This document shows, piece by piece, positions 1 to 64,000 of a stretch of 64,000 nucleotides of DNA (positions are counted from its first letter, which is position 1; each line of letters starts with the position of its first letter). The translations under genes were made by a program, and so were the position numbers. The notes beneath the pieces were generated by a model. That model did not search any database, was not told the origin of the DNA, and saw nothing but the letters and a program-made list of their open reading frames with translations. Source of the stretch: an uncultured delta proteobacterium (GTDB lineage: Bacteria; Myxococcota_A; Polyangia; Polyangiales; Polyangiaceae); the NCBI GenBank assembly GCA_963696385.1, contig CAVOKF010000007.1:896001-960000 (forward strand). The letters run 5' to 3'.

Positions 1-2044
1 GATCCTCGGCGTGGACAAGCGCTTCGCCCTGCCCGCGTACGAAGACGCCTGGTACTACCTTTGGCGGGAGCGGCGGCTGCCGGTCAACGCCGACCCCCAC
101 GACTCGCGGCTCGAAGACGAAGGCGAGCGAGCGCGTCTCGCTCGCGTGTTCGAACAGGGCCTCAAGGCGATCGTGGGCTATGCGCTGCCGCTGAGAGAGC
201 TCGGGACCGCGGCCGACCCGGACAAAGGACCCGCTTGGCAGAGCGGCGCCTGGTTTCTGCGCCGAGAGCGAATGGTTCTTCTACCCGGCGATTCGCCGAT
301 GGGCTACCGGCTCCCGCTCGACTCGCTGCCCTGGGTCGCCGCCGGCGACTATCCGCACTTGATCTTGCCGGACCCTTCGGCCGAGACCAAGCGGTTGCCG
401 CCTCGCGAGCGCTTCGCGACGGTGACCAGGGGGCAATCGGTGCGAGCGAGCCCGACCCCCGAGTCGTCCACGCCCCCGGAGCGCTTCCAATCGGACCCAC
501 GTGTCGTGCGCACCGCCCTGTGCATCGAGCCACGAAACGGCGTCATGCACGTTTTCATGCCGCCGCTCGAGACCGTGGAGGCGTACCTGTCGCTCTGCGC
601 TGCGGTCGAATCGGCCGCGCAAACGGTGGGCCGCGCCGTCCGCATCGAGGGCTATCACCCTCCGTCCGATCCGCGGATCGGTCGGCTCCAAGTCACGCCG
701 GATCCCGGCGTGATCGAAGTGAACATTCATCCGTCGGCCAACTGGCAAGAGCTCGTGCACAACACGACGACTCTCTACGAGGAAGCCCACAAGACCGAGT
801 TGCGGGCGGAGAAGTTCATGATGGACGGCCGCCATTGCGGCACCGGGGGCGGCAATCACGTCGTGCTCGGAGGTCCGACGACGACCGACAGCCCCGTCCT
901 GCGACGTCCGCACCTTCTGAAGAGCCTCGTCCATTACTGGCTCAATCATCCGTCGCTTTCGTACCTGTTCTCGGGATTGTTCATCGGCCCGACCAGCCAA
1001 GCGCCGCGGGTCGACGAAGCCCGAAACGACGCTCTGTACGAGCTTGAGATTGCCTTCCAACAGCTCGCCGCGAACGCCCACCCACCCGGACAGGTCCCCC
1101 CGTGGTTTGTCGACCGAACGCTACGCAACCTGCTGGTCGACGTCACCGGAAATACCCATCGCGCGGAGTTCTGCATCGACAAGCTGTTCAGCCCCGAGGG
1201 AATCGCAGGGCGTCACGGCTTGGTCGAGCTCCGCTCGTTCGAAATGCCGCCGCATCCTCGCATGAGCCTCACCCAGCAGCTGCTCGTGCGGGCTCTGGTC
1301 GCGTCGTTCTGGACGCAGCCGTACGACACACCACTCATCCGATGGGGAACCGAACTCCACGATCGCTTCATGCTGCCGCACTTCGTGCAGGACGATTTCG
1401 AAGACGTGCTCGTCGACCTCAGACGGGCCGGATTCGACTTCGATCCCGCCTGGTTCCGTCCCCATCACGAATTCCGCTTTCCGCTGCTCGGCCGCGTCGA
1501 GGGCAGAACGGGGATCGTCCTCGAGCTCCGGCAGGCGATCGAGCCGTGGCACGTATTGGGGGAGGAAAGCACCGCCGGCGTGACATCGCGCTCCGTCGAC
1601 TCGTCGGTCGAGCGGCTCGAGGTGAAGGCGAGCGGCATCGTCGACGGCCGCCACGTGATTGCGTGCAACGGGCGGCGGGTCCCCTTGCGTCCGACCGGAA
1701 CGAACGGCGAAATGGTCGGCGGGGTTCGGTATCGGGCCTGGCGGCCGCCCGCCGCTCTGCATCCGGGGATCGGCGTTCATTCGCCGCTCGTCGTGGACGT
1801 CATCGACGGTTGGAACGAACACGCCATCCTCGGGTGCCAATACCATGTGACCCATCCCGGCGGCCTGTCGGTCTCGCAGTTCCCGCGAAACAGCTTCGAG
1901 GCGGAGACCCGGCGGGCGGCTCGCTTTTGGGCATTCGGCCATACGCCCGGCCATCGTCGTCCGCCCCGCGAAGAGCCCAATCCGGAATTCCCGTTCACGC
2001 TGGATCTACGACGATCGGCTCCAGACCGGACCGAGGTCGAATGA
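1..2044 (+). CDS. DUF2126-type (putative amidoligase / transglutaminase-family) protein, C-terminal part; 5' end lies outside the window
   Basis: Frame open from the window edge; motifs LQVTPDPGVIEVNIHP, GTGGGNHVVLGG, LFIGPTSQAPRVDEAR, GNTHRAEFCIDKL and C-terminal EFPFTLDLRR. Confidence 0.85.
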   Translation, partial: ILGVDKRFALPAYEDAWYYLWRERRLPVNADPHDSRLEDEGERARLARVFEQGLKAIVGYALPLRELGTAADPDKGPAWQSGAWFLRRERMVLLPGDSPMGYRLPLDSLPWVAAGDYPHLILPDPSAETKRLPPRERFATVTRGQSVRASPTPESSTPPERFQSDPRVVRTALCIEPRNGVMHVFMPPLETVEAYLSLCAAVESAAQTVGRAVRIEGYHPPSDPRIGRLQVTPDPGVIEVNIHPSANWQELVHNTTTLYEEAHKTELRAEKFMMDGRHCGTGGGNHVVLGGPTTTDSPVLRRPHLLKSLVHYWLNHPSLSYLFSGLFIGPTSQAPRVDEARNDALYELEIAFQQLAANAHPPGQVPPWFVDRTLRNLLVDVTGNTHRAEFCIDKLFSPEGIAGRHGLVELRSFEMPPHPRMSLTQQLLVRALVASFWTQPYDTPLIRWGTELHDRFMLPHFVQDDFEDVLVDLRRAGFDFDPAWFRPHHEFRFPLLGRVEGRTGIVLELRQAIEPWHVLGEESTAGVTSRSVDSSVERLEVKASGIVDGRHVIACNGRRVPLRPTGTNGEMVGGVRYRAWRPPAALHPGIGVHSPLVVDVIDGWNEHAILGCQYHVTHPGGLSVSQFPRNSFEAETRRAARFWAFGHTPGHRRPPREEPNPEFPFTLDLRRSAPDRTEVE

Positions 2045-2259
2045 TTCCAGACCGCGCGCGAACGCGCGAGGGACGAGCCGCCGATCGCGCGCTGAAAAAC
2101 GCCGACGTCGGAGCCACGCGTCGCCACGGCGGCCCGGCCGTGGCGCGGGCGCGTGCGGACGAGCGCCTCGGAGACTCAGCCCGAAACGCCGGTGGCAGAG
2201 GTGCCGGCCGCTGACTAGATTGGCTGGAGCGTCCGGGCGCGCGGAGCGCACGGACCCCG

Positions 2260-4329
2260 ATGACCGATCTGCGGCCCATGGAGAACCCTCTCGTCGTCCA
2301 GAAGGCGGACGATCTGCCCGACTTCGATCGAATCCGTCCGGATCACGCGGAGCCGGCGGTCGACCTCGTCCTGTCGGAGAACCGGTCCCGCTTGCGTTCC
2401 GTTCTCGACGACGTCAGCCGGCCGGACGAGCCCGTAACCTGGGAGCGGCTGATCGATCCGCTCGACGACATGAGCGAGCGCCTGGCGCGCGCGTGGGGGC
2501 CCGTCTCGCACCTGTTTGCCGTCACCAGCACCGCCGAGTGGCGCGCTGCGTACAACGCCTGTCTGCCGAAGGTCACCGGCTACCACCTCGAATTGTCGCA
2601 GAACGAGGTCCTTTATCGGGCGTACGAACGCCTATCGAAAGCCGAGAGCGGTCCAGAGCTTTCGGGGGTGCGCCGAAAGGTCGTCCACGACGCCCTGCGC
2701 GACTTCACCCTCTCAGGGGTCGCGCTCCCCGAGGATCGACGCAAGCGGTTTCGCGATGTGGCTTTGCGCCTGTCCCAACTGCAATCCAAGTTCCAGGAAA
2801 ATGTGCTGGACTCCGCTCAGGCTTGGAATAAGCACATCACGGACGAGTCGGCGCTTTGTGGCATGACCGCGCAAGGCAAGGCCCTCGCTCGATCGCGCGC
2901 GGCCGCCAAGGGCCTCGAAGGTTTCCGCCTGACTCTCGATTTCCCGACGTACGACGCGGTCGTCAGTTACGCCGACGATCGCGACCTGCGCCGGGAACTC
3001 TACGAAGCGTACTGCACACGCGCGTCGGATGCAGGCCCGCTAGCAGGCCAATTCGACAACAGCGCTCTCATGGAGGAGATCCTCGCGCTCCGCCACGAGC
3101 AAGCGCTCATCCTGGGGTTTTCGAATTACGCCGCAATGTCGCTCGCGACGAAGATGGCCGACTCGCCGGAGGAGGTCGAGCGATTCCTACTGGACCTCGG
3201 CCGGCGCGCTCGCGGGCGGGCTCAGGCCGAGCTCGACGAGCTGGCGGCGTTTGCGCAGCAGCGAGGGGGGCCTTCGGACTTCCAGCCCTGGGACGTGCCG
3301 TACTACACGGAGAAATTGAAGGAGCAGAAGCTCGGTTTTTCCGATGAGGCGATCCGCCCTTATTTTCAAGCACCGACGGTCCTTCGGGGCATGTTCGAGC
3401 TCGTGCAACGCCTCTACGGTATCCGCATCGAGCCGATCGGCGGCATCGCCACCTGGCATCCGGACGTCACGACGTACGCGGTCCTCGACGACAACGGGCG
3501 TCGAATTGGCGCCTTCTACCTGGACCCTTATGCGCGCGACGACAAGCGCGGCGGCGCGTGGATGGATGAGTGCGTCGGGCGGCGCCGGCTCCCAACGGCC
3601 GTCCAGGCGCCCGTGGCCTACCTTACATGCAACTTCGCACCGCCTCTCGCCGGCGAGCCGGCGCTTTTGACTCATGAGGAAGTCGTCACGCTGTTCCACG
3701 AGTTCGGTCATGGGCTGCATCACCTGCTTACGCGCGTCGACGAGCCTGCCGTGTCGGGCATCCGCGGAGTCGAGTGGGACGCCGTGGAGCTGCCGAGCCA
3801 GTTCATGGAAAACTGGTGTTACGATCGCGTCGCGCTGAGCGGGTTTGCTCGCCACTGGCAAACGGGGGAAAAATTGCCGGAATCGTTACTGGAAAAGCTG
3901 AGGGCAAGCCGTACCTTTCATGCCGCCCTCGCGACGATGCGACAGCTCGAGTTCGGCTTGTTCGACCTGCGAGTGCACCGCGATTACGACCCGGCGGCCG
4001 GCGGCCGGATCCTGCAAGTGCTCGGGCAAGTGCGGAGCGAAATCAGCGTTTTGCAACCACCCGCGTGGAATCGAATGCCGAACAGCTTCTCTCACGTGTT
4101 TGCAGGCGGATATGCGGCCGGGTACTATAGCTATAAGTGGGCCGAGGTGTTGAGTGCGGACGCCTTCGCCGCCTTCGAAGAAAGTGGCTTTTCACCGGAC
4201 ACCGGCCTGCGATTTCGCGACACGATCCTGGCCCAGGGAGGGTCCCGCGAGATGATGGATCTGTTCGTCGAATTCCGGGGCCGAAGGCCGAGTCTGGAGC
4301 CTCTTCTCCGGTTGAGCGGGCTCGCGTGA
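2260..4329 (+). CDS. prlC: Oligopeptidase A (M3 family zinc metallopeptidase)
   Basis: 689 aa; TLFHEFGHGLHH (HExxH), WDAVELPSQFMENW, FSHVFAGGYAAGYYSYKWAEVL. Confidence 0.93.
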   Translation: MTDLRPMENPLVVQKADDLPDFDRIRPDHAEPAVDLVLSENRSRLRSVLDDVSRPDEPVTWERLIDPLDDMSERLARAWGPVSHLFAVTSTAEWRAAYNACLPKVTGYHLELSQNEVLYRAYERLSKAESGPELSGVRRKVVHDALRDFTLSGVALPEDRRKRFRDVALRLSQLQSKFQENVLDSAQAWNKHITDESALCGMTAQGKALARSRAAAKGLEGFRLTLDFPTYDAVVSYADDRDLRRELYEAYCTRASDAGPLAGQFDNSALMEEILALRHEQALILGFSNYAAMSLATKMADSPEEVERFLLDLGRRARGRAQAELDELAAFAQQRGGPSDFQPWDVPYYTEKLKEQKLGFSDEAIRPYFQAPTVLRGMFELVQRLYGIRIEPIGGIATWHPDVTTYAVLDDNGRRIGAFYLDPYARDDKRGGAWMDECVGRRRLPTAVQAPVAYLTCNFAPPLAGEPALLTHEEVVTLFHEFGHGLHHLLTRVDEPAVSGIRGVEWDAVELPSQFMENWCYDRVALSGFARHWQTGEKLPESLLEKLRASRTFHAALATMRQLEFGLFDLRVHRDYDPAAGGRILQVLGQVRSEISVLQPPAWNRMPNSFSHVFAGGYAAGYYSYKWAEVLSADAFAAFEESGFSPDTGLRFRDTILAQGGSREMMDLFVEFRGRRPSLEPLLRLSGLA

Positions 4330-4339
4330 GTCGCGATGG

Positions 4340-4366
4340 CTTGACTGGACGAATTAAAGCGTCAAG
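4340..4366. promoter_or_regulatory. Inverted repeat CTTGAC-N15-GTCAAG, candidate operator or promoter element
   Basis: cttgac tggacgaattaaagc gtcaag in an AT-richer gap just upstream of the ATG at 4384. Confidence 0.3.
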
Positions 4367-4383
4367 GATGGGTAATCGTAGTT

Positions 4384-5025
4384 ATGCGCGAACATGCCGT
4401 ATCTGAAGGGCGTGAGTTGGCGTCCGCCGTGGAGCAGCTCGCCGACCGATTCGCAGCGAAGTGGACCGGATCGGTTCACGATCGCCAAGTGCGCGAGCTC
4501 ACCCACGAATTCTTATTCGATGTGGTCGACACGTTGCGCAGAGCCTCGATCGTCGAGATCGCCGAGGCGCTGGCGGCGCTCGAGCGAGACAAAGCCCGCA
4601 TCTCCGCGGCCGCACGCCGGCCCCTCGAAAGGGTTCGCGACCGCGATCGGGCGGATGAACGGACCAAACGAACCGGTGCGGTGGCCGAGGAGCCCGAGTT
4701 GGCGCCGCTATCGCCGGACGCATCGCGCAAGAGTCGAGACCCGTTCGACATCACGAAACCGGGCGAACTTTTGGAGCCGACGTCCGTCGAGACCCGCCGC
4801 GACGACGATTTGCCGCCCTCGTCCGAGCGACGCGCCTCCGCGTCTCGTGCCGAGTCGACGACCGGCGTCGTCGGCATGCAGACGACGAGGCGCCCGGCGG
4901 CGACTCCGCAACGGACCGTCGAAGCCGTTCGCCCGCAGCCTCCGGCGGTGACGCTTCGCGAGGGTGAGCAACTTCTGAGGACAGGCGGATCGGGCGTCGT
5001 CATCCGGCGCGCGCGCATCGCGTAG
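4384..5025 (+). CDS. Hypothetical protein (helical N-terminus, low-complexity middle)
   Basis: 213-aa ORF filling the gap between prlC and the convergent operon; plausible composition. Confidence 0.6.
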   Translation: MREHAVSEGRELASAVEQLADRFAAKWTGSVHDRQVRELTHEFLFDVVDTLRRASIVEIAEALAALERDKARISAAARRPLERVRDRDRADERTKRTGAVAEEPELAPLSPDASRKSRDPFDITKPGELLEPTSVETRRDDDLPPSSERRASASRAESTTGVVGMQTTRRPAATPQRTVEAVRPQPPAVTLREGEQLLRTGGSGVVIRRARIA

Positions 5026-5107
5026 CTCGCACGAATCGCCCAGGATCGGTCCCGGCAGCCTCGACGTTTCCGGTCCGTCGCCGGGATCACGCGCGATGGC
5101 CCTGCTT

Positions 5108-5830
5108 TCAATAGCTGACCGCCAACGCAAAACGGAGGAATGCGCCGCGCAGGCCCAGCGACCCGAGGTCCACGGCGGCGGCCGTTTGTCCATCGTTGGA
5201 CGTCGGCGTGAGCGCCAGCCGGTTGTCGACGACCCACGAATACCCCGCATCGCCCTGGAGCCAGATTCGCACGGCTCGCCCGGGGTGCTCGGGTAGCGGC
5301 AGCACGGGGACCGCATAGCCCGCGCTCGCGTCGGTCGTGAACAGCCAGATCGACTTCGTCAGCGCCGAAGGCGCGGACGGGTCGTCCACTTCGGAGCGCT
5401 CCCCTGCGATGCCGGGGGCGACGCGCACGAACACGTATCCAAAGGGTCCAAAGTGCGCACGCCCCTCGAGCGGCACCGTGAGTCGGTTCACCTTGAGAGA
5501 CGTCGAATCGCCGCGCGCGGTAGCCTCGGCGGCGCCGTAGTCCCAGGAGACGCCCGGCGCGAAAGCGAAGCGCCCGTGCGTGTAGACGGTGCGCGAAAGG
5601 GTGAGCGAAGCGCCCGAAAAATAGTCGTCCGTCGAAAACGGGTTGTACCCGGCGTTGGTGACGAACACGCCGCGGTACCCGACCTCGAAACGGGCGACCT
5701 CCTCTCGCCAATCGCCCGCGCGAGTCGACGGACTCCAACCGGCTTCCGGCTCGGACTGAGCGCGAGCCGCCGGACCCCCCAGGACGACGACGACGGCCAT
5801 CGCGGCGGGGATTGCTGCGTACGCTTTCAC
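5108..5830 (-). CDS. Secreted small outer-membrane beta-barrel-like protein
   Basis: Signal peptide (MKAYAAIPAAMAVVVVLGGPAARA), alternating beta-strand pattern, C-terminal aromatic FLRFALAVSY; 4-bp overlap with the upstream gene. Confidence 0.7.
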   Translation of the reverse strand: MKAYAAIPAAMAVVVVLGGPAARAQSEPEAGWSPSTRAGDWREEVARFEVGYRGVFVTNAGYNPFSTDDYFSGASLTLSRTVYTHGRFAFAPGVSWDYGAAEATARGDSTSLKVNRLTVPLEGRAHFGPFGYVFVRVAPGIAGERSEVDDPSAPSALTKSIWLFTTDASAGYAVPVLPLPEHPGRAVRIWLQGDAGYSWVVDNRLALTPTSNDGQTAAAVDLGSLGLRGAFLRFALAVSY

Positions 5831-7503
5831 GGGGCCTCCAGCAGCAGCGACGACGTGCGGCGCGACGGCGTCGTGTTCGGGGTTAGTGCATTGAAGACCG
5901 TCGCGCCCACGGTTCCCTCGAGATGCAGGGCGACCAGCGCTCTCGCCGGACCCGCACCGGCAACGGCGATGTCGTATGCGGCGTCAATCGGTGCCGTGTC
6001 GTTGAGCGGTATCGGGTTCAGGGAGTTGAAGTCGATCATCTCGAGCTCGGTCCCACCCGGCACGAAGGCCCATACGCGACCGCCGTCCGGCGCGATGGAC
6101 AGCGTTAGCGTCGGATCCGTCATCGTCGTCAGGGGGGCGACTTCATCCGATTGGAGATTGAGGACGAAAAATCCACTGCCGTTCGACGGCTCGAGCACCA
6201 TCAAGCTCGACGACTCGGGTACGTCGCTGACCCTCTGGATCGGGACGGACACGCCGGGTACGTCGATGCTGAAATAGGACTGCGTCAACGCCTGTCCGAG
6301 AGTCCACAACGCGACCCCGGTCGTGTTGCCGCCGTTCCAAAGCAGCGCGACGTCCGACGACGACGCCCCTGCCGCGGCCGCGGGTGTGACGAGGGACAAG
6401 GTCGAGTAGGGTTGCGGCAGGCTCACGGTGGGCGGAATGACCCCACTACCGGCCGGGGAGGGGTCGACGAGGAGCGCGGCCGTCAACTGGGGGATGAGGA
6501 CCGCGAGACGCAGCGAGCCGTTCGCGTGCACGAACGCCATGTCCGACACGATGCCGCCCACGGGGGTTTGACTGACGACCGGGCTGAAATCGTTTTTGTC
6601 CGTTGGGCTCGGCGGACCGAACGAGACGATGTAGACGTTCGTATCGTTCGACGTGCGAACGGCGAGAACCGCGTCGCCCATATCCGTCGAATCGAACCCG
6701 TCGACGGCGACGCCTGCCGGCGTCGTCGATTGCGCGCTGGCTTCGGGCGTCAGAGGAATGGTGAACTCCGGGGGCGGGTCGGGATCGAACGCGTGGTCGA
6801 GATCGAGCAGGCTCACGTCAATCTGGGTCTGGATCACGAGCAGTCGTCGATCCCCGTTCACGCTGCCGCCGGGCACGGCCGGGCCCAACGCCGGATCGAC
6901 GAGCAGCGGAGGGGTGAAGGTAAGTTGCTGCGGGGTTCCCCCGAAGCTTTGCAGCGTGTGCGTGATCGGATTGGGTTTGGCCGTCGTCGCGCTCGCCGGC
7001 GGCGACGTGAGGTCGAAGATGACGAGCTCGTTCTGGTTCTGGACGAGCCCCCCCGTCTGTGCGTACGCCACGGCCCAATGCCCCAATGGATCGACGGCGA
7101 GATTCCCGTAGGGCTGCGACATCGGATACTGCTGAGCGGTGACTTTGGACGTCGTCGGATTGACTTGAATCGTCGTCAGCGACGGGCCTTCTTGCGCGTT
7201 CGTCGGATTCGTGTCGCCCGCCGACAGGACGAACAGGGTCGACCCGTCGGCGGACGTCTTGGTCGTCGCGACGCTGGGCCCGATGGGGTAAGAACTTGGC
7301 GTGAGGTTCAAGTCCGCGTCCGCCGTGAGAACGACGACGCGGTGATCCGTGTCGTCGACGAGCGCGACGCCGCTCGGAAGACCCACGGTCGTCGTGACAT
7401 TGACCGGAGAGTTCCAATACGACGGACGCGATCCGCACCCGGCGATCACGCACAAGGCGGCGAACGCGGGAAGCGCCGACCGCAACCCCGAGGCCGCGCT
7501 CAT
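5827..7503 (-). CDS. Lipoprotein, probable beta-propeller
   Basis: Lipobox CVIAGC; repeats such as SADGSTLFVL, VDPLGHWAVAY, IAPDGGRVWAF; ATGA overlap with the upstream gene. Confidence 0.7.
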   Translation of the reverse strand: MSAASGLRSALPAFAALCVIAGCGSRPSYWNSPVNVTTTVGLPSGVALVDDTDHRVVVLTADADLNLTPSSYPIGPSVATTKTSADGSTLFVLSAGDTNPTNAQEGPSLTTIQVNPTTSKVTAQQYPMSQPYGNLAVDPLGHWAVAYAQTGGLVQNQNELVIFDLTSPPASATTAKPNPITHTLQSFGGTPQQLTFTPPLLVDPALGPAVPGGSVNGDRRLLVIQTQIDVSLLDLDHAFDPDPPPEFTIPLTPEASAQSTTPAGVAVDGFDSTDMGDAVLAVRTSNDTNVYIVSFGPPSPTDKNDFSPVVSQTPVGGIVSDMAFVHANGSLRLAVLIPQLTAALLVDPSPAGSGVIPPTVSLPQPYSTLSLVTPAAAAGASSSDVALLWNGGNTTGVALWTLGQALTQSYFSIDVPGVSVPIQRVSDVPESSSLMVLEPSNGSGFFVLNLQSDEVAPLTTMTDPTLTLSIAPDGGRVWAFVPGGTELEMIDFNSLNPIPLNDTAPIDAAYDIAVAGAGPARALVALHLEGTVGATVFNALTPNTTPSRRTSSLLLEAP

Positions 7504-9332
7504 GGGTCGGTCCCTTCGACGGCTTCGACGATGCCGGCGTTGAGATCGAACCCCGTGATCGTGCGCAATCCCCCGTCGTCGTCGGGGCTCAGGTCGATGA
7601 ACGTGATTCTTCCCTCCGAGTAGCTCTGGGCGACGTAGCCGGTCGCGCCAGCGTCGCTCGAGGCGCCAGCGTCGCTCGAGGCGCCAGCGTCGCTCGAGGC
7701 GCCAGCGTCGCTCGACGCGCCGAGCACGATCCCGACCGCGATCGGCGGACTTGCCAGCGGGTACTCCGTGCTCACGAGCGAGGGCATCGCGGCCATGTAC
7801 ACGGCATAGGTGGCGGTCGTGTCGTCGCTGATGGTGACGAGCGCGCGATCGTCGGTCAGTGCGACGGCGGTCGGTGCCGCGGACAAGGGAACGAGGACCG
7901 CGGGCAGGTCGCTCGCGATCGGCACGACGCTGAAGGCGCCCTTGTCCGTCGAGCCGGCGGGTAGCTGGTGCAGAACGACGGCATTCTGGGCGTCGCTGGT
8001 GGGGAATACGGCCAGCACCGGCGCGTGCAGCGGGATCGTGCGGTAGGTGGGCGTCGGTTGGAACGTCAGGACCGTCAGCTGGTCGACCGGAGCGGCGGTC
8101 GTGAAAAGAAGCGCGGTGTCACCCTGACTGGTTACGACAGCGCGTCCGATCGTCTGCCCCTCGATCGTCGTCGTCGTGAACGACGTCGGGTCGCTCACGA
8201 TACCGGGAATGGGAAGGACCACGACCGTGGCCGTGTCGCGGAGCACCGCGACGGCAAAAGTCCCCGTCGGGGACATCGTGAGGTCGGTCGGAAAGTCCGG
8301 GAGCGAGACCGCGGTCGTCTTGCCGTCGGCCATGGATATGACCGCAATCGATTGCACGCCGTCTTGCCGCACGAGAGCGTAGCTCGCGTCCGGCGTAAAC
8401 GAGACATCCGGGCTGCCCGAGGCGGTCATGGCCGTCGCGTCGATGGGTGCGGTGAGACTGCCGTCGAGGCCCGCATCCTCCACCGATTCGGAGTCCGGGG
8501 AAGCGTCCGGCAATCCGCTCGCGGTCGCCCCGAGGGGATAATTGGCTGTCGCGGAACCAGCCACCAAATCGATCACCGAGATGCCGTCGCTCGTAACGGC
8601 GTACGCGTGGGTTTCGTCGCCCGAAAACACCATCTGGACCGGCAGAAACCCGACGGAAAGGAGCTTCGGCGCAAGGGCTCCGGTGACGTCCAGGACCTCG
8701 ATGGATTGGTAGCCCTGTTCGGGGTCCGGGTTCGACACCAGAGTCGTATTGGTCCAGGCGATGGCCCAACGACCCCTCGACGAGACTGCCCATGCGTTCG
8801 CATACGGCGTTGCGGGCAGGCTCGTCATCGTGAGTTGCCCGTCGATGTCGGGGCCACTCGCGGGCGGAACGAGCGAAAAGAGTGTGGCGTCCTGAGACAC
8901 GACGTTCAACACGATCGCCAGGTCGTGGGGCGGGTTGTCCGCGGGGTTGGGATCGGGGACCGCGGCGAGAACCGTGGGCCCGTCGCCCGCGGGCGCAGTC
9001 TTCACTTCGAAGTTTTTCGCGTCGATGTAGGCGACGCGCCCGCTCGTGGGGTTTGCGATCCACACGACATTTCCCGTGGCCACCGGCGATTGGTATTCGC
9101 TCTCGACCTTCATTTCGGGTGGCAATGCAACGGCGGCGGCGCCGCTCCCCGAGCCAGCCGACGACCCCGAACCGGTGTTGCCCGAAACCGCCGGGCCGGC
9201 TCCGCCAGCGCCTGTGTTGCTGTTGTTGCCCTCTCCCTCAAGCGTCGCCGCGGTGGAGGAGCCGGCGGAGCAGCCGCCCGCAACGATTGCGATGGCAGCG
9301 GCAACGATCGCTTCGCGTGAACACCCCTTCAT
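7500..9332 (-). CDS. Lipoprotein, probable YncE/YVTN-like beta-propeller
   Basis: ATG 9332 preceded by GGGAGG; lipobox VAGGC; VWIANPTSGRVAYID, FSGDETHAYAV, FTPDASYALV, MSPTGTFAVAV. Confidence 0.7.
   Translation of the reverse strand: MKGCSREAIVAAAIAIVAGGCSAGSSTAATLEGEGNNSNTGAGGAGPAVSGNTGSGSSAGSGSGAAAVALPPEMKVESEYQSPVATGNVVWIANPTSGRVAYIDAKNFEVKTAPAGDGPTVLAAVPDPNPADNPPHDLAIVLNVVSQDATLFSLVPPASGPDIDGQLTMTSLPATPYANAWAVSSRGRWAIAWTNTTLVSNPDPEQGYQSIEVLDVTGALAPKLLSVGFLPVQMVFSGDETHAYAVTSDGISVIDLVAGSATANYPLGATASGLPDASPDSESVEDAGLDGSLTAPIDATAMTASGSPDVSFTPDASYALVRQDGVQSIAVISMADGKTTAVSLPDFPTDLTMSPTGTFAVAVLRDTATVVVLPIPGIVSDPTSFTTTTIEGQTIGRAVVTSQGDTALLFTTAAPVDQLTVLTFQPTPTYRTIPLHAPVLAVFPTSDAQNAVVLHQLPAGSTDKGAFSVVPIASDLPAVLVPLSAAPTAVALTDDRALVTISDDTTATYAVYMAAMPSLVSTEYPLASPPIAVGIVLGASSDAGASSDAGASSDAGASSDAGATGYVAQSYSEGRITFIDLSPDDDGGLRTITGFDLNAGIVEAVEGTDP
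7645..7721. repeat. 18-bp tandem repeat x4 (gcgccagcgtcgctcgag) encoding (SSDAGA)n
   Basis: Units start at 7645, 7663, 7681, 7699. Confidence 0.95.
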
Positions 9333-9458
9333 CGAACCCTCCCGTGCGCCTCGCCGTACGCCACGATCGAGCTTATGCAACCTTGAGCCCACATGCCAAA
9401 TCACGCGCTATTTGCACATTGCATGGATCCGGGCCAGGACAGCGATGTCGCAATTGGC

Positions 9459-10583
9459 TCAGCGTGGCACCCCGACGTCTGCCGGGACCCCGGACTCGGA
9501 CGCAAGCCGAGCGGCGTGACGGGCCACCATCCGCTCCTCGTCGGTCGCCACCACCCGAACGACGCACGGCGAAGCGTCGGGACTGATGACGGCGTCGCCG
9601 CGCCCGTTGCGTGCGTCGTCGACGCGGACTCCGAGGTGCTCGAGCCCCCTGGAGATCTGCGCGCGGACGGGGGCCGCATGCTGTCCAATGCCGCCGGTGA
9701 ACACGAGCGTATCGATCCCGCCGAGGGAGGCCGCCATCGCGCCGACCCACTTTCGGGCGCTCCACGCAAAGACGTCGAGCGCGAGGCATGCGCGGGGGTC
9801 CACGTCCCGTCGGGAAAGCAGATCGCGCACGTCCGCTGTCGTGCCGCTCAACCCGAGCAGACCCGCGTGCTCGTCCACCAGTTCGCCGAGGGCTCGCGGA
9901 TCGTACCCGTGGCGAGCGAGATACAGCAGGAGCCCCGGGTCGACGTCTCCGAGGCGCGTCGCCATGACGAGCCCGCCCGAAGGGGTGAAGCCCATCGTCG
10001 TGTCGACCGATTGACCGTTGCGGACCGCCGCCATGCTCGCGCCGCTGCCGAGATGAGCGATGACGGCGCGCCCGAGCTGCGCCCCGAGCGTCGCCACCAC
10101 GAACTCGTACGATAAGCCATGGAAGCCGTACCGCCGGACGCCCGCGGCATGGATGGCCTCGGGGACGGCGTATCGCTGGGCGACCTCGGACAACGTGCGG
10201 TGGAAGGCCGTATCGAAACAAGCCACTTGTCGGAGGCTTCGCCAACGCTCGGTGACGGCACGAATGGCGAGAATCTCGGCCGGCAAGTGGATCGGGGCGA
10301 ACGGCACGAGACCGTCGAGCTCGACCAGCAGCGCGTCGTCGACGACTGTGGGCGCGGAGTGCCGAACGCCGCCGTGGACGATGCGATGGCCGACGACCTC
10401 CGGCGGGTGGCCGCTTCTCTCGAGGTCGTCCAGGAGCGATCGCACGGCGGAGCCGTGGTCGGGGACGGTCTGTCCGATGCGTTCAACGCTGCCCCGCGCG
10501 ATCTCGCGCTCGACGCTCCCGTCGACGTCGAACATCGCGTACTTGAGCGACGACGAGCCGCAGTTGATCGCGAGTGCGCGCAT
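9459..10583 (-). CDS. ackA: Acetate/propionate family kinase
   Basis: INCGSSSLKY, GHRIVHGG, ACFDTAFH, RYGFHGLSY, AHLGSGASM, DTTMGFTP, LVFTGGIG. Confidence 0.93.
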   Translation of the reverse strand: MRALAINCGSSSLKYAMFDVDGSVEREIARGSVERIGQTVPDHGSAVRSLLDDLERSGHPPEVVGHRIVHGGVRHSAPTVVDDALLVELDGLVPFAPIHLPAEILAIRAVTERWRSLRQVACFDTAFHRTLSEVAQRYAVPEAIHAAGVRRYGFHGLSYEFVVATLGAQLGRAVIAHLGSGASMAAVRNGQSVDTTMGFTPSGGLVMATRLGDVDPGLLLYLARHGYDPRALGELVDEHAGLLGLSGTTADVRDLLSRRDVDPRACLALDVFAWSARKWVGAMAASLGGIDTLVFTGGIGQHAAPVRAQISRGLEHLGVRVDDARNGRGDAVISPDASPCVVRVVATDEERMVARHAARLASESGVPADVGVPR

Positions 10584-10956
10584 CGTTCAGGCGTCCGGCC
10601 AACCGTCATGAATTTCGGGCAACCGGCGCGCATCGGCCATGGCTGTGACGACGATCCCCATCGGCGCATCTACCCCTTCAAGGCATAGAACTTCAATGGG
10701 AGACCGACGAGGAGTCGCGTCGTGAAATGCGCGGCCGAATCGCATCGTCGGGGAGCCGCTGCCACGCGTGCGATCGTGTGTGCACGACTCGAACGGGATG
10801 CGATGAGTAGACGTAGACGTAGACAATGAGTAGACGGCCGCCACGGCGCGTGTGGATTGGCGCGGGCTCGCGGCATGGGCAAATTCGGTGGATGCGGGCG
10901 CCGGCTTGACACGCTGTTCGGATTTGGGTTTCTTTTTAGGCTGGGCGAGCGAGCGG

Positions 10957-12399
10957 ATGCAAGACTCGGAGACGACGGAGCTTGCGAGGGCGGGCCATGT
11001 CGTGGCTGGGAAATTCCGGCTCGACGCGTGCATAGGTCAGGGCGGCATGGGCTCGGTATGGAGTGCAACCCACCTCGGGCTGGGCCACCAAATCGCCATC
11101 AAGCTCATCTCGCGCGAGTTCGCTCGATCTCCGGAGGCGCTTCGGCGCTTCGACGCCGAGGCGAAAGCGGCGGCACGCTTGCAATCGCGTCACGTCGTGC
11201 AAGTCCACGACAACGGAACGTTGGAAGACGGAACACCGTACATCGCGATGGAGCTGCTGTCCGGCGAAAGCCTCCAGCAGCGCATCGATCGAGCCGGCCC
11301 GCTCTCGGTCGCCGAGACCGTGAACGTGCTCGCTCAATGTTGCAAGGCACTCGGCCGCGCGCATGCCGTCGGAATCGTGCACCGCGACATCAAACCGGAC
11401 AACATCTTCCTCTCGCGATCCCCGGACGAGGAAGGTTATGTCGTCAAGGTCCTCGACTTCGGCGTCGCCAAAATTTCGCTCGGCGGGGGTGACCAATCGG
11501 CGACCAAGACCGGCGCGGTGCTCGGAACGCCCCTCTACATGAGCCCCGAGCAGGCGCGCGGGCTCAAGAACGTCGATCATCGCACCGACTTGTATTCGCT
11601 CGGAATCGTCGCGTACACGATGCTCACGGGGCGGGTCGCCTTCTACGGCGAATCGTTCGGCGACATCCTGCTCAAAATTTGCACCGAGCCACTGCCGAGC
11701 TTGCGGCTGTCGGCCAACGTTCCGGCGGGTCTCGACATCTGGCTTCAGCGGGTCTGCGCGCGCGACCCCGGCAACCGGTGCGCATCGGCTCAGGAATTCA
11801 TCGATACGCTTCGCGCAGCGACGGGACGGGCGGGGAGCTCACCGGGCGTCGACGCCTCCTCCGGAGCTACTCCGGCCGTCGCACCCACCCTAGCCGACTC
11901 CGACGCTCCGTGGCGGTTGCCGCCATCCCCGCCCGCGCAGAGCTTGGCCGAGGCGAATGTCGCCATCACGGCCGCGGGCGTCCCTCGAAAAAACCACGGC
12001 GTGGCGATCGTGGTGAGTCTCTTCACCGGGTTGATCCTTGCGGCCACCATCACCTTTTTCGCGCTGTCGCGAAGCGCCGACCCGCGCTCCGCCGGCCCCG
12101 CCCACGCCTCGCAACCGGCTGATTCCCTGACCCCCTCACCGTCGACCGTACTCGTCGCGCCTCCGCCGGAGCCGGCCCTCGCCCTGCCCAGGGCAACGGC
12201 GATCGCGACCGCGGCCCCGCCGGCCACCTCGGCCTCGGCTCGGCGCGCGATGTCGGAACCTACCGCGGAGCACGCCGCCGCGGCCCCGCGGCCCCCCGCC
12301 CCACCCAGAGCGCAGCCCCCTGCTCCCGAGTCTCCACCGGCTTCGCCCGCCTCGAAACCCCCAAGTAAGCCCACTCCGGCGATCGATCTCGGGTACTAA
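10957..12399 (+). CDS. Membrane-anchored Hanks-type Ser/Thr protein kinase
   Basis: IGQGGMGSVW, AIK, HRDIKPDN, DFG, GTPLYMSPEQ; TM segment (VAIVVSLFTGLILAATITFFAL); Pro-rich tail ending IDLGY. Confidence 0.93.
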   Translation: MQDSETTELARAGHVVAGKFRLDACIGQGGMGSVWSATHLGLGHQIAIKLISREFARSPEALRRFDAEAKAAARLQSRHVVQVHDNGTLEDGTPYIAMELLSGESLQQRIDRAGPLSVAETVNVLAQCCKALGRAHAVGIVHRDIKPDNIFLSRSPDEEGYVVKVLDFGVAKISLGGGDQSATKTGAVLGTPLYMSPEQARGLKNVDHRTDLYSLGIVAYTMLTGRVAFYGESFGDILLKICTEPLPSLRLSANVPAGLDIWLQRVCARDPGNRCASAQEFIDTLRAATGRAGSSPGVDASSGATPAVAPTLADSDAPWRLPPSPPAQSLAEANVAITAAGVPRKNHGVAIVVSLFTGLILAATITFFALSRSADPRSAGPAHASQPADSLTPSPSTVLVAPPPEPALALPRATAIATAAPPATSASARRAMSEPTAEHAAAAPRPPAPPRAQPPAPESPPASPASKPPSKPTPAIDLGY

Positions 12400-12440
12400 G
12401 TCTTCGCTACGAGGTTGTCCGGTATGGAGGGGATCCGCGC

Positions 12441-13478
12441 ATGAAAAGCGTACGCCGTTCTACGGGCTTCATCGCTGCGATGCTGTTTGTCGGCAGCACC
12501 GCCGCGGCCGATGAAGCGCCGACGCCAACCGATGAACAGAAAGCCACGGCTCGCATGCTGGGCACCGAGGGCGTGAAGCTCGCGCTGGGCGGGAACTGCC
12601 CTGGCGCGGTCGACAAGTTGACGCGCGCCGAATCGCTCGTGCATGCGCCGACGACCGCTCTTCCGCTGGCCCAGTGCGACATCAAGCTCGGAAAACTGGT
12701 CGCCGGGACCGAAATTCTCAATCGCCTCGTGCACGAGACGCTGCCGCCGAATGCGCCGAAGTCCTGGACCGACGCCAAGCTGCAGGCGCAACCGCTTCTC
12801 GATTCGACGAGTCCCCGAATTGGCAAGCTTCGCATCCACGTGGACCGGCCCCCCGGCACCACAGCAGACGTCCAGGTGACCGTCGATGGCGAGGATGTCC
12901 CCTCGGTCGTGCTCGACAACGACCGGCCCACCGATCCGGGAACGCATCGCGTCACGGCCACGGCCGCCGGGCTCGGTGCCGCGGACGCGACGACGTCGGT
13001 CGGTGAGGGGCAAGTGCAGTCGCTCACACTTCGACTCGAGGCGCCTCCGGCCACGGCGCCTACGGGGCCAGCCGCACCCGCCCCCACCGCGGCCGTTCAA
13101 CCTCCACCGCTTTCGTCCTCGTCCGCGACGGCGCAGTCTCCCAATCGGGTCCCTGCGTACGTCATGTTTGGGGTGGGTGGAGCGGGAGTCGTCGTGGGAA
13201 CGGTGTTCGGAATATTCGCCCTCGGCGCAAAGTCGAGCCTCGATGCGGCATGCCAGCCGAATCGCGTGTGCCCGTCTTCGTCCCAGGGCGAGATCAACGC
13301 GTACAAGACCGACCCGCTCGTGTCGACCGTGGGCTTTGGCGCGGGTGTGACGGCCCTTGCGATCGGCACGATTTTGCTCGTTACGGCGCACTCGGAGGCC
13401 ACTCCGAAGACAGCCCACCTCGAAGTGCGACCCTGGGTAGGGCCGGGATCGGGCGGCATCGCCGGGAGCTTTCCGTGA
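12441..13478 (+). CDS. Secreted TPR + PEGA-like domain protein
   Basis: Signal peptide, TPR-like helices, VQVTVDG...DPGTHRVTATA (PEGA-like), hydrophobic segments, C-terminal GGIAGSFP. Confidence 0.75.
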   Translation: MKSVRRSTGFIAAMLFVGSTAAADEAPTPTDEQKATARMLGTEGVKLALGGNCPGAVDKLTRAESLVHAPTTALPLAQCDIKLGKLVAGTEILNRLVHETLPPNAPKSWTDAKLQAQPLLDSTSPRIGKLRIHVDRPPGTTADVQVTVDGEDVPSVVLDNDRPTDPGTHRVTATAAGLGAADATTSVGEGQVQSLTLRLEAPPATAPTGPAAPAPTAAVQPPPLSSSSATAQSPNRVPAYVMFGVGGAGVVVGTVFGIFALGAKSSLDAACQPNRVCPSSSQGEINAYKTDPLVSTVGFGAGVTALAIGTILLVTAHSEATPKTAHLEVRPWVGPGSGGIAGSFP

Positions 13479-14293
13479 GCGTTCTCGACGTCCGCGCAAC
13501 CGCGTCGATCGCGATCTGCGCCGCACTCTTCGCCCCGGCCGTCACCGGGTGCGAGCTCGTGGTCGGTACCGAAACGTTCACGACGGCCGGTTCGAGCTCT
13601 TCCGGATCGGGTGACGCAAGCATCACGAAGGGCGGCGGCCCGATGGGCCACGACGCGGGCATCCTTCTCGTCGATGATTCGGGCTCGATGGAAGGCGGAA
13701 ACGCCATCCTATGCGCGACCGCGGCGGCGGACTCGACCTGCTCGAGCTGCTGGAAGACTTCGTGCTGCGGCGCGTACACCGCCTGCCAAGGCGACGTGAA
13801 TTGCGCGAAGATGGCGACATGCATCGAGAACTGCACCGACCCACCGTGCGACTGCACCGCACCGGCCGCGTCGATGCAGATCTATCTCAGCCTTGCGTCG
13901 TGCGGCGTCGTGACGAGCGCGTCGGACCCGGTTGGAACGAGCGCGTGTTCACTCTGCGAGGCGGTCGGCACCGGCGATCCGTGCGTGTGGGATTACAACT
14001 GCGTCGGGTCGGAGGTCCGTTGCGTGTCCGACGGCTACTGCGCCGTCGCGAACTGCCCCTACTGGTGCTCGCCACTGACGTGTTCCTCCAATTCCGACTG
14101 TGCCGGCAATTACGCGAATGCAACCAGCCAGAACGGCCTGGCGAGCGTATGCATCGATGATGACGGATTCGGGGACACGATGTGCTTTCCCCAATGCATC
14201 CCGTCGAATGCCAACAGCTGCGCGGCATTCCCAGATACGACCTGCACGCAAAACACCGACACCGACGGCAACAGCGTCTACGCGTGCGAATGA
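13475..14293 (+). CDS. Cys-rich lipoprotein
   Basis: GTG start overlapping the upstream stop (GTGA); lipobox AVTGC; CSSCWKTSCC and many more Cys. Confidence 0.75.
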   Translation: MSVLDVRATASIAICAALFAPAVTGCELVVGTETFTTAGSSSSGSGDASITKGGGPMGHDAGILLVDDSGSMEGGNAILCATAAADSTCSSCWKTSCCGAYTACQGDVNCAKMATCIENCTDPPCDCTAPAASMQIYLSLASCGVVTSASDPVGTSACSLCEAVGTGDPCVWDYNCVGSEVRCVSDGYCAVANCPYWCSPLTCSSNSDCAGNYANATSQNGLASVCIDDDGFGDTMCFPQCIPSNANSCAAFPDTTCTQNTDTDGNSVYACE

Positions 14294-14420
14294 GCGAGGT
14301 GTTCGGATCCGCGTGGCCCGCACCGCGGGCGCGCGCGACCTGAGGCACGGCTTGCCCGCCACCCCGTGTGACACGGTCGGCGAGACAGGCTCCCGCCGGT
14401 CTGTTACGAGGCTCAGACCC

Positions 14421-16988
14421 ATGCGGACGACACGCGCCCTCGGCCTAGCGGCAGTCGGGATCGCCGAGCTCGTGGCGCCCATCCGCGCAGAGGCGGGGGA
14501 GCCTCTGCCGACGAGCGCCGAGCACATCGACTCGCCGGGGCGGAGTGTCGCCTCCGACGACACCACCGATGCGGTCGTGCGGAACCCCGCAAACCTAGCG
14601 TGGCTGCCCGCGCCCGAGCTCCGCTGGACGTGGGTCGATTGCCCCAATCAGGCCGTGAAGGTCGGCTGCGGCCATGCGTGGCAGGCAGGCACCCCCCTGG
14701 TCTTCGGGGTGTCGACGGCGCTCCGAGTGGACTTGGTCCAGCCCCCGTGGGGAGCGTCGCTCGGCGAGGGCGTCGGATTTCCCTATCGAGGCCACGACTA
14801 TGCATGGATCACCTGGGGGCTTGCCGCGCGTCTCGGACATCACGCTGCGTTCGGGCTGACGCTCGAGCGATCGTATTCGCAAAACCAAGCTCTCGACGGG
14901 CTCTTTGGCATCAGTGCGGCCATCTCTTGGCGCCCGAACACGCATCTTGGACTCTCGGCCGTCGCCCATGATTTCAATCGGCCGAGCCCGACGATACTGC
15001 CCGCGATGCAGCCGCAGTCGTCGGATGCGCTTCCGGTCCTCGATGGTCGTTACACCCTCGCGCTGTCGGTGCGACCCACGGGGCGGCGCGACGTCGACAT
15101 CGGGATCGACGCGCAATACTGGGAAGGCAGCGATCAATGGACCGAAGGCGGCACGATCGGCGTCGACATCCCCGACGTCGGTCGTGCCTTCGCCGGAATC
15201 GACGTCGCTCACATTTCGAGCGACGCGCGGCGGGGTGTCGTCGGTTCGGCCGGGCTCGAACTTCATTTCGATGGTCTGAGCGCGGGCGGCGGAGCTCTCG
15301 TGGGCGATGGGTTGGGAGGCAACCAGACCGCTGCCGGGTACGTCACGGCGGCGATTGCCGGTTACGCGCAGCCCGGCATCCCGCGGCCGGCACACGCCGT
15401 ATGGATCCGCCTCGAGGCGACGCCGTCGACGCGCGAGCACGTCGCACTGCTCCGGAAGCTCTGGGCGCTTGCGACCGCTCGAGACGTCGCCGCCGTGACC
15501 CTGGTCTTGCGCGCCGAGCCGGCGAGTTCGTTTGCACACGCGGAAGAGATCGCGGACGCGATCCGGGTGATCCGGGCGCACGGCAAGAAGGTGCTGTGCT
15601 CCTGGGAGGACGCGGGCCCAAAAACGCTCTACGCGTGCGCGAGCGCGGACCGCATCGTCGTCACTCCCGCGGGCGACGTCCGCTACGCCGGCCTCAAGTC
15701 CGAATACATGTATCTCAAGGGACTTCTCGACAAGATCGGCATTCGCGCCGATTTCGTCCGGATCGGCCCGCACAAGACCGCACCGGAACAGTTCACCAAT
15801 GAGCACGCGGGGCCGGTCGCCAACGAAGACCACATCGACATGCTGCGGCAGCAGGAAGCCGTCTTCGACCGCAACCTCGCCCTATACCGCCACATGACCG
15901 ACGAGCGGGTCCGCGAGATGACGCGCGCCGGACCCTTCACAGCGACGGAGGCCCGCTCGGCCGGTCTGGTCGACGGCTTCGCCTTCGACGACGAGTTGGA
16001 ACGCGCGACCCAGGAACTCGTCGGGCGCGCGGTCGCGTACGGCAAATACGACGACGAGAGGCAAGCGCCGAGCAGCTTCGGGCCGCGGGGGAGCATCGCC
16101 ATCCTTTACTTGGATGGGGACATCGTCGACGGGCGATCGCAGCGCGTGCCGCTTCTCGATCTGCGGCTGGTCGGTTCGTACTCGATGGCCGACGCGATCC
16201 GGCAGGCCAAGGACGATTCGAGCATCCGGGCCGTCGTCCTACGCATCGAGAGTCCGGGTGGCTCGTCGATCGCGAGCGACGTCATGTGGCGCGAGCTCTC
16301 GCTGCTCGCAAAGAAGAAACCGCTCATCGTCTCGATGGGGACCGTCGCCGCGAGCGGGGGCTACTACGTCGCCAGCGCGAGCCGAAACATCTTCGCTTTG
16401 CCCCTCACCATCACGGGTTCGATCGGCGTCTTTTACGGGAAAGCGGACGTCAGCGGATTGCTCGACAAGATCGGCGTCACCATCGACACCTACAAGACCG
16501 CGCCCCGCGCGGATGCCGAAACGATCTTCCGCGGCTTCACGCCCGACGAGAAGCGCGAGCTCGAGCGCAAGGTGGATCAGTTCTACGACACGTTCCTGGA
16601 CCGCGTGAGCCAGGGGCGCGGCATGACCAAGCAAGCCATCGACGCGGTCGGGCGCGGACGCGTTTGGATGGGTCAGGAAGCGATTCAATACCATCTCATC
16701 GACCACCTCGGCGGGTTGCGCGAGGCACTCGAAGCGGCACGGCGGGCGTCCGAGCTGTCCGACGACGCCCCCATCGTCGAGCTACCGCGCGAGAACCGGT
16801 CGATCGTGCAGTGGGCGATCGATGCAGTCACGGGCACGTCAGCGGAGCAGCCGCCGAGCGTCGTCGGCTCTTTGCCCCCGGCGTTTCGCAGCATTGCGCA
16901 CGCCGTCGCTCCGCTCGTCGTCTACTCCGGCGACCTGCCGCTCGCGCGCATGGAATGGGTCGACACGGGCGACTGGGTCGAGCCGTAG
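14421..16988 (+). CDS. sppA: Signal peptide peptidase SppA (S49, two-domain) with long N-terminal extension
   Basis: VVLRIESPGGS, IVSMGTVAASGGYY, TITGSIGV, GRVWMG, IGPHKTAPE. Confidence 0.88.
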   Translation: MRTTRALGLAAVGIAELVAPIRAEAGEPLPTSAEHIDSPGRSVASDDTTDAVVRNPANLAWLPAPELRWTWVDCPNQAVKVGCGHAWQAGTPLVFGVSTALRVDLVQPPWGASLGEGVGFPYRGHDYAWITWGLAARLGHHAAFGLTLERSYSQNQALDGLFGISAAISWRPNTHLGLSAVAHDFNRPSPTILPAMQPQSSDALPVLDGRYTLALSVRPTGRRDVDIGIDAQYWEGSDQWTEGGTIGVDIPDVGRAFAGIDVAHISSDARRGVVGSAGLELHFDGLSAGGGALVGDGLGGNQTAAGYVTAAIAGYAQPGIPRPAHAVWIRLEATPSTREHVALLRKLWALATARDVAAVTLVLRAEPASSFAHAEEIADAIRVIRAHGKKVLCSWEDAGPKTLYACASADRIVVTPAGDVRYAGLKSEYMYLKGLLDKIGIRADFVRIGPHKTAPEQFTNEHAGPVANEDHIDMLRQQEAVFDRNLALYRHMTDERVREMTRAGPFTATEARSAGLVDGFAFDDELERATQELVGRAVAYGKYDDERQAPSSFGPRGSIAILYLDGDIVDGRSQRVPLLDLRLVGSYSMADAIRQAKDDSSIRAVVLRIESPGGSSIASDVMWRELSLLAKKKPLIVSMGTVAASGGYYVASASRNIFALPLTITGSIGVFYGKADVSGLLDKIGVTIDTYKTAPRADAETIFRGFTPDEKRELERKVDQFYDTFLDRVSQGRGMTKQAIDAVGRGRVWMGQEAIQYHLIDHLGGLREALEAARRASELSDDAPIVELPRENRSIVQWAIDAVTGTSAEQPPSVVGSLPPAFRSIAHAVAPLVVYSGDLPLARMEWVDTGDWVEP

Positions 16989-17046
16989 CCTTCAGCCTAG
17001 CCTCAGCGCGCGCGGATTCATCCACGGGACGTACGGAACGGACCCA

Positions 17047-18270
17047 CTAGCGATCGCTGACGCGTCGGCCGCGCGAGGACGGATCGACACTCGACGAACC
17101 AGGCGGATCGTCGGTCGGTGCCGACGACGGGGGGGCGCTTCGGAGCACGAGAAGGGTGACTTCAGGAGCAACGCCGAGCCGGATCGGAGGCCCCGTCGTC
17201 CCTAGACCGGGGTGCACATACAGTACGGAGTTCGCGAAACGGTAAAAGCCCAGGCCATATTTGTAGACGATGCCGAGATTCGCGAATCGGTACAGAAACG
17301 GTACACCGATCTGTCCGCCGTGGGTATGGCCGGCCAAGACCAGTTGCGCTCCGCTGTCCGCCGCGGCTTCGAAGCGCGTCGGATCGTGGGCGAGCAGGAC
17401 GGTCGTCGCTCCCGCGGGCCGCCCGCGCATGGCCGCCGCGAGATCATCGCGTCGCGTCCACGTGTCGTCGATCGCGGTCAGCCAAAGAAGTGCGCCGCCG
17501 CGATCGATGACGCACCCCTCGTTTCGCAGGACGCGCACCCCCCGATCGCGAAGCAACGAGAGCAACGGGTAGCCATCGCCCCCGAAGTAGTCGTGATTGC
17601 CCATCGACGCAAAGACGCCATCGGTCGCTCGCAACGATCCGACGACGTCGGCCACGTCCGTGTGGAAATCGGTTCCGCTCGTCACCATGTCGCCCGTGAC
17701 GACGGCAACGTCGGGACGGCGTCGATTCGCGGATTCGGCCCATGCAAGCCCCCAGGAACGGGGCGTGAGCGTGCCAATGTGAAGGTCCGACAGGTGTGCA
17801 ATGCGAAACCCTTCGAACCTGGGATCGAGACCCTTCACCCAAACGGGTCGCTCGACGACGCGGTACCAACGGCGGCGGACCATGACGCCGTAGCCGCAGA
17901 CGAGCAGCCCCAGCACGTAGCTCCACATGTACGCGCCCATCGGCGCGCGCACCGGTGCACCGCGGACCCACTCGAACGCGGGAACGACGACCGTGGCGAC
18001 GACCGACGGAACGAAAGCGAAGAGCGCCGCGCACCAATGAATGAAGTACGGAATGTCGAGAAGGCGAACGAGCACTCCGTTGCGTTTGCGATCGGGCATT
18101 CCCGCGCGCGCTCGTCCGAGAAACAGCGCGACGCCGGCGGCGGCGAATGCGGCGCCGGCGATTCGCGGCGACGGCACGCCGGTTCGAGTCAGGAGCTCAC
18201 CGACGCCGAGCGCCACGGGCACGTGCACGATGCCGGTCGCGACGATCAAGATGCGCAGAAAACGCGACAT
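17047..18270 (-). CDS. Membrane-bound metallophosphoesterase (YkuE-like)
   Basis: SDLH, TGDMV, GNHD, LLAHDP, AGHTHGGQ motifs after N-terminal TM helices; start could be 18336. Confidence 0.88.
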   Translation of the reverse strand: MSRFLRILIVATGIVHVPVALGVGELLTRTGVPSPRIAGAAFAAAGVALFLGRARAGMPDRKRNGVLVRLLDIPYFIHWCAALFAFVPSVVATVVVPAFEWVRGAPVRAPMGAYMWSYVLGLLVCGYGVMVRRRWYRVVERPVWVKGLDPRFEGFRIAHLSDLHIGTLTPRSWGLAWAESANRRRPDVAVVTGDMVTSGTDFHTDVADVVGSLRATDGVFASMGNHDYFGGDGYPLLSLLRDRGVRVLRNEGCVIDRGGALLWLTAIDDTWTRRDDLAAAMRGRPAGATTVLLAHDPTRFEAAADSGAQLVLAGHTHGGQIGVPFLYRFANLGIVYKYGLGFYRFANSVLYVHPGLGTTGPPIRLGVAPEVTLLVLRSAPPSSAPTDDPPGSSSVDPSSRGRRVSDR

Positions 18271-18385
18271 CCTGGCGCGCCGCCGGACGGCGTGACCTCC
18301 GGAATCGATCGTCGTCTGCGCGGTCGATGTCGTCATGCTGTGCCGACTCGTCGCCGAGTCGTTCGAGCCAGAGAGGTCGTGCGCG

Positions 18386-18709
18386 TCAAACGCCGAGAAG
18401 CTTGACCAGCGTTTCCTTGTTCGCAACGCCCACGAGACGCCCCGACTCCTTGCCGTCCTTGAATACGACCACCGTCGGGACGCCGCGGATTCCGAACTTG
18501 GACGTCGTGGCGGGGGAATCGTCGATGTCGAGCTTGCCCACCCGCACTTGCCCCTTGAAGTCGTCGGCGACTTTCTCGACAATCGGGCCGAGCACGCGGC
18601 ACGGACCGCACCAGACCGCGCTGAAGTCGAGGAGGAACGGGAGCGAGGACTTGAGGACTTCGCTTTCGAAGTTCAGATCGTTGATCTCGAGGACGTTGGC
18701 GCCGGCCAT
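18386..18709 (-). CDS. trxA: Thioredoxin
   Basis: DFSAVWCGPCR, GIRGVPT; GGAGA upstream of the start. Confidence 0.93.
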   Translation of the reverse strand: MAGANVLEINDLNFESEVLKSSLPFLLDFSAVWCGPCRVLGPIVEKVADDFKGQVRVGKLDIDDSPATTSKFGIRGVPTVVVFKDGKESGRLVGVANKETLVKLLGV

Positions 18710-18857
18710 GGGATATGGTTCTCCGTGAAACTCTATAGTGCTCCGATGCCGAGCTGTCGACGCGCGTAGCGTGGACCGGTCTTGCCGGGCCCGAGGGACG
18801 GGACGTCGCGGGCGCAAAAGTTGGCCCAAGAGCCGGGACAGCGCATCGTAGCCGGCC

Positions 18858-19274
18858 ATGGACAGCGACTCGGACCTCGCGCGGGTACTCGACGCGGACC
18901 CCTACTCGGGGCCGGAGCGACGTCGGCATCGGGTGTACGTAACGCGGAACACCGAATATCACGTCCGCGATCGGCTCTGCGTCGCGGTTCGCGACCGCCG
19001 GACGGGCGAGTTCATGCAGGGTCACCTGGCGCTTCGCCGACGGATCGAAGGCGGACTCCGGTTCTTTCAGAACGGCGGGATCGCACCCAACCCGGGCGAG
19101 CCCCGCCGGGGCGAATCGATCTACTTTGCCGGCGACGGCCGGGAGCTCGTGACGAGCCCCCTCGAGGAGGTCGATCGGCCGGCCCGGGAAGTCGTCCGCG
19201 AGTATCCTGATTGGCAAGGTCTGCGAAAGAGATCCTCGAGCCCCCGTCGGGGCACGAGTCCTCACGAACGCTAG
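18858..19274 (+). CDS. Hypothetical protein
   Basis: 138-aa globular-looking ORF (ERRRHRVYVTRNTEYH...CVAVRDRRTG) divergent from trxA. Confidence 0.7.
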   Translation: MDSDSDLARVLDADPYSGPERRRHRVYVTRNTEYHVRDRLCVAVRDRRTGEFMQGHLALRRRIEGGLRFFQNGGIAPNPGEPRRGESIYFAGDGRELVTSPLEEVDRPAREVVREYPDWQGLRKRSSSPRRGTSPHER

Positions 19275-19353
19275 CCGCCGGTCCGCCAAACGGCGCATAG
19301 GGCGCGACGCCGTTCGCGTGCACGCTTCATTCGTCGTAATTTGCCGAACGGAA

Positions 19354-19938
19354 ATGTTGGTTGTCCCTCAACGCGCCGAGATTCGACATCGGCCGCTCGA
19401 CACGCAACGACTTCTGCTTTCTCCGGTCGAGCCGGCGGACGCCTCAGACCTTTGGTTCGCCGTCGACTCGTCTCGTGCCCATTTGGAAAAATGGCTCCCA
19501 TGGGTGCCCTTCAACACCGATGTCGACGCCAGTTGGCGGTACTGCGAGGCGAGCGCGGGCGACTGGGACCACGCACGCGCCGCGCGCTTCACGATTCGCG
19601 AGCGAGCCACGCGCCGTTTCGTCGGGGTGGTGGGCCTCGAGTCGATCGCTCACCTGCATCAGAGCGCAGAGCTCGGTTACTGGTTGCGAGCCGACGTCAC
19701 GCGCCGCGGATACATGACCGAAGCCGCCCGCGTGGCCGTCGCCTGGGCCTTCAAGCGGCTCAGCGCGCACCGTGTGCGCGTCGCAGCCGCCACGGACAAC
19801 GTGGCTTCTCTGAATGTCATCCGAAAACTCGGTTTCCGTTTCGAGGGAATCGCGCGCGAAGCCGAGCGTTGCCAAGGTCGGTGGCTCGACCACGCGCTCT
19901 TTGCTCTCCTGGTGAGCGATGGGATGGGTACAAGCTAG
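19354..19938 (+). CDS. GNAT family N-acetyltransferase (RimJ/RimL-like)
   Basis: HLEKWLPW, AELGYWL, RGYMTEAA, NVASLNVIRKLGFRFEG. Confidence 0.9.
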   Translation: MLVVPQRAEIRHRPLDTQRLLLSPVEPADASDLWFAVDSSRAHLEKWLPWVPFNTDVDASWRYCEASAGDWDHARAARFTIRERATRRFVGVVGLESIAHLHQSAELGYWLRADVTRRGYMTEAARVAVAWAFKRLSAHRVRVAAATDNVASLNVIRKLGFRFEGIAREAERCQGRWLDHALFALLVSDGMGTS

Positions 19939-19978
19939 GCTTGGGCTATCGGGACCCTTTGCGGATACGTCCCCATGC

Positions 19979-21205
19979 ATGCTTGGCATTCGGTTGCGTC
20001 GACGGCGAAGCACGGTTACGGTTGGGCTCCTGATTCGCATCCCCGGAGCCACCGCGAGTGCAGCGACGGCGGTGCTCGCGATGATGCTCTTCGGAGGTCG
20101 AAGCGCGCGCGCAGAGCCTCCGCAGTGGCACTTGGAGGTCGGGGGAGTCGATCCGCTGGGGGACCCTCAGGGGCATGAATACGGTTTGGGCACGAGCGGG
20201 CGATTCGCGCTCGAAGTCCCGGTGAGCCGCGCGTTCGGGCCCGAAGTCCAGGTGGGCGGGCTGTGGCTACCGCACACGAACGCGCCGGTGGATCCGTCGA
20301 TTGCCAACCACGGCGACGGCACGGCGCTGCTCGTGTCGGTCGGGGTCCGGGTTCGTCCATTCGCGGAAGTCGCGGGCCCGTGGGCCGATCTGAGCGCCGG
20401 ATACGTCAGGACCGGACCCCTCGATCGGCTCGGGGTCGACGTGAACATCGGTTACGACTGGCGCATCGGCAGAGGTCGCTGGGACCTCGGTCCGTACGTA
20501 GGTTACTTTCAGATTGTCCAGCCGGACGACACGCTGCGGCCCCAAGACGCTCGGATGCTGTCGGGCGGCATCCATGTGGCGCTTGGCGCTTCGCCGCGGC
20601 CCCGCATCGAGGTCTCGTACGTGGAGCCGCCCCCTGCTCCCCCGCCGCTGCCGCCGCCACCACCGCCGCCACCGCCGCCCGACCGAGACAACGACACCGT
20701 TCTCGATATCGACGACGCCTGTCCGGACGTGCCGGGAGTGCGCACCGACGATCCCAAAACGAACGGCTGCCCGCCCGCCGGCGATCAGGTTCACGTCGTC
20801 GAAGATCGAATCGAATACGACGACGTCATTCACTTCGACACGGACCAGGCGCACGTCCACCGCGCGTCGTGGCCGATCCTCGAACGGCTCGCCCATTTCA
20901 TCCATGCCAACCCCGATATCGAGCAGGTCGACATCACGGGGCACGCCGACGAACGCGGCGCAGAAGAGTACAACATTCGCCTCTCGAAAGACCGCGCTGA
21001 AGCCGTGAAGGCACTGCTCGTTCGGTTCGGGGTCGAGGACCAGCGGGTAACCACCGTCGGTTATGGCAATACCCGTCCCCGGGTCCCGGGCCATAGTGAA
21101 AACGAATGGCGACAGAATCGTCGGGTCGAGTTCATCATTACGAAGGTGAGAAACGTTCGGGGCGGCACGACCTCGTTGCCGCAAACACCAGGCGAACACC
21201 GGTGA
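19979..21205 (+). CDS. OmpA family protein: N-terminal beta-barrel, poly-Pro linker, TSP3-like Ca-binding repeat, OmpA C-terminal domain
   Basis: DRDNDTVLDIDDACPD, ITGHADERG, NIRLSKDRAEAV, QNRRVEF; start uncertain (19979-20081). Confidence 0.88.
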   Translation: MLGIRLRRRRSTVTVGLLIRIPGATASAATAVLAMMLFGGRSARAEPPQWHLEVGGVDPLGDPQGHEYGLGTSGRFALEVPVSRAFGPEVQVGGLWLPHTNAPVDPSIANHGDGTALLVSVGVRVRPFAEVAGPWADLSAGYVRTGPLDRLGVDVNIGYDWRIGRGRWDLGPYVGYFQIVQPDDTLRPQDARMLSGGIHVALGASPRPRIEVSYVEPPPAPPPLPPPPPPPPPPDRDNDTVLDIDDACPDVPGVRTDDPKTNGCPPAGDQVHVVEDRIEYDDVIHFDTDQAHVHRASWPILERLAHFIHANPDIEQVDITGHADERGAEEYNIRLSKDRAEAVKALLVRFGVEDQRVTTVGYGNTRPRVPGHSENEWRQNRRVEFIITKVRNVRGGTTSLPQTPGEHR

Positions 21206-22746
21206 CGGCGGTGGGACACGTGCGGGGTGGGTCGTTCGCGTTCGCGTGCATCGTCGCGGCGGCTCTTTTCGCGGTGGGATGCGGAACCAGCAACGCACTC
21301 GTGGGGGGATCCTGCGCGGCCGGATACGACCTGTGTGGCCTCCAATGCGTCGACCTCCAGACCGATCCTCGGCACTGCGGGGAGTGCGATTGGGCGTGCT
21401 CATCCGGCATTCCGTGCGCATGGGGCGAGTGCGCGACCGTGGCCGCGGACTCGTCGGTCGAGAACGGGGGCGATGGCAGCCCCTCCGAGGATGCTTCCGG
21501 TGAGAGTCCCGACGCACCGGAGGATGAATCGGCCTATTCCGAATCGTCGCCAAGCGATGCCTACGCGACGACCGCGGACGGGGCGGTCAACGACTCGCCG
21601 GAAGAAGGACTTGCCGGCGACGGCGGGCAAGACGGCTTTGCCCTCGATGCGTCGCTCGGGGACTCGAATGGGGATGCCCCGGCGAATGCCAGCGACGGAG
21701 CGTCGGTCGACGCAACGGCGACGGACGCCTCGACCGCAGAGGCCTCGGTCGACAGAACGGCGTCGGACGCCTCGACCGCAGAGGCCTCGGTCGACGCAAC
21801 CACGACGGACACTTCCACCGAGGACGCCCCAAGCCTCGACTCCGAAGCCTGCCTTCCGCCGTTCAACAGCCCCGCGCAGTGCGGCGATTGCACGACCGTG
21901 TGCGGCGGTGCCGCACCGGTATGTGCACCGCTCGATGGCACCTTCGGCTGCGTTTCATCCTGCGACGAATGGACCGCTTGCAATGGCTCGTGCGTCGACA
22001 CGACGACCGACCCGCTCAACTGCGGAGCTTGCGGCGTCGCCTGCGAGTCGCTGCTTTGTGCCGCTTCCCAATGCGTAGGGTCCACGCCCGGAGGCGTTGT
22101 CCTCATCGGGCACGACTACGCGACCACGCAGCCGGGAACGGCCCAGGCGCGGGTGCTGTCGAACGCGGTCTTCTTGGCGCAAAATAGCCCTTTGCACGTG
22201 CTCACCTACGAGCGTTACGCCGATCCTAGCGCAGCTGCGCACGTCGACGCGATCCTCAACGCGGCCGCGGCGCAATTCGGCCGGGCATTCTCGACGACCC
22301 ACACGAGCGCCGATTCGGACGTGACCGACACCCTCACGATCGAGAATTACGGAGTGCTGCTCGTCCCCGATCAAGTCAACGCTCTCGGGGAGGTGGATCT
22401 CGGCGCCCTGGGGGCGACTTGGGAGCCGACGCTGACGGCGTTCACGGGCTCAGGCGGGATCGTCGTGGTTCTCGACGGCGGAACGGGAGCCGCCCAGATG
22501 CCGGCGTTCGTGACCAGCGCGGGGTTGCTTAGCGTGACCGGCCAGGCCCCCCTGGCGGCGGGCACCAGCCTTGCCGTATTTGCCCCTACCGATGCCGTGA
22601 GTCTCGGCGTCGTGAGCCCGTACGCGGCCGGAGCCAACTCGGTCGCGCTGTCGACCGAGGCCAACGGAGGTCAGGTGATCTACGTCGTCGTGCCATCGTC
22701 GGACGGAGGTGCCGCGACACCGGTCGTCATCCGCAAAGTGCTCTGA
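21202..22746 (+). CDS. Cys-rich lipoprotein with DPxxCGxC repeats and acidic linker
   Basis: GTGA overlap with the ompA stop; lipobox FAVGC; DPRHCGECDWAC, SPAQCGDCTTVC, DPLNCGACGVAC. Confidence 0.78.
   Translation: MTAVGHVRGGSFAFACIVAAALFAVGCGTSNALVGGSCAAGYDLCGLQCVDLQTDPRHCGECDWACSSGIPCAWGECATVAADSSVENGGDGSPSEDASGESPDAPEDESAYSESSPSDAYATTADGAVNDSPEEGLAGDGGQDGFALDASLGDSNGDAPANASDGASVDATATDASTAEASVDRTASDASTAEASVDATTTDTSTEDAPSLDSEACLPPFNSPAQCGDCTTVCGGAAPVCAPLDGTFGCVSSCDEWTACNGSCVDTTTDPLNCGACGVACESLLCAASQCVGSTPGGVVLIGHDYATTQPGTAQARVLSNAVFLAQNSPLHVLTYERYADPSAAAHVDAILNAAAAQFGRAFSTTHTSADSDVTDTLTIENYGVLLVPDQVNALGEVDLGALGATWEPTLTAFTGSGGIVVVLDGGTGAAQMPAFVTSAGLLSVTGQAPLAAGTSLAVFAPTDAVSLGVVSPYAAGANSVALSTEANGGQVIYVVVPSSDGGAATPVVIRKVL
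21703..21828. repeat. 42-bp tandem repeat x3 encoding SVDxTxxDASTAEA
   Basis: Units start at 21703, 21745, 21787 (third degenerate). Confidence 0.9.
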
Positions 22747-22904
22747 AGCGATGGTCATCCGCCATGCGGCACCGTGCGATGGCAACACCGTGCGATCGCA
22801 GCAAGGAGGGGGTTTTGGAACCGATGGCGCAGAAGGTGGGCGACGAAGCCGTCGGTCCCCTCAAGTTTCGCGCCGCGCGGTCCGTATCCGTCAGCCGAAG
22901 TCCC

Positions 22905-23177
22905 ATGACACGTCAAATCTGTGTCGACTGCAGTGCATCGCCACCCGACATGGGCGACGGCCATACGACGCTTGCCAGCGCCAGCCCATCGTCCGGCTGG
23001 CGTCTGTCGAAAACGCAGGAACCGGACGGCACGAACTCCGTCGTGTGGCGTTGCCCCGAATGCTGGCTTGCCCACAGACCCCCGCGGATCGAGATTCCCC
23101 GCCCCTCGGCCTGGATGGCTCTCCGAAGGCGAAGCGCCCCCGTCTTGAAGTGGTTTGGGCTCCGACGCGAACCCTGA
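22905..23177 (+). CDS. Small putative zinc-ribbon protein
   Basis: CVDC ... GWRL ... WRCPECW; start may be upstream (22824). Confidence 0.6.
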   Translation: MTRQICVDCSASPPDMGDGHTTLASASPSSGWRLSKTQEPDGTNSVVWRCPECWLAHRPPRIEIPRPSAWMALRRRSAPVLKWFGLRREP

Positions 23178-23185
23178 GACCGGGG

Positions 23186-23302
23186 TGCCCCCCCCTCGCG
23201 GCTGCCGTCGCGCTCGGGCACGGACGGGGCGCCGGATCTCGTGGGGGACGGCTGCCGCGGCGAGCATGTCCCCTCACGACGATCAGGCTTGCGGGGGGGG
23301 CA
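23186..23302. other. Nested stem-loop between convergent genes (terminator, REP-like element or ncRNA)
   Basis: tgcccccccc (23186-23195) pairs with ggggggggca (23293-23302); gatctcgtgggggac (23235-23249) pairs with gtcccctcacgacgatc (23268-23284) with bulges. Confidence 0.5.
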
Positions 23303-23322
23303 ACGGCGCGCAAGCGGGCGGG

Positions 23323-23736
23323 TCACGGCTCGTCGTCCACGTCGTCATCGCTCGGCGCGGGCGGCGCGGGCGGCCCGCCGTCGGCGTGCGCCCCCACGCG
23401 GGTCGCACACCGCGCCCACGCCCGGTCGTCGCAGGGAGGACCCCCGGACGCCATGCACGCCATGACGCGGTCCCCTTGCTTTTCGATGAAGCGGTCGAAG
23501 ACGAGGCGGCAGCCCCGGGCGCATTCATGGGCGCTGCAGGCCGGCGTTTGGGCGGCACATGCTTTCGCACACGTCCGCTCGACGCCCAACGGCGGGGATT
23601 GCACGTCGATCCCTCGGTCCCAAGGCGCGTAGTAGCCGTTGCAGCCATACGCCGACCCCATGAGCAAGACGAGCGCGGCCAAACCCGAGCGCGCAACGAC
23701 GGCGCGCCAAGCCGACGGTTCGGGCGACGCGCTCAT
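23323..23736 (-). CDS. Small Cys-rich lipoprotein
   Basis: Lipobox SAYGC; CAKAC, CSAHECARGC, CDDRAWARC; ATGA overlap with the upstream VKOR gene. Confidence 0.7.
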   Translation of the reverse strand: MSASPEPSAWRAVVARSGLAALVLLMGSAYGCNGYYAPWDRGIDVQSPPLGVERTCAKACAAQTPACSAHECARGCRLVFDRFIEKQGDRVMACMASGGPPCDDRAWARCATRVGAHADGGPPAPPAPSDDDVDDEP

Positions 23737-24770
23737 CCGCCCGTTCGCGCGAGCGCCCTCGCAATCATCCTCTCGAGCACGTCGGACCGTTGCGCACCGA
23801 CGAGCGATTCGCCGTCGATCCAAAGAGTCGGCAGCGCGGCCCCACGCGCCGCCTTGAACTCGGCTCGATCGGCCTCGATGCGCGCGTCGGTGCGCGGATC
23901 GACGATGCAAGCCCGGAACGACTCGAGGGACAAACCAATGCGCGCGGCAATCTCCTCGCAACCCGCCGGAGTGAGGTCGCCTACGGGCGCCGCGAACAGG
24001 GCATCGGCCATCGCATCGCCCTTGCCCAACATGTCGCCGCAACACGCCGAGCGGGCTGCGTCCAGGGCATGGGCGTGCATGCGCAGAGGCACCTGACGGC
24101 GCACGATCCGGACGCGACCGCGGTACTCGTCGAGGACGGGCCGCAGCGCCGCGTGCGTCATTCGACAGAACGGACACTCGAAATCGACGAAGTCGACGAT
24201 CGTCACCTCCCCGGCAGGGGTGCCGGCCATCTCCGCCCGGATCACACCCGGAACGCCCGGCTTCTTCGATCCCGTGACGAACGGAAGGACCCCGGCCGCC
24301 GCCAGCGCGAGCGCACCGACGCACGCCCACGCCGGCGGAGGCGCCGCGGCCGATCTTGCCTTGACCCATCTCCACGCGGAAGCGGCGCCGCATGCCACGC
24401 CGCTCGCATCCGCGATCGAGCAGTAGACGCAGAAATGGCCGAGCGCGATCTGCGCGGAGGCCAAGAGAACGCCGATGGCCGCCGCGACCGTCGAAAGCAC
24501 GGTCTGGCCGACCCGCGCCGTACGACCCGGCAGAAGCGACGCGACGCCGGTGGCGGCGAACCCAACGATTCCGAACAGCGGCGTGGGAACGCCGAACAGT
24601 GCCGCGAACGGCGTGTGCTTGAGGACATCGCAACCGGTCCCTTCGGCGCAAAAGACCGGCACGGGATTGCGGTAGTCGACCGCGAGCATGGCGCTCGCCG
24701 CGAGGCCGATCAGCGAGGGGATGAAGGACGCCGCGACCGCGAAGGCTCCGACCGTGCGATGCGATGGCAT
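23733..24770 (-). CDS. VKOR family protein fused to a DsbA-like thioredoxin domain
   Basis: FCAEGTGCD loop cysteines, HFCVYC, DFVDFECPFC, ALPT (cis-Pro position). Confidence 0.87.
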   Translation of the reverse strand: MPSHRTVGAFAVAASFIPSLIGLAASAMLAVDYRNPVPVFCAEGTGCDVLKHTPFAALFGVPTPLFGIVGFAATGVASLLPGRTARVGQTVLSTVAAAIGVLLASAQIALGHFCVYCSIADASGVACGAASAWRWVKARSAAAPPPAWACVGALALAAAGVLPFVTGSKKPGVPGVIRAEMAGTPAGEVTIVDFVDFECPFCRMTHAALRPVLDEYRGRVRIVRRQVPLRMHAHALDAARSACCGDMLGKGDAMADALFAAPVGDLTPAGCEEIAARIGLSLESFRACIVDPRTDARIEADRAEFKAARGAALPTLWIDGESLVGAQRSDVLERMIARALARTGG

Positions 24771-24853
24771 TCTGAAGACGTTGCTATACCGGAATCGCCC
24801 GGCAATGGGATGCGTCAACCCTGCGCCCATCCATGCTACTGGTCGGCCGGCGT

Positions 24854-27247
24854 ATGGCCACGCAACCCCCGACCCGTGCCGAGATCCTCGAACTGCTTGG
24901 ATCCGAGCCACAACCGTTGCACGCCCGCGAAATTGCGATGCGGTTGCGCGTCTCGGACGTCGATTATCTCACGCTTCAGCGGTTGCTCGATGACCTGAGC
25001 CTCGAAGGGGTTCTGTCCGCCCGCCCCGGGCGACGGTTCAAGCTGACCGCTTCGAGCCACCGATCGCAGAGCTCGGAGCGCGAAGGGCTGCTGTCGGTTC
25101 ATCCGCGGGGATTCGGCTTCGTGGCAAGCCTGGGGACGGCGGGAGACGACGTCTTCATCCCACCCGACTCGATGGGCGGCGCCATGCACGGCGACCGCGT
25201 CCGGGTGCGCGTGCGATCCCGTGGCGCGCGCGGCGCCGAGGGCGAGGTCGTCGCCGTGCTCGGGCGCGGGATGAAACGCGTAGCCGGCACCCTGCGACGC
25301 AAAACCAAGAGCGCCTGGCTCGAACCGGACGATACCCGCATTCGCGGCCCCATCGTTCTGCCGCGCTCGCTCGACGCGAGCGGCCCAGAGGGCAACAGCG
25401 GCAACGACGGCGACGCCGTGATCGTTGCGATCACGCGATGGCCGGATTTCCCCGACGAGGCGCCCGAGGGGAGGATCGAAGTGGTACTCGGTCGACCCGG
25501 GGCGCTGTCGGTCGAGGCCGCGAAGATCCTGGCCCTCGAGAGAATCGACGAATCTCACACCGATCTGGCGATCTCCGAGGCCAATGCCTTCGGTGACGAC
25601 GTCCCCGAGCCTCTGAGGGTCGAGCGCGAAGACCTCCGACACATCCCGCTGCCGACGATCGACCCGGAGGACGCTCGCGATCACGACGACGCCGTGTGGG
25701 TCGAGCGAGCCGACGGTGGCTATCGCGCCTGGATCGCCATCGCCGACGTGAGTGCCTACGTGACGCCGGGCACGGCCATCGACGACGAAGCGAAGGCACG
25801 GGGATTCAGCATCTACCTTCCGGATCGGGCGATTCCGATGCTGCCGCGAGCCTTGTCGGCGGGTCTGTGTTCGCTCCTTCCCGACGTGGACCGGCTGTGT
25901 CTTTGCGTCGAAGTGCAACTCGACGACTCGGGACACGCGAAGTCGAGCCGCATCGTGCGCGGCGTCATGCGCTCGCAGGCGAAGCTCACGTACGGGGGAG
26001 TCGCCCGCGCGCTCGGCCTGTCGAGCGAAGCACAGAGGGAGCCGGCCGCCGACGCGCTGGTCGACGGCCTGCGCGTTGCGCACGAGCTCTCTCTCAAGCT
26101 GCGGGCGCAACGCATGCAGCGAGGCGCGCTCGACTTCGAGCTGCCCGAGGCCAAAGTCGTCCTGGACGAGCAGACGCGGGAGCCGATCGACGTCCAACGG
26201 CGGACCCAGGATCCGGGCGTCAAGAAAGCCTACCAGCTCATCGAAGAGCTCATGCTCCTCGCCAACGAAACGGTTGCCGTCTGGTGCCAACAGCGCGACC
26301 TGCCCACGATCTTTCGGGTACACGCCCCGCCCGACGAGGGCAAGCTCGAGCGCTTCGCGGCTTTGTGCGAATCGCTCGGGATCGACTTCGACCAAGAGGA
26401 CACACGAGACCCGAAGAAGATGAGCGCTCTGCTCAAGTCGTTCTCGCAGCATCCTCTCGCCCCCGTGCTCAACTCGCTCTTGCTCCGCTCGATGAAGCAA
26501 GCGACCTACGACGTAACGAATGTCGGCCATTTCGGGCTCGCGTCGGGCGCCTATTTGCATTTCACGTCGCCCATCCGGAGGTATCCCGATCTCGCCGTTC
26601 ATCGCGTGGTTCACGAGGCGCTCGCGCATCGGAGGCCGCGGCACGACGCCCGCGAGACGTTGGCCGCAGCCGCGCTGGCGTCGAGCATGGCCGAGCGCAG
26701 GGCCATGGAAGTCGAACGAGCGATCGTCGACCTCTACCGCACGTTCATGATGAAAGATCACCTGGGAGAGCCATTCGAGGGAACGGTCACGGGGATGGTG
26801 GGGTCGGGGTTGTTCGTCCAGCTCGACGCGCCGTTCGTCGATGTGCTCATTCGTCTCGAAGACCTCGGGCTCGATCACTGGGAAGTGGACGAGGAGGCCT
26901 TGCGCGTCGTTGCGACCCGATCGGGCGATGTCGTCGGGCTCGGGGACCGCGTGAAAATCGAAGTGATCGACGCGTCGATTCTGCGCAGGACCGTCTACGC
27001 CCGGCGCGTGAGCGACGGGGCGAACGCGGAGCCGCCGCGCAAGCCTCAGGGGCAGCGCTTCGACCCCAAGCCACGAAAGGACCGCGCACACCGTGCGACG
27101 AAGGGCGCGGGCCACGCGGGTGGAGGTCGGCATCGAGCCGAGTCGGCGCCTCGGCCGGGAGGAAAGAGCGCCGCCGCCCCGAAAACCCCGACTGCGAAAC
27201 CGGCGAAAAAGTCGTCCCGCAACGACCGCAGAGGGCGGCGGCGCTAA
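24854..27247 (+). CDS. rnr: Ribonuclease R
   Basis: HPRGFGFV, TIDPEDARDHDDAV, LIEELMLLANE, HFTSPIRRYPDL, S1 domain, basic tail. Confidence 0.93.
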   Translation: MATQPPTRAEILELLGSEPQPLHAREIAMRLRVSDVDYLTLQRLLDDLSLEGVLSARPGRRFKLTASSHRSQSSEREGLLSVHPRGFGFVASLGTAGDDVFIPPDSMGGAMHGDRVRVRVRSRGARGAEGEVVAVLGRGMKRVAGTLRRKTKSAWLEPDDTRIRGPIVLPRSLDASGPEGNSGNDGDAVIVAITRWPDFPDEAPEGRIEVVLGRPGALSVEAAKILALERIDESHTDLAISEANAFGDDVPEPLRVEREDLRHIPLPTIDPEDARDHDDAVWVERADGGYRAWIAIADVSAYVTPGTAIDDEAKARGFSIYLPDRAIPMLPRALSAGLCSLLPDVDRLCLCVEVQLDDSGHAKSSRIVRGVMRSQAKLTYGGVARALGLSSEAQREPAADALVDGLRVAHELSLKLRAQRMQRGALDFELPEAKVVLDEQTREPIDVQRRTQDPGVKKAYQLIEELMLLANETVAVWCQQRDLPTIFRVHAPPDEGKLERFAALCESLGIDFDQEDTRDPKKMSALLKSFSQHPLAPVLNSLLLRSMKQATYDVTNVGHFGLASGAYLHFTSPIRRYPDLAVHRVVHEALAHRRPRHDARETLAAAALASSMAERRAMEVERAIVDLYRTFMMKDHLGEPFEGTVTGMVGSGLFVQLDAPFVDVLIRLEDLGLDHWEVDEEALRVVATRSGDVVGLGDRVKIEVIDASILRRTVYARRVSDGANAEPPRKPQGQRFDPKPRKDRAHRATKGAGHAGGGRHRAESAPRPGGKSAAAPKTPTAKPAKKSSRNDRRGRRR

Positions 27248-27312
27248 CCGCACCGCCCCGGAGCAAAGGGGTCAGGTAGCTGCGCGGACCCGAGGGCCGG
27301 CGCGCCGCCGCG

Positions 27313-28276
27313 TCACAGCTGGATGTCGCGCCGTGGATCTTCGGCCTGGAACGCCGCGAGACGGTCGACGAGTTCGGCGACTTCGGTACCGCCACCGCTC
27401 GGAATTTGCACGAGGAAGTGGACGTACAGAATCCCCCGCATCCCGACCCTTCCGAGCAACCCCCTTGCCACGGAGGCGAACGACCTGCCCGCTCTGCGCC
27501 CGAGCCGGCACCTTCAACGTTACGGCGCCCTCGACCGTTGGCACGCGCACTTTCGCGCCGTGATAGGCCTCCGCGATCGTAATCGGCAGATCGACATGCA
27601 AGTCGTCGTTGTCGCGCCTGAAATGGGCGTGTGGCGTTACGTGCACGGTCAGCATCAAATCGCCGGGAGGACCGCCACTCGACGAAGGAGCGCCTTGGCC
27701 GGCGATTCGCACTCGGCTCCCGTCGCTCGCGCCGGGCGGAATTCGAACCGTAACCGGGGCGGCACCGTGGCCCTGCGTGTGGAGTTCGAGTGTCGTGCCG
27801 CGCAAGGCCGACGCGAAGTCGATCGTGATCTCGCTCTCGAGGTCATGGCCCTTGGCCGGTCCTCGCGCCTTGCGCGATCGACCCATCCAGTCGCCGAACA
27901 CCTCGCCAAAGCCGCCGGCGCCACCGGCGCCTCCGAAGAGATCTTCGAGGTCTACGGTTCCCCCCGAACCGCCCCGATGCGGCCCCGCGCCGCCACGCGG
28001 CTGACGGGCCGACCAATCGCGATAGGCGCGCACTCGGTCGGGGTCGAAGCCTTCGCGAAGCCCCTCTTCCCCGAACTCGTCGTAGAGCTTGCGCTTCTTC
28101 GGATCGCTCAGCACCTCGTAGGCGTGATTCACGTGTTTGAAACGCGCCTCCGCCTTTGCATTGCCGGGATTCTTGTCCGGATGAAGTTGCCCCGCCAGTT
28201 TGCGGTACGTCTTCTTGATGACGTCCGCTTCCGCGTTCTTCGGCACGCCGAGAACGGCGTAGAGGTCATCGGCCAT
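27313..28276 (-). CDS. DnaJ class B / CbpA-like chaperone; apparent frameshift at ~27430
   Basis: J domain with HPD, G/F-rich region, C-terminal domain; removing one base restores [13 protein letters not shown]...DPRRDIQL* ending at 27313. Confidence 0.88.
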
Positions 28277-28390
28277 CGTCGCTCGCTTGGCGAGGGTAAA
28301 TCGCCCGAGCGCACATCGCAATGCGCTCGCGCCCAACGGGCATGAAAGCCCATCGGCGTCCTTTGGGCCGGAGCGCGGCGGGTCGGCCGC

Positions 28391-29101
28391 TCACCGGACG
28401 GCCAGAATTTCCTCCGCTCGCTCGACCGACAGGTAGAGACCTCGGGCGTAGAGCCGGCGACGATCGTGCGGGCCGATGTCCCCCGGACGTCCTTCCGTCG
28501 CGGCGTGCAGAAGGATCGCTGCGGTGACGCTCACGTTCAAGCTCTCCGCGAAACCACGCATGGGCACGGACACTCGGGCCTGGCAGGCGGCCTCCAGTTC
28601 GGTGCCGATGCCCTCGCGCTCGTTGCCGAGCACGAGCGCCAAGCGCGAATATCGCGCGAGCTGGTGCGGCTCGATCTCGCCGCCCGGATGGGCCGCCACC
28701 AGCGGCATTTCGGCCGCACGGGCCCATGCGATCACGAAGTGCGGCGACCCGTGACAGGTGACATCGACCCACTTGTCCGCGCCGCGTGCGACCGACGAGG
28801 CGACGGCGAACGGTACGCCGGGCCGCTCGACGACGTGAAGCTGCTGGATTCCAAACGCCTCGCACGAGCGGAGCACAGCGGCCCCATTGTGGGGATCGTA
28901 CGGTCGGTCGAACACTACGGCGACGCTTCCGAGCCGACGCGCGATCACGTCCAGAAGCCTCGCCCTGCGCAACTCGGTCACCATCGGCTCGAGGATCCGC
29001 GCGACGCGGTCGGGATCGTGAGCGTCCGCGCGGGCGATCCTCGCGTCGAGCGAATCGCTCGCACGGCAACTCGTCGTGACACCGGAAGTGGTGCGCCGCA
29101 T
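28391..29101 (-). CDS. TrmH/SpoU family RNA methyltransferase
   Basis: DPHNGAAVLRSCEAFG, LVLGNEREG, VPMRGFAESLNVSV. Confidence 0.9.
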   Translation of the reverse strand: MRRTTSGVTTSCRASDSLDARIARADAHDPDRVARILEPMVTELRRARLLDVIARRLGSVAVVFDRPYDPHNGAAVLRSCEAFGIQQLHVVERPGVPFAVASSVARGADKWVDVTCHGSPHFVIAWARAAEMPLVAAHPGGEIEPHQLARYSRLALVLGNEREGIGTELEAACQARVSVPMRGFAESLNVSVTAAILLHAATEGRPGDIGPHDRRRLYARGLYLSVERAEEILAVR

Positions 29102-29177
29102 CGGACCGGTATAAACCCAAGTCATCGCGCGCGCTTCTGCCCGCGTTCCTCCCCGCCCTGCCGCGTCTCACACGGCC

Positions 29178-32100
29178 ATGACGACGACCCACATCCGCTC
29201 TCCCCGCGTGGCATCGACGCCGGCGCGCCGGCGTCGGCCGCCACGCGAGTGGAGCGGGCTTCTGGCTCGGGCGTCGTGCGTGCTGCTCGCGCTCGTCGGC
29301 GTCCTGCCCTTTCTGGCCACCCTCGTCGTACAATCGCCGGGGGCGCGCGGCTGGGCAGCGCGCGAAACAGAGCGCATACTGCGCGAGCGCGGAATCGTCG
29401 CCGAGTATTCGCCTTCGCTTCGAATCTGGCCTCTCGCCGTCGTCCTCAACCGCGTGCGTGTCCATTCGAGCGACGGCGGACCACCGGCCCTCGAGTGCAA
29501 CAGCGTCGTCATTGCTCCCAAGATACTCGCGCTTCTCGGGGGCAAACTCGGCATTGCCGAAATCGACGCGGACGCGCCGCGCATCCGCGCGGTCGTGCGA
29601 AACGGCCGGCTCGCGAACCTGACGCTGCCGGAGACCGGATTCGAACGGCCGGCCGTTCGAGCCGCCCTTCAACATGCTCTCGCTGACCAACGCCTCGATC
29701 GATCTGGATACCGACCGCGTGCAGATCCGTGCCGGCTCGTTCGACCTCGACGTGACGGCCGAACGAGACCGCAGCCGGGGAGCGTCCTTCGAAATCGCAC
29801 TTCGTTCCGCCGAAGCATCGGTGCGCAGCACCCGCTCGAACGCTATAGCGCCCACGTCGGTCGACGAAGACGTGGTCTGTTCCGTGGACGGACGCGTGCG
29901 TATCGAGCCCGATGCGGTTCTCGTGCGCCGACTGAACGCCGTCGCGATCGCCGATCTCGATGCCGCGGAGGGGACCGCGCCGTCGTGTTCGGCGGATGTC
30001 GAGGACAAGCGCCGAGTGGAGGTCTCGCTGGGTCACGTGCACATCCAATGGCCTCAAGGCGGCGGACCTTGGCCTCGGCTCGACGGACACGTTCGCGTCC
30101 GGGCCCCTGTGGCACTCGCCCGTCGGATTGCGCCGCTTCCCGACATCGACGGCTGGGCCGGAATCGACGTGGATCTCCGCTACGCGGAGGACACGATTCT
30201 CCCCGACGCGAGCGGAACGCTCGAAGCACACGATCTGAAGGTCGCTCAATACGCCTTTGCCCAAGAGCTGCGTAGCGATCTGACGATTCGGCGAAACGTC
30301 GTCCAGCTTCCGCGTACGACGCTCCGCGTGGCCCAGGGCACGGTGACGCTTTCGGATACCGTCATCGACCCGCTCTCCCCCGGGGCGAGGCTCGACCGCA
30401 GCCGGTTGGATGTCTCTGGGATCGACTTCACCGCGCTCCTGCGCGCGCTCGGAGTCCACGACCATTCTTGGGTTGGGTGGGACATCCGCGAGATCCACGT
30501 GCCGGTGCTCTCCGGAACGCTTCTTCCTCTACGGATCGATGGCGATCTCACCGCAAAAACGGCTTCATTCGGCGTGTACGACCGGCCGGCGGAGGATCGA
30601 GCGCGTGAGCGGCTCTTCGGATTTTCGCAAGCACAGGTGGCGGCCCATCTCGCGGTGCGCCCGGACGCGATGCGGTTCGTCGACGTGCACGCCGTGCTGC
30701 CGCATTCGCGCATCGACGGGGGGCTGGTCTCGCTCGGCTTCAGCGGCGATTTGATCGTAGACGCCCCGCGGGTCCGAACCGACCTCGACAATCTCTCGCC
30801 TTTGGGCCCGGTGCCGGTGCACGGGACACTGGAAGCGAGCGCGCATGTCGGAGGCACGTTCAAGCGGCCCGAGCCCGAAGGGGACATTACGGCCGCGGTC
30901 GGCCTCGTCATTGCCGACGTGGCATTCGGCGATGTGAGCGCTGGGCGCGTCAAGGTCGATGTCACCGGCCCCCAGATCGCCATCAGCGACATTCGTGCGA
31001 AGCGTCGCGAGAGCGAGTACGACGTCGCTACCGCCCGCATCGGCTTCGGCGGGACGCAGGGATTCGTCGTCGACGCGCAGGGCTCGAGCGAAGCGCTTTC
31101 GCTGCGCGACCTGCTCTCGATGTTCGCGCTCGACGGAGATCCGCGCTTCGACGGACTCGACGCCGCCATGGCCACCCGGGCTGGCGTCCACATCGCCGTC
31201 GGCGGGCCCGAGGACGCGTGCGGAAACGGCTTCATCGTCGTCAACGCGAAAAGCCATCTGAAGGACGTGCAGATCTACGGAGAGCGCTTCGCGCAAGGCG
31301 ACGCAGACGTCGCATTGCAGTGGCACGATCGACAGCGCGGCCTGGCCGGGGCGGACGTCGAGGTGCGATCCTTCGTACTCAACAAGGTGCGGCCTCCGAC
31401 CGGCACGCGATCCGGGACGACCGGAACGGTCCTCGGATCGGCTACGATCCGGCGCGGGGGCGCTTTGGCCGCCAACGTGGTGGTCGAAGGTGTACCGCTC
31501 GGGCGAGTCGATGCGCTCGGACAGGCCGCTCGCCAGGTGGAAGGCAGCGTCTCGGGACTGGCCCAGGTGACGGGCAATCTCGACGATTTTTTGCCCAATC
31601 CGGGCTTTCTCGTTCGCGCCGAGTTGGACGTCTCGGGTACGCGCATTCGTAACGTCGCCGTGGGTGCCTCTCACCTGGACGTCACGATGAGCGATCGAAT
31701 GGCTCGCCCATCGCACAGTTTCGGACGCACCCGGTGCGGAGGGCTCATCGCCGCACCCTTCGACAAGCAAGCCTATCTGGCGGACACGTCTTCGCACGGC
31801 GAATGGACCGTCAACGGAAGTCTGCTGGGCGGCGCCATCGCCTTGCGGGACGTGACGATGACGCGTTCACGATCGCCTCGAATGACGGGCCGCGCTTCGA
31901 TGCGTGGGCTCGACTTGGGCGAGCTCGCCCGCATCGTGTCGACCCAGAACCCCGACGACGCGTCCCCTTCGGTCTCCTCTCCGATCGTCGGGCAGGTGTG
32001 GGGCGAGCTCATCGTCGACGACGGATGGGTCGACGTCCCGTCCAAGTCGCGTGCACGGTTGTTTCTCGGACCGACGGTGGCTTCGCGCGGCGGAGTGAAG

Positions 32101-33675
32101 CTGACACTCAGGCCGCCGTCCGACCCACTCGTGCTCGCGGACGACGCGTTGACGATGCCGCCGCTTGAAGTGACCCTCGACACGCCCGACGGATTCCGCG
32201 GTGGATTCGAGCTGACGGGCGGGGCGACGCGACTGACGAGCGATCCCGTTCTGTCGGTGGACGCACGACTGGAGCCGCTCGACCTTGCGATTCTGGGTCG
32301 GCTCCTGCCCAGACTGGAGCGTATCAACGGGCACGTGGACGGCCGCGTTCACCTCTCGGGTACCGTAAAGTCGCCCGAGATCGCCGGCGAGCTTCACGCG
32401 ATCGGCGACGACATCGAGGTGCGGGGATTCCCGAGTCCCTTCACCGACGTCCAGGTCGACATCCAGGCCACGGCTCGCCAGATTTCGGCCTCCGGCACCG
32501 CCCGAGTCGCCGGCGGAACCATCGCACTGCACGGGGCCGTTCCCGTCCGGGGCTTTGAGATTGGCTCGCTCGAATCGCGCGTCGCCGTGCGCGGAGTGCG
32601 CTTGGCGCCGGCCGACGGCGTCTCGGCGAGCGCCGACGCGGACCTGCACATCTCCTACAATCCCAGAGCCCAGGGCGGCCAGACGGCCGCATTGCCTCAC
32701 ATCGCCGGCGACGTGACCTTCGGCGCGGTGAGCTACACGAGACCCATCACGTTCAACCTGGATCTGGCGTCGGCCCGGGCCAAGCGAACGGTCGTCGACG
32801 CGTACGACCCGACGCTCGATTTCGTCGTCTTCGACGTGCAAATGGCGTCCAAGGCTCCGATCGTCATCAAGAACAATCTGATCGAAGTTCAGCTCGGCAT
32901 CGACTCGGGGGGGCTCGAGGTGACCGGTACCAACCAGCGGCTCGGACTGCGGGGTGCCCTACGAGCGCTTCCCGGCGGACGCTTCCACTTTCAAGGAAAC
33001 GACTTCGAAGTCCAACAGGGGCTGATTCGTTTCGACGACCCGACCCGGATCGACCCGAACGTGGACATCACCGCGGTGACGGACTACCGCCGATACACGG
33101 ACACGAGCGCGGGCACGGCGGCCGGCGCGGGAACCGGCGGTGGCCCGGCGGCGGCATCGGCGAACTCGACCCAGGGGGGATCTCTCTGGCGCATCACGAT
33201 GCACGCGTACGGCGACGCCGACAACGTGCGCATCGAGTTGACGAGCGAGCCTGCGCTGGCCCAGGACGACATCGTTCTGCTGCTCGCGGTGGGCATGACC
33301 CGGGCCGAGCTCGACCAGCTCCAAGCGAGCGGCATCGAGGGCGTGGCGCTGGGCGTCATCGGCACGGCGACGGGCGCCGACAGCGTGGTCAAACAGGCCA
33401 TCCCAATCATCGACGATTTCCGTTTTGGAAGCGCCTATTCCACGGTGACGGGAAAAACCGAGCCCCAGCTCACCGTCGGCAAGCGCCTCACGAACGAGCT
33501 TCGCGCGAGCGTGCAAGCCGCGCTGAGCGACGATAGCGAGCTGCGGGCCAACATCGAGTGGCGTCTGAACAACCGCTTGAGTTTGCAGGGCTCGTACGAC
33601 AACATCAACGACATCTCATCGTCGGCCCTCGGCAACCTCGGCGTGGATCTTCGCTGGAGACTCAATTTCGAGTAG
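29178..33675 (+). CDS. tamB: TamB/AsmA-like translocation and assembly module protein (~1498 aa after repair); apparent frameshift at ~29640
   Basis: N-terminal anchor in ORF 29178 joins the 1333-aa ORF 29674-33675 after one-base removal; C-terminal DUF490-like region ending GVDLRWRLNFE. Confidence 0.82.
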
Positions 33676-33684
33676 CCGGACCGG

Positions 33685-36600
33685 ATGCGCCTCGGTGTTC
33701 TGCTCTTGGCCGTCCTCATCGGCTGCTTGCCGATCGCGTTCGGGGATCCGGCGCGGGCGGACGACCGACCCGCGCAAGACTTGACACCGATCGCCCCCAT
33801 GCCCGCGGTCGAACCGCCGGCGACCGTCCCTCGTCTCGACCCACCGCCGGACCTGTCGGGCCTGACCGGAAAGCCCATCGTTCGCGTCGCCGTAATGCTC
33901 GAGGCGAGTGTCGGGGACGACCTGAGATCCCCGGCGATCACGAGCGTCAAGCCGGGCGAGCTCCTGACACCCGCCGTCGCACGGCGCGCGCTCGACGAGC
34001 TGTTGCGGTCCGGGCGGTTCGCGCGAGGCCGTGTGTCCGCGGAGGCCGAGGGCCGGGGCGTAGCGCTCGTGGTGAAGGTCGTGCCGCGAAAGATCATCGG
34101 GCGGCTGTCCGTGGATCTCCACGGCACGAGCGTCGATCCGGACGAGCTACTGCGCCAGACCAACTTGGTCGAAGGGGGCGAGATCGTCGCGGCGGACATC
34201 GACGTCACGCAAAGGCGAATCGAGTCCCAGTGTGCGCTGCACGGCTATCCAAACGCGCGGGCCACGATCACGACGCACGAGATGAGTGATCCGATGCGCG
34301 CGCGCGTCGTGCTCGAGGTGCTTCCAGGCGTGCCCCGATCCATCGACCAGCGACTTTTCTACGCTTCCGGCTCGAACGCCGACCGCATTATCGAGATCGC
34401 GAAGAGCTATGCGGTCGACGTGCACGGCCGCGCGGACGAGCCCGTGCTCGACCAAGCGGACATCGCGCTCGAACAGACATTGCGCGGGCGAGGATGGTTC
34501 AAGGCCAGCGTGTCGCACGATCTTGCCAAGGTTGCCTCGGGCCCCCGCACCGGGGCGATCGTGTTGCGGGTCCGGATCGACTCGGGTCCGCTTTTCGTCG
34601 CTCGTTTCGAAGGAAACGAGCACTACGATGCGGACGTGCTCACGACCGTGCTCGGAATCGAGACCGAGACGGATCGGTCGCCGACGCACTTGGCCGATAG
34701 AATTCGGGCCTTCTACCAAAAGCGGGGATTTTTGGACGCCGTCGTGCGCGTCCAAGTTCGCGGTGGAGAGTCCGATGCCGTCCTCCTGCTCGTCTTCCGC
34801 ATCGACGAGTACGACCGCGTCCGCGTAGCGGGTCGGAGCTATCCGTGCCTCAAGACCGAGGCGATCAAGAGGCTCAACGCCGGCGGTCCGCGATCGCCGG
34901 CAGACATCGGAACGGAGATCGACAGCTATCTCGACGAAGAGCTACCCGGGGCGGACCTGTTCGTGGACCCGGATCCGCGAGTCGTCAGCGCGACCATCGG
35001 CGGGGGCACCGGACAGGTCGCGCGAGCGCCACGCCCGGTGCCGATCGACCTTCGCCCCGACGTGACGTACGTCGCGGACACCTACGATCGGGCCATCGAG
35101 CACGTCCAGGCGCTCTACCGCAACGAAGGGTTCTTGCACGCCGAGGTGGGTCCGGTCGGCGTCGTACGGGCTCGATGCAATCCACGCTCGCCGCCCGAGC
35201 GATGCGTCCCGATGCCCATGCCGCCGCTTCCGACGGAAGCGTGTACGTACGACTCGACCGGACTACCCGCACCGAGCGAGCCGCTCGACCCGGCGCTGAC
35301 CTGCCGTCCGGATCCGGCACACGGCATCGCGTGTGCCCCGGTCGTTCAACTGTACATTCCCATCAAGTTGGGACCCCGGACCCGTCTTTGGGATCTCGCA
35401 TTTACGGGCGTCAAGGCGGCCAGTGAACGGGCCTTGGCCGATGCGGCCGACCTGCGGCTCGGTGACGCGGCCAGCACGACCAAAATCGAAGACGCCCGCC
35501 GACGAGTCGTCGATTGGTACAAGGAGCACGGATATTACTACGTCGACGTCAAGTACGCGTTCGATCCGTCGGCCGACAACACCCGTGCGCGGGCGCGCTT
35601 CGACGTGACCGAGGGCGATCAGGTCATCGTCCGATCCATCGTCGTTCGGGGCCTGCAGAATACCAAGGAGAGTGTCGTTCGGCGGCGATTCGCCCTCGAG
35701 ATCGGGCAGCCCTATCGCCAAAGCGACGTTCGAAAGACCCAGGAGCACGTGTCGACTCTCGGCGTCTTCTCGAGCGTCACGGTCTCGCTCATCGACCCCT
35801 ACGTGCCACAGCCGTACAAGGACGTGGTCGTCGAGGTGGTCGAACGCGACTCCCAATACGTCGAAGTTCGCCCTGGGCTTTCCACCGGAGAAGGGGTGCG
35901 CGGGGTGCTCGAATACGGCCACCGCAACTTGCTCGGCGACGCTTGGTCGATGACGGTGCACCTGCAGGCGTCGTACCTGCCCGACTTCTTGATCCTCGAC
36001 GAAGGCGTCAAGGCCAACTACGCGGGCCTCACGACGGCGCAGCGCATCGCAACACGCGACACGCTGACATTTTCGTGGCCGGAGGTCGGACTTGGACCGA
36101 CGATCCGCTCGCAGGTGGACGGCATTTACGTTAATGATCTCGAACGGGATTTCACGCTTCGAAAGGCGGCCGTGGTCGGAACGCTCTTCTGGCGACCCAT
36201 ACGGGAGGTCCTGATCAGCATCGGCGCCGATTACGAGAACAACGACGTCCGCCTGTTCGACGTATGCACCCCACCCGCCCCCGCATCGACTTCCGCCGCG
36301 GCATCGACCACGTCCACGCCGCCGACGGGCCCGTGCGCGACGATCAGCGAGTACCTGATGCAAAATCCCGGCAACAGCGAGCTTGCCACACTGTTGCGCG
36401 TCCCCGACGGAGACAGCAACGTCGTCGCCGATCGGGTCGTACTTACCTGGGATCGGCGCGACAACCCATTCAACGCGCACAGGGGAACGTACGTCGTCGT
36501 CGGGATCGAACAAGTCAACTCGTACCCCGCAGGCAGCGCCCCGGTCACGGGTGACGAGCAGTACGAGAGCCACTTCTTCCGGCTCACGCAAACGCTGGCG

Positions 36601-37137
36601 GGCTACATTCCCGTCACGAACGGCATCACGTTCGCCGCGGAGCTGCGACTCGGCGAGAACGTGACCCCATGGTGCTCCGAACGACCGGGGCCTGGCCCGC
36701 CGGTCCACTGGGAGTGCACGTATCCGGACCGGGAATTTTTCATGGGCGGGTTCGAATCGATGCGGGGCTGGTTGCAGGACAGCTTCATTCCGCAGGATTA
36801 CGTCGATCAGATCAGCCAGCATGCTCTGACGTGCACGAACAACCAGACCTCGTGCAGCGTGCCGGAACGCGGCGGCAATCTGATGTTCAATCCGCGGGCG
36901 GAGCTTCGATTTCCAGTCCGCTTGCCGATCGAAGCATCGCTCTTCGGGGATCTCGGCAATGTCTGGGTCGACCCTACGTACGTGTTCAATCACCCGTTCA
37001 CGCTGCGCGCCGACGTGGGCGCGGGAGTTCGCGTCGACACGCCCGTGGGACCCCTCGTGTTCGATTACGGCATCAATGTGACGCGCAAATCGTACGAGGA
37101 CTTCGGCGCATTCCACTTTGCCATCGGCCTATTCTGA
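33685..37137 (+). CDS. Omp85 family (BamA/TamA-like) outer-membrane protein with POTRA domains
   Basis: Signal peptide, POTRA repeats, FFMGGFESMRGW, GVRVDTPVGPLVFDYG, C-terminal FHFAIGLF. Confidence 0.9.
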   Translation: MRLGVLLLAVLIGCLPIAFGDPARADDRPAQDLTPIAPMPAVEPPATVPRLDPPPDLSGLTGKPIVRVAVMLEASVGDDLRSPAITSVKPGELLTPAVARRALDELLRSGRFARGRVSAEAEGRGVALVVKVVPRKIIGRLSVDLHGTSVDPDELLRQTNLVEGGEIVAADIDVTQRRIESQCALHGYPNARATITTHEMSDPMRARVVLEVLPGVPRSIDQRLFYASGSNADRIIEIAKSYAVDVHGRADEPVLDQADIALEQTLRGRGWFKASVSHDLAKVASGPRTGAIVLRVRIDSGPLFVARFEGNEHYDADVLTTVLGIETETDRSPTHLADRIRAFYQKRGFLDAVVRVQVRGGESDAVLLLVFRIDEYDRVRVAGRSYPCLKTEAIKRLNAGGPRSPADIGTEIDSYLDEELPGADLFVDPDPRVVSATIGGGTGQVARAPRPVPIDLRPDVTYVADTYDRAIEHVQALYRNEGFLHAEVGPVGVVRARCNPRSPPERCVPMPMPPLPTEACTYDSTGLPAPSEPLDPALTCRPDPAHGIACAPVVQLYIPIKLGPRTRLWDLAFTGVKAASERALADAADLRLGDAASTTKIEDARRRVVDWYKEHGYYYVDVKYAFDPSADNTRARARFDVTEGDQVIVRSIVVRGLQNTKESVVRRRFALEIGQPYRQSDVRKTQEHVSTLGVFSSVTVSLIDPYVPQPYKDVVVEVVERDSQYVEVRPGLSTGEGVRGVLEYGHRNLLGDAWSMTVHLQASYLPDFLILDEGVKANYAGLTTAQRIATRDTLTFSWPEVGLGPTIRSQVDGIYVNDLERDFTLRKAAVVGTLFWRPIREVLISIGADYENNDVRLFDVCTPPAPASTSAAASTTSTPPTGPCATISEYLMQNPGNSELATLLRVPDGDSNVVADRVVLTWDRRDNPFNAHRGTYVVVGIEQVNSYPAGSAPVTGDEQYESHFFRLTQTLAGYIPVTNGITFAAELRLGENVTPWCSERPGPGPPVHWECTYPDREFFMGGFESMRGWLQDSFIPQDYVDQISQHALTCTNNQTSCSVPERGGNLMFNPRAELRFPVRLPIEASLFGDLGNVWVDPTYVFNHPFTLRADVGAGVRVDTPVGPLVFDYGINVTRKSYEDFGAFHFAIGLF

Positions 37138-37168
37138 AGGCTCTTTCGGCATGCGGTCGGCGTCGACG

Positions 37169-38371
37169 TCATCGCCGTCGTATGCCGATCTCGGTCCATG
37201 CCTCGGCTACCGCCGACACAACGCGGTCTTGATCATCATGGCCCAGCGTGGGGTACATGGGCAGACTGATCGTGCGATCCCCAATCTCTTCGGCGACCGG
37301 CAATAGACCCGGGGTCGCTCCGAGGCGCTCCGAGAGATACGCCAGCCGATGGATCGCTCGGTAGTTGACGGCGGTGCCGATGCCGGCTTGCCCGAGACGT
37401 GCGAGGATCGCGTCGCGGTCGTTGGGGGGCGCGTGGAGGGTGAACAGGTGGTGGCTGCTGCGTCCGCGCGGCTCGACCAACCAGGGTACGCCACGCTCGC
37501 CAGGCGACGGCGTCCGCAGCTCGGCGATGCGCTCACGCAGGCCCGATTCGTAGCGGCGCGTGACCTGCTCGCGTTGTGCCCGCTTCGCTTCGACACGGGC
37601 GAGCTGCGGACGAAGAAGCGCCGCGTCGAGATCCGTCAGGTTCGCCTTGTATCCGAGCTCCACGAGGTCCCAATGCCGGTATTCGGCCCCGTGTCGCTCC
37701 GTCGCTGCCTTGGACAGGCCATGGTTTCTGAGCCGCCTCAGTCGATCGGCAATTCGCGGCTCCCGCGTCGCGATGGCGCCACCGTCCCCGCAGGTCACGT
37801 TCTTCGTCGCATAAAACGAAAATACGGCCGCTTCCGACAAATCCGCCGGGCGGACCCCGTCGCGCTCCATTTCGATGCCGTGCGCCGAGTCCTCGACGAT
37901 GAAGAGGCCATGTCGATCGGCGATCTGGCGAAGCGCCTTCATGTCGGCGAGCTGCCCGTACAGGTGCACCGGAAGGATGCCCACGGTGCGCGGCCCGACC
38001 CCGGCACGAACCGCCTCGGGGTCGATGAGACCCGTGGCGGGCTCCACGTCGACGAGCTTCGGCGTCGCCCCGGCGTGCAGGATGGCGTTGGCCGTGGCTG
38101 CGAAGGTCATTGGGGTCGTGATCACTTCGTCACCCGGCCCGACGTCGAGAGCGCGCAGCGCGAGCAAGAGTCCCATCGAACACGACGTCACCCCCACGAC
38201 GTGCGGGGCCGTCGTCCCCGGCCGGCCGCGCGCCAGAAAGGCGCCCAACTCCTGCTCGAAGGCGGCTACCTGGGGACCCAGCGTGAGAAACAGCGTGTCG
38301 AGAACACCCCGCCAGGATGCCGCCTCCTCGTCGCCGAGCTGGTGGCGGTAAAACTCGACCTTCTCGATCAT
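37169..38371 (-). CDS. DegT/DnrJ/EryC1/StrS family PLP aminotransferase
   Basis: GPGDEVITTPMTFAATAN, PVHLYG, EDSAH, FSFYATKN. Confidence 0.92.
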   Translation of the reverse strand: MIEKVEFYRHQLGDEEAASWRGVLDTLFLTLGPQVAAFEQELGAFLARGRPGTTAPHVVGVTSCSMGLLLALRALDVGPGDEVITTPMTFAATANAILHAGATPKLVDVEPATGLIDPEAVRAGVGPRTVGILPVHLYGQLADMKALRQIADRHGLFIVEDSAHGIEMERDGVRPADLSEAAVFSFYATKNVTCGDGGAIATREPRIADRLRRLRNHGLSKAATERHGAEYRHWDLVELGYKANLTDLDAALLRPQLARVEAKRAQREQVTRRYESGLRERIAELRTPSPGERGVPWLVEPRGRSSHHLFTLHAPPNDRDAILARLGQAGIGTAVNYRAIHRLAYLSERLGATPGLLPVAEEIGDRTISLPMYPTLGHDDQDRVVSAVAEAWTEIGIRRR

Positions 38372-39417
38372 GACGCCGGCGAGAGGAGCCGCCCGTCGAT
38401 GGCAAGCTCGCGGTGTGCGCGCTCCGCGTCTCGCAAGAACAGGTACTGACTCAGCGTGTACCCGCGCCGGTCTTCCGGATCGACGGTTCCGTCACGGAGC
38501 GCCGCGAGCACCTCTTGGATCCCATCGTCGACCGTTCGCTCCGCTCGAAACCCGAGCACCCGATGAACTTTCTCGAAAGAGACGTTGTAGTCTCGTAAGT
38601 CCGGATCCGTCGGCGCGTGAACGACTTCGGTCCCCGGAACGGCGTCTCGCACTCGAAAGGCGAGATTCAAGATCTGGACGTTGTTCCCGTCGGAGCCCAC
38701 GTTGAAGACTTCGCCGCCGACGCCGGGGGCCGGAGAGGTCAGCGCCAGTTCGAAGGCCCGCGCGACGTCGCGCACGTGGACGAAGGGGCGCCATTGCCGC
38801 CCGCCCCCGTCCACCACGATGCGCCGCTTCACGTACGCATTCTTGGTCATCACGTTGATGGCCAGATCGAAGCGCATCCGCGAACTCAGACCGAACACGG
38901 TCGCCAGGCGCAAACACACGACGTCCATGGCTCCACCGGACGCGCGACCGAGCGCGAGAAGGAGGTCCTCGGCCTCGGCCTTCGCCCGCGCATACAGCGA
39001 GACCGGGCGGCGCGCGCTCGTCTCGGTCAACCCGAGTCCCTCGCCGTGGCCATACACCGAGCACGACGACGAGAAAACGTAACGTCGTACGCCGTGCTCC
39101 CGCGCGGCAACCGCGAGCCGCCTGGCGCCCTCGACGTTCACGCTACGCGTAAGCTCGGGCTCGAGCTCGCACGAAGGGTCGTTCGAAATTCCGGACAGGT
39201 CGATGACCGCATCGATCGACCCGAGCAATCCTTGGTCGAAGCCGCGCACGTCGCCCCGGACCACGCGAAGTCTCTCGCCAAATTGGGCACGGGAACGGGC
39301 GAGCGTGTCGCCGAAGTACAGCCGGTCGAGGACCGTGAGGCGGTGGCCCCGTTCGAGCAGTGCCGACACCAGAACGGAGCCGATGTAGCCGGCGCCGCCG
39401 GCGACGAAAACATGCAT
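38368..39417 (-). CDS. NAD-dependent epimerase/dehydratase
   Basis: GGAGYIG, FSSSCSVYG, YARAK, RPFVHVRD. Confidence 0.92.
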   Translation of the reverse strand: MHVFVAGGAGYIGSVLVSALLERGHRLTVLDRLYFGDTLARSRAQFGERLRVVRGDVRGFDQGLLGSIDAVIDLSGISNDPSCELEPELTRSVNVEGARRLAVAAREHGVRRYVFSSSCSVYGHGEGLGLTETSARRPVSLYARAKAEAEDLLLALGRASGGAMDVVCLRLATVFGLSSRMRFDLAINVMTKNAYVKRRIVVDGGGRQWRPFVHVRDVARAFELALTSPAPGVGGEVFNVGSDGNNVQILNLAFRVRDAVPGTEVVHAPTDPDLRDYNVSFEKVHRVLGFRAERTVDDGIQEVLAALRDGTVDPEDRRGYTLSQYLFLRDAERAHRELAIDGRLLSPAS

Positions 39418-39481
39418 GAGTACGGGCAGCTACCACGAAAGCGTCCGTTTCGATAGCAGCCGGGCTACCGTAGCCGAGGTC

Positions 39482-40777
39482 ATGAGCGGTTCGGGCATTT
39501 CGACGACCCCTCGCTCGGCGTCCGATCGCCTCTGGCACCTGGTCATCTGGGGAGCGACGGGATTCACGGGCCGTCTCGCCGCCGAGGCCATGGCGCGCCG
39601 CTACGGCGGCAATCCGGCCGTTCGCTGGGCGATCGCGGGTCGCGATCGGAGCAAGCTCGAAAAGGTGCGCGACGAGCTTGGACGGGTCGCCGAGCGTGCG
39701 CGCGACGTGCCTATCGTGATCGCCGACAGCCGAGACCGAGCGTCGCTCGACGCCCTCGCCCGCGACACGCGCGTCGTCGCGAGCGCCGTGGGTCCATTCG
39801 CCGTTTATGGGGCCGATCTGGTCGGCGCGTGCGTGGCGGCGGCGACCGACTACTGCGACATCACGGGCGAGACGCCATTCGTTCGCGAGATGATCGACCG
39901 ATACCACGCCCGAGCCCGCGCCACCGGTGCACGAATCGTTCACTGTTGCGGATACGACGCAGTCCCGTCGGATCTCGGAACGTTGATGATCCAGACGCAC
40001 ATGCGCAAAACGCACGCCACGCACTGCCGGGTCGTGAAGTACTTCGCCTGCGAAACCCGGGGCGGCGTCAGCGGGGGGACGATCGCGAGCGTGATCGCAC
40101 TGTCGGAAGCTGCGTCGGCCGATCCTCGGGTAAGGCGCCTTTTGCGCGACCCCTATTCGCTCGACCCCGAGCACACCGGCGTGGGACCGGACGGACCGGA
40201 TCCGACCGGCGTTCGTTGGGACGACGACGTCGGAGGTTGGACCGCACCGTTCGCGATGGCCTCGGTCAACACCCGCGTCGTGCGCCGCACGAACGCGCTG
40301 CTCGGCTACGCGTACGGTCACGACTTCCGTTACAGCGAGATGACGAGCCTGGGGCCGGGCGCGGGCGGATGGTTGGCCGCAGTCGCCGTATCGGCGGCCA
40401 CGGCAGGCCTTGGCGCGACCATGCGCTTTCCGGCCGTCGCTCGCGCGGCGGCGCGCGCGCTCTTGCCGGCGCCCGGGCAAGGGCCGTCGAGACGCACACG
40501 CGAAGCCGGGCGATTCACGTCGCGCCTCGTCGGTCTCGCCAGCGCGGACCGCGCCGATCCAGCCAAGGTGTTCGCCGTCGTGCGCGGAGTGAGCGATCCG
40601 GGTTATGGCGAGACGGCCAAGATGCTGGTGGAGTCCGCCGTGTGTCTCGCGATGGACCGTGAGGCGATTGCGCACGAGGGCGGGGTGCTGACACCGGCCG
40701 CCTGCATGGGGTTGCGCCTGGTCGAGCGGCTGCGCGACGCCGGGATGACATTCGAGACGTCGACGACGCCGGTCTGA
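39482..40777 (+). CDS. Saccharopine dehydrogenase-like NAD(P)-binding oxidoreductase
   Basis: WGATGFTG, AIAGRDRSKL, YCDITGE, CGYDAVPSDLG, SGGT, DPGYGETAKML, GGVLTPA. Confidence 0.88.
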   Translation: MSGSGISTTPRSASDRLWHLVIWGATGFTGRLAAEAMARRYGGNPAVRWAIAGRDRSKLEKVRDELGRVAERARDVPIVIADSRDRASLDALARDTRVVASAVGPFAVYGADLVGACVAAATDYCDITGETPFVREMIDRYHARARATGARIVHCCGYDAVPSDLGTLMIQTHMRKTHATHCRVVKYFACETRGGVSGGTIASVIALSEAASADPRVRRLLRDPYSLDPEHTGVGPDGPDPTGVRWDDDVGGWTAPFAMASVNTRVVRRTNALLGYAYGHDFRYSEMTSLGPGAGGWLAAVAVSAATAGLGATMRFPAVARAAARALLPAPGQGPSRRTREAGRFTSRLVGLASADRADPAKVFAVVRGVSDPGYGETAKMLVESAVCLAMDREAIAHEGGVLTPAACMGLRLVERLRDAGMTFETSTTPV

Positions 40778-40794
40778 TCGCGCGGCCATTTACC

Positions 40795-42555
40795 CTAAAG
40801 GGCGCCGTCGTCCGGCAAACCTGCCGTGTCGAACGCCCAGAACCTGCCGTGATGCGCCAGCAGGCGCGCGGCGGCCGCGTCCTTCTTGAAGACGAGAGTG
40901 CGGACGACGGACTCCCCGCTCGCATCGCGCGCCACTTGATCGGGCGCCTTGATGATGACCAATGGGAACGCCCGCGCATACTTGCAGCGCGGATCGTAGG
41001 CCTCGGCGTCGAATTCCCAGCCGCGGGCCGGCCAGGCCGGTTGAGAGTTCGGCTTGAAGCGGACCGGAACGCTGAGATATCGGGCAAACGCGAACGCCCA
41101 CTGCCCGTGTTTGCGAGCCGCATAATACGCCGCGAGGTGGGTCAACGTGCCGTTTCGAAATGCGAGCGTCCACGGCTCCCAGATGACGGCGGTGGCAGCC
41201 CCCCCCATCGGCAACTCGTCGATCACGGCGGAAGCGTCGTTCGTCTCCCACGCAAAGAGCGCACAATGGGCCAAGAAGTTCAATCCGGTTACGACGCCGA
41301 GACGCAAGATGTAGCCGCGCCCGCGCGCCGCCACGTCGGGCGGAAACCTTGGCGTCGCGAGGATCGCCGCGAGGACCAGCCATTGGCCAAGGCGCGGGAA
41401 GATGAGATGCGTGCCGAGAAGGACCATCGGCGTGGCGAAATAGGCGATCGTCATCGCGAGCAGCGGCAGCAGCACCGGTCGGGAACGTTCGGGGACACGT
41501 TGACCCGACCGCGACAGCCTCCAAGCCACGACGGCGGACCAGGCCATGACCCCGAGCGCGATGAACAGGATGACTTGGTCGGTCGCATCGCCGAACAGAT
41601 CGAGCGCAAACGATCCGAACATGACAATCTTCTGCCAGGCGGGCGGAGCACTCCCTTCCATGGTGGGATCCCGATACATGTTGGGGTCCCAGGGGTACTG
41701 GCGCCGGTACACCGCGACGCAATAGACGCAGCCGATCGCCAGCGGGACCACGGCGACGGCCGCGCGGAGGACCGCTCGCGCGATTCGCCGACCGGCCGGC
41801 GCGGAGCCGTTCGAGTGGCGCCAGCCCAGTTCGAGCGCGAGCGCGGTCGCCAACACGCAAAGGATGATCATCGCCAAAACGTGCGCGAAGGCGCACATCA
41901 AGCCGAGCGCTCCGACGGTCATGGCCGACATCCACCGGGGTCGGATCGCCGCGCGGGCGACGAATACGAGCGCCCACGCAGCGACGGCGGTCGCGAGTAC
42001 GTAATTCGCGAAACCCCACCCCGCGGAAAATGAGAATAGGACAGGCGTAAACAGAGCGGCGTACTCCGGCGGACGCCGCGACACTTTCAGGAGTGCGACC
42101 ACCGCCGCCGCCATGGCTGCCAGAGACGCGGCGAGCACGAGGCGGCCCGCGAGCTCGATGGGCAGCAGGATCGACAGCCGGGCTACGAGGAGATGAAATA
42201 GTCCATTGTAGGTAAAAATATTGAGCTCGTACTGGCGGCGCTCGGGGGCAGTCGCGTCCCCCAGCCGGCGGGCGACATCGCTCAGCGCCAGGTGCTGGGG
42301 GTAGTCGACGCACGGCAAGAGCCGACTGACGAACAACCCCAGGAGCACGAGCGCCACCCCACCCCAGTAAAGAAGCGTATCGGATCGGGAATCCAGACTC
42401 AGGCCGGCGACCCAAGGCGCGGCGTGCACGCCGCGCGGAGCGCCGACGACGACGCGGCCGCAGGTAACGTCGCCCTCTCCGTCGGCTTGCGGTAAAGTGG
42501 GCACGGACTGGCCGAGCCGTTTACCGCACCGCTCGCCCACGGCCAAGCCGGACAC
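40795..42555 (-). CDS. Polytopic membrane protein, possible GT-C glycosyltransferase
   Basis: Many TM segments, early loop PCVDYPQH, WGFANY, soluble C-terminal domain; true start probably downstream (~42430). Confidence 0.65.
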   Translation of the reverse strand: MSGLAVGERCGKRLGQSVPTLPQADGEGDVTCGRVVVGAPRGVHAAPWVAGLSLDSRSDTLLYWGGVALVLLGLFVSRLLPCVDYPQHLALSDVARRLGDATAPERRQYELNIFTYNGLFHLLVARLSILLPIELAGRLVLAASLAAMAAAVVALLKVSRRPPEYAALFTPVLFSFSAGWGFANYVLATAVAAWALVFVARAAIRPRWMSAMTVGALGLMCAFAHVLAMIILCVLATALALELGWRHSNGSAPAGRRIARAVLRAAVAVVPLAIGCVYCVAVYRRQYPWDPNMYRDPTMEGSAPPAWQKIVMFGSFALDLFGDATDQVILFIALGVMAWSAVVAWRLSRSGQRVPERSRPVLLPLLAMTIAYFATPMVLLGTHLIFPRLGQWLVLAAILATPRFPPDVAARGRGYILRLGVVTGLNFLAHCALFAWETNDASAVIDELPMGGAATAVIWEPWTLAFRNGTLTHLAAYYAARKHGQWAFAFARYLSVPVRFKPNSQPAWPARGWEFDAEAYDPRCKYARAFPLVIIKAPDQVARDASGESVVRTLVFKKDAAAARLLAHHGRFWAFDTAGLPDDGAL

Positions 42556-42594
42556 GAGAGACCCGGCAACCAGCGCAAGTGGGAACGGACTCCA

Positions 42595-43005
42595 ATGTCG
42601 GGCAATACGTCAGAACGCGGCTCGGAACTCGACTCCAAGGCCCGACTTCTCATCGTCGACGACGACGCCGCAATCGGGCGCGCCATCTCGCGCATTGTCC
42701 GAGCGCGGCACGACGTCGTCGTGCTCACGAGCGGTCGCGAGGCGATCGAACGCATCGCGGCGGGTGAGCGCTACGATGCGATTCTCTGCGACTTGATGAT
42801 GCCCGACGTGACCGGCATGGATGTCTACGAGCGGATTTCGGCCATCGACCCACCGAGCGCGCGCCGCATGATTTTTCTGAGTGGCGGAGCGTTCACCCGT
42901 CGCGCCGAGGAGTTCTTTCTTCGGATCGACAATCAGCGTGTGGACAAGCCATTCGATCGCGCGACTCTCCTCGCGGCGCTTGCCGCGGTGCTAGAAGGGA
43001 GCTGA
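42595..43005 (+). CDS. Single-domain response regulator
   Basis: LIVDDD, ILCDLMMPD, FLSGG, KPF. Confidence 0.9.
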   Translation: MSGNTSERGSELDSKARLLIVDDDAAIGRAISRIVRARHDVVVLTSGREAIERIAAGERYDAILCDLMMPDVTGMDVYERISAIDPPSARRMIFLSGGAFTRRAEEFFLRIDNQRVDKPFDRATLLAALAAVLEGS

Positions 43006-43009
43006 TGCC

Positions 43010-43360
43010 ATGAATGCGACCCCGTTCTTCGTCGCGGCGCTCGCAACCCTGTCGATCTCTTGCAATGCCGAACGCAAAGGCGAGTGCGATCAACTTCTGT
43101 CGGCCCTGAAGCCTCTCGAGCACGAACCGGGCGAGGACGGCGTCGAGGGGGCCCGGCGCGCGATCGAAGCGATCCGATTTCAGGACGAACCGCTGCGCGA
43201 ATACGCATCGAGCGCGAAGTCGACGCTCACCGTTCTCGCCGAGACGCTGCGTACTCAGGCCGGCGATTCTGCGCCCGACGGAACCGACGACGTGGTCAAA
43301 GAAAAGCGCAAGGAAGCGCGAGGCGAAGTAAGAGAAGTGATCCGGTACTGCACGCCGTAA
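43010..43360 (+). CDS. Small helical lipoprotein
   Basis: Lipobox LSISC; starts 4 bp after the response regulator. Confidence 0.65.
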   Translation: MNATPFFVAALATLSISCNAERKGECDQLLSALKPLEHEPGEDGVEGARRAIEAIRFQDEPLREYASSAKSTLTVLAETLRTQAGDSAPDGTDDVVKEKRKEARGEVREVIRYCTP

Positions 43361-43593
43361 AAAGTCGCCTGCAGTCCGCCCTCGGCTGCGGTCATCGGGA
43401 AGCCGCGTCGGTGGGGGGTGTGCTTGGCGGGCGTGTCGTTGTCTCACCCTTTTCGGGGAAGAGCGGTCGCAGCGACCCGATGCATCGTCTTGCGCCGTGC
43501 GGACGGCGAAAAGAAAACGCCGGGGGGCCGGCGCGAGCGCCGCCACGGCGCGCGCCCTCGGTTTGCGGCCGGCGCGTGATATAGCGTCCGCCC

Positions 43594-45120
43594 ATGCGAT
43601 CACGCGCGGTGTGCGTCGCGGCGTTGACGGTCGCTCTCACGACGCTCGCCGCGTGGCGGGCTATCTGCGTGCTGTCGGGTCCGGACATCGACACCGACGC
43701 CTACGCGCATCACATGATCGCCAGGGCCATCCTGGCCGATCCGCGAGACCTCGGGGTGCACTGGGTATGGCTGCCCCTATTTCATTATTTGCAGGTTCCT
43801 CTCGTGCTGCTCGGCGGGACGATGGACGACGTTCGCTGGGCCAACGTGGTCTTCGCCGCTGCGCTGCCGGCCGTCCTCTTCGTGTACGTGCGGCGAACGA
43901 GCGACGCCGCGATCGGACCGTTCGGCACATCGCCGAACGTCACCGCGCTCATGGCCGCGCTGCTGGCCGCGGCATGTCCCATCGCCATGCAAATGGGCAC
44001 GACCGCGCAGCCCGAATCGCTGTTCGCACTGACGACGCTCGCCACGGCCATCGCTTTTCAAGAGAGGCGCCACTGGCTTGCAGGTGCCATGCTCGGCGCC
44101 GGCGTCCTGCTGAGGTACGAAGCGTGGGCCTCGCTGCTGGCGGTCGCCGCGTTCGCATTCGTCGAACCGGCCTACAGGCGGCTCGGCCGGCTCGCCCCCG
44201 ACTGCGGAGCGAAGCGGGCGTGGGTTACCGTCGCGATCCCGGTCGGGCTTATCCTCGTCTGGGCCGTTTTGCGTCGCCCCGTCGACGGACGTTGGTTCGG
44301 CTTTCTGGGACAAACGCGCGCCTTCGCGACGGATGCGACCCACGAGGGCAGTTCGCTCGACGGAGGCGCTCTTGGACTCTTGGGCGACATTCTCCATTAC
44401 CCCGTATTCGTCCCCGCACGCGTCATGGGGCCCGCGCTCGCGCTCGTGCCTTTCGGCGTCGCACGGACGGTGCGCCAGCAAGGGGCCCGATTCGTAGCGG
44501 TGCAGCTCGCGTGCCTCGCGTTCGTGTCGCTGGCGTGGGTGATGCGTTCCACGCTCGGGCTCGACCGGCATTTCGTGGCCGTGAGCGCGGTGTACTCGAC
44601 CTTCGCCGCCCAGGGCTTGGCCACCCTCGCCGAGGCGACGATGCGGTTTTCGGGTCGCTTCATTCCGCCGCGCAGTGCCTCGTTCGTGGCTAGCGTCGCC
44701 GGATCTGCGCTCGCGATGTTTTCCCTCGCGGGCTTGTGCGTCTCGCTCGGTCTGTGGATGGGCTTCTGGCGGGAGTCGATCCAGCGCGGCTGGCCGGAGC
44801 GAATGGCCGTCGGCGACTACCTCCGATCGCTGCCTCCCGCGACGACAATTTTTTGCGACGACGCGACCGTCGAAATTCTGAGCCGGCTCGATCGCCGTCG
44901 CTTCGATCGGCATTGGATCGACGACCCCCACACCTGGGAAATCGTCCGGGAGGTCGCACGCGCACGGGGAGCGGCGTACATCGCAACCTGGAGTCGAAAG
45001 CTGCGCGGACACGACGACGCGGGAAGCGTGGTCTTCCGCTCGGGCGCCTCCGGAGACGACCCGAATTCCGGACTTGCCGTGATGCGCGTGGGCCCCGACT
45101 CAGGTCGCGCCTGGCGCTGA
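43594..45120 (+). CDS. Polytopic membrane protein, probable GT-C (PMT/ArnT-like) glycosyltransferase
   Basis: Acidic first loop DIDTDAYAH, WVWLPL, QPESLF, LLRYEAW, multiple TM helices. Confidence 0.7.
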   Translation: MRSRAVCVAALTVALTTLAAWRAICVLSGPDIDTDAYAHHMIARAILADPRDLGVHWVWLPLFHYLQVPLVLLGGTMDDVRWANVVFAAALPAVLFVYVRRTSDAAIGPFGTSPNVTALMAALLAAACPIAMQMGTTAQPESLFALTTLATAIAFQERRHWLAGAMLGAGVLLRYEAWASLLAVAAFAFVEPAYRRLGRLAPDCGAKRAWVTVAIPVGLILVWAVLRRPVDGRWFGFLGQTRAFATDATHEGSSLDGGALGLLGDILHYPVFVPARVMGPALALVPFGVARTVRQQGARFVAVQLACLAFVSLAWVMRSTLGLDRHFVAVSAVYSTFAAQGLATLAEATMRFSGRFIPPRSASFVASVAGSALAMFSLAGLCVSLGLWMGFWRESIQRGWPERMAVGDYLRSLPPATTIFCDDATVEILSRLDRRRFDRHWIDDPHTWEIVREVARARGAAYIATWSRKLRGHDDAGSVVFRSGASGDDPNSGLAVMRVGPDSGRAWR

Positions 45121-45154
45121 CGCGCGCTACTGAAAAGGGCTCGAACCGTCCCCA

Positions 45155-47095
45155 ATGCGTAGCCGAGCCCGAGCCACCCTCCCGCGCGCGGCGCTACGAC
45201 GGCTGCTGGCTCTGCGGCATCTTTTCGGTGCGGCGCGGGCGCCGATCGAATTTCAGATCCTCGGACGAGTCCTGCTGCAGGCCGCCCTGGTCGGCGCCGC
45301 GGCCGGCCTCTTGGGATCGCTGTTCTTTGCCGGCGTCGAGGCCTTCCAGCGTTTGGTTCTCGAGTCGTGGGTCGGCTATGCGCCGCTTCGCGCCGGTGGC
45401 GAGACGATTCTCGGAGAACTCCGGCAGCAAACGCCCTTTCGTCCCTGGCTACTGCTCGTGGTGCCCGCCGCAGGCGCCTTGCTCGGCGGGGCCATTTCCA
45501 CGTGGCTCGCTCCCGAGACGCGCGGAGGAGGCAGCGACGCCATCATCGAAGCATTCCATCAACGGCGGGGCATCGTTCGCAAACGGGTGGCTTTCGTCAA
45601 AGCCGTCGTGTCCATCCTGACGCTCGGCTCGGGCGGCTCCGGCGGTCGCGAGGGGCCCACGATGCAAATGGGCGGCGCGATCGGTTCGCTGGTCGGCCAA
45701 CTGCTGCACGCCACGGATCGCGAACGGCGCATCTTGTTGGTCGCCGGTACCGCGGCCGGAATGGCGGCTGTTTTCCGGACGCCGCTCGGCGCGGCCCTGC
45801 TCGCCGTCGAAGTCTTGCATCGCGACGACTTCGAGGCGGACGCGCTCGTTCCGAGCGTCCTGGCGAGCGTGGTGGCCTATTCCGTGTTCATCGCGTTCTT
45901 CGGCGAACAGACCCTGTTCGCTCACGCCCCGAGCTACCCCTTCGTCCCGGCTCACCTTCCGCTGTACGCCCTGCTCGCCGTGCTGGTGTCTGTCGTGGCC
46001 AGCACGTTCTTGTCGACTTTGCGTTGGGTCCAGACCGTGACTCGGAATCTGCCGGCTCCGGAATGGTCGAAGGCCGGATTGGGCGGCCTTGCCCTCGGAG
46101 TCTTCGCGACTCCGATCATCGTCTTGATCGGACCGCAAATCGGTCAGCCGGGGCAAGGGCTCGGCATTCTCGGCGGCGGCTACGGGGCGGCTCAGCTCGC
46201 GATCACCGGAGCCGATTGGTTTCCGCTCGGCTGGAAGGGCGTTCAGCTGCTCGTGCTGCTCGGCACCGTCAAGATGATAGCGACGTGCCTGACGGTCGGC
46301 AGCGGAGGTAGCGCTGGAGATTTTGGGCCGTCGCTCGTCATCGGAGGAATCTTCGGGGGCGCTTTCGGCCGTGCCGCCCAGACCCTTCTGCACGATCCGC
46401 GCATCCAGCCGGGAGCGTTTGCGCTCGTCGGAATGGGGGTGTTCTACGGCGGGCTGGCACACGTGCCGATCGCATCGCTCGTCATGACGTGCGAGCTCAC
46501 GGGCAGCTACGATCTACTCGTGCCGCTGATGTTCGCCGAAGGGATTGCGTTCGTGGCCCTACGACACCGTAGCCTGTACCACGCTCAAGTGGCGACCAAG
46601 CGGGACTCTCCCGCACACCGCGATGATCTCATCTTCGACGTGCTGACGGGGATGCGAGTCGCTGACGTCGTCGTGCGCGACCGCCCGTATTCGACCTTCA
46701 CCACGAGGACGCCGGCCGGTGAGGTGACGCAGAAGGCGGCTGCAGCCACGTGGCAGGATGTCTTCCCGGTCCTCGACGATCACGGCAAACTCGTGGGCCT
46801 CGTCCTGAGCGACGTGCTTCGCATGATCGCCGCGAATCCAGATATCGGCGACTTCGCGATTGCCCATGATCTCATGGTCCCCCCCGTCAGCGTGAACGAG
46901 ACCGACGATCTGCAGCGGGCGCTCGAAGCCATCCTGGAGCATGGTCTGCGCGAGATCGTCGTCGTGGGGCAAGGCGGACGGATTGTGGGCTTCCTCGACG
47001 AGGCAGAAATTACACGAGTGTACCACCGTGCGACCAACCGTCGCGAGACGTCTCGCCCGGATGACCCCCCGGATGACCCGGTGGCTCGAGCGTAG
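45155..47095 (+). CDS. ClC chloride channel/transporter with CBS domains
   Basis: GSGGREGPT, FRTPLGAAL, GGSAGDFGPS, ELTGSY, C-terminal CBS pair. Confidence 0.92.
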   Translation: MRSRARATLPRAALRRLLALRHLFGAARAPIEFQILGRVLLQAALVGAAAGLLGSLFFAGVEAFQRLVLESWVGYAPLRAGGETILGELRQQTPFRPWLLLVVPAAGALLGGAISTWLAPETRGGGSDAIIEAFHQRRGIVRKRVAFVKAVVSILTLGSGGSGGREGPTMQMGGAIGSLVGQLLHATDRERRILLVAGTAAGMAAVFRTPLGAALLAVEVLHRDDFEADALVPSVLASVVAYSVFIAFFGEQTLFAHAPSYPFVPAHLPLYALLAVLVSVVASTFLSTLRWVQTVTRNLPAPEWSKAGLGGLALGVFATPIIVLIGPQIGQPGQGLGILGGGYGAAQLAITGADWFPLGWKGVQLLVLLGTVKMIATCLTVGSGGSAGDFGPSLVIGGIFGGAFGRAAQTLLHDPRIQPGAFALVGMGVFYGGLAHVPIASLVMTCELTGSYDLLVPLMFAEGIAFVALRHRSLYHAQVATKRDSPAHRDDLIFDVLTGMRVADVVVRDRPYSTFTTRTPAGEVTQKAAAATWQDVFPVLDDHGKLVGLVLSDVLRMIAANPDIGDFAIAHDLMVPPVSVNETDDLQRALEAILEHGLREIVVVGQGGRIVGFLDEAEITRVYHRATNRRETSRPDDPPDDPVARA

Positions 47096-47126
47096 ACGGT
47101 CGCCCGAGCGGGGCAGGCCAGCCATG

Positions 47127-47170
47127 TCGCGTGTGGGCTGCGTGTGGGTCGCCTGTGGCTCGCGTGTGGC
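47127..47170. promoter_or_regulatory. Four phased 11-bp direct repeats (consensus tcgcgtgtggs) upstream of the giant TPR gene
   Basis: tcgcgtgtggg ctgcgtgtggg tcgcctgtggc tcgcgtgtggc, followed by TTGACG at 47174. Confidence 0.5.
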
Positions 47171-47297
47171 GCGTTGACGCACACGGCGAGGACCGATCGC
47201 GACGATAGCCATTCTTTTTCTCATTGGCGTTGCTTCCGAGTTACTCTTGTCGTGCCGGGCGGACGTGAGCTTCTTCGCCGTGGCAGCGAGAGCCACA

Positions 47298-50200
47298 ATG
47301 CAACAGCAACCGCCTCGGCAACGCGCAGTTGCCGCTCCGCAGCCGTCAGGTTCGTCGCCCGAGGCGAGGGCGGTCCATGAAGAGCGGCTGCTCGAGACGA
47401 TGCTGACGTCCTTGGTCCGAGGCGTCTTGCCCGCCGACGCGTGGGAGAAGGTCCATGCGTCGGCGCGCGACGAAGGACGAACGAGCGAGTTGGCGTTCGC
47501 GTTCGAGACGGTTGCCCAGGGCAAACGATTGAAAGCGGCTCCTCCTGCGTTCGGGGCCGAGTTTCTGTTCCAGACGGGTCGCTTCATCGCGGACGTGATC
47601 GGCGACGAAGCGAAAGCCGTGACGTACTTCGAGCGCGCCTTGGCGCTGTTTCCAGGCCACACGTCTGCGTTTGCACGAGCGGACGAGCTGCTGCGTCGTT
47701 CGCATCAGCTTCTGAGACTCGCGGAGCTTCATGCGAGCTCCGCTCAGCATCGGCCACGGTTCGAACAGCCCGCATTGCTGCGGCGTGCGACCGAACTGCT
47801 TCAAGAGGCGGGCGGCGCCGAGGAACGCCTCGTCGAATGGCTGCAACAGATCCTCCGGCTCGAGCCGGGCAACGAATATGCCCGCGCGGCGCTCGACCCC
47901 ATTCTTCTCAAGGCCAACCGGTTCCGCGACGTCGTCCGGATGAACGAGCAGGCGCTCGCATCGGAGCCGCCTCCGGACGCCGAAACGAAGCGTGCGCTGC
48001 TCGATCGCGTGCTCGAGCTGTACGCCGACAGGCTTCAGGAGCCCGAACGCGCACTGCCTCACGTCGAGCAATTGCTCGGCCTGGAGCCGAGTCACGACGG
48101 CGCGCGCCGCGTCGCGCACAAGCTCGTTCGAATCAAGGGGCTCGCGGGGCGCGCGGCCTCCGCCCTCGCTGGCGCGTACGAAGCGCTCGGCTCTCACCAG
48201 GAGGCCGCTCACTTCTTGTCGCTCGAACTCGAAAGCACGCGGGGACCCAAGCGGGCGCCTTTGCTCGACCGTCTCGGGCGCCTGAAACAGCGGATGGGAG
48301 ATCTCGCCGGAGCGTTCGAGGCTTTCGATCAAGCCCTTGCGATCGACCCCGTAGACGACGTGGCCGCCCGTTACGTCGCGCTGGCGCTCGAGCTGGGACG
48401 CCACGGCGACGCCGCGAAGACGCTCGGTCGGGTACTCGCCAGCGTCAAGGACCCGGTTTCCCGATCGAGGACAAGCGCGCTACTCGGCGAGGTCTTGCTG
48501 CGTGCTGGCGACGTGAAGCGGGCGACGCCCATGCTGGAAGGTGTGCTGGCGGCGTCGGACGCACCCGCGGACGCAGTCCTCGCGGCTGCGTATCTCTTGC
48601 ACGAAGTGCTCGACAACGGCCAGGACGCGCGCCGGCTCTGCGACGTGCTGGAAAGAATCGCAACCACGGAGCTCGATGCCGAACGACGCCGATCCGCCAA
48701 TGTGCGCATTTCGGAGTTGGCCGCGGAGCTATCGGACTTGCCGCGCGCCATTCGCGCGTACGAGCGACTCTTGGATACGAGTAGCCGGGCGGTTGCGCTG
48801 GAGGCGCTCGAACCTCTCTACGAGGCGACGGGCGATCCCCTGAAGCGCGCGCGCCTCCTCGAGGAGCGCGCGAAGGATGCCCCCGACGTGCAGGCACGAC
48901 GCGATCTCATGAAGGCCGCGGAGATTCGGGTCAAGGACGCCAGCGACCCGGCTGCGGGGACCGCGACCTGCGAGACCATCATCGCTCGATTCGGCGCCGA
49001 ACGAGACGTCCTGGCGTTGCTCGTTCCGTTGCTCGAGGCGCAACGCCTCTGGGGCGATCTCGCGAACGCGCTGGCCGGCCAGGTGTCTCTGGAGGACGGA
49101 CCGGTGCGCGCGCAGCTGCTCGCACGGCTGGGGGCTATCAAGCTGCAACGCTTGCACGACGTCCCGGGCGCGATCGGCGCGTTCGAGGCGGCACTCAGCT
49201 TCGATGCGCATGAGAGAACCGCGCGAATGACGCTCGAGAAGCTGGCGGCGTCGGGCAATCATCGGATCGACGCAGCGCGGGTGCTCGAACCGCTGTATCG
49301 CATCGAGGGCGCGCGGGGCCCGCTGCTCAGGACACTCGACTTGCGCGGCTCGCTCGCGCCTCGCGTCGATGACCGTCTCGGTGCGCTGCGGGAAGCGGCC
49401 GACCTGGCCGGGGGGGCCGGGTCCGCGGACGCGCTTCAAGCCGTCGACTTCGTCGCTCGTGGCCTCGCTCTGGCGGTGTCCCACGATCGTCCCGTCGGCG
49501 AGTGGCTCAAGCGGCTCGAACAGGTCACCGACCCACGAACCGACGCGACGCGACGCGCGGCGATTCTTGCTGGCGCGATCGGCGACCGGCCCGTCGACAA
49601 CGCCGAGATGAGCGTGCTCGCCAAGACGGCCGCCGAATCGCTCGACGCGAGCGGGGACGTTCCCTCGGCGATCGCGCTTCTTCGCCGAGCGCTCGCGTTT
49701 GAGCCACATTCCAACGAGCTTCTGGTTCGAATCGACGAGCTCTTGCGCGAGCAAGGCAGCGCGGGCGAGCGCATCGCGCTCTACCGAGCCACGCTCGAGC
49801 GTGCCAGCGGACCACGACGCCGCGACCTGTTGCACCGCATCGGGGGCATCCAGCGACACGACCTCGCCGACGTCGACGGCGCTGTCGCGACGTACCGGAC
49901 CGCGCTCGACGAGGACGCCGGTGACATCGATGCCCAGGTGGCCTTGGAGGAACTTTACTCGGGCGCCGGACGCTGGACGGACCTGTGCGAGTTGCTCGAG
50001 TGGCGTCTTCCGCAAACGAAAGGAGACGTCTCGCGCGGGTTGCACTCGAGACTCGCTCGGCTTTCCGCCGAGCACGGCGACCCCGAACGGGCGCGGATGC
50101 ACTGCATGCGCCTCCTCGACGACCCGGATCTGACCGGCGAGCATCTCGACTCCGTGCAGTGGGCGGCCGATCGGCTCGACGCGCCGGACATCTCGCGATC

Positions 50201-53200
50201 GCTGCTCCGGCGACGCGCCGAAGCGGCCGGCGACCCCCACGATGCCGTGATCTGGCTGGAGCGTCTCGGAGAGCTCGAGGTCGACAGCCGCGCGGACCCG
50301 CAGGCGGGCGCGGCCGCCTGGAAGCGAGCCGCCCAGATCGCCGAATCGAACGGCGACGACGACAAGGCGCTGACGCTGTTCGCGCGCACCCGCAAAGTGG
50401 CACCCGACGACGGCGAAGTGATCGCTCGTCTTGCGGCGCTTTGCGAGCGAGGCGGACACTGGGGACAACTGCCGCCGTTGTACATGGCGCTCGGCCATCA
50501 CTGCGCGGACGATGCCGAGCGCGTCGAGCTTTCGCTGCGAACGGCGAAGCTGCTCGCCGATCGGCTGGGGGACGTCGGTACCGCGGCGCGGCACGCGGGG
50601 CGAGCGTTCGAACTGGCTCCTACCCGTTCGGACGTACTCGGTGCGTTCGAGTCGCTCAGCTTCGCGGCCGGCGCACTGGACACTTTCGAACGCGCGGTCG
50701 ACGAGGCGTTGGCTCGTTCGGAGGACGAGATCCCCAAGGACGTCCGGGCACGTTTGACCCTTGCGCGCGCACGGGTGCACGCGAGCGATCCGGCGCGCGC
50801 CGACCTGGCTGCAGAGGTCTACCGCGACTTGCTGCAGGACGATTCACTTTCGGCCGAATCCCGCGCGGACGCGGTATCGGCCTTCGAGGCGCTCGTCACG
50901 GCGGACGAGAATTCTCCCGCTCGGCGCGCCGATCACGAATGGCTCCTCGAGTGGCGGGCCAGCCGGGCGCCCGAACACGATCGGGCCGCACGCATGCTCG
51001 ACTGGGCGAGCGCGGTCGAGACGAAGTTCGCCGACCCCGCGCGGGCGTTGGCTCTGCACAAGCGCCTCTTGGCAATTGACCCGGAGTCGGACGAGGCGCT
51101 CTCGGCGATCGCGCGGCTGGGACTCGCGACGGGCGCCACGGATCTTGCGCTATCGGCGATGCGCACGCGTCGCGATCGATCCGAAGGGCCGCAACGATTC
51201 GTCATCGAGCGCGAGATCGCGCACGTGCTGTTCTCGCGAACGACCCGGTGGGAAGAGGCTCTCGAGTCGCTCGCAGCCGTGCTGACGGAAGCGCCGGGCG
51301 ACCCCGATGCGCTCGCGCTGGCGACCCAGGCCCTGGCCGATTCGTCTGCGCGTGCGGGTGCCTTGGGCTTGTTGGAGCGCGCAGCCGAGGCCACCGACGA
51401 TTCGGCCGTCCGGCAACAGATTCTGGCGAGCTTGCTCGAAATACCGGCCGGCGCGGCGGACGACGTGCGTCGAACCGGATGGTTCGAGCGGCTCTGCGAC
51501 TTGCAGTTCGATGCGGGCCTGTCGACCGACGCGCGGGTCACCGCGATGAGAGCGGTGCGGGAGATCCCGCACGTGTCCCGGCTCTGGGACCGCGCCGAGC
51601 AGCTCGCGCGTGACGTGCCCGGCGCAGACAAGGACGTCGCGGCCGTCTATGAGGAAGTGCTCAATCGGCCCATTTCACCCGCTCTTGCGGTCGCCATCGG
51701 GGAGCGCGCCGTCCACTTTTACGAGGAATGGTTCGAGGATTCGGCACCCGTAGCGCGTGTCTTGGAGCGCGTCCTGAAGCTCGACCCGGGAGCGAACTGG
51801 GCATTCGACCGCTTGAAGCTCCTGCTCGACGCGGCCGAGCGCTGGGACGATCTCTTTACGCTCTACGACCAGGCCCTGCTGTCAGCGACCGGCAAGAGGC
51901 GAGCGGCTATCCTCGAAGATGCCGCGCAGACGGCCAAGGACTTCGCGGACCGTCCCGATCGCGCGACCGACTACCTCGAACAATTGCGCGAGCTTCGGCC
52001 ACACGATGCACGATTGTCCGGCGCGTTGGAGCGCCTCTATGAGCGTCAAGGCAAGCATCGCGAGCTCGTGACCCTTCTGTCGGCGCAGCTGCCGTCGCTC
52101 GACGGCGACGCGGCGCTGCGTTCCAGGGCGCGCGTCGCCACCCTCTGGCTCGAGGAGCTCGGCGACCCCGAAGAGGCCTTGAATTTCTTGGAGCCCTTGC
52201 TCGACAAAAGCGGCGCGACTTTCCCCCGGGCCGCGGCGTCGGCCTCGTGGAGGCTTCTCGAGCGAATCCTCGAGGCCGCTTCCCTCTCCCCGGATTCGGA
52301 GTCGATTTCGACGACTTCGCGGCGCGGGGCCGGTGCCACGGCACTGCGCACCGTTCGTCAACGTGCGGCCGCGTGGCTGGAGGATCACTACACGGCTGTG
52401 GGCAACGACGCGGAGCTCGCTCGTGTGCTTCTGGTCCGTCTCGAAGCCGTTCAGGAGCCGGGCGAGCGAGCGCTCTACCACGTTCGTATCGCCGATCTGT
52501 TCAAGAACGTGGGCGACGTCTCGAGCGCGCTCGACCAGACGGGCCGCGCCGTCGTGCTCGCACCGGGCGACGAAGCCCTGCGGGCCAAGATGACCGAACT
52601 TGCCGAGCGAACGGGCAAGCTCGAGCAACTGGCGACCGTGCTCGCCGCTGCCGCCGATGCCGCTGGCTACGGTCGCTTGCGCGTGGAGCTCGCACTTCGA
52701 GCGGCGAGTGTGCGCGCCGATCGCCTGGGAGACACGGCGGGCGCCATTTCCCTTCTCTCGTCGATCTTGGCCGAGCCCGGCGCGCGCGAGCCAGACGTGA
52801 TGGAGGCCGCTCGAAGGCTCGAGCCCCTTCTCGAGACCGCCGGGCGCCTCGGTGAGCAGCTCGATCTGCTGGAACGGATCGTCGCGATCGAGCCCGATCC
52901 GATCGTGCGACAGGAAGCGCTCGGACGCGCGGCCCGGCTGGCCGTTCATCTCGGACACGCGACGCGAGCGGTGGCCCTCTGGGAGACTCGCCTGGCTGCC
53001 GACGAGCGTGACCGCGAAGCCCTCGACGGACTGGTCGATCTGCTCGAGCTCGACGGTCACGGCGACCGACTCGCTAGGGTGCTCGAGTTGCGAGCCGCGT
53101 GCATGACGGACGCCTTGCTCCGCCGCAACGATCTTGCGCGCGCCGCCATGCTCTACGGCGACGTGCTCGATCGACCCAACCGAGGCATCGAGATCTGGCG

Positions 53201-56200
53201 CGCGGTCGAGGCCGAATTCGGAGAGGCGCAAGACGCGAGAGAGGCTCTTTCGACGCTGCTGCGCGCAACGGCACGCTGGCAAGAGCTGGCCGACCACCTC
53301 GAGCGGAACGCCCTTCGAGCGATGGAGCCCAGACAGAAGGCGGATCACTGGAGCCAGCTGGGCGAGGTCCTCCGAGAGCAGCTCGGGGCGCGGTCGAAGG
53401 CGGTGAGCGCCTACGCCTCCGCGCTGACGTCGGAAGTGACCAACGCGCGGGCGCTCGGCGGACTCTTGGCGTTGACCGAAGATCCGGACCAGGGCGCGGG
53501 CGCGATCGGGGTTCTGCTCGAGGCCCTGCGACGATCCGACGACTGGCGTGAGATCCTTGCGCTCACCGACAAGCGAGTCGCCATGGCCGCGTCGCCTGGC
53601 GACAAGGTGATCGTGCTCTTGGAAGCCGCCGGGATCGCGGAGCATCGCGAGCACAGCGCCGACCGTGCGTTCGAAGCGATGCGAGAAGCCTTCTCGATCG
53701 CCCCGAAGGACCGGCAAGTTCAAGAGGAGGTTGCGCGACTCGCCGAGGCGGCGGGGGCCTGGCCCGCGCTCGTCCAGGCCTACCGAACGGCCATCGCGCG
53801 GACGCGCGACGACCAATCCTTCGAGGCGGAGTTTTGGACGAAGATTCGGCGTCACTCTCGAGGTTCGCTTGGGCGACCTCGAGGGGGCGCTCGACGCCTA
53901 CCGGCGGGTGGTGTCCCTCTCGAAGGATGGACCCTCGGCCTGCGCCGCCGTCCGCGCGGCAGGTGCCCTGGGCCGGTGGGAGACGGCCGCAAGCGTCGTC
54001 GTGGAGTTGGCGCCCTCGTCGAGTCAGGGCGCGGTCGACGCGATCGAGGCGCTCGAGCGCGCCGCGGCCGACGCACACGCTTGGGACGCGGCCGCGTTCG
54101 CCCTTGCCGATGTCGCGACCACGGCCAATTTGACTGGCGCAGCGGCACGCGACGTCCATGCACGAATCGCCGCATGGCACCGCGATCGACGCCATGACCC
54201 TGCGTCGGCCGAGGCCTCATTGCGAAGGGCTCTCGGGCCAGATCCGGAGAACACCGCGCTTCTCGACGCGCTGGCGCATCTGCAGCGCCATCACCCGGAT
54301 GAGCGATTGGTGGACACGCTCGTTTCGCTCTCGCGCGCCGAAGGCGGCAGCTTGCCGCTGTTGCGCGAAGCAACGGAGATCGCGCGCGACGTGCTCGACG
54401 ACGGCGCGATGGCCCTTCGGTTGGCAAACGATGTCCTCGATCTTTCGAGACAACGCTGGGGCGATGCGGGCCCGGCGTCGGTGGAACACGCGGTGTTCGC
54501 AGAGTGGGCGCTCGACGCCATCGCCGGGCTGTATGACGACGCCGGAGACGCCAAAGCGATGGTCGACGTGCTCGCCCTGGGCGACACGATGCCCTTCGAG
54601 CCCGACGTGCGCCGGAGCATGCGACAGCGTGCGGCGCGGTTGGCCCTGGACCGGCTCGGCGACCACGAGCGAGCGATTTCTCTCTACCTCTCGGTCCTCG
54701 AGGAGTCTCCACGAGACGCCGAAGCCATCGATCGGCTCGCGGCCATCTACCGCGCGCACGATCGGGGACACGACCTGCTCCGCCTTCGCGAGCGGCAAAT
54801 CGAGACGTCACCCGACGCGAGCGAGCGCATCGCACTCCGTCTGGAGACAGCCTCGCTTCTGGGCGAGCTCGGAGAGCCCGACCGCGCCATCGACGCGTTG
54901 CGGGACAACCTCCGCGAAAACCCCGTGGAGGAGAGAACGGTCGAAATGCTCGCCGCCGCTCTCGAAGGATGCGGGAGGTTTGCGGACCTTCGCGACTTGC
55001 TGATCGCACAAGCGGGCGGGGACCGACGCTCCGCGGACTTCTGGTACCGCGCGGCCCTCGTTGCCGCCGAGCGGCTGAACGACAGCGCCTCGGCGGAGAC
55101 CTATCACCAGAACGTCGTCGCGTTGGAGCCGAGAGCCGAGTCCTTCGATGCTCTAGCCGATCTGGCCGATCGTCGCGGTGACCGAGCGGCCGCTGCAGCG
55201 TGGCTCGAAAAGTGGACGACGGTGGTGCGACCCGAACAGCGAGCCGGGGCCACGCTTCGGCTGGCCGACGCCCTCGTCCGGGCAGGCGATGTCGATCGTG
55301 CGACGGAACGCCTCGATCGGGCGATCGCGGAGACGCCGAGCGAAGAGGCCCTACGGGCGCGGCTCGCAAGCATCTACCGGGAGCACGAGCAGTGGTCGAA
55401 GCTTGCTCGCGTGATTGCAGAGGGGGCCGTGTACGCTCCCGACAAACCGGCGCGACTGGAACGCCTGCTCGAAGCGGCCAAGCTGTTCGCGGAGCGATGC
55501 GCCGAGCCCGATCGCGCCGTCTCACTGCTCGACGAGGCCACCTATCTCGCGCCCGAGGATCACGGGATGAAGCTGAAGCTCGCCGACGCTCTCGCGCGGG
55601 CCGGGCGGCGCGACGAAGCGCGGGCCATACTGCAGTCCCGAATCGATGCCTTCGGCGGGCGGCGGCCGAAAGAGCGTGCAGGCGTGCACCATCAGCTGGC
55701 GCAGCTCGAGCTCGCAGCCGGCAATCGCGCGCGAGCTCTCGTCGAATTGGATGCCGCAGCCCGGGTGGACCCCCAAAATCCAGAGGTCCTCTTGAGGCTT
55801 GCCCGCCTCGCGCGGGACGACGGTCAGCTCGAACGCGCAGAGAAGAGTTATCGGGCGCTTCTGGTCGTTTTGCGGATGCCCGCGGAAGCGTCCGAGGTCA
55901 CGATCGCGCGCAGTGAGGTTCTGTTCGAGCTGAGCACGATTGCCTCCCGGCGAGGAGAGGGCGGCCGGGCCAACGAAATTCTGGAGAGCGCGCTCGAGGC
56001 TGCGGCCCAGAGTGACTTCGAGCAGGCCCGACTCGAAAGCGCACTTCGCGCATCCGGGGACGACGAGACGCTCGTGCGCGTGCTCGAAGCGAGACTCGCC
56101 CGCCTAGGGGGCTCACCTGAATCACGTGAATGGTCGATCGAGCTCGCCGGTGTCCTCTCCGGCCGACTCGGCCGCGCGGAAGAAGGCCTGAGCATGTGGA

Positions 56201-59200
56201 TGCGGGCGATTGCCATCGACCCGCTGTCGGCAGCCGAGCACGATGCGGCCTTGGCGCTCGCCCGATCGACGGGCCAAGTCCAACGCTACGTGGAAGGGGT
56301 GTCGCTTCTCGTCGATCGCGCCGCGACCACGGACGTGGCCGCTCAGCTCCTCAGGCGCCTCGGGGCCGTGGTGGAGTCGGACTCGAGGGAGGACGTCCGG
56401 GCGGCAGCGCTGTACGAAAGGGCTCTGGCGCTCGACCCGTCGTCGAAGCCACTCTTGCAAACGCTGGAGCGCGTGTACGACCGCATCGGCGACGTAGAGA
56501 AAGCCGCGGGGGCGCTCTCTTCGCTCATCGCGATCGAAACGCTCGAAGGAGGATCTCGAGTCAAAAGCAGCGCGATCTATCGCCTGGCGACGCTGCGCTT
56601 GTCGTTTTTGCACACGCTCGAAGAGGGAGCCGCGCTGCTTTCGACGGCGCTCGAAGGCGATCCCCAGTTCGATGTGGCCGAGCGGGCGCTGCGTGCCGCT
56701 GTGGCCCTCGACCCCACGTGCTTGCCGGTCCTCGAGCTGTACGAGCGCGTGGGACGCGAGCCGGGGTACGAGCGCACGCTGGCCGACGCGCTCCGGCTTC
56801 GCGCTCAACTACCGGGAGCTTCCGGGGACACGTTGCGCGAGGCGGTCGAGGCGGCTGTGCGGGTCGGCGACTCCACCTCGGCGGAAGCGCTCTTGGGGCG
56901 GTTCGTGGAGTCCGAGGCCCTCGCGGAGGCGGACCCCATCCACGCGTCGTGGGCGCTCGCCGCGCTTGCCGATTACCGGCAGCGAGCGGGCGATCTGCGC
57001 ACTGCACTCACCCTGAAATCCCGGGCCGCAGACGCGGCCGATCCGGATACCGCCCGACGGATTCGCTTCGAGATTGCGCGCATCGCGGCCGACGGGCTCG
57101 GTGACCTGCAGCTCGCCTCCGACACCTACTTGGCGCTGCATCGGGCCGACCCAGCCGATCGACAAGCCTGGGAGGCGCTCGCCGACACGTACAGGGGCCT
57201 GAACGAGACGCGCAAGCTCGTGGACCTGTTGGCCTCGATCACGGAGTTCGTCGATGACGTCAGCGAACGGGCCCAGCTTCGGTTCGAGCGGGTTCGTCTG
57301 ACTCGACAGCTCGGCCTCGACGAAGTCGATGCTGCGACGGCGTTGCGCGAGATCCTCGACGAAGATCCCAATCAACGGGACGCGGCACTCATGCTCGCCG
57401 AGATCTTCGAGCGCGCGGGGTCGCACGACGAACTGGCCGCCCTGCTCGCGCACCAGATCGAGGCGGCCAAAGATCGCGCCGACGCTGCGTCGATCGCCTC
57501 GCTTTCGTTGCGTCTGGGAGCGTTGCGCGAACCCGTGGATCGGTTGGAGGCGCGTAACATCTATTACACGGCGCTCGATTGGGAGCCCCAAGATCGCGCT
57601 CTGCTCGATTCGCTTTTGCGACTGCTCGGAGCGGCCGACAGCGCAGGAGAGCGGGCGGACATTCTGGAGCGCCGACTCAGCCTCGAGCAGGGACCCGGAG
57701 CCGAGTCGATGGCGATCGAGCTTTCGACCGCGCGCCTCGAAGCGGGAGACGAATCCGCCGCCGAGCGCGCGTTGGTTATCGGGTTTCGCGCGTTTCCTCG
57801 GAGTGTTCTGCTTCGCGAGCGACTCGAGAACCTCTACCGGCAACGCCGCGACCTCCGGCGCCTGGCGGAGCTGCTCGTGGCCGACGGGACCGCTCGCGAA
57901 GCGGCGAGCGAAAGGGTGTCGAGATTGCGCGAGGCCGCGGCGATCTGGTGGACGGAGCTGCGAGAGCCTCTCAGAGCCGCCGATGCCCTCGGACTCGCGC
58001 GTGAAGCGGCGCCGGACGATCTGACTCTGCTGCTCGATCAGGTCGACTTGCTCCTCTCCGGCGAGGACCGCGACAGAGCTTTGTCCGCGCTCGATCGCGC
58101 GATCGAGTCGATCCCGGCCGACCACCGCGGCCGTGCATCGGTCTTCGCAGCCCGCGCCGCGGTGCGTGCCGCCCGCGGCGACGAGCGCGGCGCGCTGGAC
58201 GATTTCGAGGTCGCGTTCTCGATGGATCGAGAGACCTACGCGGCGGCGTTCGCAGCCCAGCTCGATCGGGCACGCGCGACCGCGGACAGACAACGGGACC
58301 ATGAGGCGATCCGCGCGATCCAGCTACGGCGGGCCCAGGTGCTCCCGTTTGCCGGCGACATCGAAGGTTCTCGCGCCATCCTTTCGGCTTTGCTGGGAGT
58401 GGATGCGGCGGACCGCGACGTACTTCGGACCGCGGCCGCGCTCGAATCGGCGCTCGAGCAATGGGAGGCGGCAATCATCGCCTGGAGGCGTCTCGTCGAC
58501 ATCGAGGAAGGCGATCGGGCGATCGATGCGACACTGGCTCTGGCCGAGGCATGCGAGCGAGCCGGCCGAGCGGGGGATGCCCGCGAAGCGCTCGAGCGCG
58601 CCTTGCTCGGGGCGCGGGGGCACCAAGGCGTGCGCGCACGCCTCGAGCGAATTTACGAAGGTGCCGGCGCCTGGCACGAACTGGCGCGCCTCGCCGTCGA
58701 AGACGCAGCCGCGACGGGCGCCGTAGCCGACCGCGTGGCTCACCTCTTGCGCGCCGGATGGTTGCTTCTGACGCGGGCTGGAGACCCGGTGGGTGCCATT
58801 GTGCCACTCGAGGAGGCTCTCGAATTGCAGCCGGACGATCTCGATGGCGTGGCGATCCTCGCCGACGCGTACACCGCCTCGGGCCGGGCGCGCGAGGCTG
58901 TGGCGCGGCTCGAGCGAGCCATTCTGCCCTATCGGGGGCGCCGCACACGCGAACTGGCGGCGCTGCACCTGCGGCTCGCGCGCGCGGCACACGAGTACGG
59001 CGACGGATTCCGCCGAAGCCCTCTCGCTCACGCACGCTCTGGAGTGCGACTCGCAGAGCGGCGACATTTGCTCGGAGGTGGCGATTCAGGCGATCGAAAT
59101 CGGGCAGCTCGACATCGCCACCCGCGCCCTGCGCGCGGTGACGCTGCTCAAGGGCACCGCACCCATCAGCCGGGCGCTCGCGTATCAATACCTCGGCGAG

Positions 59201-59320
59201 ATCGCGCGCCGCCAGGGCGACCCCAAAAGAGCGCTCACGTTGCTCCGCCGCGCGCTCAGCGAGGACCCCGCCCTCGAGGGTGCGAGAGCACTCATCGAGG
59301 CCATCGAACGCGGATTCTAA
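47298..59320 (+). CDS. Giant TPR-repeat protein (~4006 aa after repair), AgmK/GltI-like architecture; apparent frameshifts at ~53845 and ~59008
   Basis: Continuous TPR-like helical repeats across ORFs 47247-54197, 53665-59376 and 58793-59320, joined by two single-base removals. Confidence 0.82.
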
Positions 59321-59389
59321 GCATACCGCCCCAGAACGGGATAGCTCTGGTACCGTTCAACGGGGCGCTGTACTAGGTCGGGACGCGGT

Positions 59390-59911
59390 TTACGGCGGTT
59401 CGAGCGCCAGCGCCTCGTAGAGGATCTGAAGCCGTTCCGAGAGCTCCTCGTTGTTCGGCTCGCATTGACACGCGCTGACGAGCTGTACACGAGCCTCGTC
59501 GAGCCTGCCGATCGCCAGGAGCCGATCGGCGACTCTGCCGAACTGTCTGCCGCGTTGGGTCACCGCGATCGTCTCCAGCGTGCGAGCGACGCGGGGTGGC
59601 GGCTTGGTCGATGGCTTCGAACCGTCCAGGCGCAGACGCCCCCGTGCGAGGGCCCGATCGTAGCGCTCGCGCAGCGGCGCACGCGAGAGGCAGCGGTACG
59701 CTTCGACCCCGCGCTTGAAGATGGCTTGGGCGACGGCGGTGACATCGGACGGTAAAGCTACGTACGAATCGGGATGGTAGAGGAGCGAGAAATCATGGAA
59801 CGCGTTCTTGATGGCAAGCGGAGTCGCGTCCCGCGGGACCCGCAAAATGTCATAATAACTCTTGCGGACTAGCGACTCGAGGAACACGCACAAAGCGTCC
59901 TTGGTCGGCAT
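59390..59911 (-). CDS. J-domain protein with C-terminal TPR-like helices
   Basis: SYYDILRV...LYHPD...EAYRCLS...RERYD; C-terminal GRLDEARVQLVSACQCEPNN. Confidence 0.85.
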   Translation of the reverse strand: MPTKDALCVFLESLVRKSYYDILRVPRDATPLAIKNAFHDFSLLYHPDSYVALPSDVTAVAQAIFKRGVEAYRCLSRAPLRERYDRALARGRLRLDGSKPSTKPPPRVARTLETIAVTQRGRQFGRVADRLLAIGRLDEARVQLVSACQCEPNNEELSERLQILYEALALEPP

Positions 59912-59918
59912 GGCAGGG

Positions 59919-62297
59919 TCAGGCCCGCGTCGCGGGAGCTCCGCGGGCCGATGCACGCTCGATCGGATGCGCCGCTTGACGACTCTGCATCGCTTGAATC
60001 TCGGCCGGTTCCGTCTGGGCGCCCACGAGCTCGATTCGCGCCCCGGTTTCACTCCCGGTCTTCACGTCGCGCGCACGGACGTTGAGGATACCGTCCACGT
60101 CGATCTCGAACGTTACGGCAATCTGAGCGTCCCCACGCGCCGCGGCCGTGATCCCGGTGAGCTCCAGCTCACCGAGAAACGTGTTCTCCGAAAAGCGCTT
60201 GCTCTCGCCTTGAGCGACGCGCACACGCACCGTCGTTTGGCCGTCGCTCGCCGTGGCGAATGTGCGAGTTCGATCGCATGGAACGGGCGTGTTGGCGTCG
60301 ATGAGCATGTCGCAGAACCCTCCCACGGTCTCGACGTTCAACGTAAGCGGCGTCACGTCGATTAAAAGCGGCGCGCGCGGTCTTTGGGGCACGACCGCGG
60401 CGGCTCGCGCGGGCTGCGGCTCCGCCGCTCGAGGCGGCGCAACGGGCGGCACGACGGGTGGAGACGGGTCCTCGGACGGCGAGGCCATTGCGCCCGGCGG
60501 ACGAGGCGGGGCCGGCGGAAGAGAAGGTGCACCGCGATCGACCGTCGGAGGGGCTTTCGCCTCCGGCACGTCGAAAACGAGTGGTTTGGAAGGAACGCGC
60601 GGAAGGAATTCGGCGTACGGAGCGCTCGACCCCGCCGCGTCCTTGGCCGTCAGAGACTCGCTGCTCGCCGACGTGGTTCGGCCGGGAGCTCGATTCCGTG
60701 GCCCGCGAGCCGGATCGGCCCGAGCGGGCGACTGCACGATCGGCAGATCCGGACTCGACCTCCGACGACCGGGATCGGCCCGAGCGGGCGACTGCACGAT
60801 CGGCAGATCCGGACTCGACGACCCGCGACCGGGATCGGCCCGAGCGGGCGACTGCACGATCGGCAGATCCGGACTCGACGACCCGCGACCGGGATCGGCC
60901 CGAGCGGGCGACTGCACGATCGGCAGATCCGGACTCGACCTCCGACGACCGGGATCGGCCCGAGCGGGCGACTGCACGATCGGCAGATCCGGACTCGACG
61001 ACCCGCGACCGGGATCGGCCCGAATGGGCGATTGCACGATCGGCAGCTCGGCGGGCACGACCCATTCAGAGGCTTCGGCGGACGAGAGAGCGATAATCGA
61101 GGATTCGTCGATGCGCGGGTGGGCGTTCGATTCGGCGCTGCGTGGCTTCGAGCGATCGAGGAGCCCGGCCTGAATGGCGGCGCCAAGAGCCACGACTTCG
61201 TCGGGATTGATCCGAACGACCGGAGGGCGCAGGAAAAATTGCTGGACCTTGCGCGCGACCAACGGCATGCGCGTCACGCCTCCGACCAGAATGACGCGGT
61301 CGAGGTCGCTCGCGGTAATGGCAGCCGCCTCGAGCGCTTGCTGGCACACCTTGAACGTGCGTTCGACGATGCCCAGCGACGCCCATTCGAGCTCGGGGCG
61401 CGTCATTCGAAAACGCCACGTGACCGTCGTGCCACGATCGCCTCCCACGATGTCGTCGACGGCGATCTCGAAATCCTCTCGGCTGGAAAGCTCGCGCTTC
61501 ATCCGCTCGCCGAGAATTCGCAGACGGCCAAACGCCATGCGGTTCGCGCGAGCGTCGAAGCGATGTTTTTTCAAGAGGTCGTCGGCCATCCGCTCTGCGA
61601 TGACGACGTCGATGTCGTCGCCGCCCAACGCGCTGTCGCCCGCCGTCGCCAGAACCTCGAAAACGTTGGGGGCCACGTCGAGTAGCGTCACGTCGAACGT
61701 GCCGCCGCCGAAGTCATATATCGCTACTCGCTCATTGGCCTTTACGCCCGGGCCATAGGCGAGCGCAGCCGCGGTCGGCTCGTTGAGTATTCGAAGGACG
61801 TCGAATCCCGAAAGCCGCCCGGCCATCTTCGTCGCGGCTCGTTGCAGATCGTTGAAGTTGGCCGGCACTGTGATGACCGCGCGCTCGACCGGTTCGCCGA
61901 TGACCGACTCGGCGATCGCCTTGGCCTGCCGGAGCACGAAGGCGCTGATCTCCGGAAGCGAGAACGTGTCGCCCCGCGCGACCACCAGCGTTCCGCCCTT
62001 CTGCCCCTCCCGCAGTTCGAACGGCAGCTTCTCGCGAGCCTCCCTCACCTCGGTGGAGTCCCACGGTCGGCCAATCAGGCGTTTGATCGAGTAGATCGTG
62101 TTGGGTGCATCGATCAGCCGACGATCGAGCGCACGGTGTCCGACCAGAACGGATCCCGACGGGTGGAAGGACACCACCGACGGGAGAAGACGGCCTTGTT
62201 CGGGTTCGTGAAGAGTCGCCGCGACGCCCTCACGGACTACGGCGATGACCGTGTTGGTCGTCCCCAGATCAATGCCGACGGCGAAGGCCATCGTCAC
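59919..62297 (-). CDS. Atypical Hsp70/DnaK family protein with long low-complexity insertion and no helical lid
   Basis: GIDLGTT, TVPANF, LNEPTAAALAYG, DFGGGTFDV, LGGDDID, NPDEVVALGAAIQA; linker LLIDVTPLTL; beta substrate-binding domain. Confidence 0.92.
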   Translation of the reverse strand: MTMAFAVGIDLGTTNTVIAVVREGVAATLHEPEQGRLLPSVVSFHPSGSVLVGHRALDRRLIDAPNTIYSIKRLIGRPWDSTEVREAREKLPFELREGQKGGTLVVARGDTFSLPEISAFVLRQAKAIAESVIGEPVERAVITVPANFNDLQRAATKMAGRLSGFDVLRILNEPTAAALAYGPGVKANERVAIYDFGGGTFDVTLLDVAPNVFEVLATAGDSALGGDDIDVVIAERMADDLLKKHRFDARANRMAFGRLRILGERMKRELSSREDFEIAVDDIVGGDRGTTVTWRFRMTRPELEWASLGIVERTFKVCQQALEAAAITASDLDRVILVGGVTRMPLVARKVQQFFLRPPVVRINPDEVVALGAAIQAGLLDRSKPRSAESNAHPRIDESSIIALSSAEASEWVVPAELPIVQSPIRADPGRGSSSPDLPIVQSPARADPGRRRSSPDLPIVQSPARADPGRGSSSPDLPIVQSPARADPGRGSSSPDLPIVQSPARADPGRRRSSPDLPIVQSPARADPARGPRNRAPGRTTSASSESLTAKDAAGSSAPYAEFLPRVPSKPLVFDVPEAKAPPTVDRGAPSLPPAPPRPPGAMASPSEDPSPPVVPPVAPPRAAEPQPARAAAVVPQRPRAPLLIDVTPLTLNVETVGGFCDMLIDANTPVPCDRTRTFATASDGQTTVRVRVAQGESKRFSENTFLGELELTGITAAARGDAQIAVTFEIDVDGILNVRARDVKTGSETGARIELVGAQTEPAEIQAMQSRQAAHPIERASARGAPATRA
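60711..61046. repeat. 60-bp tandem repeat x~5.5 encoding DLPIVQSPARADPGR(G/R)(S/R)SSP
   Basis: Units at 60721, 60781, 60841, 60901, 60961 plus degenerate 61021; two variants in order A-B-B-A-B. Confidence 0.97.
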
Positions 62298-62312
62298 CGA
62301 TAGTACATCACT

Positions 62313-63746
62313 TCACCCCGCCGCGGCGCGCTGGGCGGACGCCCGACTCAGCCACGCGTCCACACCGGCCGCTACCCGGCGACCATCGGCGATGGCCCAG
62401 ACGACGAGCGACTGTCCCCGCGAAACGTCGCCCGCGGCGAAAACCCCAGGAATGCTCGTCAAGCCGCTCCGATCGGAGCGCACGTTGCCGCGAGCGTCGA
62501 GGGCCAGCCCGAGGTCTTCGACCAGCCCTCGCCGCTCCGGTCCAACGAAGCCCATGGCCAGCAAAACGAGTTCGCAGGGAATCAGCAAATCGGCTCCCTC
62601 GACCGGACGCATCCTGCCCCCTTCGAACGCAACACGCACGGCGTCGAGCCCCACCACCCGTCCTCCCTCGCCGCGGAAGCCGCGCGTCGAGACCGCCCAA
62701 TCGCGCTCTGCGCCCTCCTCCTGCGAGCTCGAGGTCCGAAGAACGAGCGGCCATTCGGGCCACGGATTGGTGGGAACGCGCATGAGGTGGGGCTTGGGCA
62801 TGAGCTCGAGCTGCGTCACGCTCACCGCACCCTGCCGCAGCGACGTTCCGACGCAGTCGGATCCCGTATCGCCACCCCCGATGACTACGACGCGTTTGCC
62901 GGTCGCCAGGATCGCGCTCGACGAATCGAGTGTATCGCCCGCGATGCGCCGGTTCTGTTGCTCGAGAAACGCCATGGCGAAGTGAACCCCGCCGAGCTCG
63001 CGGCCTGGGGTCACGAGATCGCGAGGAGTGCGCGCTCCCATCGCCAGCACGACGGCGTCGAAATCGCGAACGACTCGATCGGCCCCGAACTGACCGCCGA
63101 CATCCACACCGGCTCGGAAGGTTACCCCTTCGGCACTCATCTGTTCGATGCGGACATCGATGATGTCCTTTTCCATCTTGAAGTCAGGGATTCCGTAACG
63201 TAGAAGCCCCCCGATCCGGTCGTCTCGCTCGAACACCACGACATCGTGCCCGGCGCGGGCCAGCTGCTGCGCCGCCGCCAGTCCCGCGGGCCCCGAGCCA
63301 ACCACCGCGACCCGCTTTCCGGTTCGAATGGCTGCGGGCCGGGGAATGGCCGCCGTGTGCTGCAATCCGTGATCGGCGATCGTCCGCTCGATCGTCTTGA
63401 TCGTGACGGGCTCTTCTCGGATGTTGAGCACGCACGAGGCCTCGCAAGGTGCCGGGCAGATTCGGCCGGTCACTTCCGGAAAGTTGTTCGTCGCGAGCAA
63501 GCGCGTCACCGCGAGATCGATTTTGCCCTTATGCACCAAGTCGTTCCACTCGGGGATCAGGTTTCCGAGAGGACAGCCCTGGTGACAGAACGGAATGCCG
63601 CAGTCCATGCAGCGCGAGGCCTGCTCGCTGACATGACTTTCGGATGCCGGCTGAACGATCTCGCTCCAGTCCCGGACCCGCTCGTCGACGGGCCGCTCGT
63701 CTTCCTCGACGCGTGCGACCTTCAGAAAGCCCTTCGGATCACCCAT
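62313..63746 (-). CDS. gltD: Glutamate synthase small subunit
   Basis: MGDPKGF, RCMDCGIPFCHQGCP, GRICPAPCE, GSGPAGL, IGGGDTGSDC, GQSLVVWAIADGR. Confidence 0.95.
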   Translation of the reverse strand: MGDPKGFLKVARVEEDERPVDERVRDWSEIVQPASESHVSEQASRCMDCGIPFCHQGCPLGNLIPEWNDLVHKGKIDLAVTRLLATNNFPEVTGRICPAPCEASCVLNIREEPVTIKTIERTIADHGLQHTAAIPRPAAIRTGKRVAVVGSGPAGLAAAQQLARAGHDVVVFERDDRIGGLLRYGIPDFKMEKDIIDVRIEQMSAEGVTFRAGVDVGGQFGADRVVRDFDAVVLAMGARTPRDLVTPGRELGGVHFAMAFLEQQNRRIAGDTLDSSSAILATGKRVVVIGGGDTGSDCVGTSLRQGAVSVTQLELMPKPHLMRVPTNPWPEWPLVLRTSSSQEEGAERDWAVSTRGFRGEGGRVVGLDAVRVAFEGGRMRPVEGADLLIPCELVLLAMGFVGPERRGLVEDLGLALDARGNVRSDRSGLTSIPGVFAAGDVSRGQSLVVWAIADGRRVAAGVDAWLSRASAQRAAAG

Positions 63747-64000
63747 GGCCACCTGCTGCCTTCGCGGCGGCCGGTTGCCCAGCGCGCATCGTGAGTACCC
63801 GCTTCCACTCGTGGGGCATGACTTTCACGAAGTGTCGCTTGGCCCATGTCGTTAGAACGAACTTCGCCCTCACGCTCGCCGTGTGCTGAGCATGCTCTTC
63901 GACGAGCGCCCGGACGAGATCCTCGTCGTCGCGTGTCATCGGCTCGAGCTCGACCATGGCTTTGCTGAGCCGTCCCGCCAGCGCGCGGTCGTCGTCGAGG
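63739..64000 (-). CDS. gltB: Glutamate synthase large subunit, C-terminal fragment
   Basis: MVELEP...EEHAQHTASVRA...FVKVMPHEWKRVL, overlapping the gltD start. Confidence 0.88.
   Translation of the reverse strand, partial: LDDDRALAGRLSKAMVELEPMTRDDEDLVRALVEEHAQHTASVRAKFVLTTWAKRHFVKVMPHEWKRVLTMRAGQPAAAKAAGGHG

Follow-up and report, generated by a model that had tools for sequence, protein, structure and literature searches.

Errors in nanopore consensus sequences are reported to gather at methylated motifs, GATC included, and to affect some occurrences of a motif only, according to the parts of four studies that were available to us (PMC6591954, PMC11610603, PMC12710330 and PMC12392509). In those parts, the errors described at methylated motifs are mainly substitutions (C to T and G to A) near the motif (Wick et al. 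2019, PMC6591954; PMC11610603, 2024; PMC12710330, 2025; PMC12392509, 2025). The same portions yielded no description of a T duplicated within GATC; it may be listed in tables of error motifs such as Table S5 of PMC12710330. Here we describe four apparent frameshifts, in a cbpA-like gene, tamB and a giant TPR-repeat gene, within a 64,000-nucleotide stretch of an environmental genome (the window; its genome is termed G000). The four breaks are almost certainly spurious extra T residues placed in GATC by a systematic assembly artefact, and the genes are intact. At each break, the consensus of a few-contig, presumably long-read assembly has gained a T (an A on the opposite strand) inside GATC, and the organism's DNA almost certainly reads GATC at all four sites.

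Stop codons alone leave feasible frameshift windows about 550 to 650 bases wide, too wide to pin the sites, so homology was needed. The window was compared with G003, a relative of the same genus (92% identical, many-contig assembly). Each of the four sites appears in this alignment as a clean one-base insertion in the window, with 17 to 20 identical positions in the 20-column flanks (Table 1). The reading frames likewise change by +1, that is, one base too many, at every site. A first-pass annotation had placed a GATTC at all four breaks, and the pentamers lie exactly where it put them; by the comparison with G003 these four are the only coding frameshifts in the window.

Table 1 Apparently broken genes and GATTC sites in the window, with the alignment to G003
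Feature	Position	Strand	Window versus G003	Remarks
cbpA-like DnaJ-family gene	27313..28336	-		J domain and DnaJ_C; PF00226 1.5e-26, PF01556 2e-38
cbpA-like gene site	27429..27433	-	27431: cAGAATCc vs cAGG-TCc (G003 gene strand GGGGACCTG)	GATTC on the gene strand, GAATC on +; one spurious T
tamB	29178..33675	+		two frames in the window; PF04357 TamB 7.9e-43
tamB site	29638..29642	+	29641: GGATTCG vs GGAT-CG	GATTC; one spurious T, frame 0 to frame 1
Giant TPR-repeat gene	47247..59320	+		pieces of 2,198, 1,721 and 103 aa in the window; 47247 is a provisional start
Giant TPR gene, first break	53843..53847	+	53843: GAAGATTCGG vs GAA-AATCGG	GATTC; one spurious T, frame 0 to 1
Giant TPR gene, second break	59006..59010	+	59008: GGATTCC vs GGA-TCC	GATTC; one spurious T, frame 1 to 2
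Fifth site of like kind	2043..2047	+	2045: TGATTCCAG vs TGA-TGGAG	GATTC directly after the TGA stop (2042-2044) of ORF 11..2044

The cbpA-like gene reads through 301 residues up to its break, which falls inside a single codon (the Asp of G-D-LYV), and continues for 38 residues in the +1 frame to a stop at 27315-27313. The two pieces map to residues 39-341 and 343-380 of the G003 protein, which is encoded by a single ORF of 380 residues. In tamB, a frame 0 ORF (29178..30275) gives way to a frame 1 ORF (29674..33675), and the six-frame coding profile has its signal in +0 until about 29640 and in +1 after it, with no further frameshift found in the gene; one ORF spans the site in G003. The minus-strand gene upstream of tamB (28391..29125) is separate, and a long frame-2 ORF (28466..29686) was rejected as a tamB coding frame: the coding signal ends near 29100, and the minus-strand ORF fits it better. 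The giant TPR gene has TPR families matched in all three of its pieces, including the short frame-2 tail; it in fact terminates at the stop codon 59318-59320, and in G003 it is one open frame of 4,049 codons. The earlier proposal that the genes are whole and the extra T an artefact is thus supported by G003, where all three are unbroken.

Two further positions were considered. The fifth site is non-coding and so breaks no gene, and it was removed from the later genome counts by an isolation filter. An indel at 43375, with an extra G in the public-run contigs X1 and X10 and in G003, and not in contig X4, was rejected as a further frameshift, as it lies in intergenic sequence 15 bases past the stop of a small ORF (43010..43360). 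Slippage-driven, phase-variable genes were also rejected, the sites being single GATC tetramers with varied flanks; no repeats were found between 40000 and 59900 of the window.

Contigs from four public runs (X1, X4, X9 and X10; four studies, four years) aligned over 19.9 kb of the window and cover the two sites in the giant TPR gene, the artefact call at 27431 and 29641 being based on G003. The first-pass annotation had named accurate reads as the check on its reading, and at both covered sites the extra T is gone. The base at 53845 is missing in all four runs (depth 11/11 in X1, 3.1/3.1 in X4, 2.7/2.7 in X9 and 3.9/3.9 in X10), and the base at 59008 is missing in the three with cover (12.9/12.9 in X1, 5.7/5.7 in X4 and 3.9/3.9 in X10; X9 is without cover there). 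Three indels were listed against the run contigs over the 19.9 kb, two of which are these one-base losses. X1 may be the source sample of the assembly and would then not be independent; X4, X9 and X10 come from other studies. X1 differs from the window by 12 listed substitutions over the 19.9 kb, so the two need not come from one clone. These substitutions show no clear association with GATC, three of the 12 lying within 5 bases of one.

The pattern extends well beyond the window. We aligned 1,155,203 bases of G000, a sampled sixth of the genome, to 1.337 Mb of G003 and found 225 isolated, clean one-base indels, 132 of them insertions in G000. Exact duplications of the central base in GA[W]TC (W being T or A) make up 19 of the 132, against an expectation of 0.19% per base (binomial p 7e-30, which rules out chance), and two further insertions are near matches, giving 21 sites in total. 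The enrichment across the genome that the first-pass annotation implied is therefore present. Removal of the extra base yields GATC in 23 of the 132 insertions, compared with 1.3% of random positions, and GATC holds 19 of 52 two-base duplications, with no other NATC context standing out. The reverse control, an extra base in G003, gave the motif once in 93 cases, and that site is not GATC in G000. Coding insertion frameshifts lie at GAWTC in 14 of 29 cases, and these account for about 37% (14/38) of all coding frameshifts in the sample; seven of the 19 exact sites shift no coding frame. Roughly 1 in 400 GATC sites (about 0.25%) is affected.

Two details of the four-site pattern did not survive the larger sample. 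A purine had been seen before each of the four motifs; over the 21 sites the 5' base is C in 11, G in 5, A in 4 and T in 1. Nor is GATTC always on the coding strand, which carries it in 10 of the 14 coding sites and GAATC in the other 4. It is the 3' side that is skewed, with T following GATTC at 12 of the 21 sites versus 15% of all GATC flanks (p 1e-5). The error duplicates the central A/T of GATC, preferably where a T comes next (GATCT becoming GATTCT). An extra C after ATTT forms a second insertion motif, this one not a palindrome, with ATTTC at 9 of the 111 remaining insertions against 0.92 expected. Coding deletions are of another kind, seven of nine lying in runs of 3 or more. Such homopolymer deletions, together with an assembly of 8 contigs for 6.94 Mb, hint at long reads, and we infer that the platform was nanopore or similar.

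A change-point scan of codon statistics over the whole genome, whose 5,509 candidates are mostly true gene junctions, also ranked GAATC (158) and GATTC (152) above all other 5-mers for enrichment at +1 frame switches, with 93.5 expected for each. A per-position version of the codon scan was set aside as too noisy: it flagged 1% of positions, with GAATC at z 3.9 and GATTC outside the top 14.

Three other assemblies of the genus, of which 400 kb each was sampled for +1 junctions, gave differing pictures. GAWTC stands at 5 of 11 such junctions in G007 (0.22 expected), which has a Dam-family gene, and at 2 of 4 in G006 (0.37 expected), one of them pinned to a 19-base window. The error therefore recurs in these two few-contig assemblies, at unrelated sites and in non-homologous genes. 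The search of G006 (91% complete) found no Dam-family gene, with no match to TIGR00571 and a PF02086 score of 17.5 bits, which is under the cut-off; no +1 junction occurs in the 400 kb of G008, an assembly with two Dam-family genes. Both of these assemblies may count against a modification step.

Two readings would make the extra T real. Motif-directed mutation might recently have inserted T at GATC, so that the genes are true pseudogenes in the assembled strain, and the substitutions separating X1 from the window leave room for such a difference between clones; the base is, however, missing in every run with cover, across all four studies and years. This reading would also need one rare mutation to supply more than a third of the coding frameshifts, in conserved genes such as tamB, and would need it again in the non-homologous genes broken at GAWTC in G007 and G006, whereas the reverse direction in many-contig G003 accounts for one site in 93. 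We consider it very improbable. Programmed recoding, in which transcriptional slippage or a +1 shift by the ribosome at GATTC would restore proteins from truly shifted genes, has a sole point in its favour, namely that one pentamer keeps turning up where the genes break. Near-identical strains and G003 have no such shift in their DNA, so that there is no conserved shifted frame and nothing conserved to recode; the varied flanks share no slippery run or stimulatory element, and sites occur outside genes as well, the one at 2045 after a stop codon among them. Its probability is, in our judgement, close to nil.

With an assembly artefact preferred on these grounds, the question becomes what triggers it. 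Methyltransferases of the Dam family act on GATC. G000 carries two intact genes of this family, which score 275.2 and 276.8 bits on TIGR00571 (cut-off 114.85) and fall below the cut-off for equivalogs of E. coli Dam (NF008152; 178.8 and 174.6 bits versus 441). The neighbour of one is a gene for a Shedu-type nuclease, that of the other a gene for an SNF2 helicase. The family was found in 29 of the 31 relatives searched, in a count that takes in G000 itself as well as the unpublished G010. The first-pass annotation had offered m6A, m4C/m5C and Dnd phosphorothioation as possible modifications. Its m6A option gained the two Dam-family genes; the other options fared less well, as G000 (96.4% complete) gave no match to the C5-methylase family PF00145 and none to dndC (TIGR03183), leaving Dnd phosphorothioation without its marker gene. 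Given the Dam-family genes and the missing PF00145 and DndC matches, m6A alone among the candidates is backed by a gene. G000 also carries eight PF01555 genes.

On balance we lean slightly towards the view that the trigger is the signal of N6-methyladenine at GATC: one of the two Dam-family enzymes would place the methyl group, and its altered signal would provoke the extra base. A link between the error and methylation is plausible. Its main competitor, to which we give a substantial if somewhat less than even chance, keeps the artefact and drops the modification, with a basecaller or polisher miscalling certain k-mers (GATCT to GATTCT, ATTT[G/C] to ATTTC[G/C]) regardless of methylation. The second motif ATTTC suggests such plain context-dependent miscalls. 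The skewed 3' flank and the small fraction of GATC sites affected also fit them, as does the presence of the error in G006, with no Dam-family gene found, and its absence from the 400 kb of G008, with two. Yet no other NATC stands out for duplication, which keeps to the complete palindrome GATC, the very tetramer that the family represented twice in G000 acts on; dependence on the flank fits an error set off by methylation equally well; and G006, being incomplete, could methylate GATC through another class of enzyme, for which the PF01555 genes of G000 offer a comparison. Which GATC sites are affected is better explained by the 3' flank than by partial modification, and chance in the consensus would add to this.

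Annotators should treat the cbpA-like gene, tamB and the giant TPR gene as intact, and no biological import attaches to their breaks. Extrapolated from the 14 of 38 coding frameshifts in the sampled sixth, roughly 80 genes would be falsely broken in the whole genome. A simple rule follows for long-read environmental genomes: a frame break that is mended by dropping one W from GAWTC could be flagged or repaired. Tentatively, the one-base duplication within GATC (mostly GATCT to GATTCT) may be a trace that Dam-type N6-adenine methylation specifically leaves in the consensus of long reads. If the link to Dam is true, error contexts inform on methylation motifs, and for uncultured bacteria such motifs could be deduced, with no need of raw signal, from the sequence around frameshifts in long-read genomes already deposited; between a third and a half of the pseudogenes that such genomes seem to contain would then stem from a class of error that can be corrected.

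Three described systems stand closest to this locus. Orphan Dam methyltransferases (TIGR00571 / PF02086) resemble the two G000 genes, both of which score far above the family cut-offs; neither MutH nor a DpnII-type nuclease was found, and the GATC specificity and activity of the two enzymes are putative. Homopolymer-length errors of long reads likewise produce single-base indels that give apparent frameshifts, and they are present in G000 too, but they depend on run length, whereas in GATC a run of one base becomes two and the whole tetramer governs the change. The errors of Oxford Nanopore sequencing at methylated Dcm (CCWGG) and Dam (GATC) sites are mainly substitutions in the parts of the reports available to us, whereas here the central A/T is duplicated, the frame is broken, and both the platform and the methylation are putative. 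As those parts describe them, however, they share with the breaks in this window a single short motif that is a methyltransferase target, an effect on part of its occurrences, survival into the consensus and disappearance with accurate reads.

The extra Ts that interrupt genes of the window are well supported as errors of its assembly (G000; 6.94 Mb, 8 contigs, 65–66% G+C; the window is G000:C7:896001-960000), and the GATTC frameshifts are not a real feature of the organism. The first-pass annotation had placed four of them, each reverting to GATC on removal of one T, and the window sequence has all four pentamers where it put them. Its gene names were also correct by family matches: a cbpA-like gene of the DnaJ family (J domain, 1.5e-26; DnaJ_C, 2e-38; stop of the repaired frame at 27315-27313), tamB (PF04357, 7.9e-43) and a giant TPR gene, the product of which is in three pieces (2,198, 1,721 and 103 amino acids), each matching TPR families. 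Because stop codons alone confine each break to a range of about 550 to 650 bases, these placements required an outside check. Of 30 relatives searched, one congeneric genome (G003, 330 contigs) has 92% DNA identity; its contig C2 (138,938 bases) and G000:C7:879299-1016416 are colinear. In this alignment the window carries a clean insertion of one base at each of the four sites. The cbpA-like ORF of G003 is unbroken (380 amino acids), its tamB ORF is continuous across the site and its TPR gene is a single open frame of 4,049 codons. The window's two cbpA-like pieces align to G003 residues 39-341 and 343-380, thereby placing the break within the single Asp codon preceding LYVHF. Two further sites of this kind lie nearby, at window position 2045 and, beyond the window, at C7:887549. 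The former (2043-2047) is a fifth GATC-to-GATTC site, directly after the TGA stop of the ORF at 11..2044, and breaks no gene; the error is thus independent of coding sequence.

Coordinates of affected sites, methyltransferase genes and sampled regions (window numbering unless a contig is named)
Feature	Location	Strand	Window	G003	Remark
GAATC, cbpA-like gene	27429-27433 (site 27431)	+	cAGAATCc	cAGG-TCc	GATTC on the gene's minus strand
GATTC, tamB	29638-29642 (site 29641)	+	GGATTCG	GGAT-CG	
GATTC, giant TPR gene	53843-53847 (site 53845)	+	GAAGATTCGG	GAA-AATCGG	
GATTC, giant TPR gene	59006-59010 (site 59008)	+	GGATTCC	GGA-TCC	
Dam-family methyltransferase L019	G000:C6:7211-7927				
Dam-family methyltransferase L018	G000:C4:304573-305292				
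ATTTC insertions (examples)	C7:865442, C7:988481, C7:1062086, C5:1371975, C4:391136, C7:867178, C4:696738				all outside the window
Sampled region, G007	G007:C9:700001-1100000				one Dam-family gene; GAWTC at 5/11 +1 junctions (0.22 expected)
Sampled region, G006	G006:C15:420001-820000				Dam-family gene not found (genome 91% complete); GAWTC at 2/4 +1 junctions (0.37 expected)
Sampled region, G008	G008:C3:2300001-2700000				two Dam-family genes; zero +1 junctions in 400 kb

The extra base is also missing from contigs of public sequencing runs. Window 50000-59900 is contained in 20 runs from 14 studies, and contigs from four of these runs, each of a different study (X1, X4, X9 and X10), were compared over 40000-59900, a range that spans two of the four sites, 53845 and 59008. 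Only three indels were listed across these 19.9 kb. At 53845 one base is absent in all four runs (change/total depth 11/11, 3.1/3.1, 2.7/2.7 and 3.9/3.9), and at 59008 in X1 (12.9/12.9), X4 (5.7/5.7) and X10 (3.9/3.9), X9 being without cover there. X1 is a possible source sample and so is not independent; X4, X9 and X10 come from other studies and years. The remaining indel, at 43375, is an extra G after this position in X1, X10 and G003 that is absent in X4 and in the assembly (CTGCAGT-CCGCC). The site is intergenic, 15 bases past the stop of a small ORF (43010-43360, + strand), and abuts a CTGCAG palindrome. CTGCAG is one of the error-linked motifs in the available text of PMC12710330. The product of the small ORF (116 amino acids) has a signal-peptide-like start and a Cys (…LSISC…), features suggestive of a lipoprotein.

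Tabulation of indels over a genome-wide sample showed GAWTC (GATC with its central T or A doubled) to be enriched. We aligned 1.337 Mb of G003 (contig C2 entire, plus 60 kb from the start of each of 20 further contigs) to G000 and retained HSPs with 86% identity or more over 1,500 or more columns (104 HSPs, 1,155,203 G000 bases, six contigs). Isolated indels, defined as those with 45 columns free of any second gap and 15 or more of 20 bases identical per side, numbered 225 of 1,050 one-base indels, the 825 discarded lying mostly in divergent, gap-rich regions. They comprise 132 insertions and 93 deletions in G000 relative to G003. Nineteen of the insertions exactly duplicate the central base of GATC (p 7e-30; GAWTC density 0.19% per base), and 2 more are the same duplication with the gap set one or two bases away. 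Removal of the inserted base yields GATC at 23/132 insertions, versus a rate of 1.3% at random positions (1.6 million). Of the 52 single-base duplications, 19 lie within GATC, with no other NATC context prominent. In the reverse control (base extra in G003), GAWTC occurs at 1/93, and G000 has no GATC at that site. Frame-switching coding insertions are at GAWTC in 14/29 cases; of the 38 coding frameshifts, 14 are at GAWTC, 9 change the length of a homopolymer (deletions in 7, insertions in 2) and 15 are of other kinds. A relative-free codon-statistics scan ranked GAATC and GATTC above every other 5-mer for enrichment at +1 frame switches; a cruder version was set aside as too noisy. The unbroken G003 genes, the run contigs and this genome-wide pattern thus bear out the first half of the earlier inference, that the genes are intact and the breaks an artefact at GATC. 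In the sample, about 0.25% of GATC sites carry the error. GATC is not avoided in G000: the whole genome has 50,067, against about 22,000 expected from base composition (about 2.3-fold over-representation).

Flanks were counted at 21 sites, oriented so that the extra base is T. The base 3' of GATTC is T at 12, G at 7, C at 2 and A at none, whereas the 3' flanks of all genomic GATC are 15% T and 49.5% G (T excess, p 1e-5); the affected subset is therefore largely set by its flank, GATCT becoming GATTCT. The 5' base is C at 11, G at 5, A at 4 and T at 1, and the suggested rule of a purine before the motif falls. So does that of GATTC on the coding strand: the + strand reads GAATC at 12 sites and GATTC at 9, and the coding strand, at 14 coding sites, reads GATTC at 10 and GAATC at 4 (clear cases among the latter are C7:887549 and C5:1394540), the window pattern being a small-sample effect. 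Flank and consensus chance better explain which GATC sites are affected than does partial modification.

As a trigger of the extra T, modification at a subset of GATC sites, the other half of the earlier inference, is plausible. The error is limited to the palindrome GATC, and G000 has two intact Dam-family genes (TIGR00571, 275 and 277 bits; cut-off 114.85). One adjoins a Shedu-type (SduA_C) nuclease gene; next to the other are genes for an SNF2 helicase and a PolB-like exonuclease. The family is found in 29/31 searched genomes, which represent 13 genera of the order (a tally including G000 and the unpublished G010), with no match in G006 and G017. Neither MutH nor a DpnII-type nuclease was found in the G000 genome, so the two genes resemble orphan or defence-island methylases. 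As neither the C5 methylase family nor DndC had a match in G000, adenine methylation is the gene-backed candidate; given eight PF01555 genes, N4-cytosine methylation may also occur. A likewise enriched second context, non-palindromic and recurrent, argues against modification: where G003 reads ATTT, G000 continues with an additional C ([C/G]ATTT[C][C/G]), at 9/111 non-GAWTC insertions (0.92 expected) and, by inspection of the listed contexts, at 7/13 other coding insertions. Other few-contig assemblies of the genus, in which ORFs from 400 kb each of G006, G007 and G008 were compared with G000 ORF proteins for adjacent frame switches, are ambiguous as a natural experiment relating the error to Dam-family genes, which also tells against modification. 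The GAWTC frameshifts of G007 and G006 are in unrelated genes, and one G006 GAWTC junction was narrowed to a 19-base range. G007 also has a GTTTC|G junction, similar to the ATTTC context.

Modification is further favoured by the available text of PMC6591954, PMC11610603, PMC12710330 and PMC12392509, in which nanopore consensus errors cluster at methylated motifs including GATC and affect some, not all, occurrences of a motif. No description of an insertion signature at GATC was found in the available passages on motif-linked errors. The G000 error class falls within the known family of long-read consensus errors linked to a motif, but its signature is an insertion, whereas the errors described at methylated motifs in the available text are mainly substitutions, a difference that weighs against modification as the trigger.
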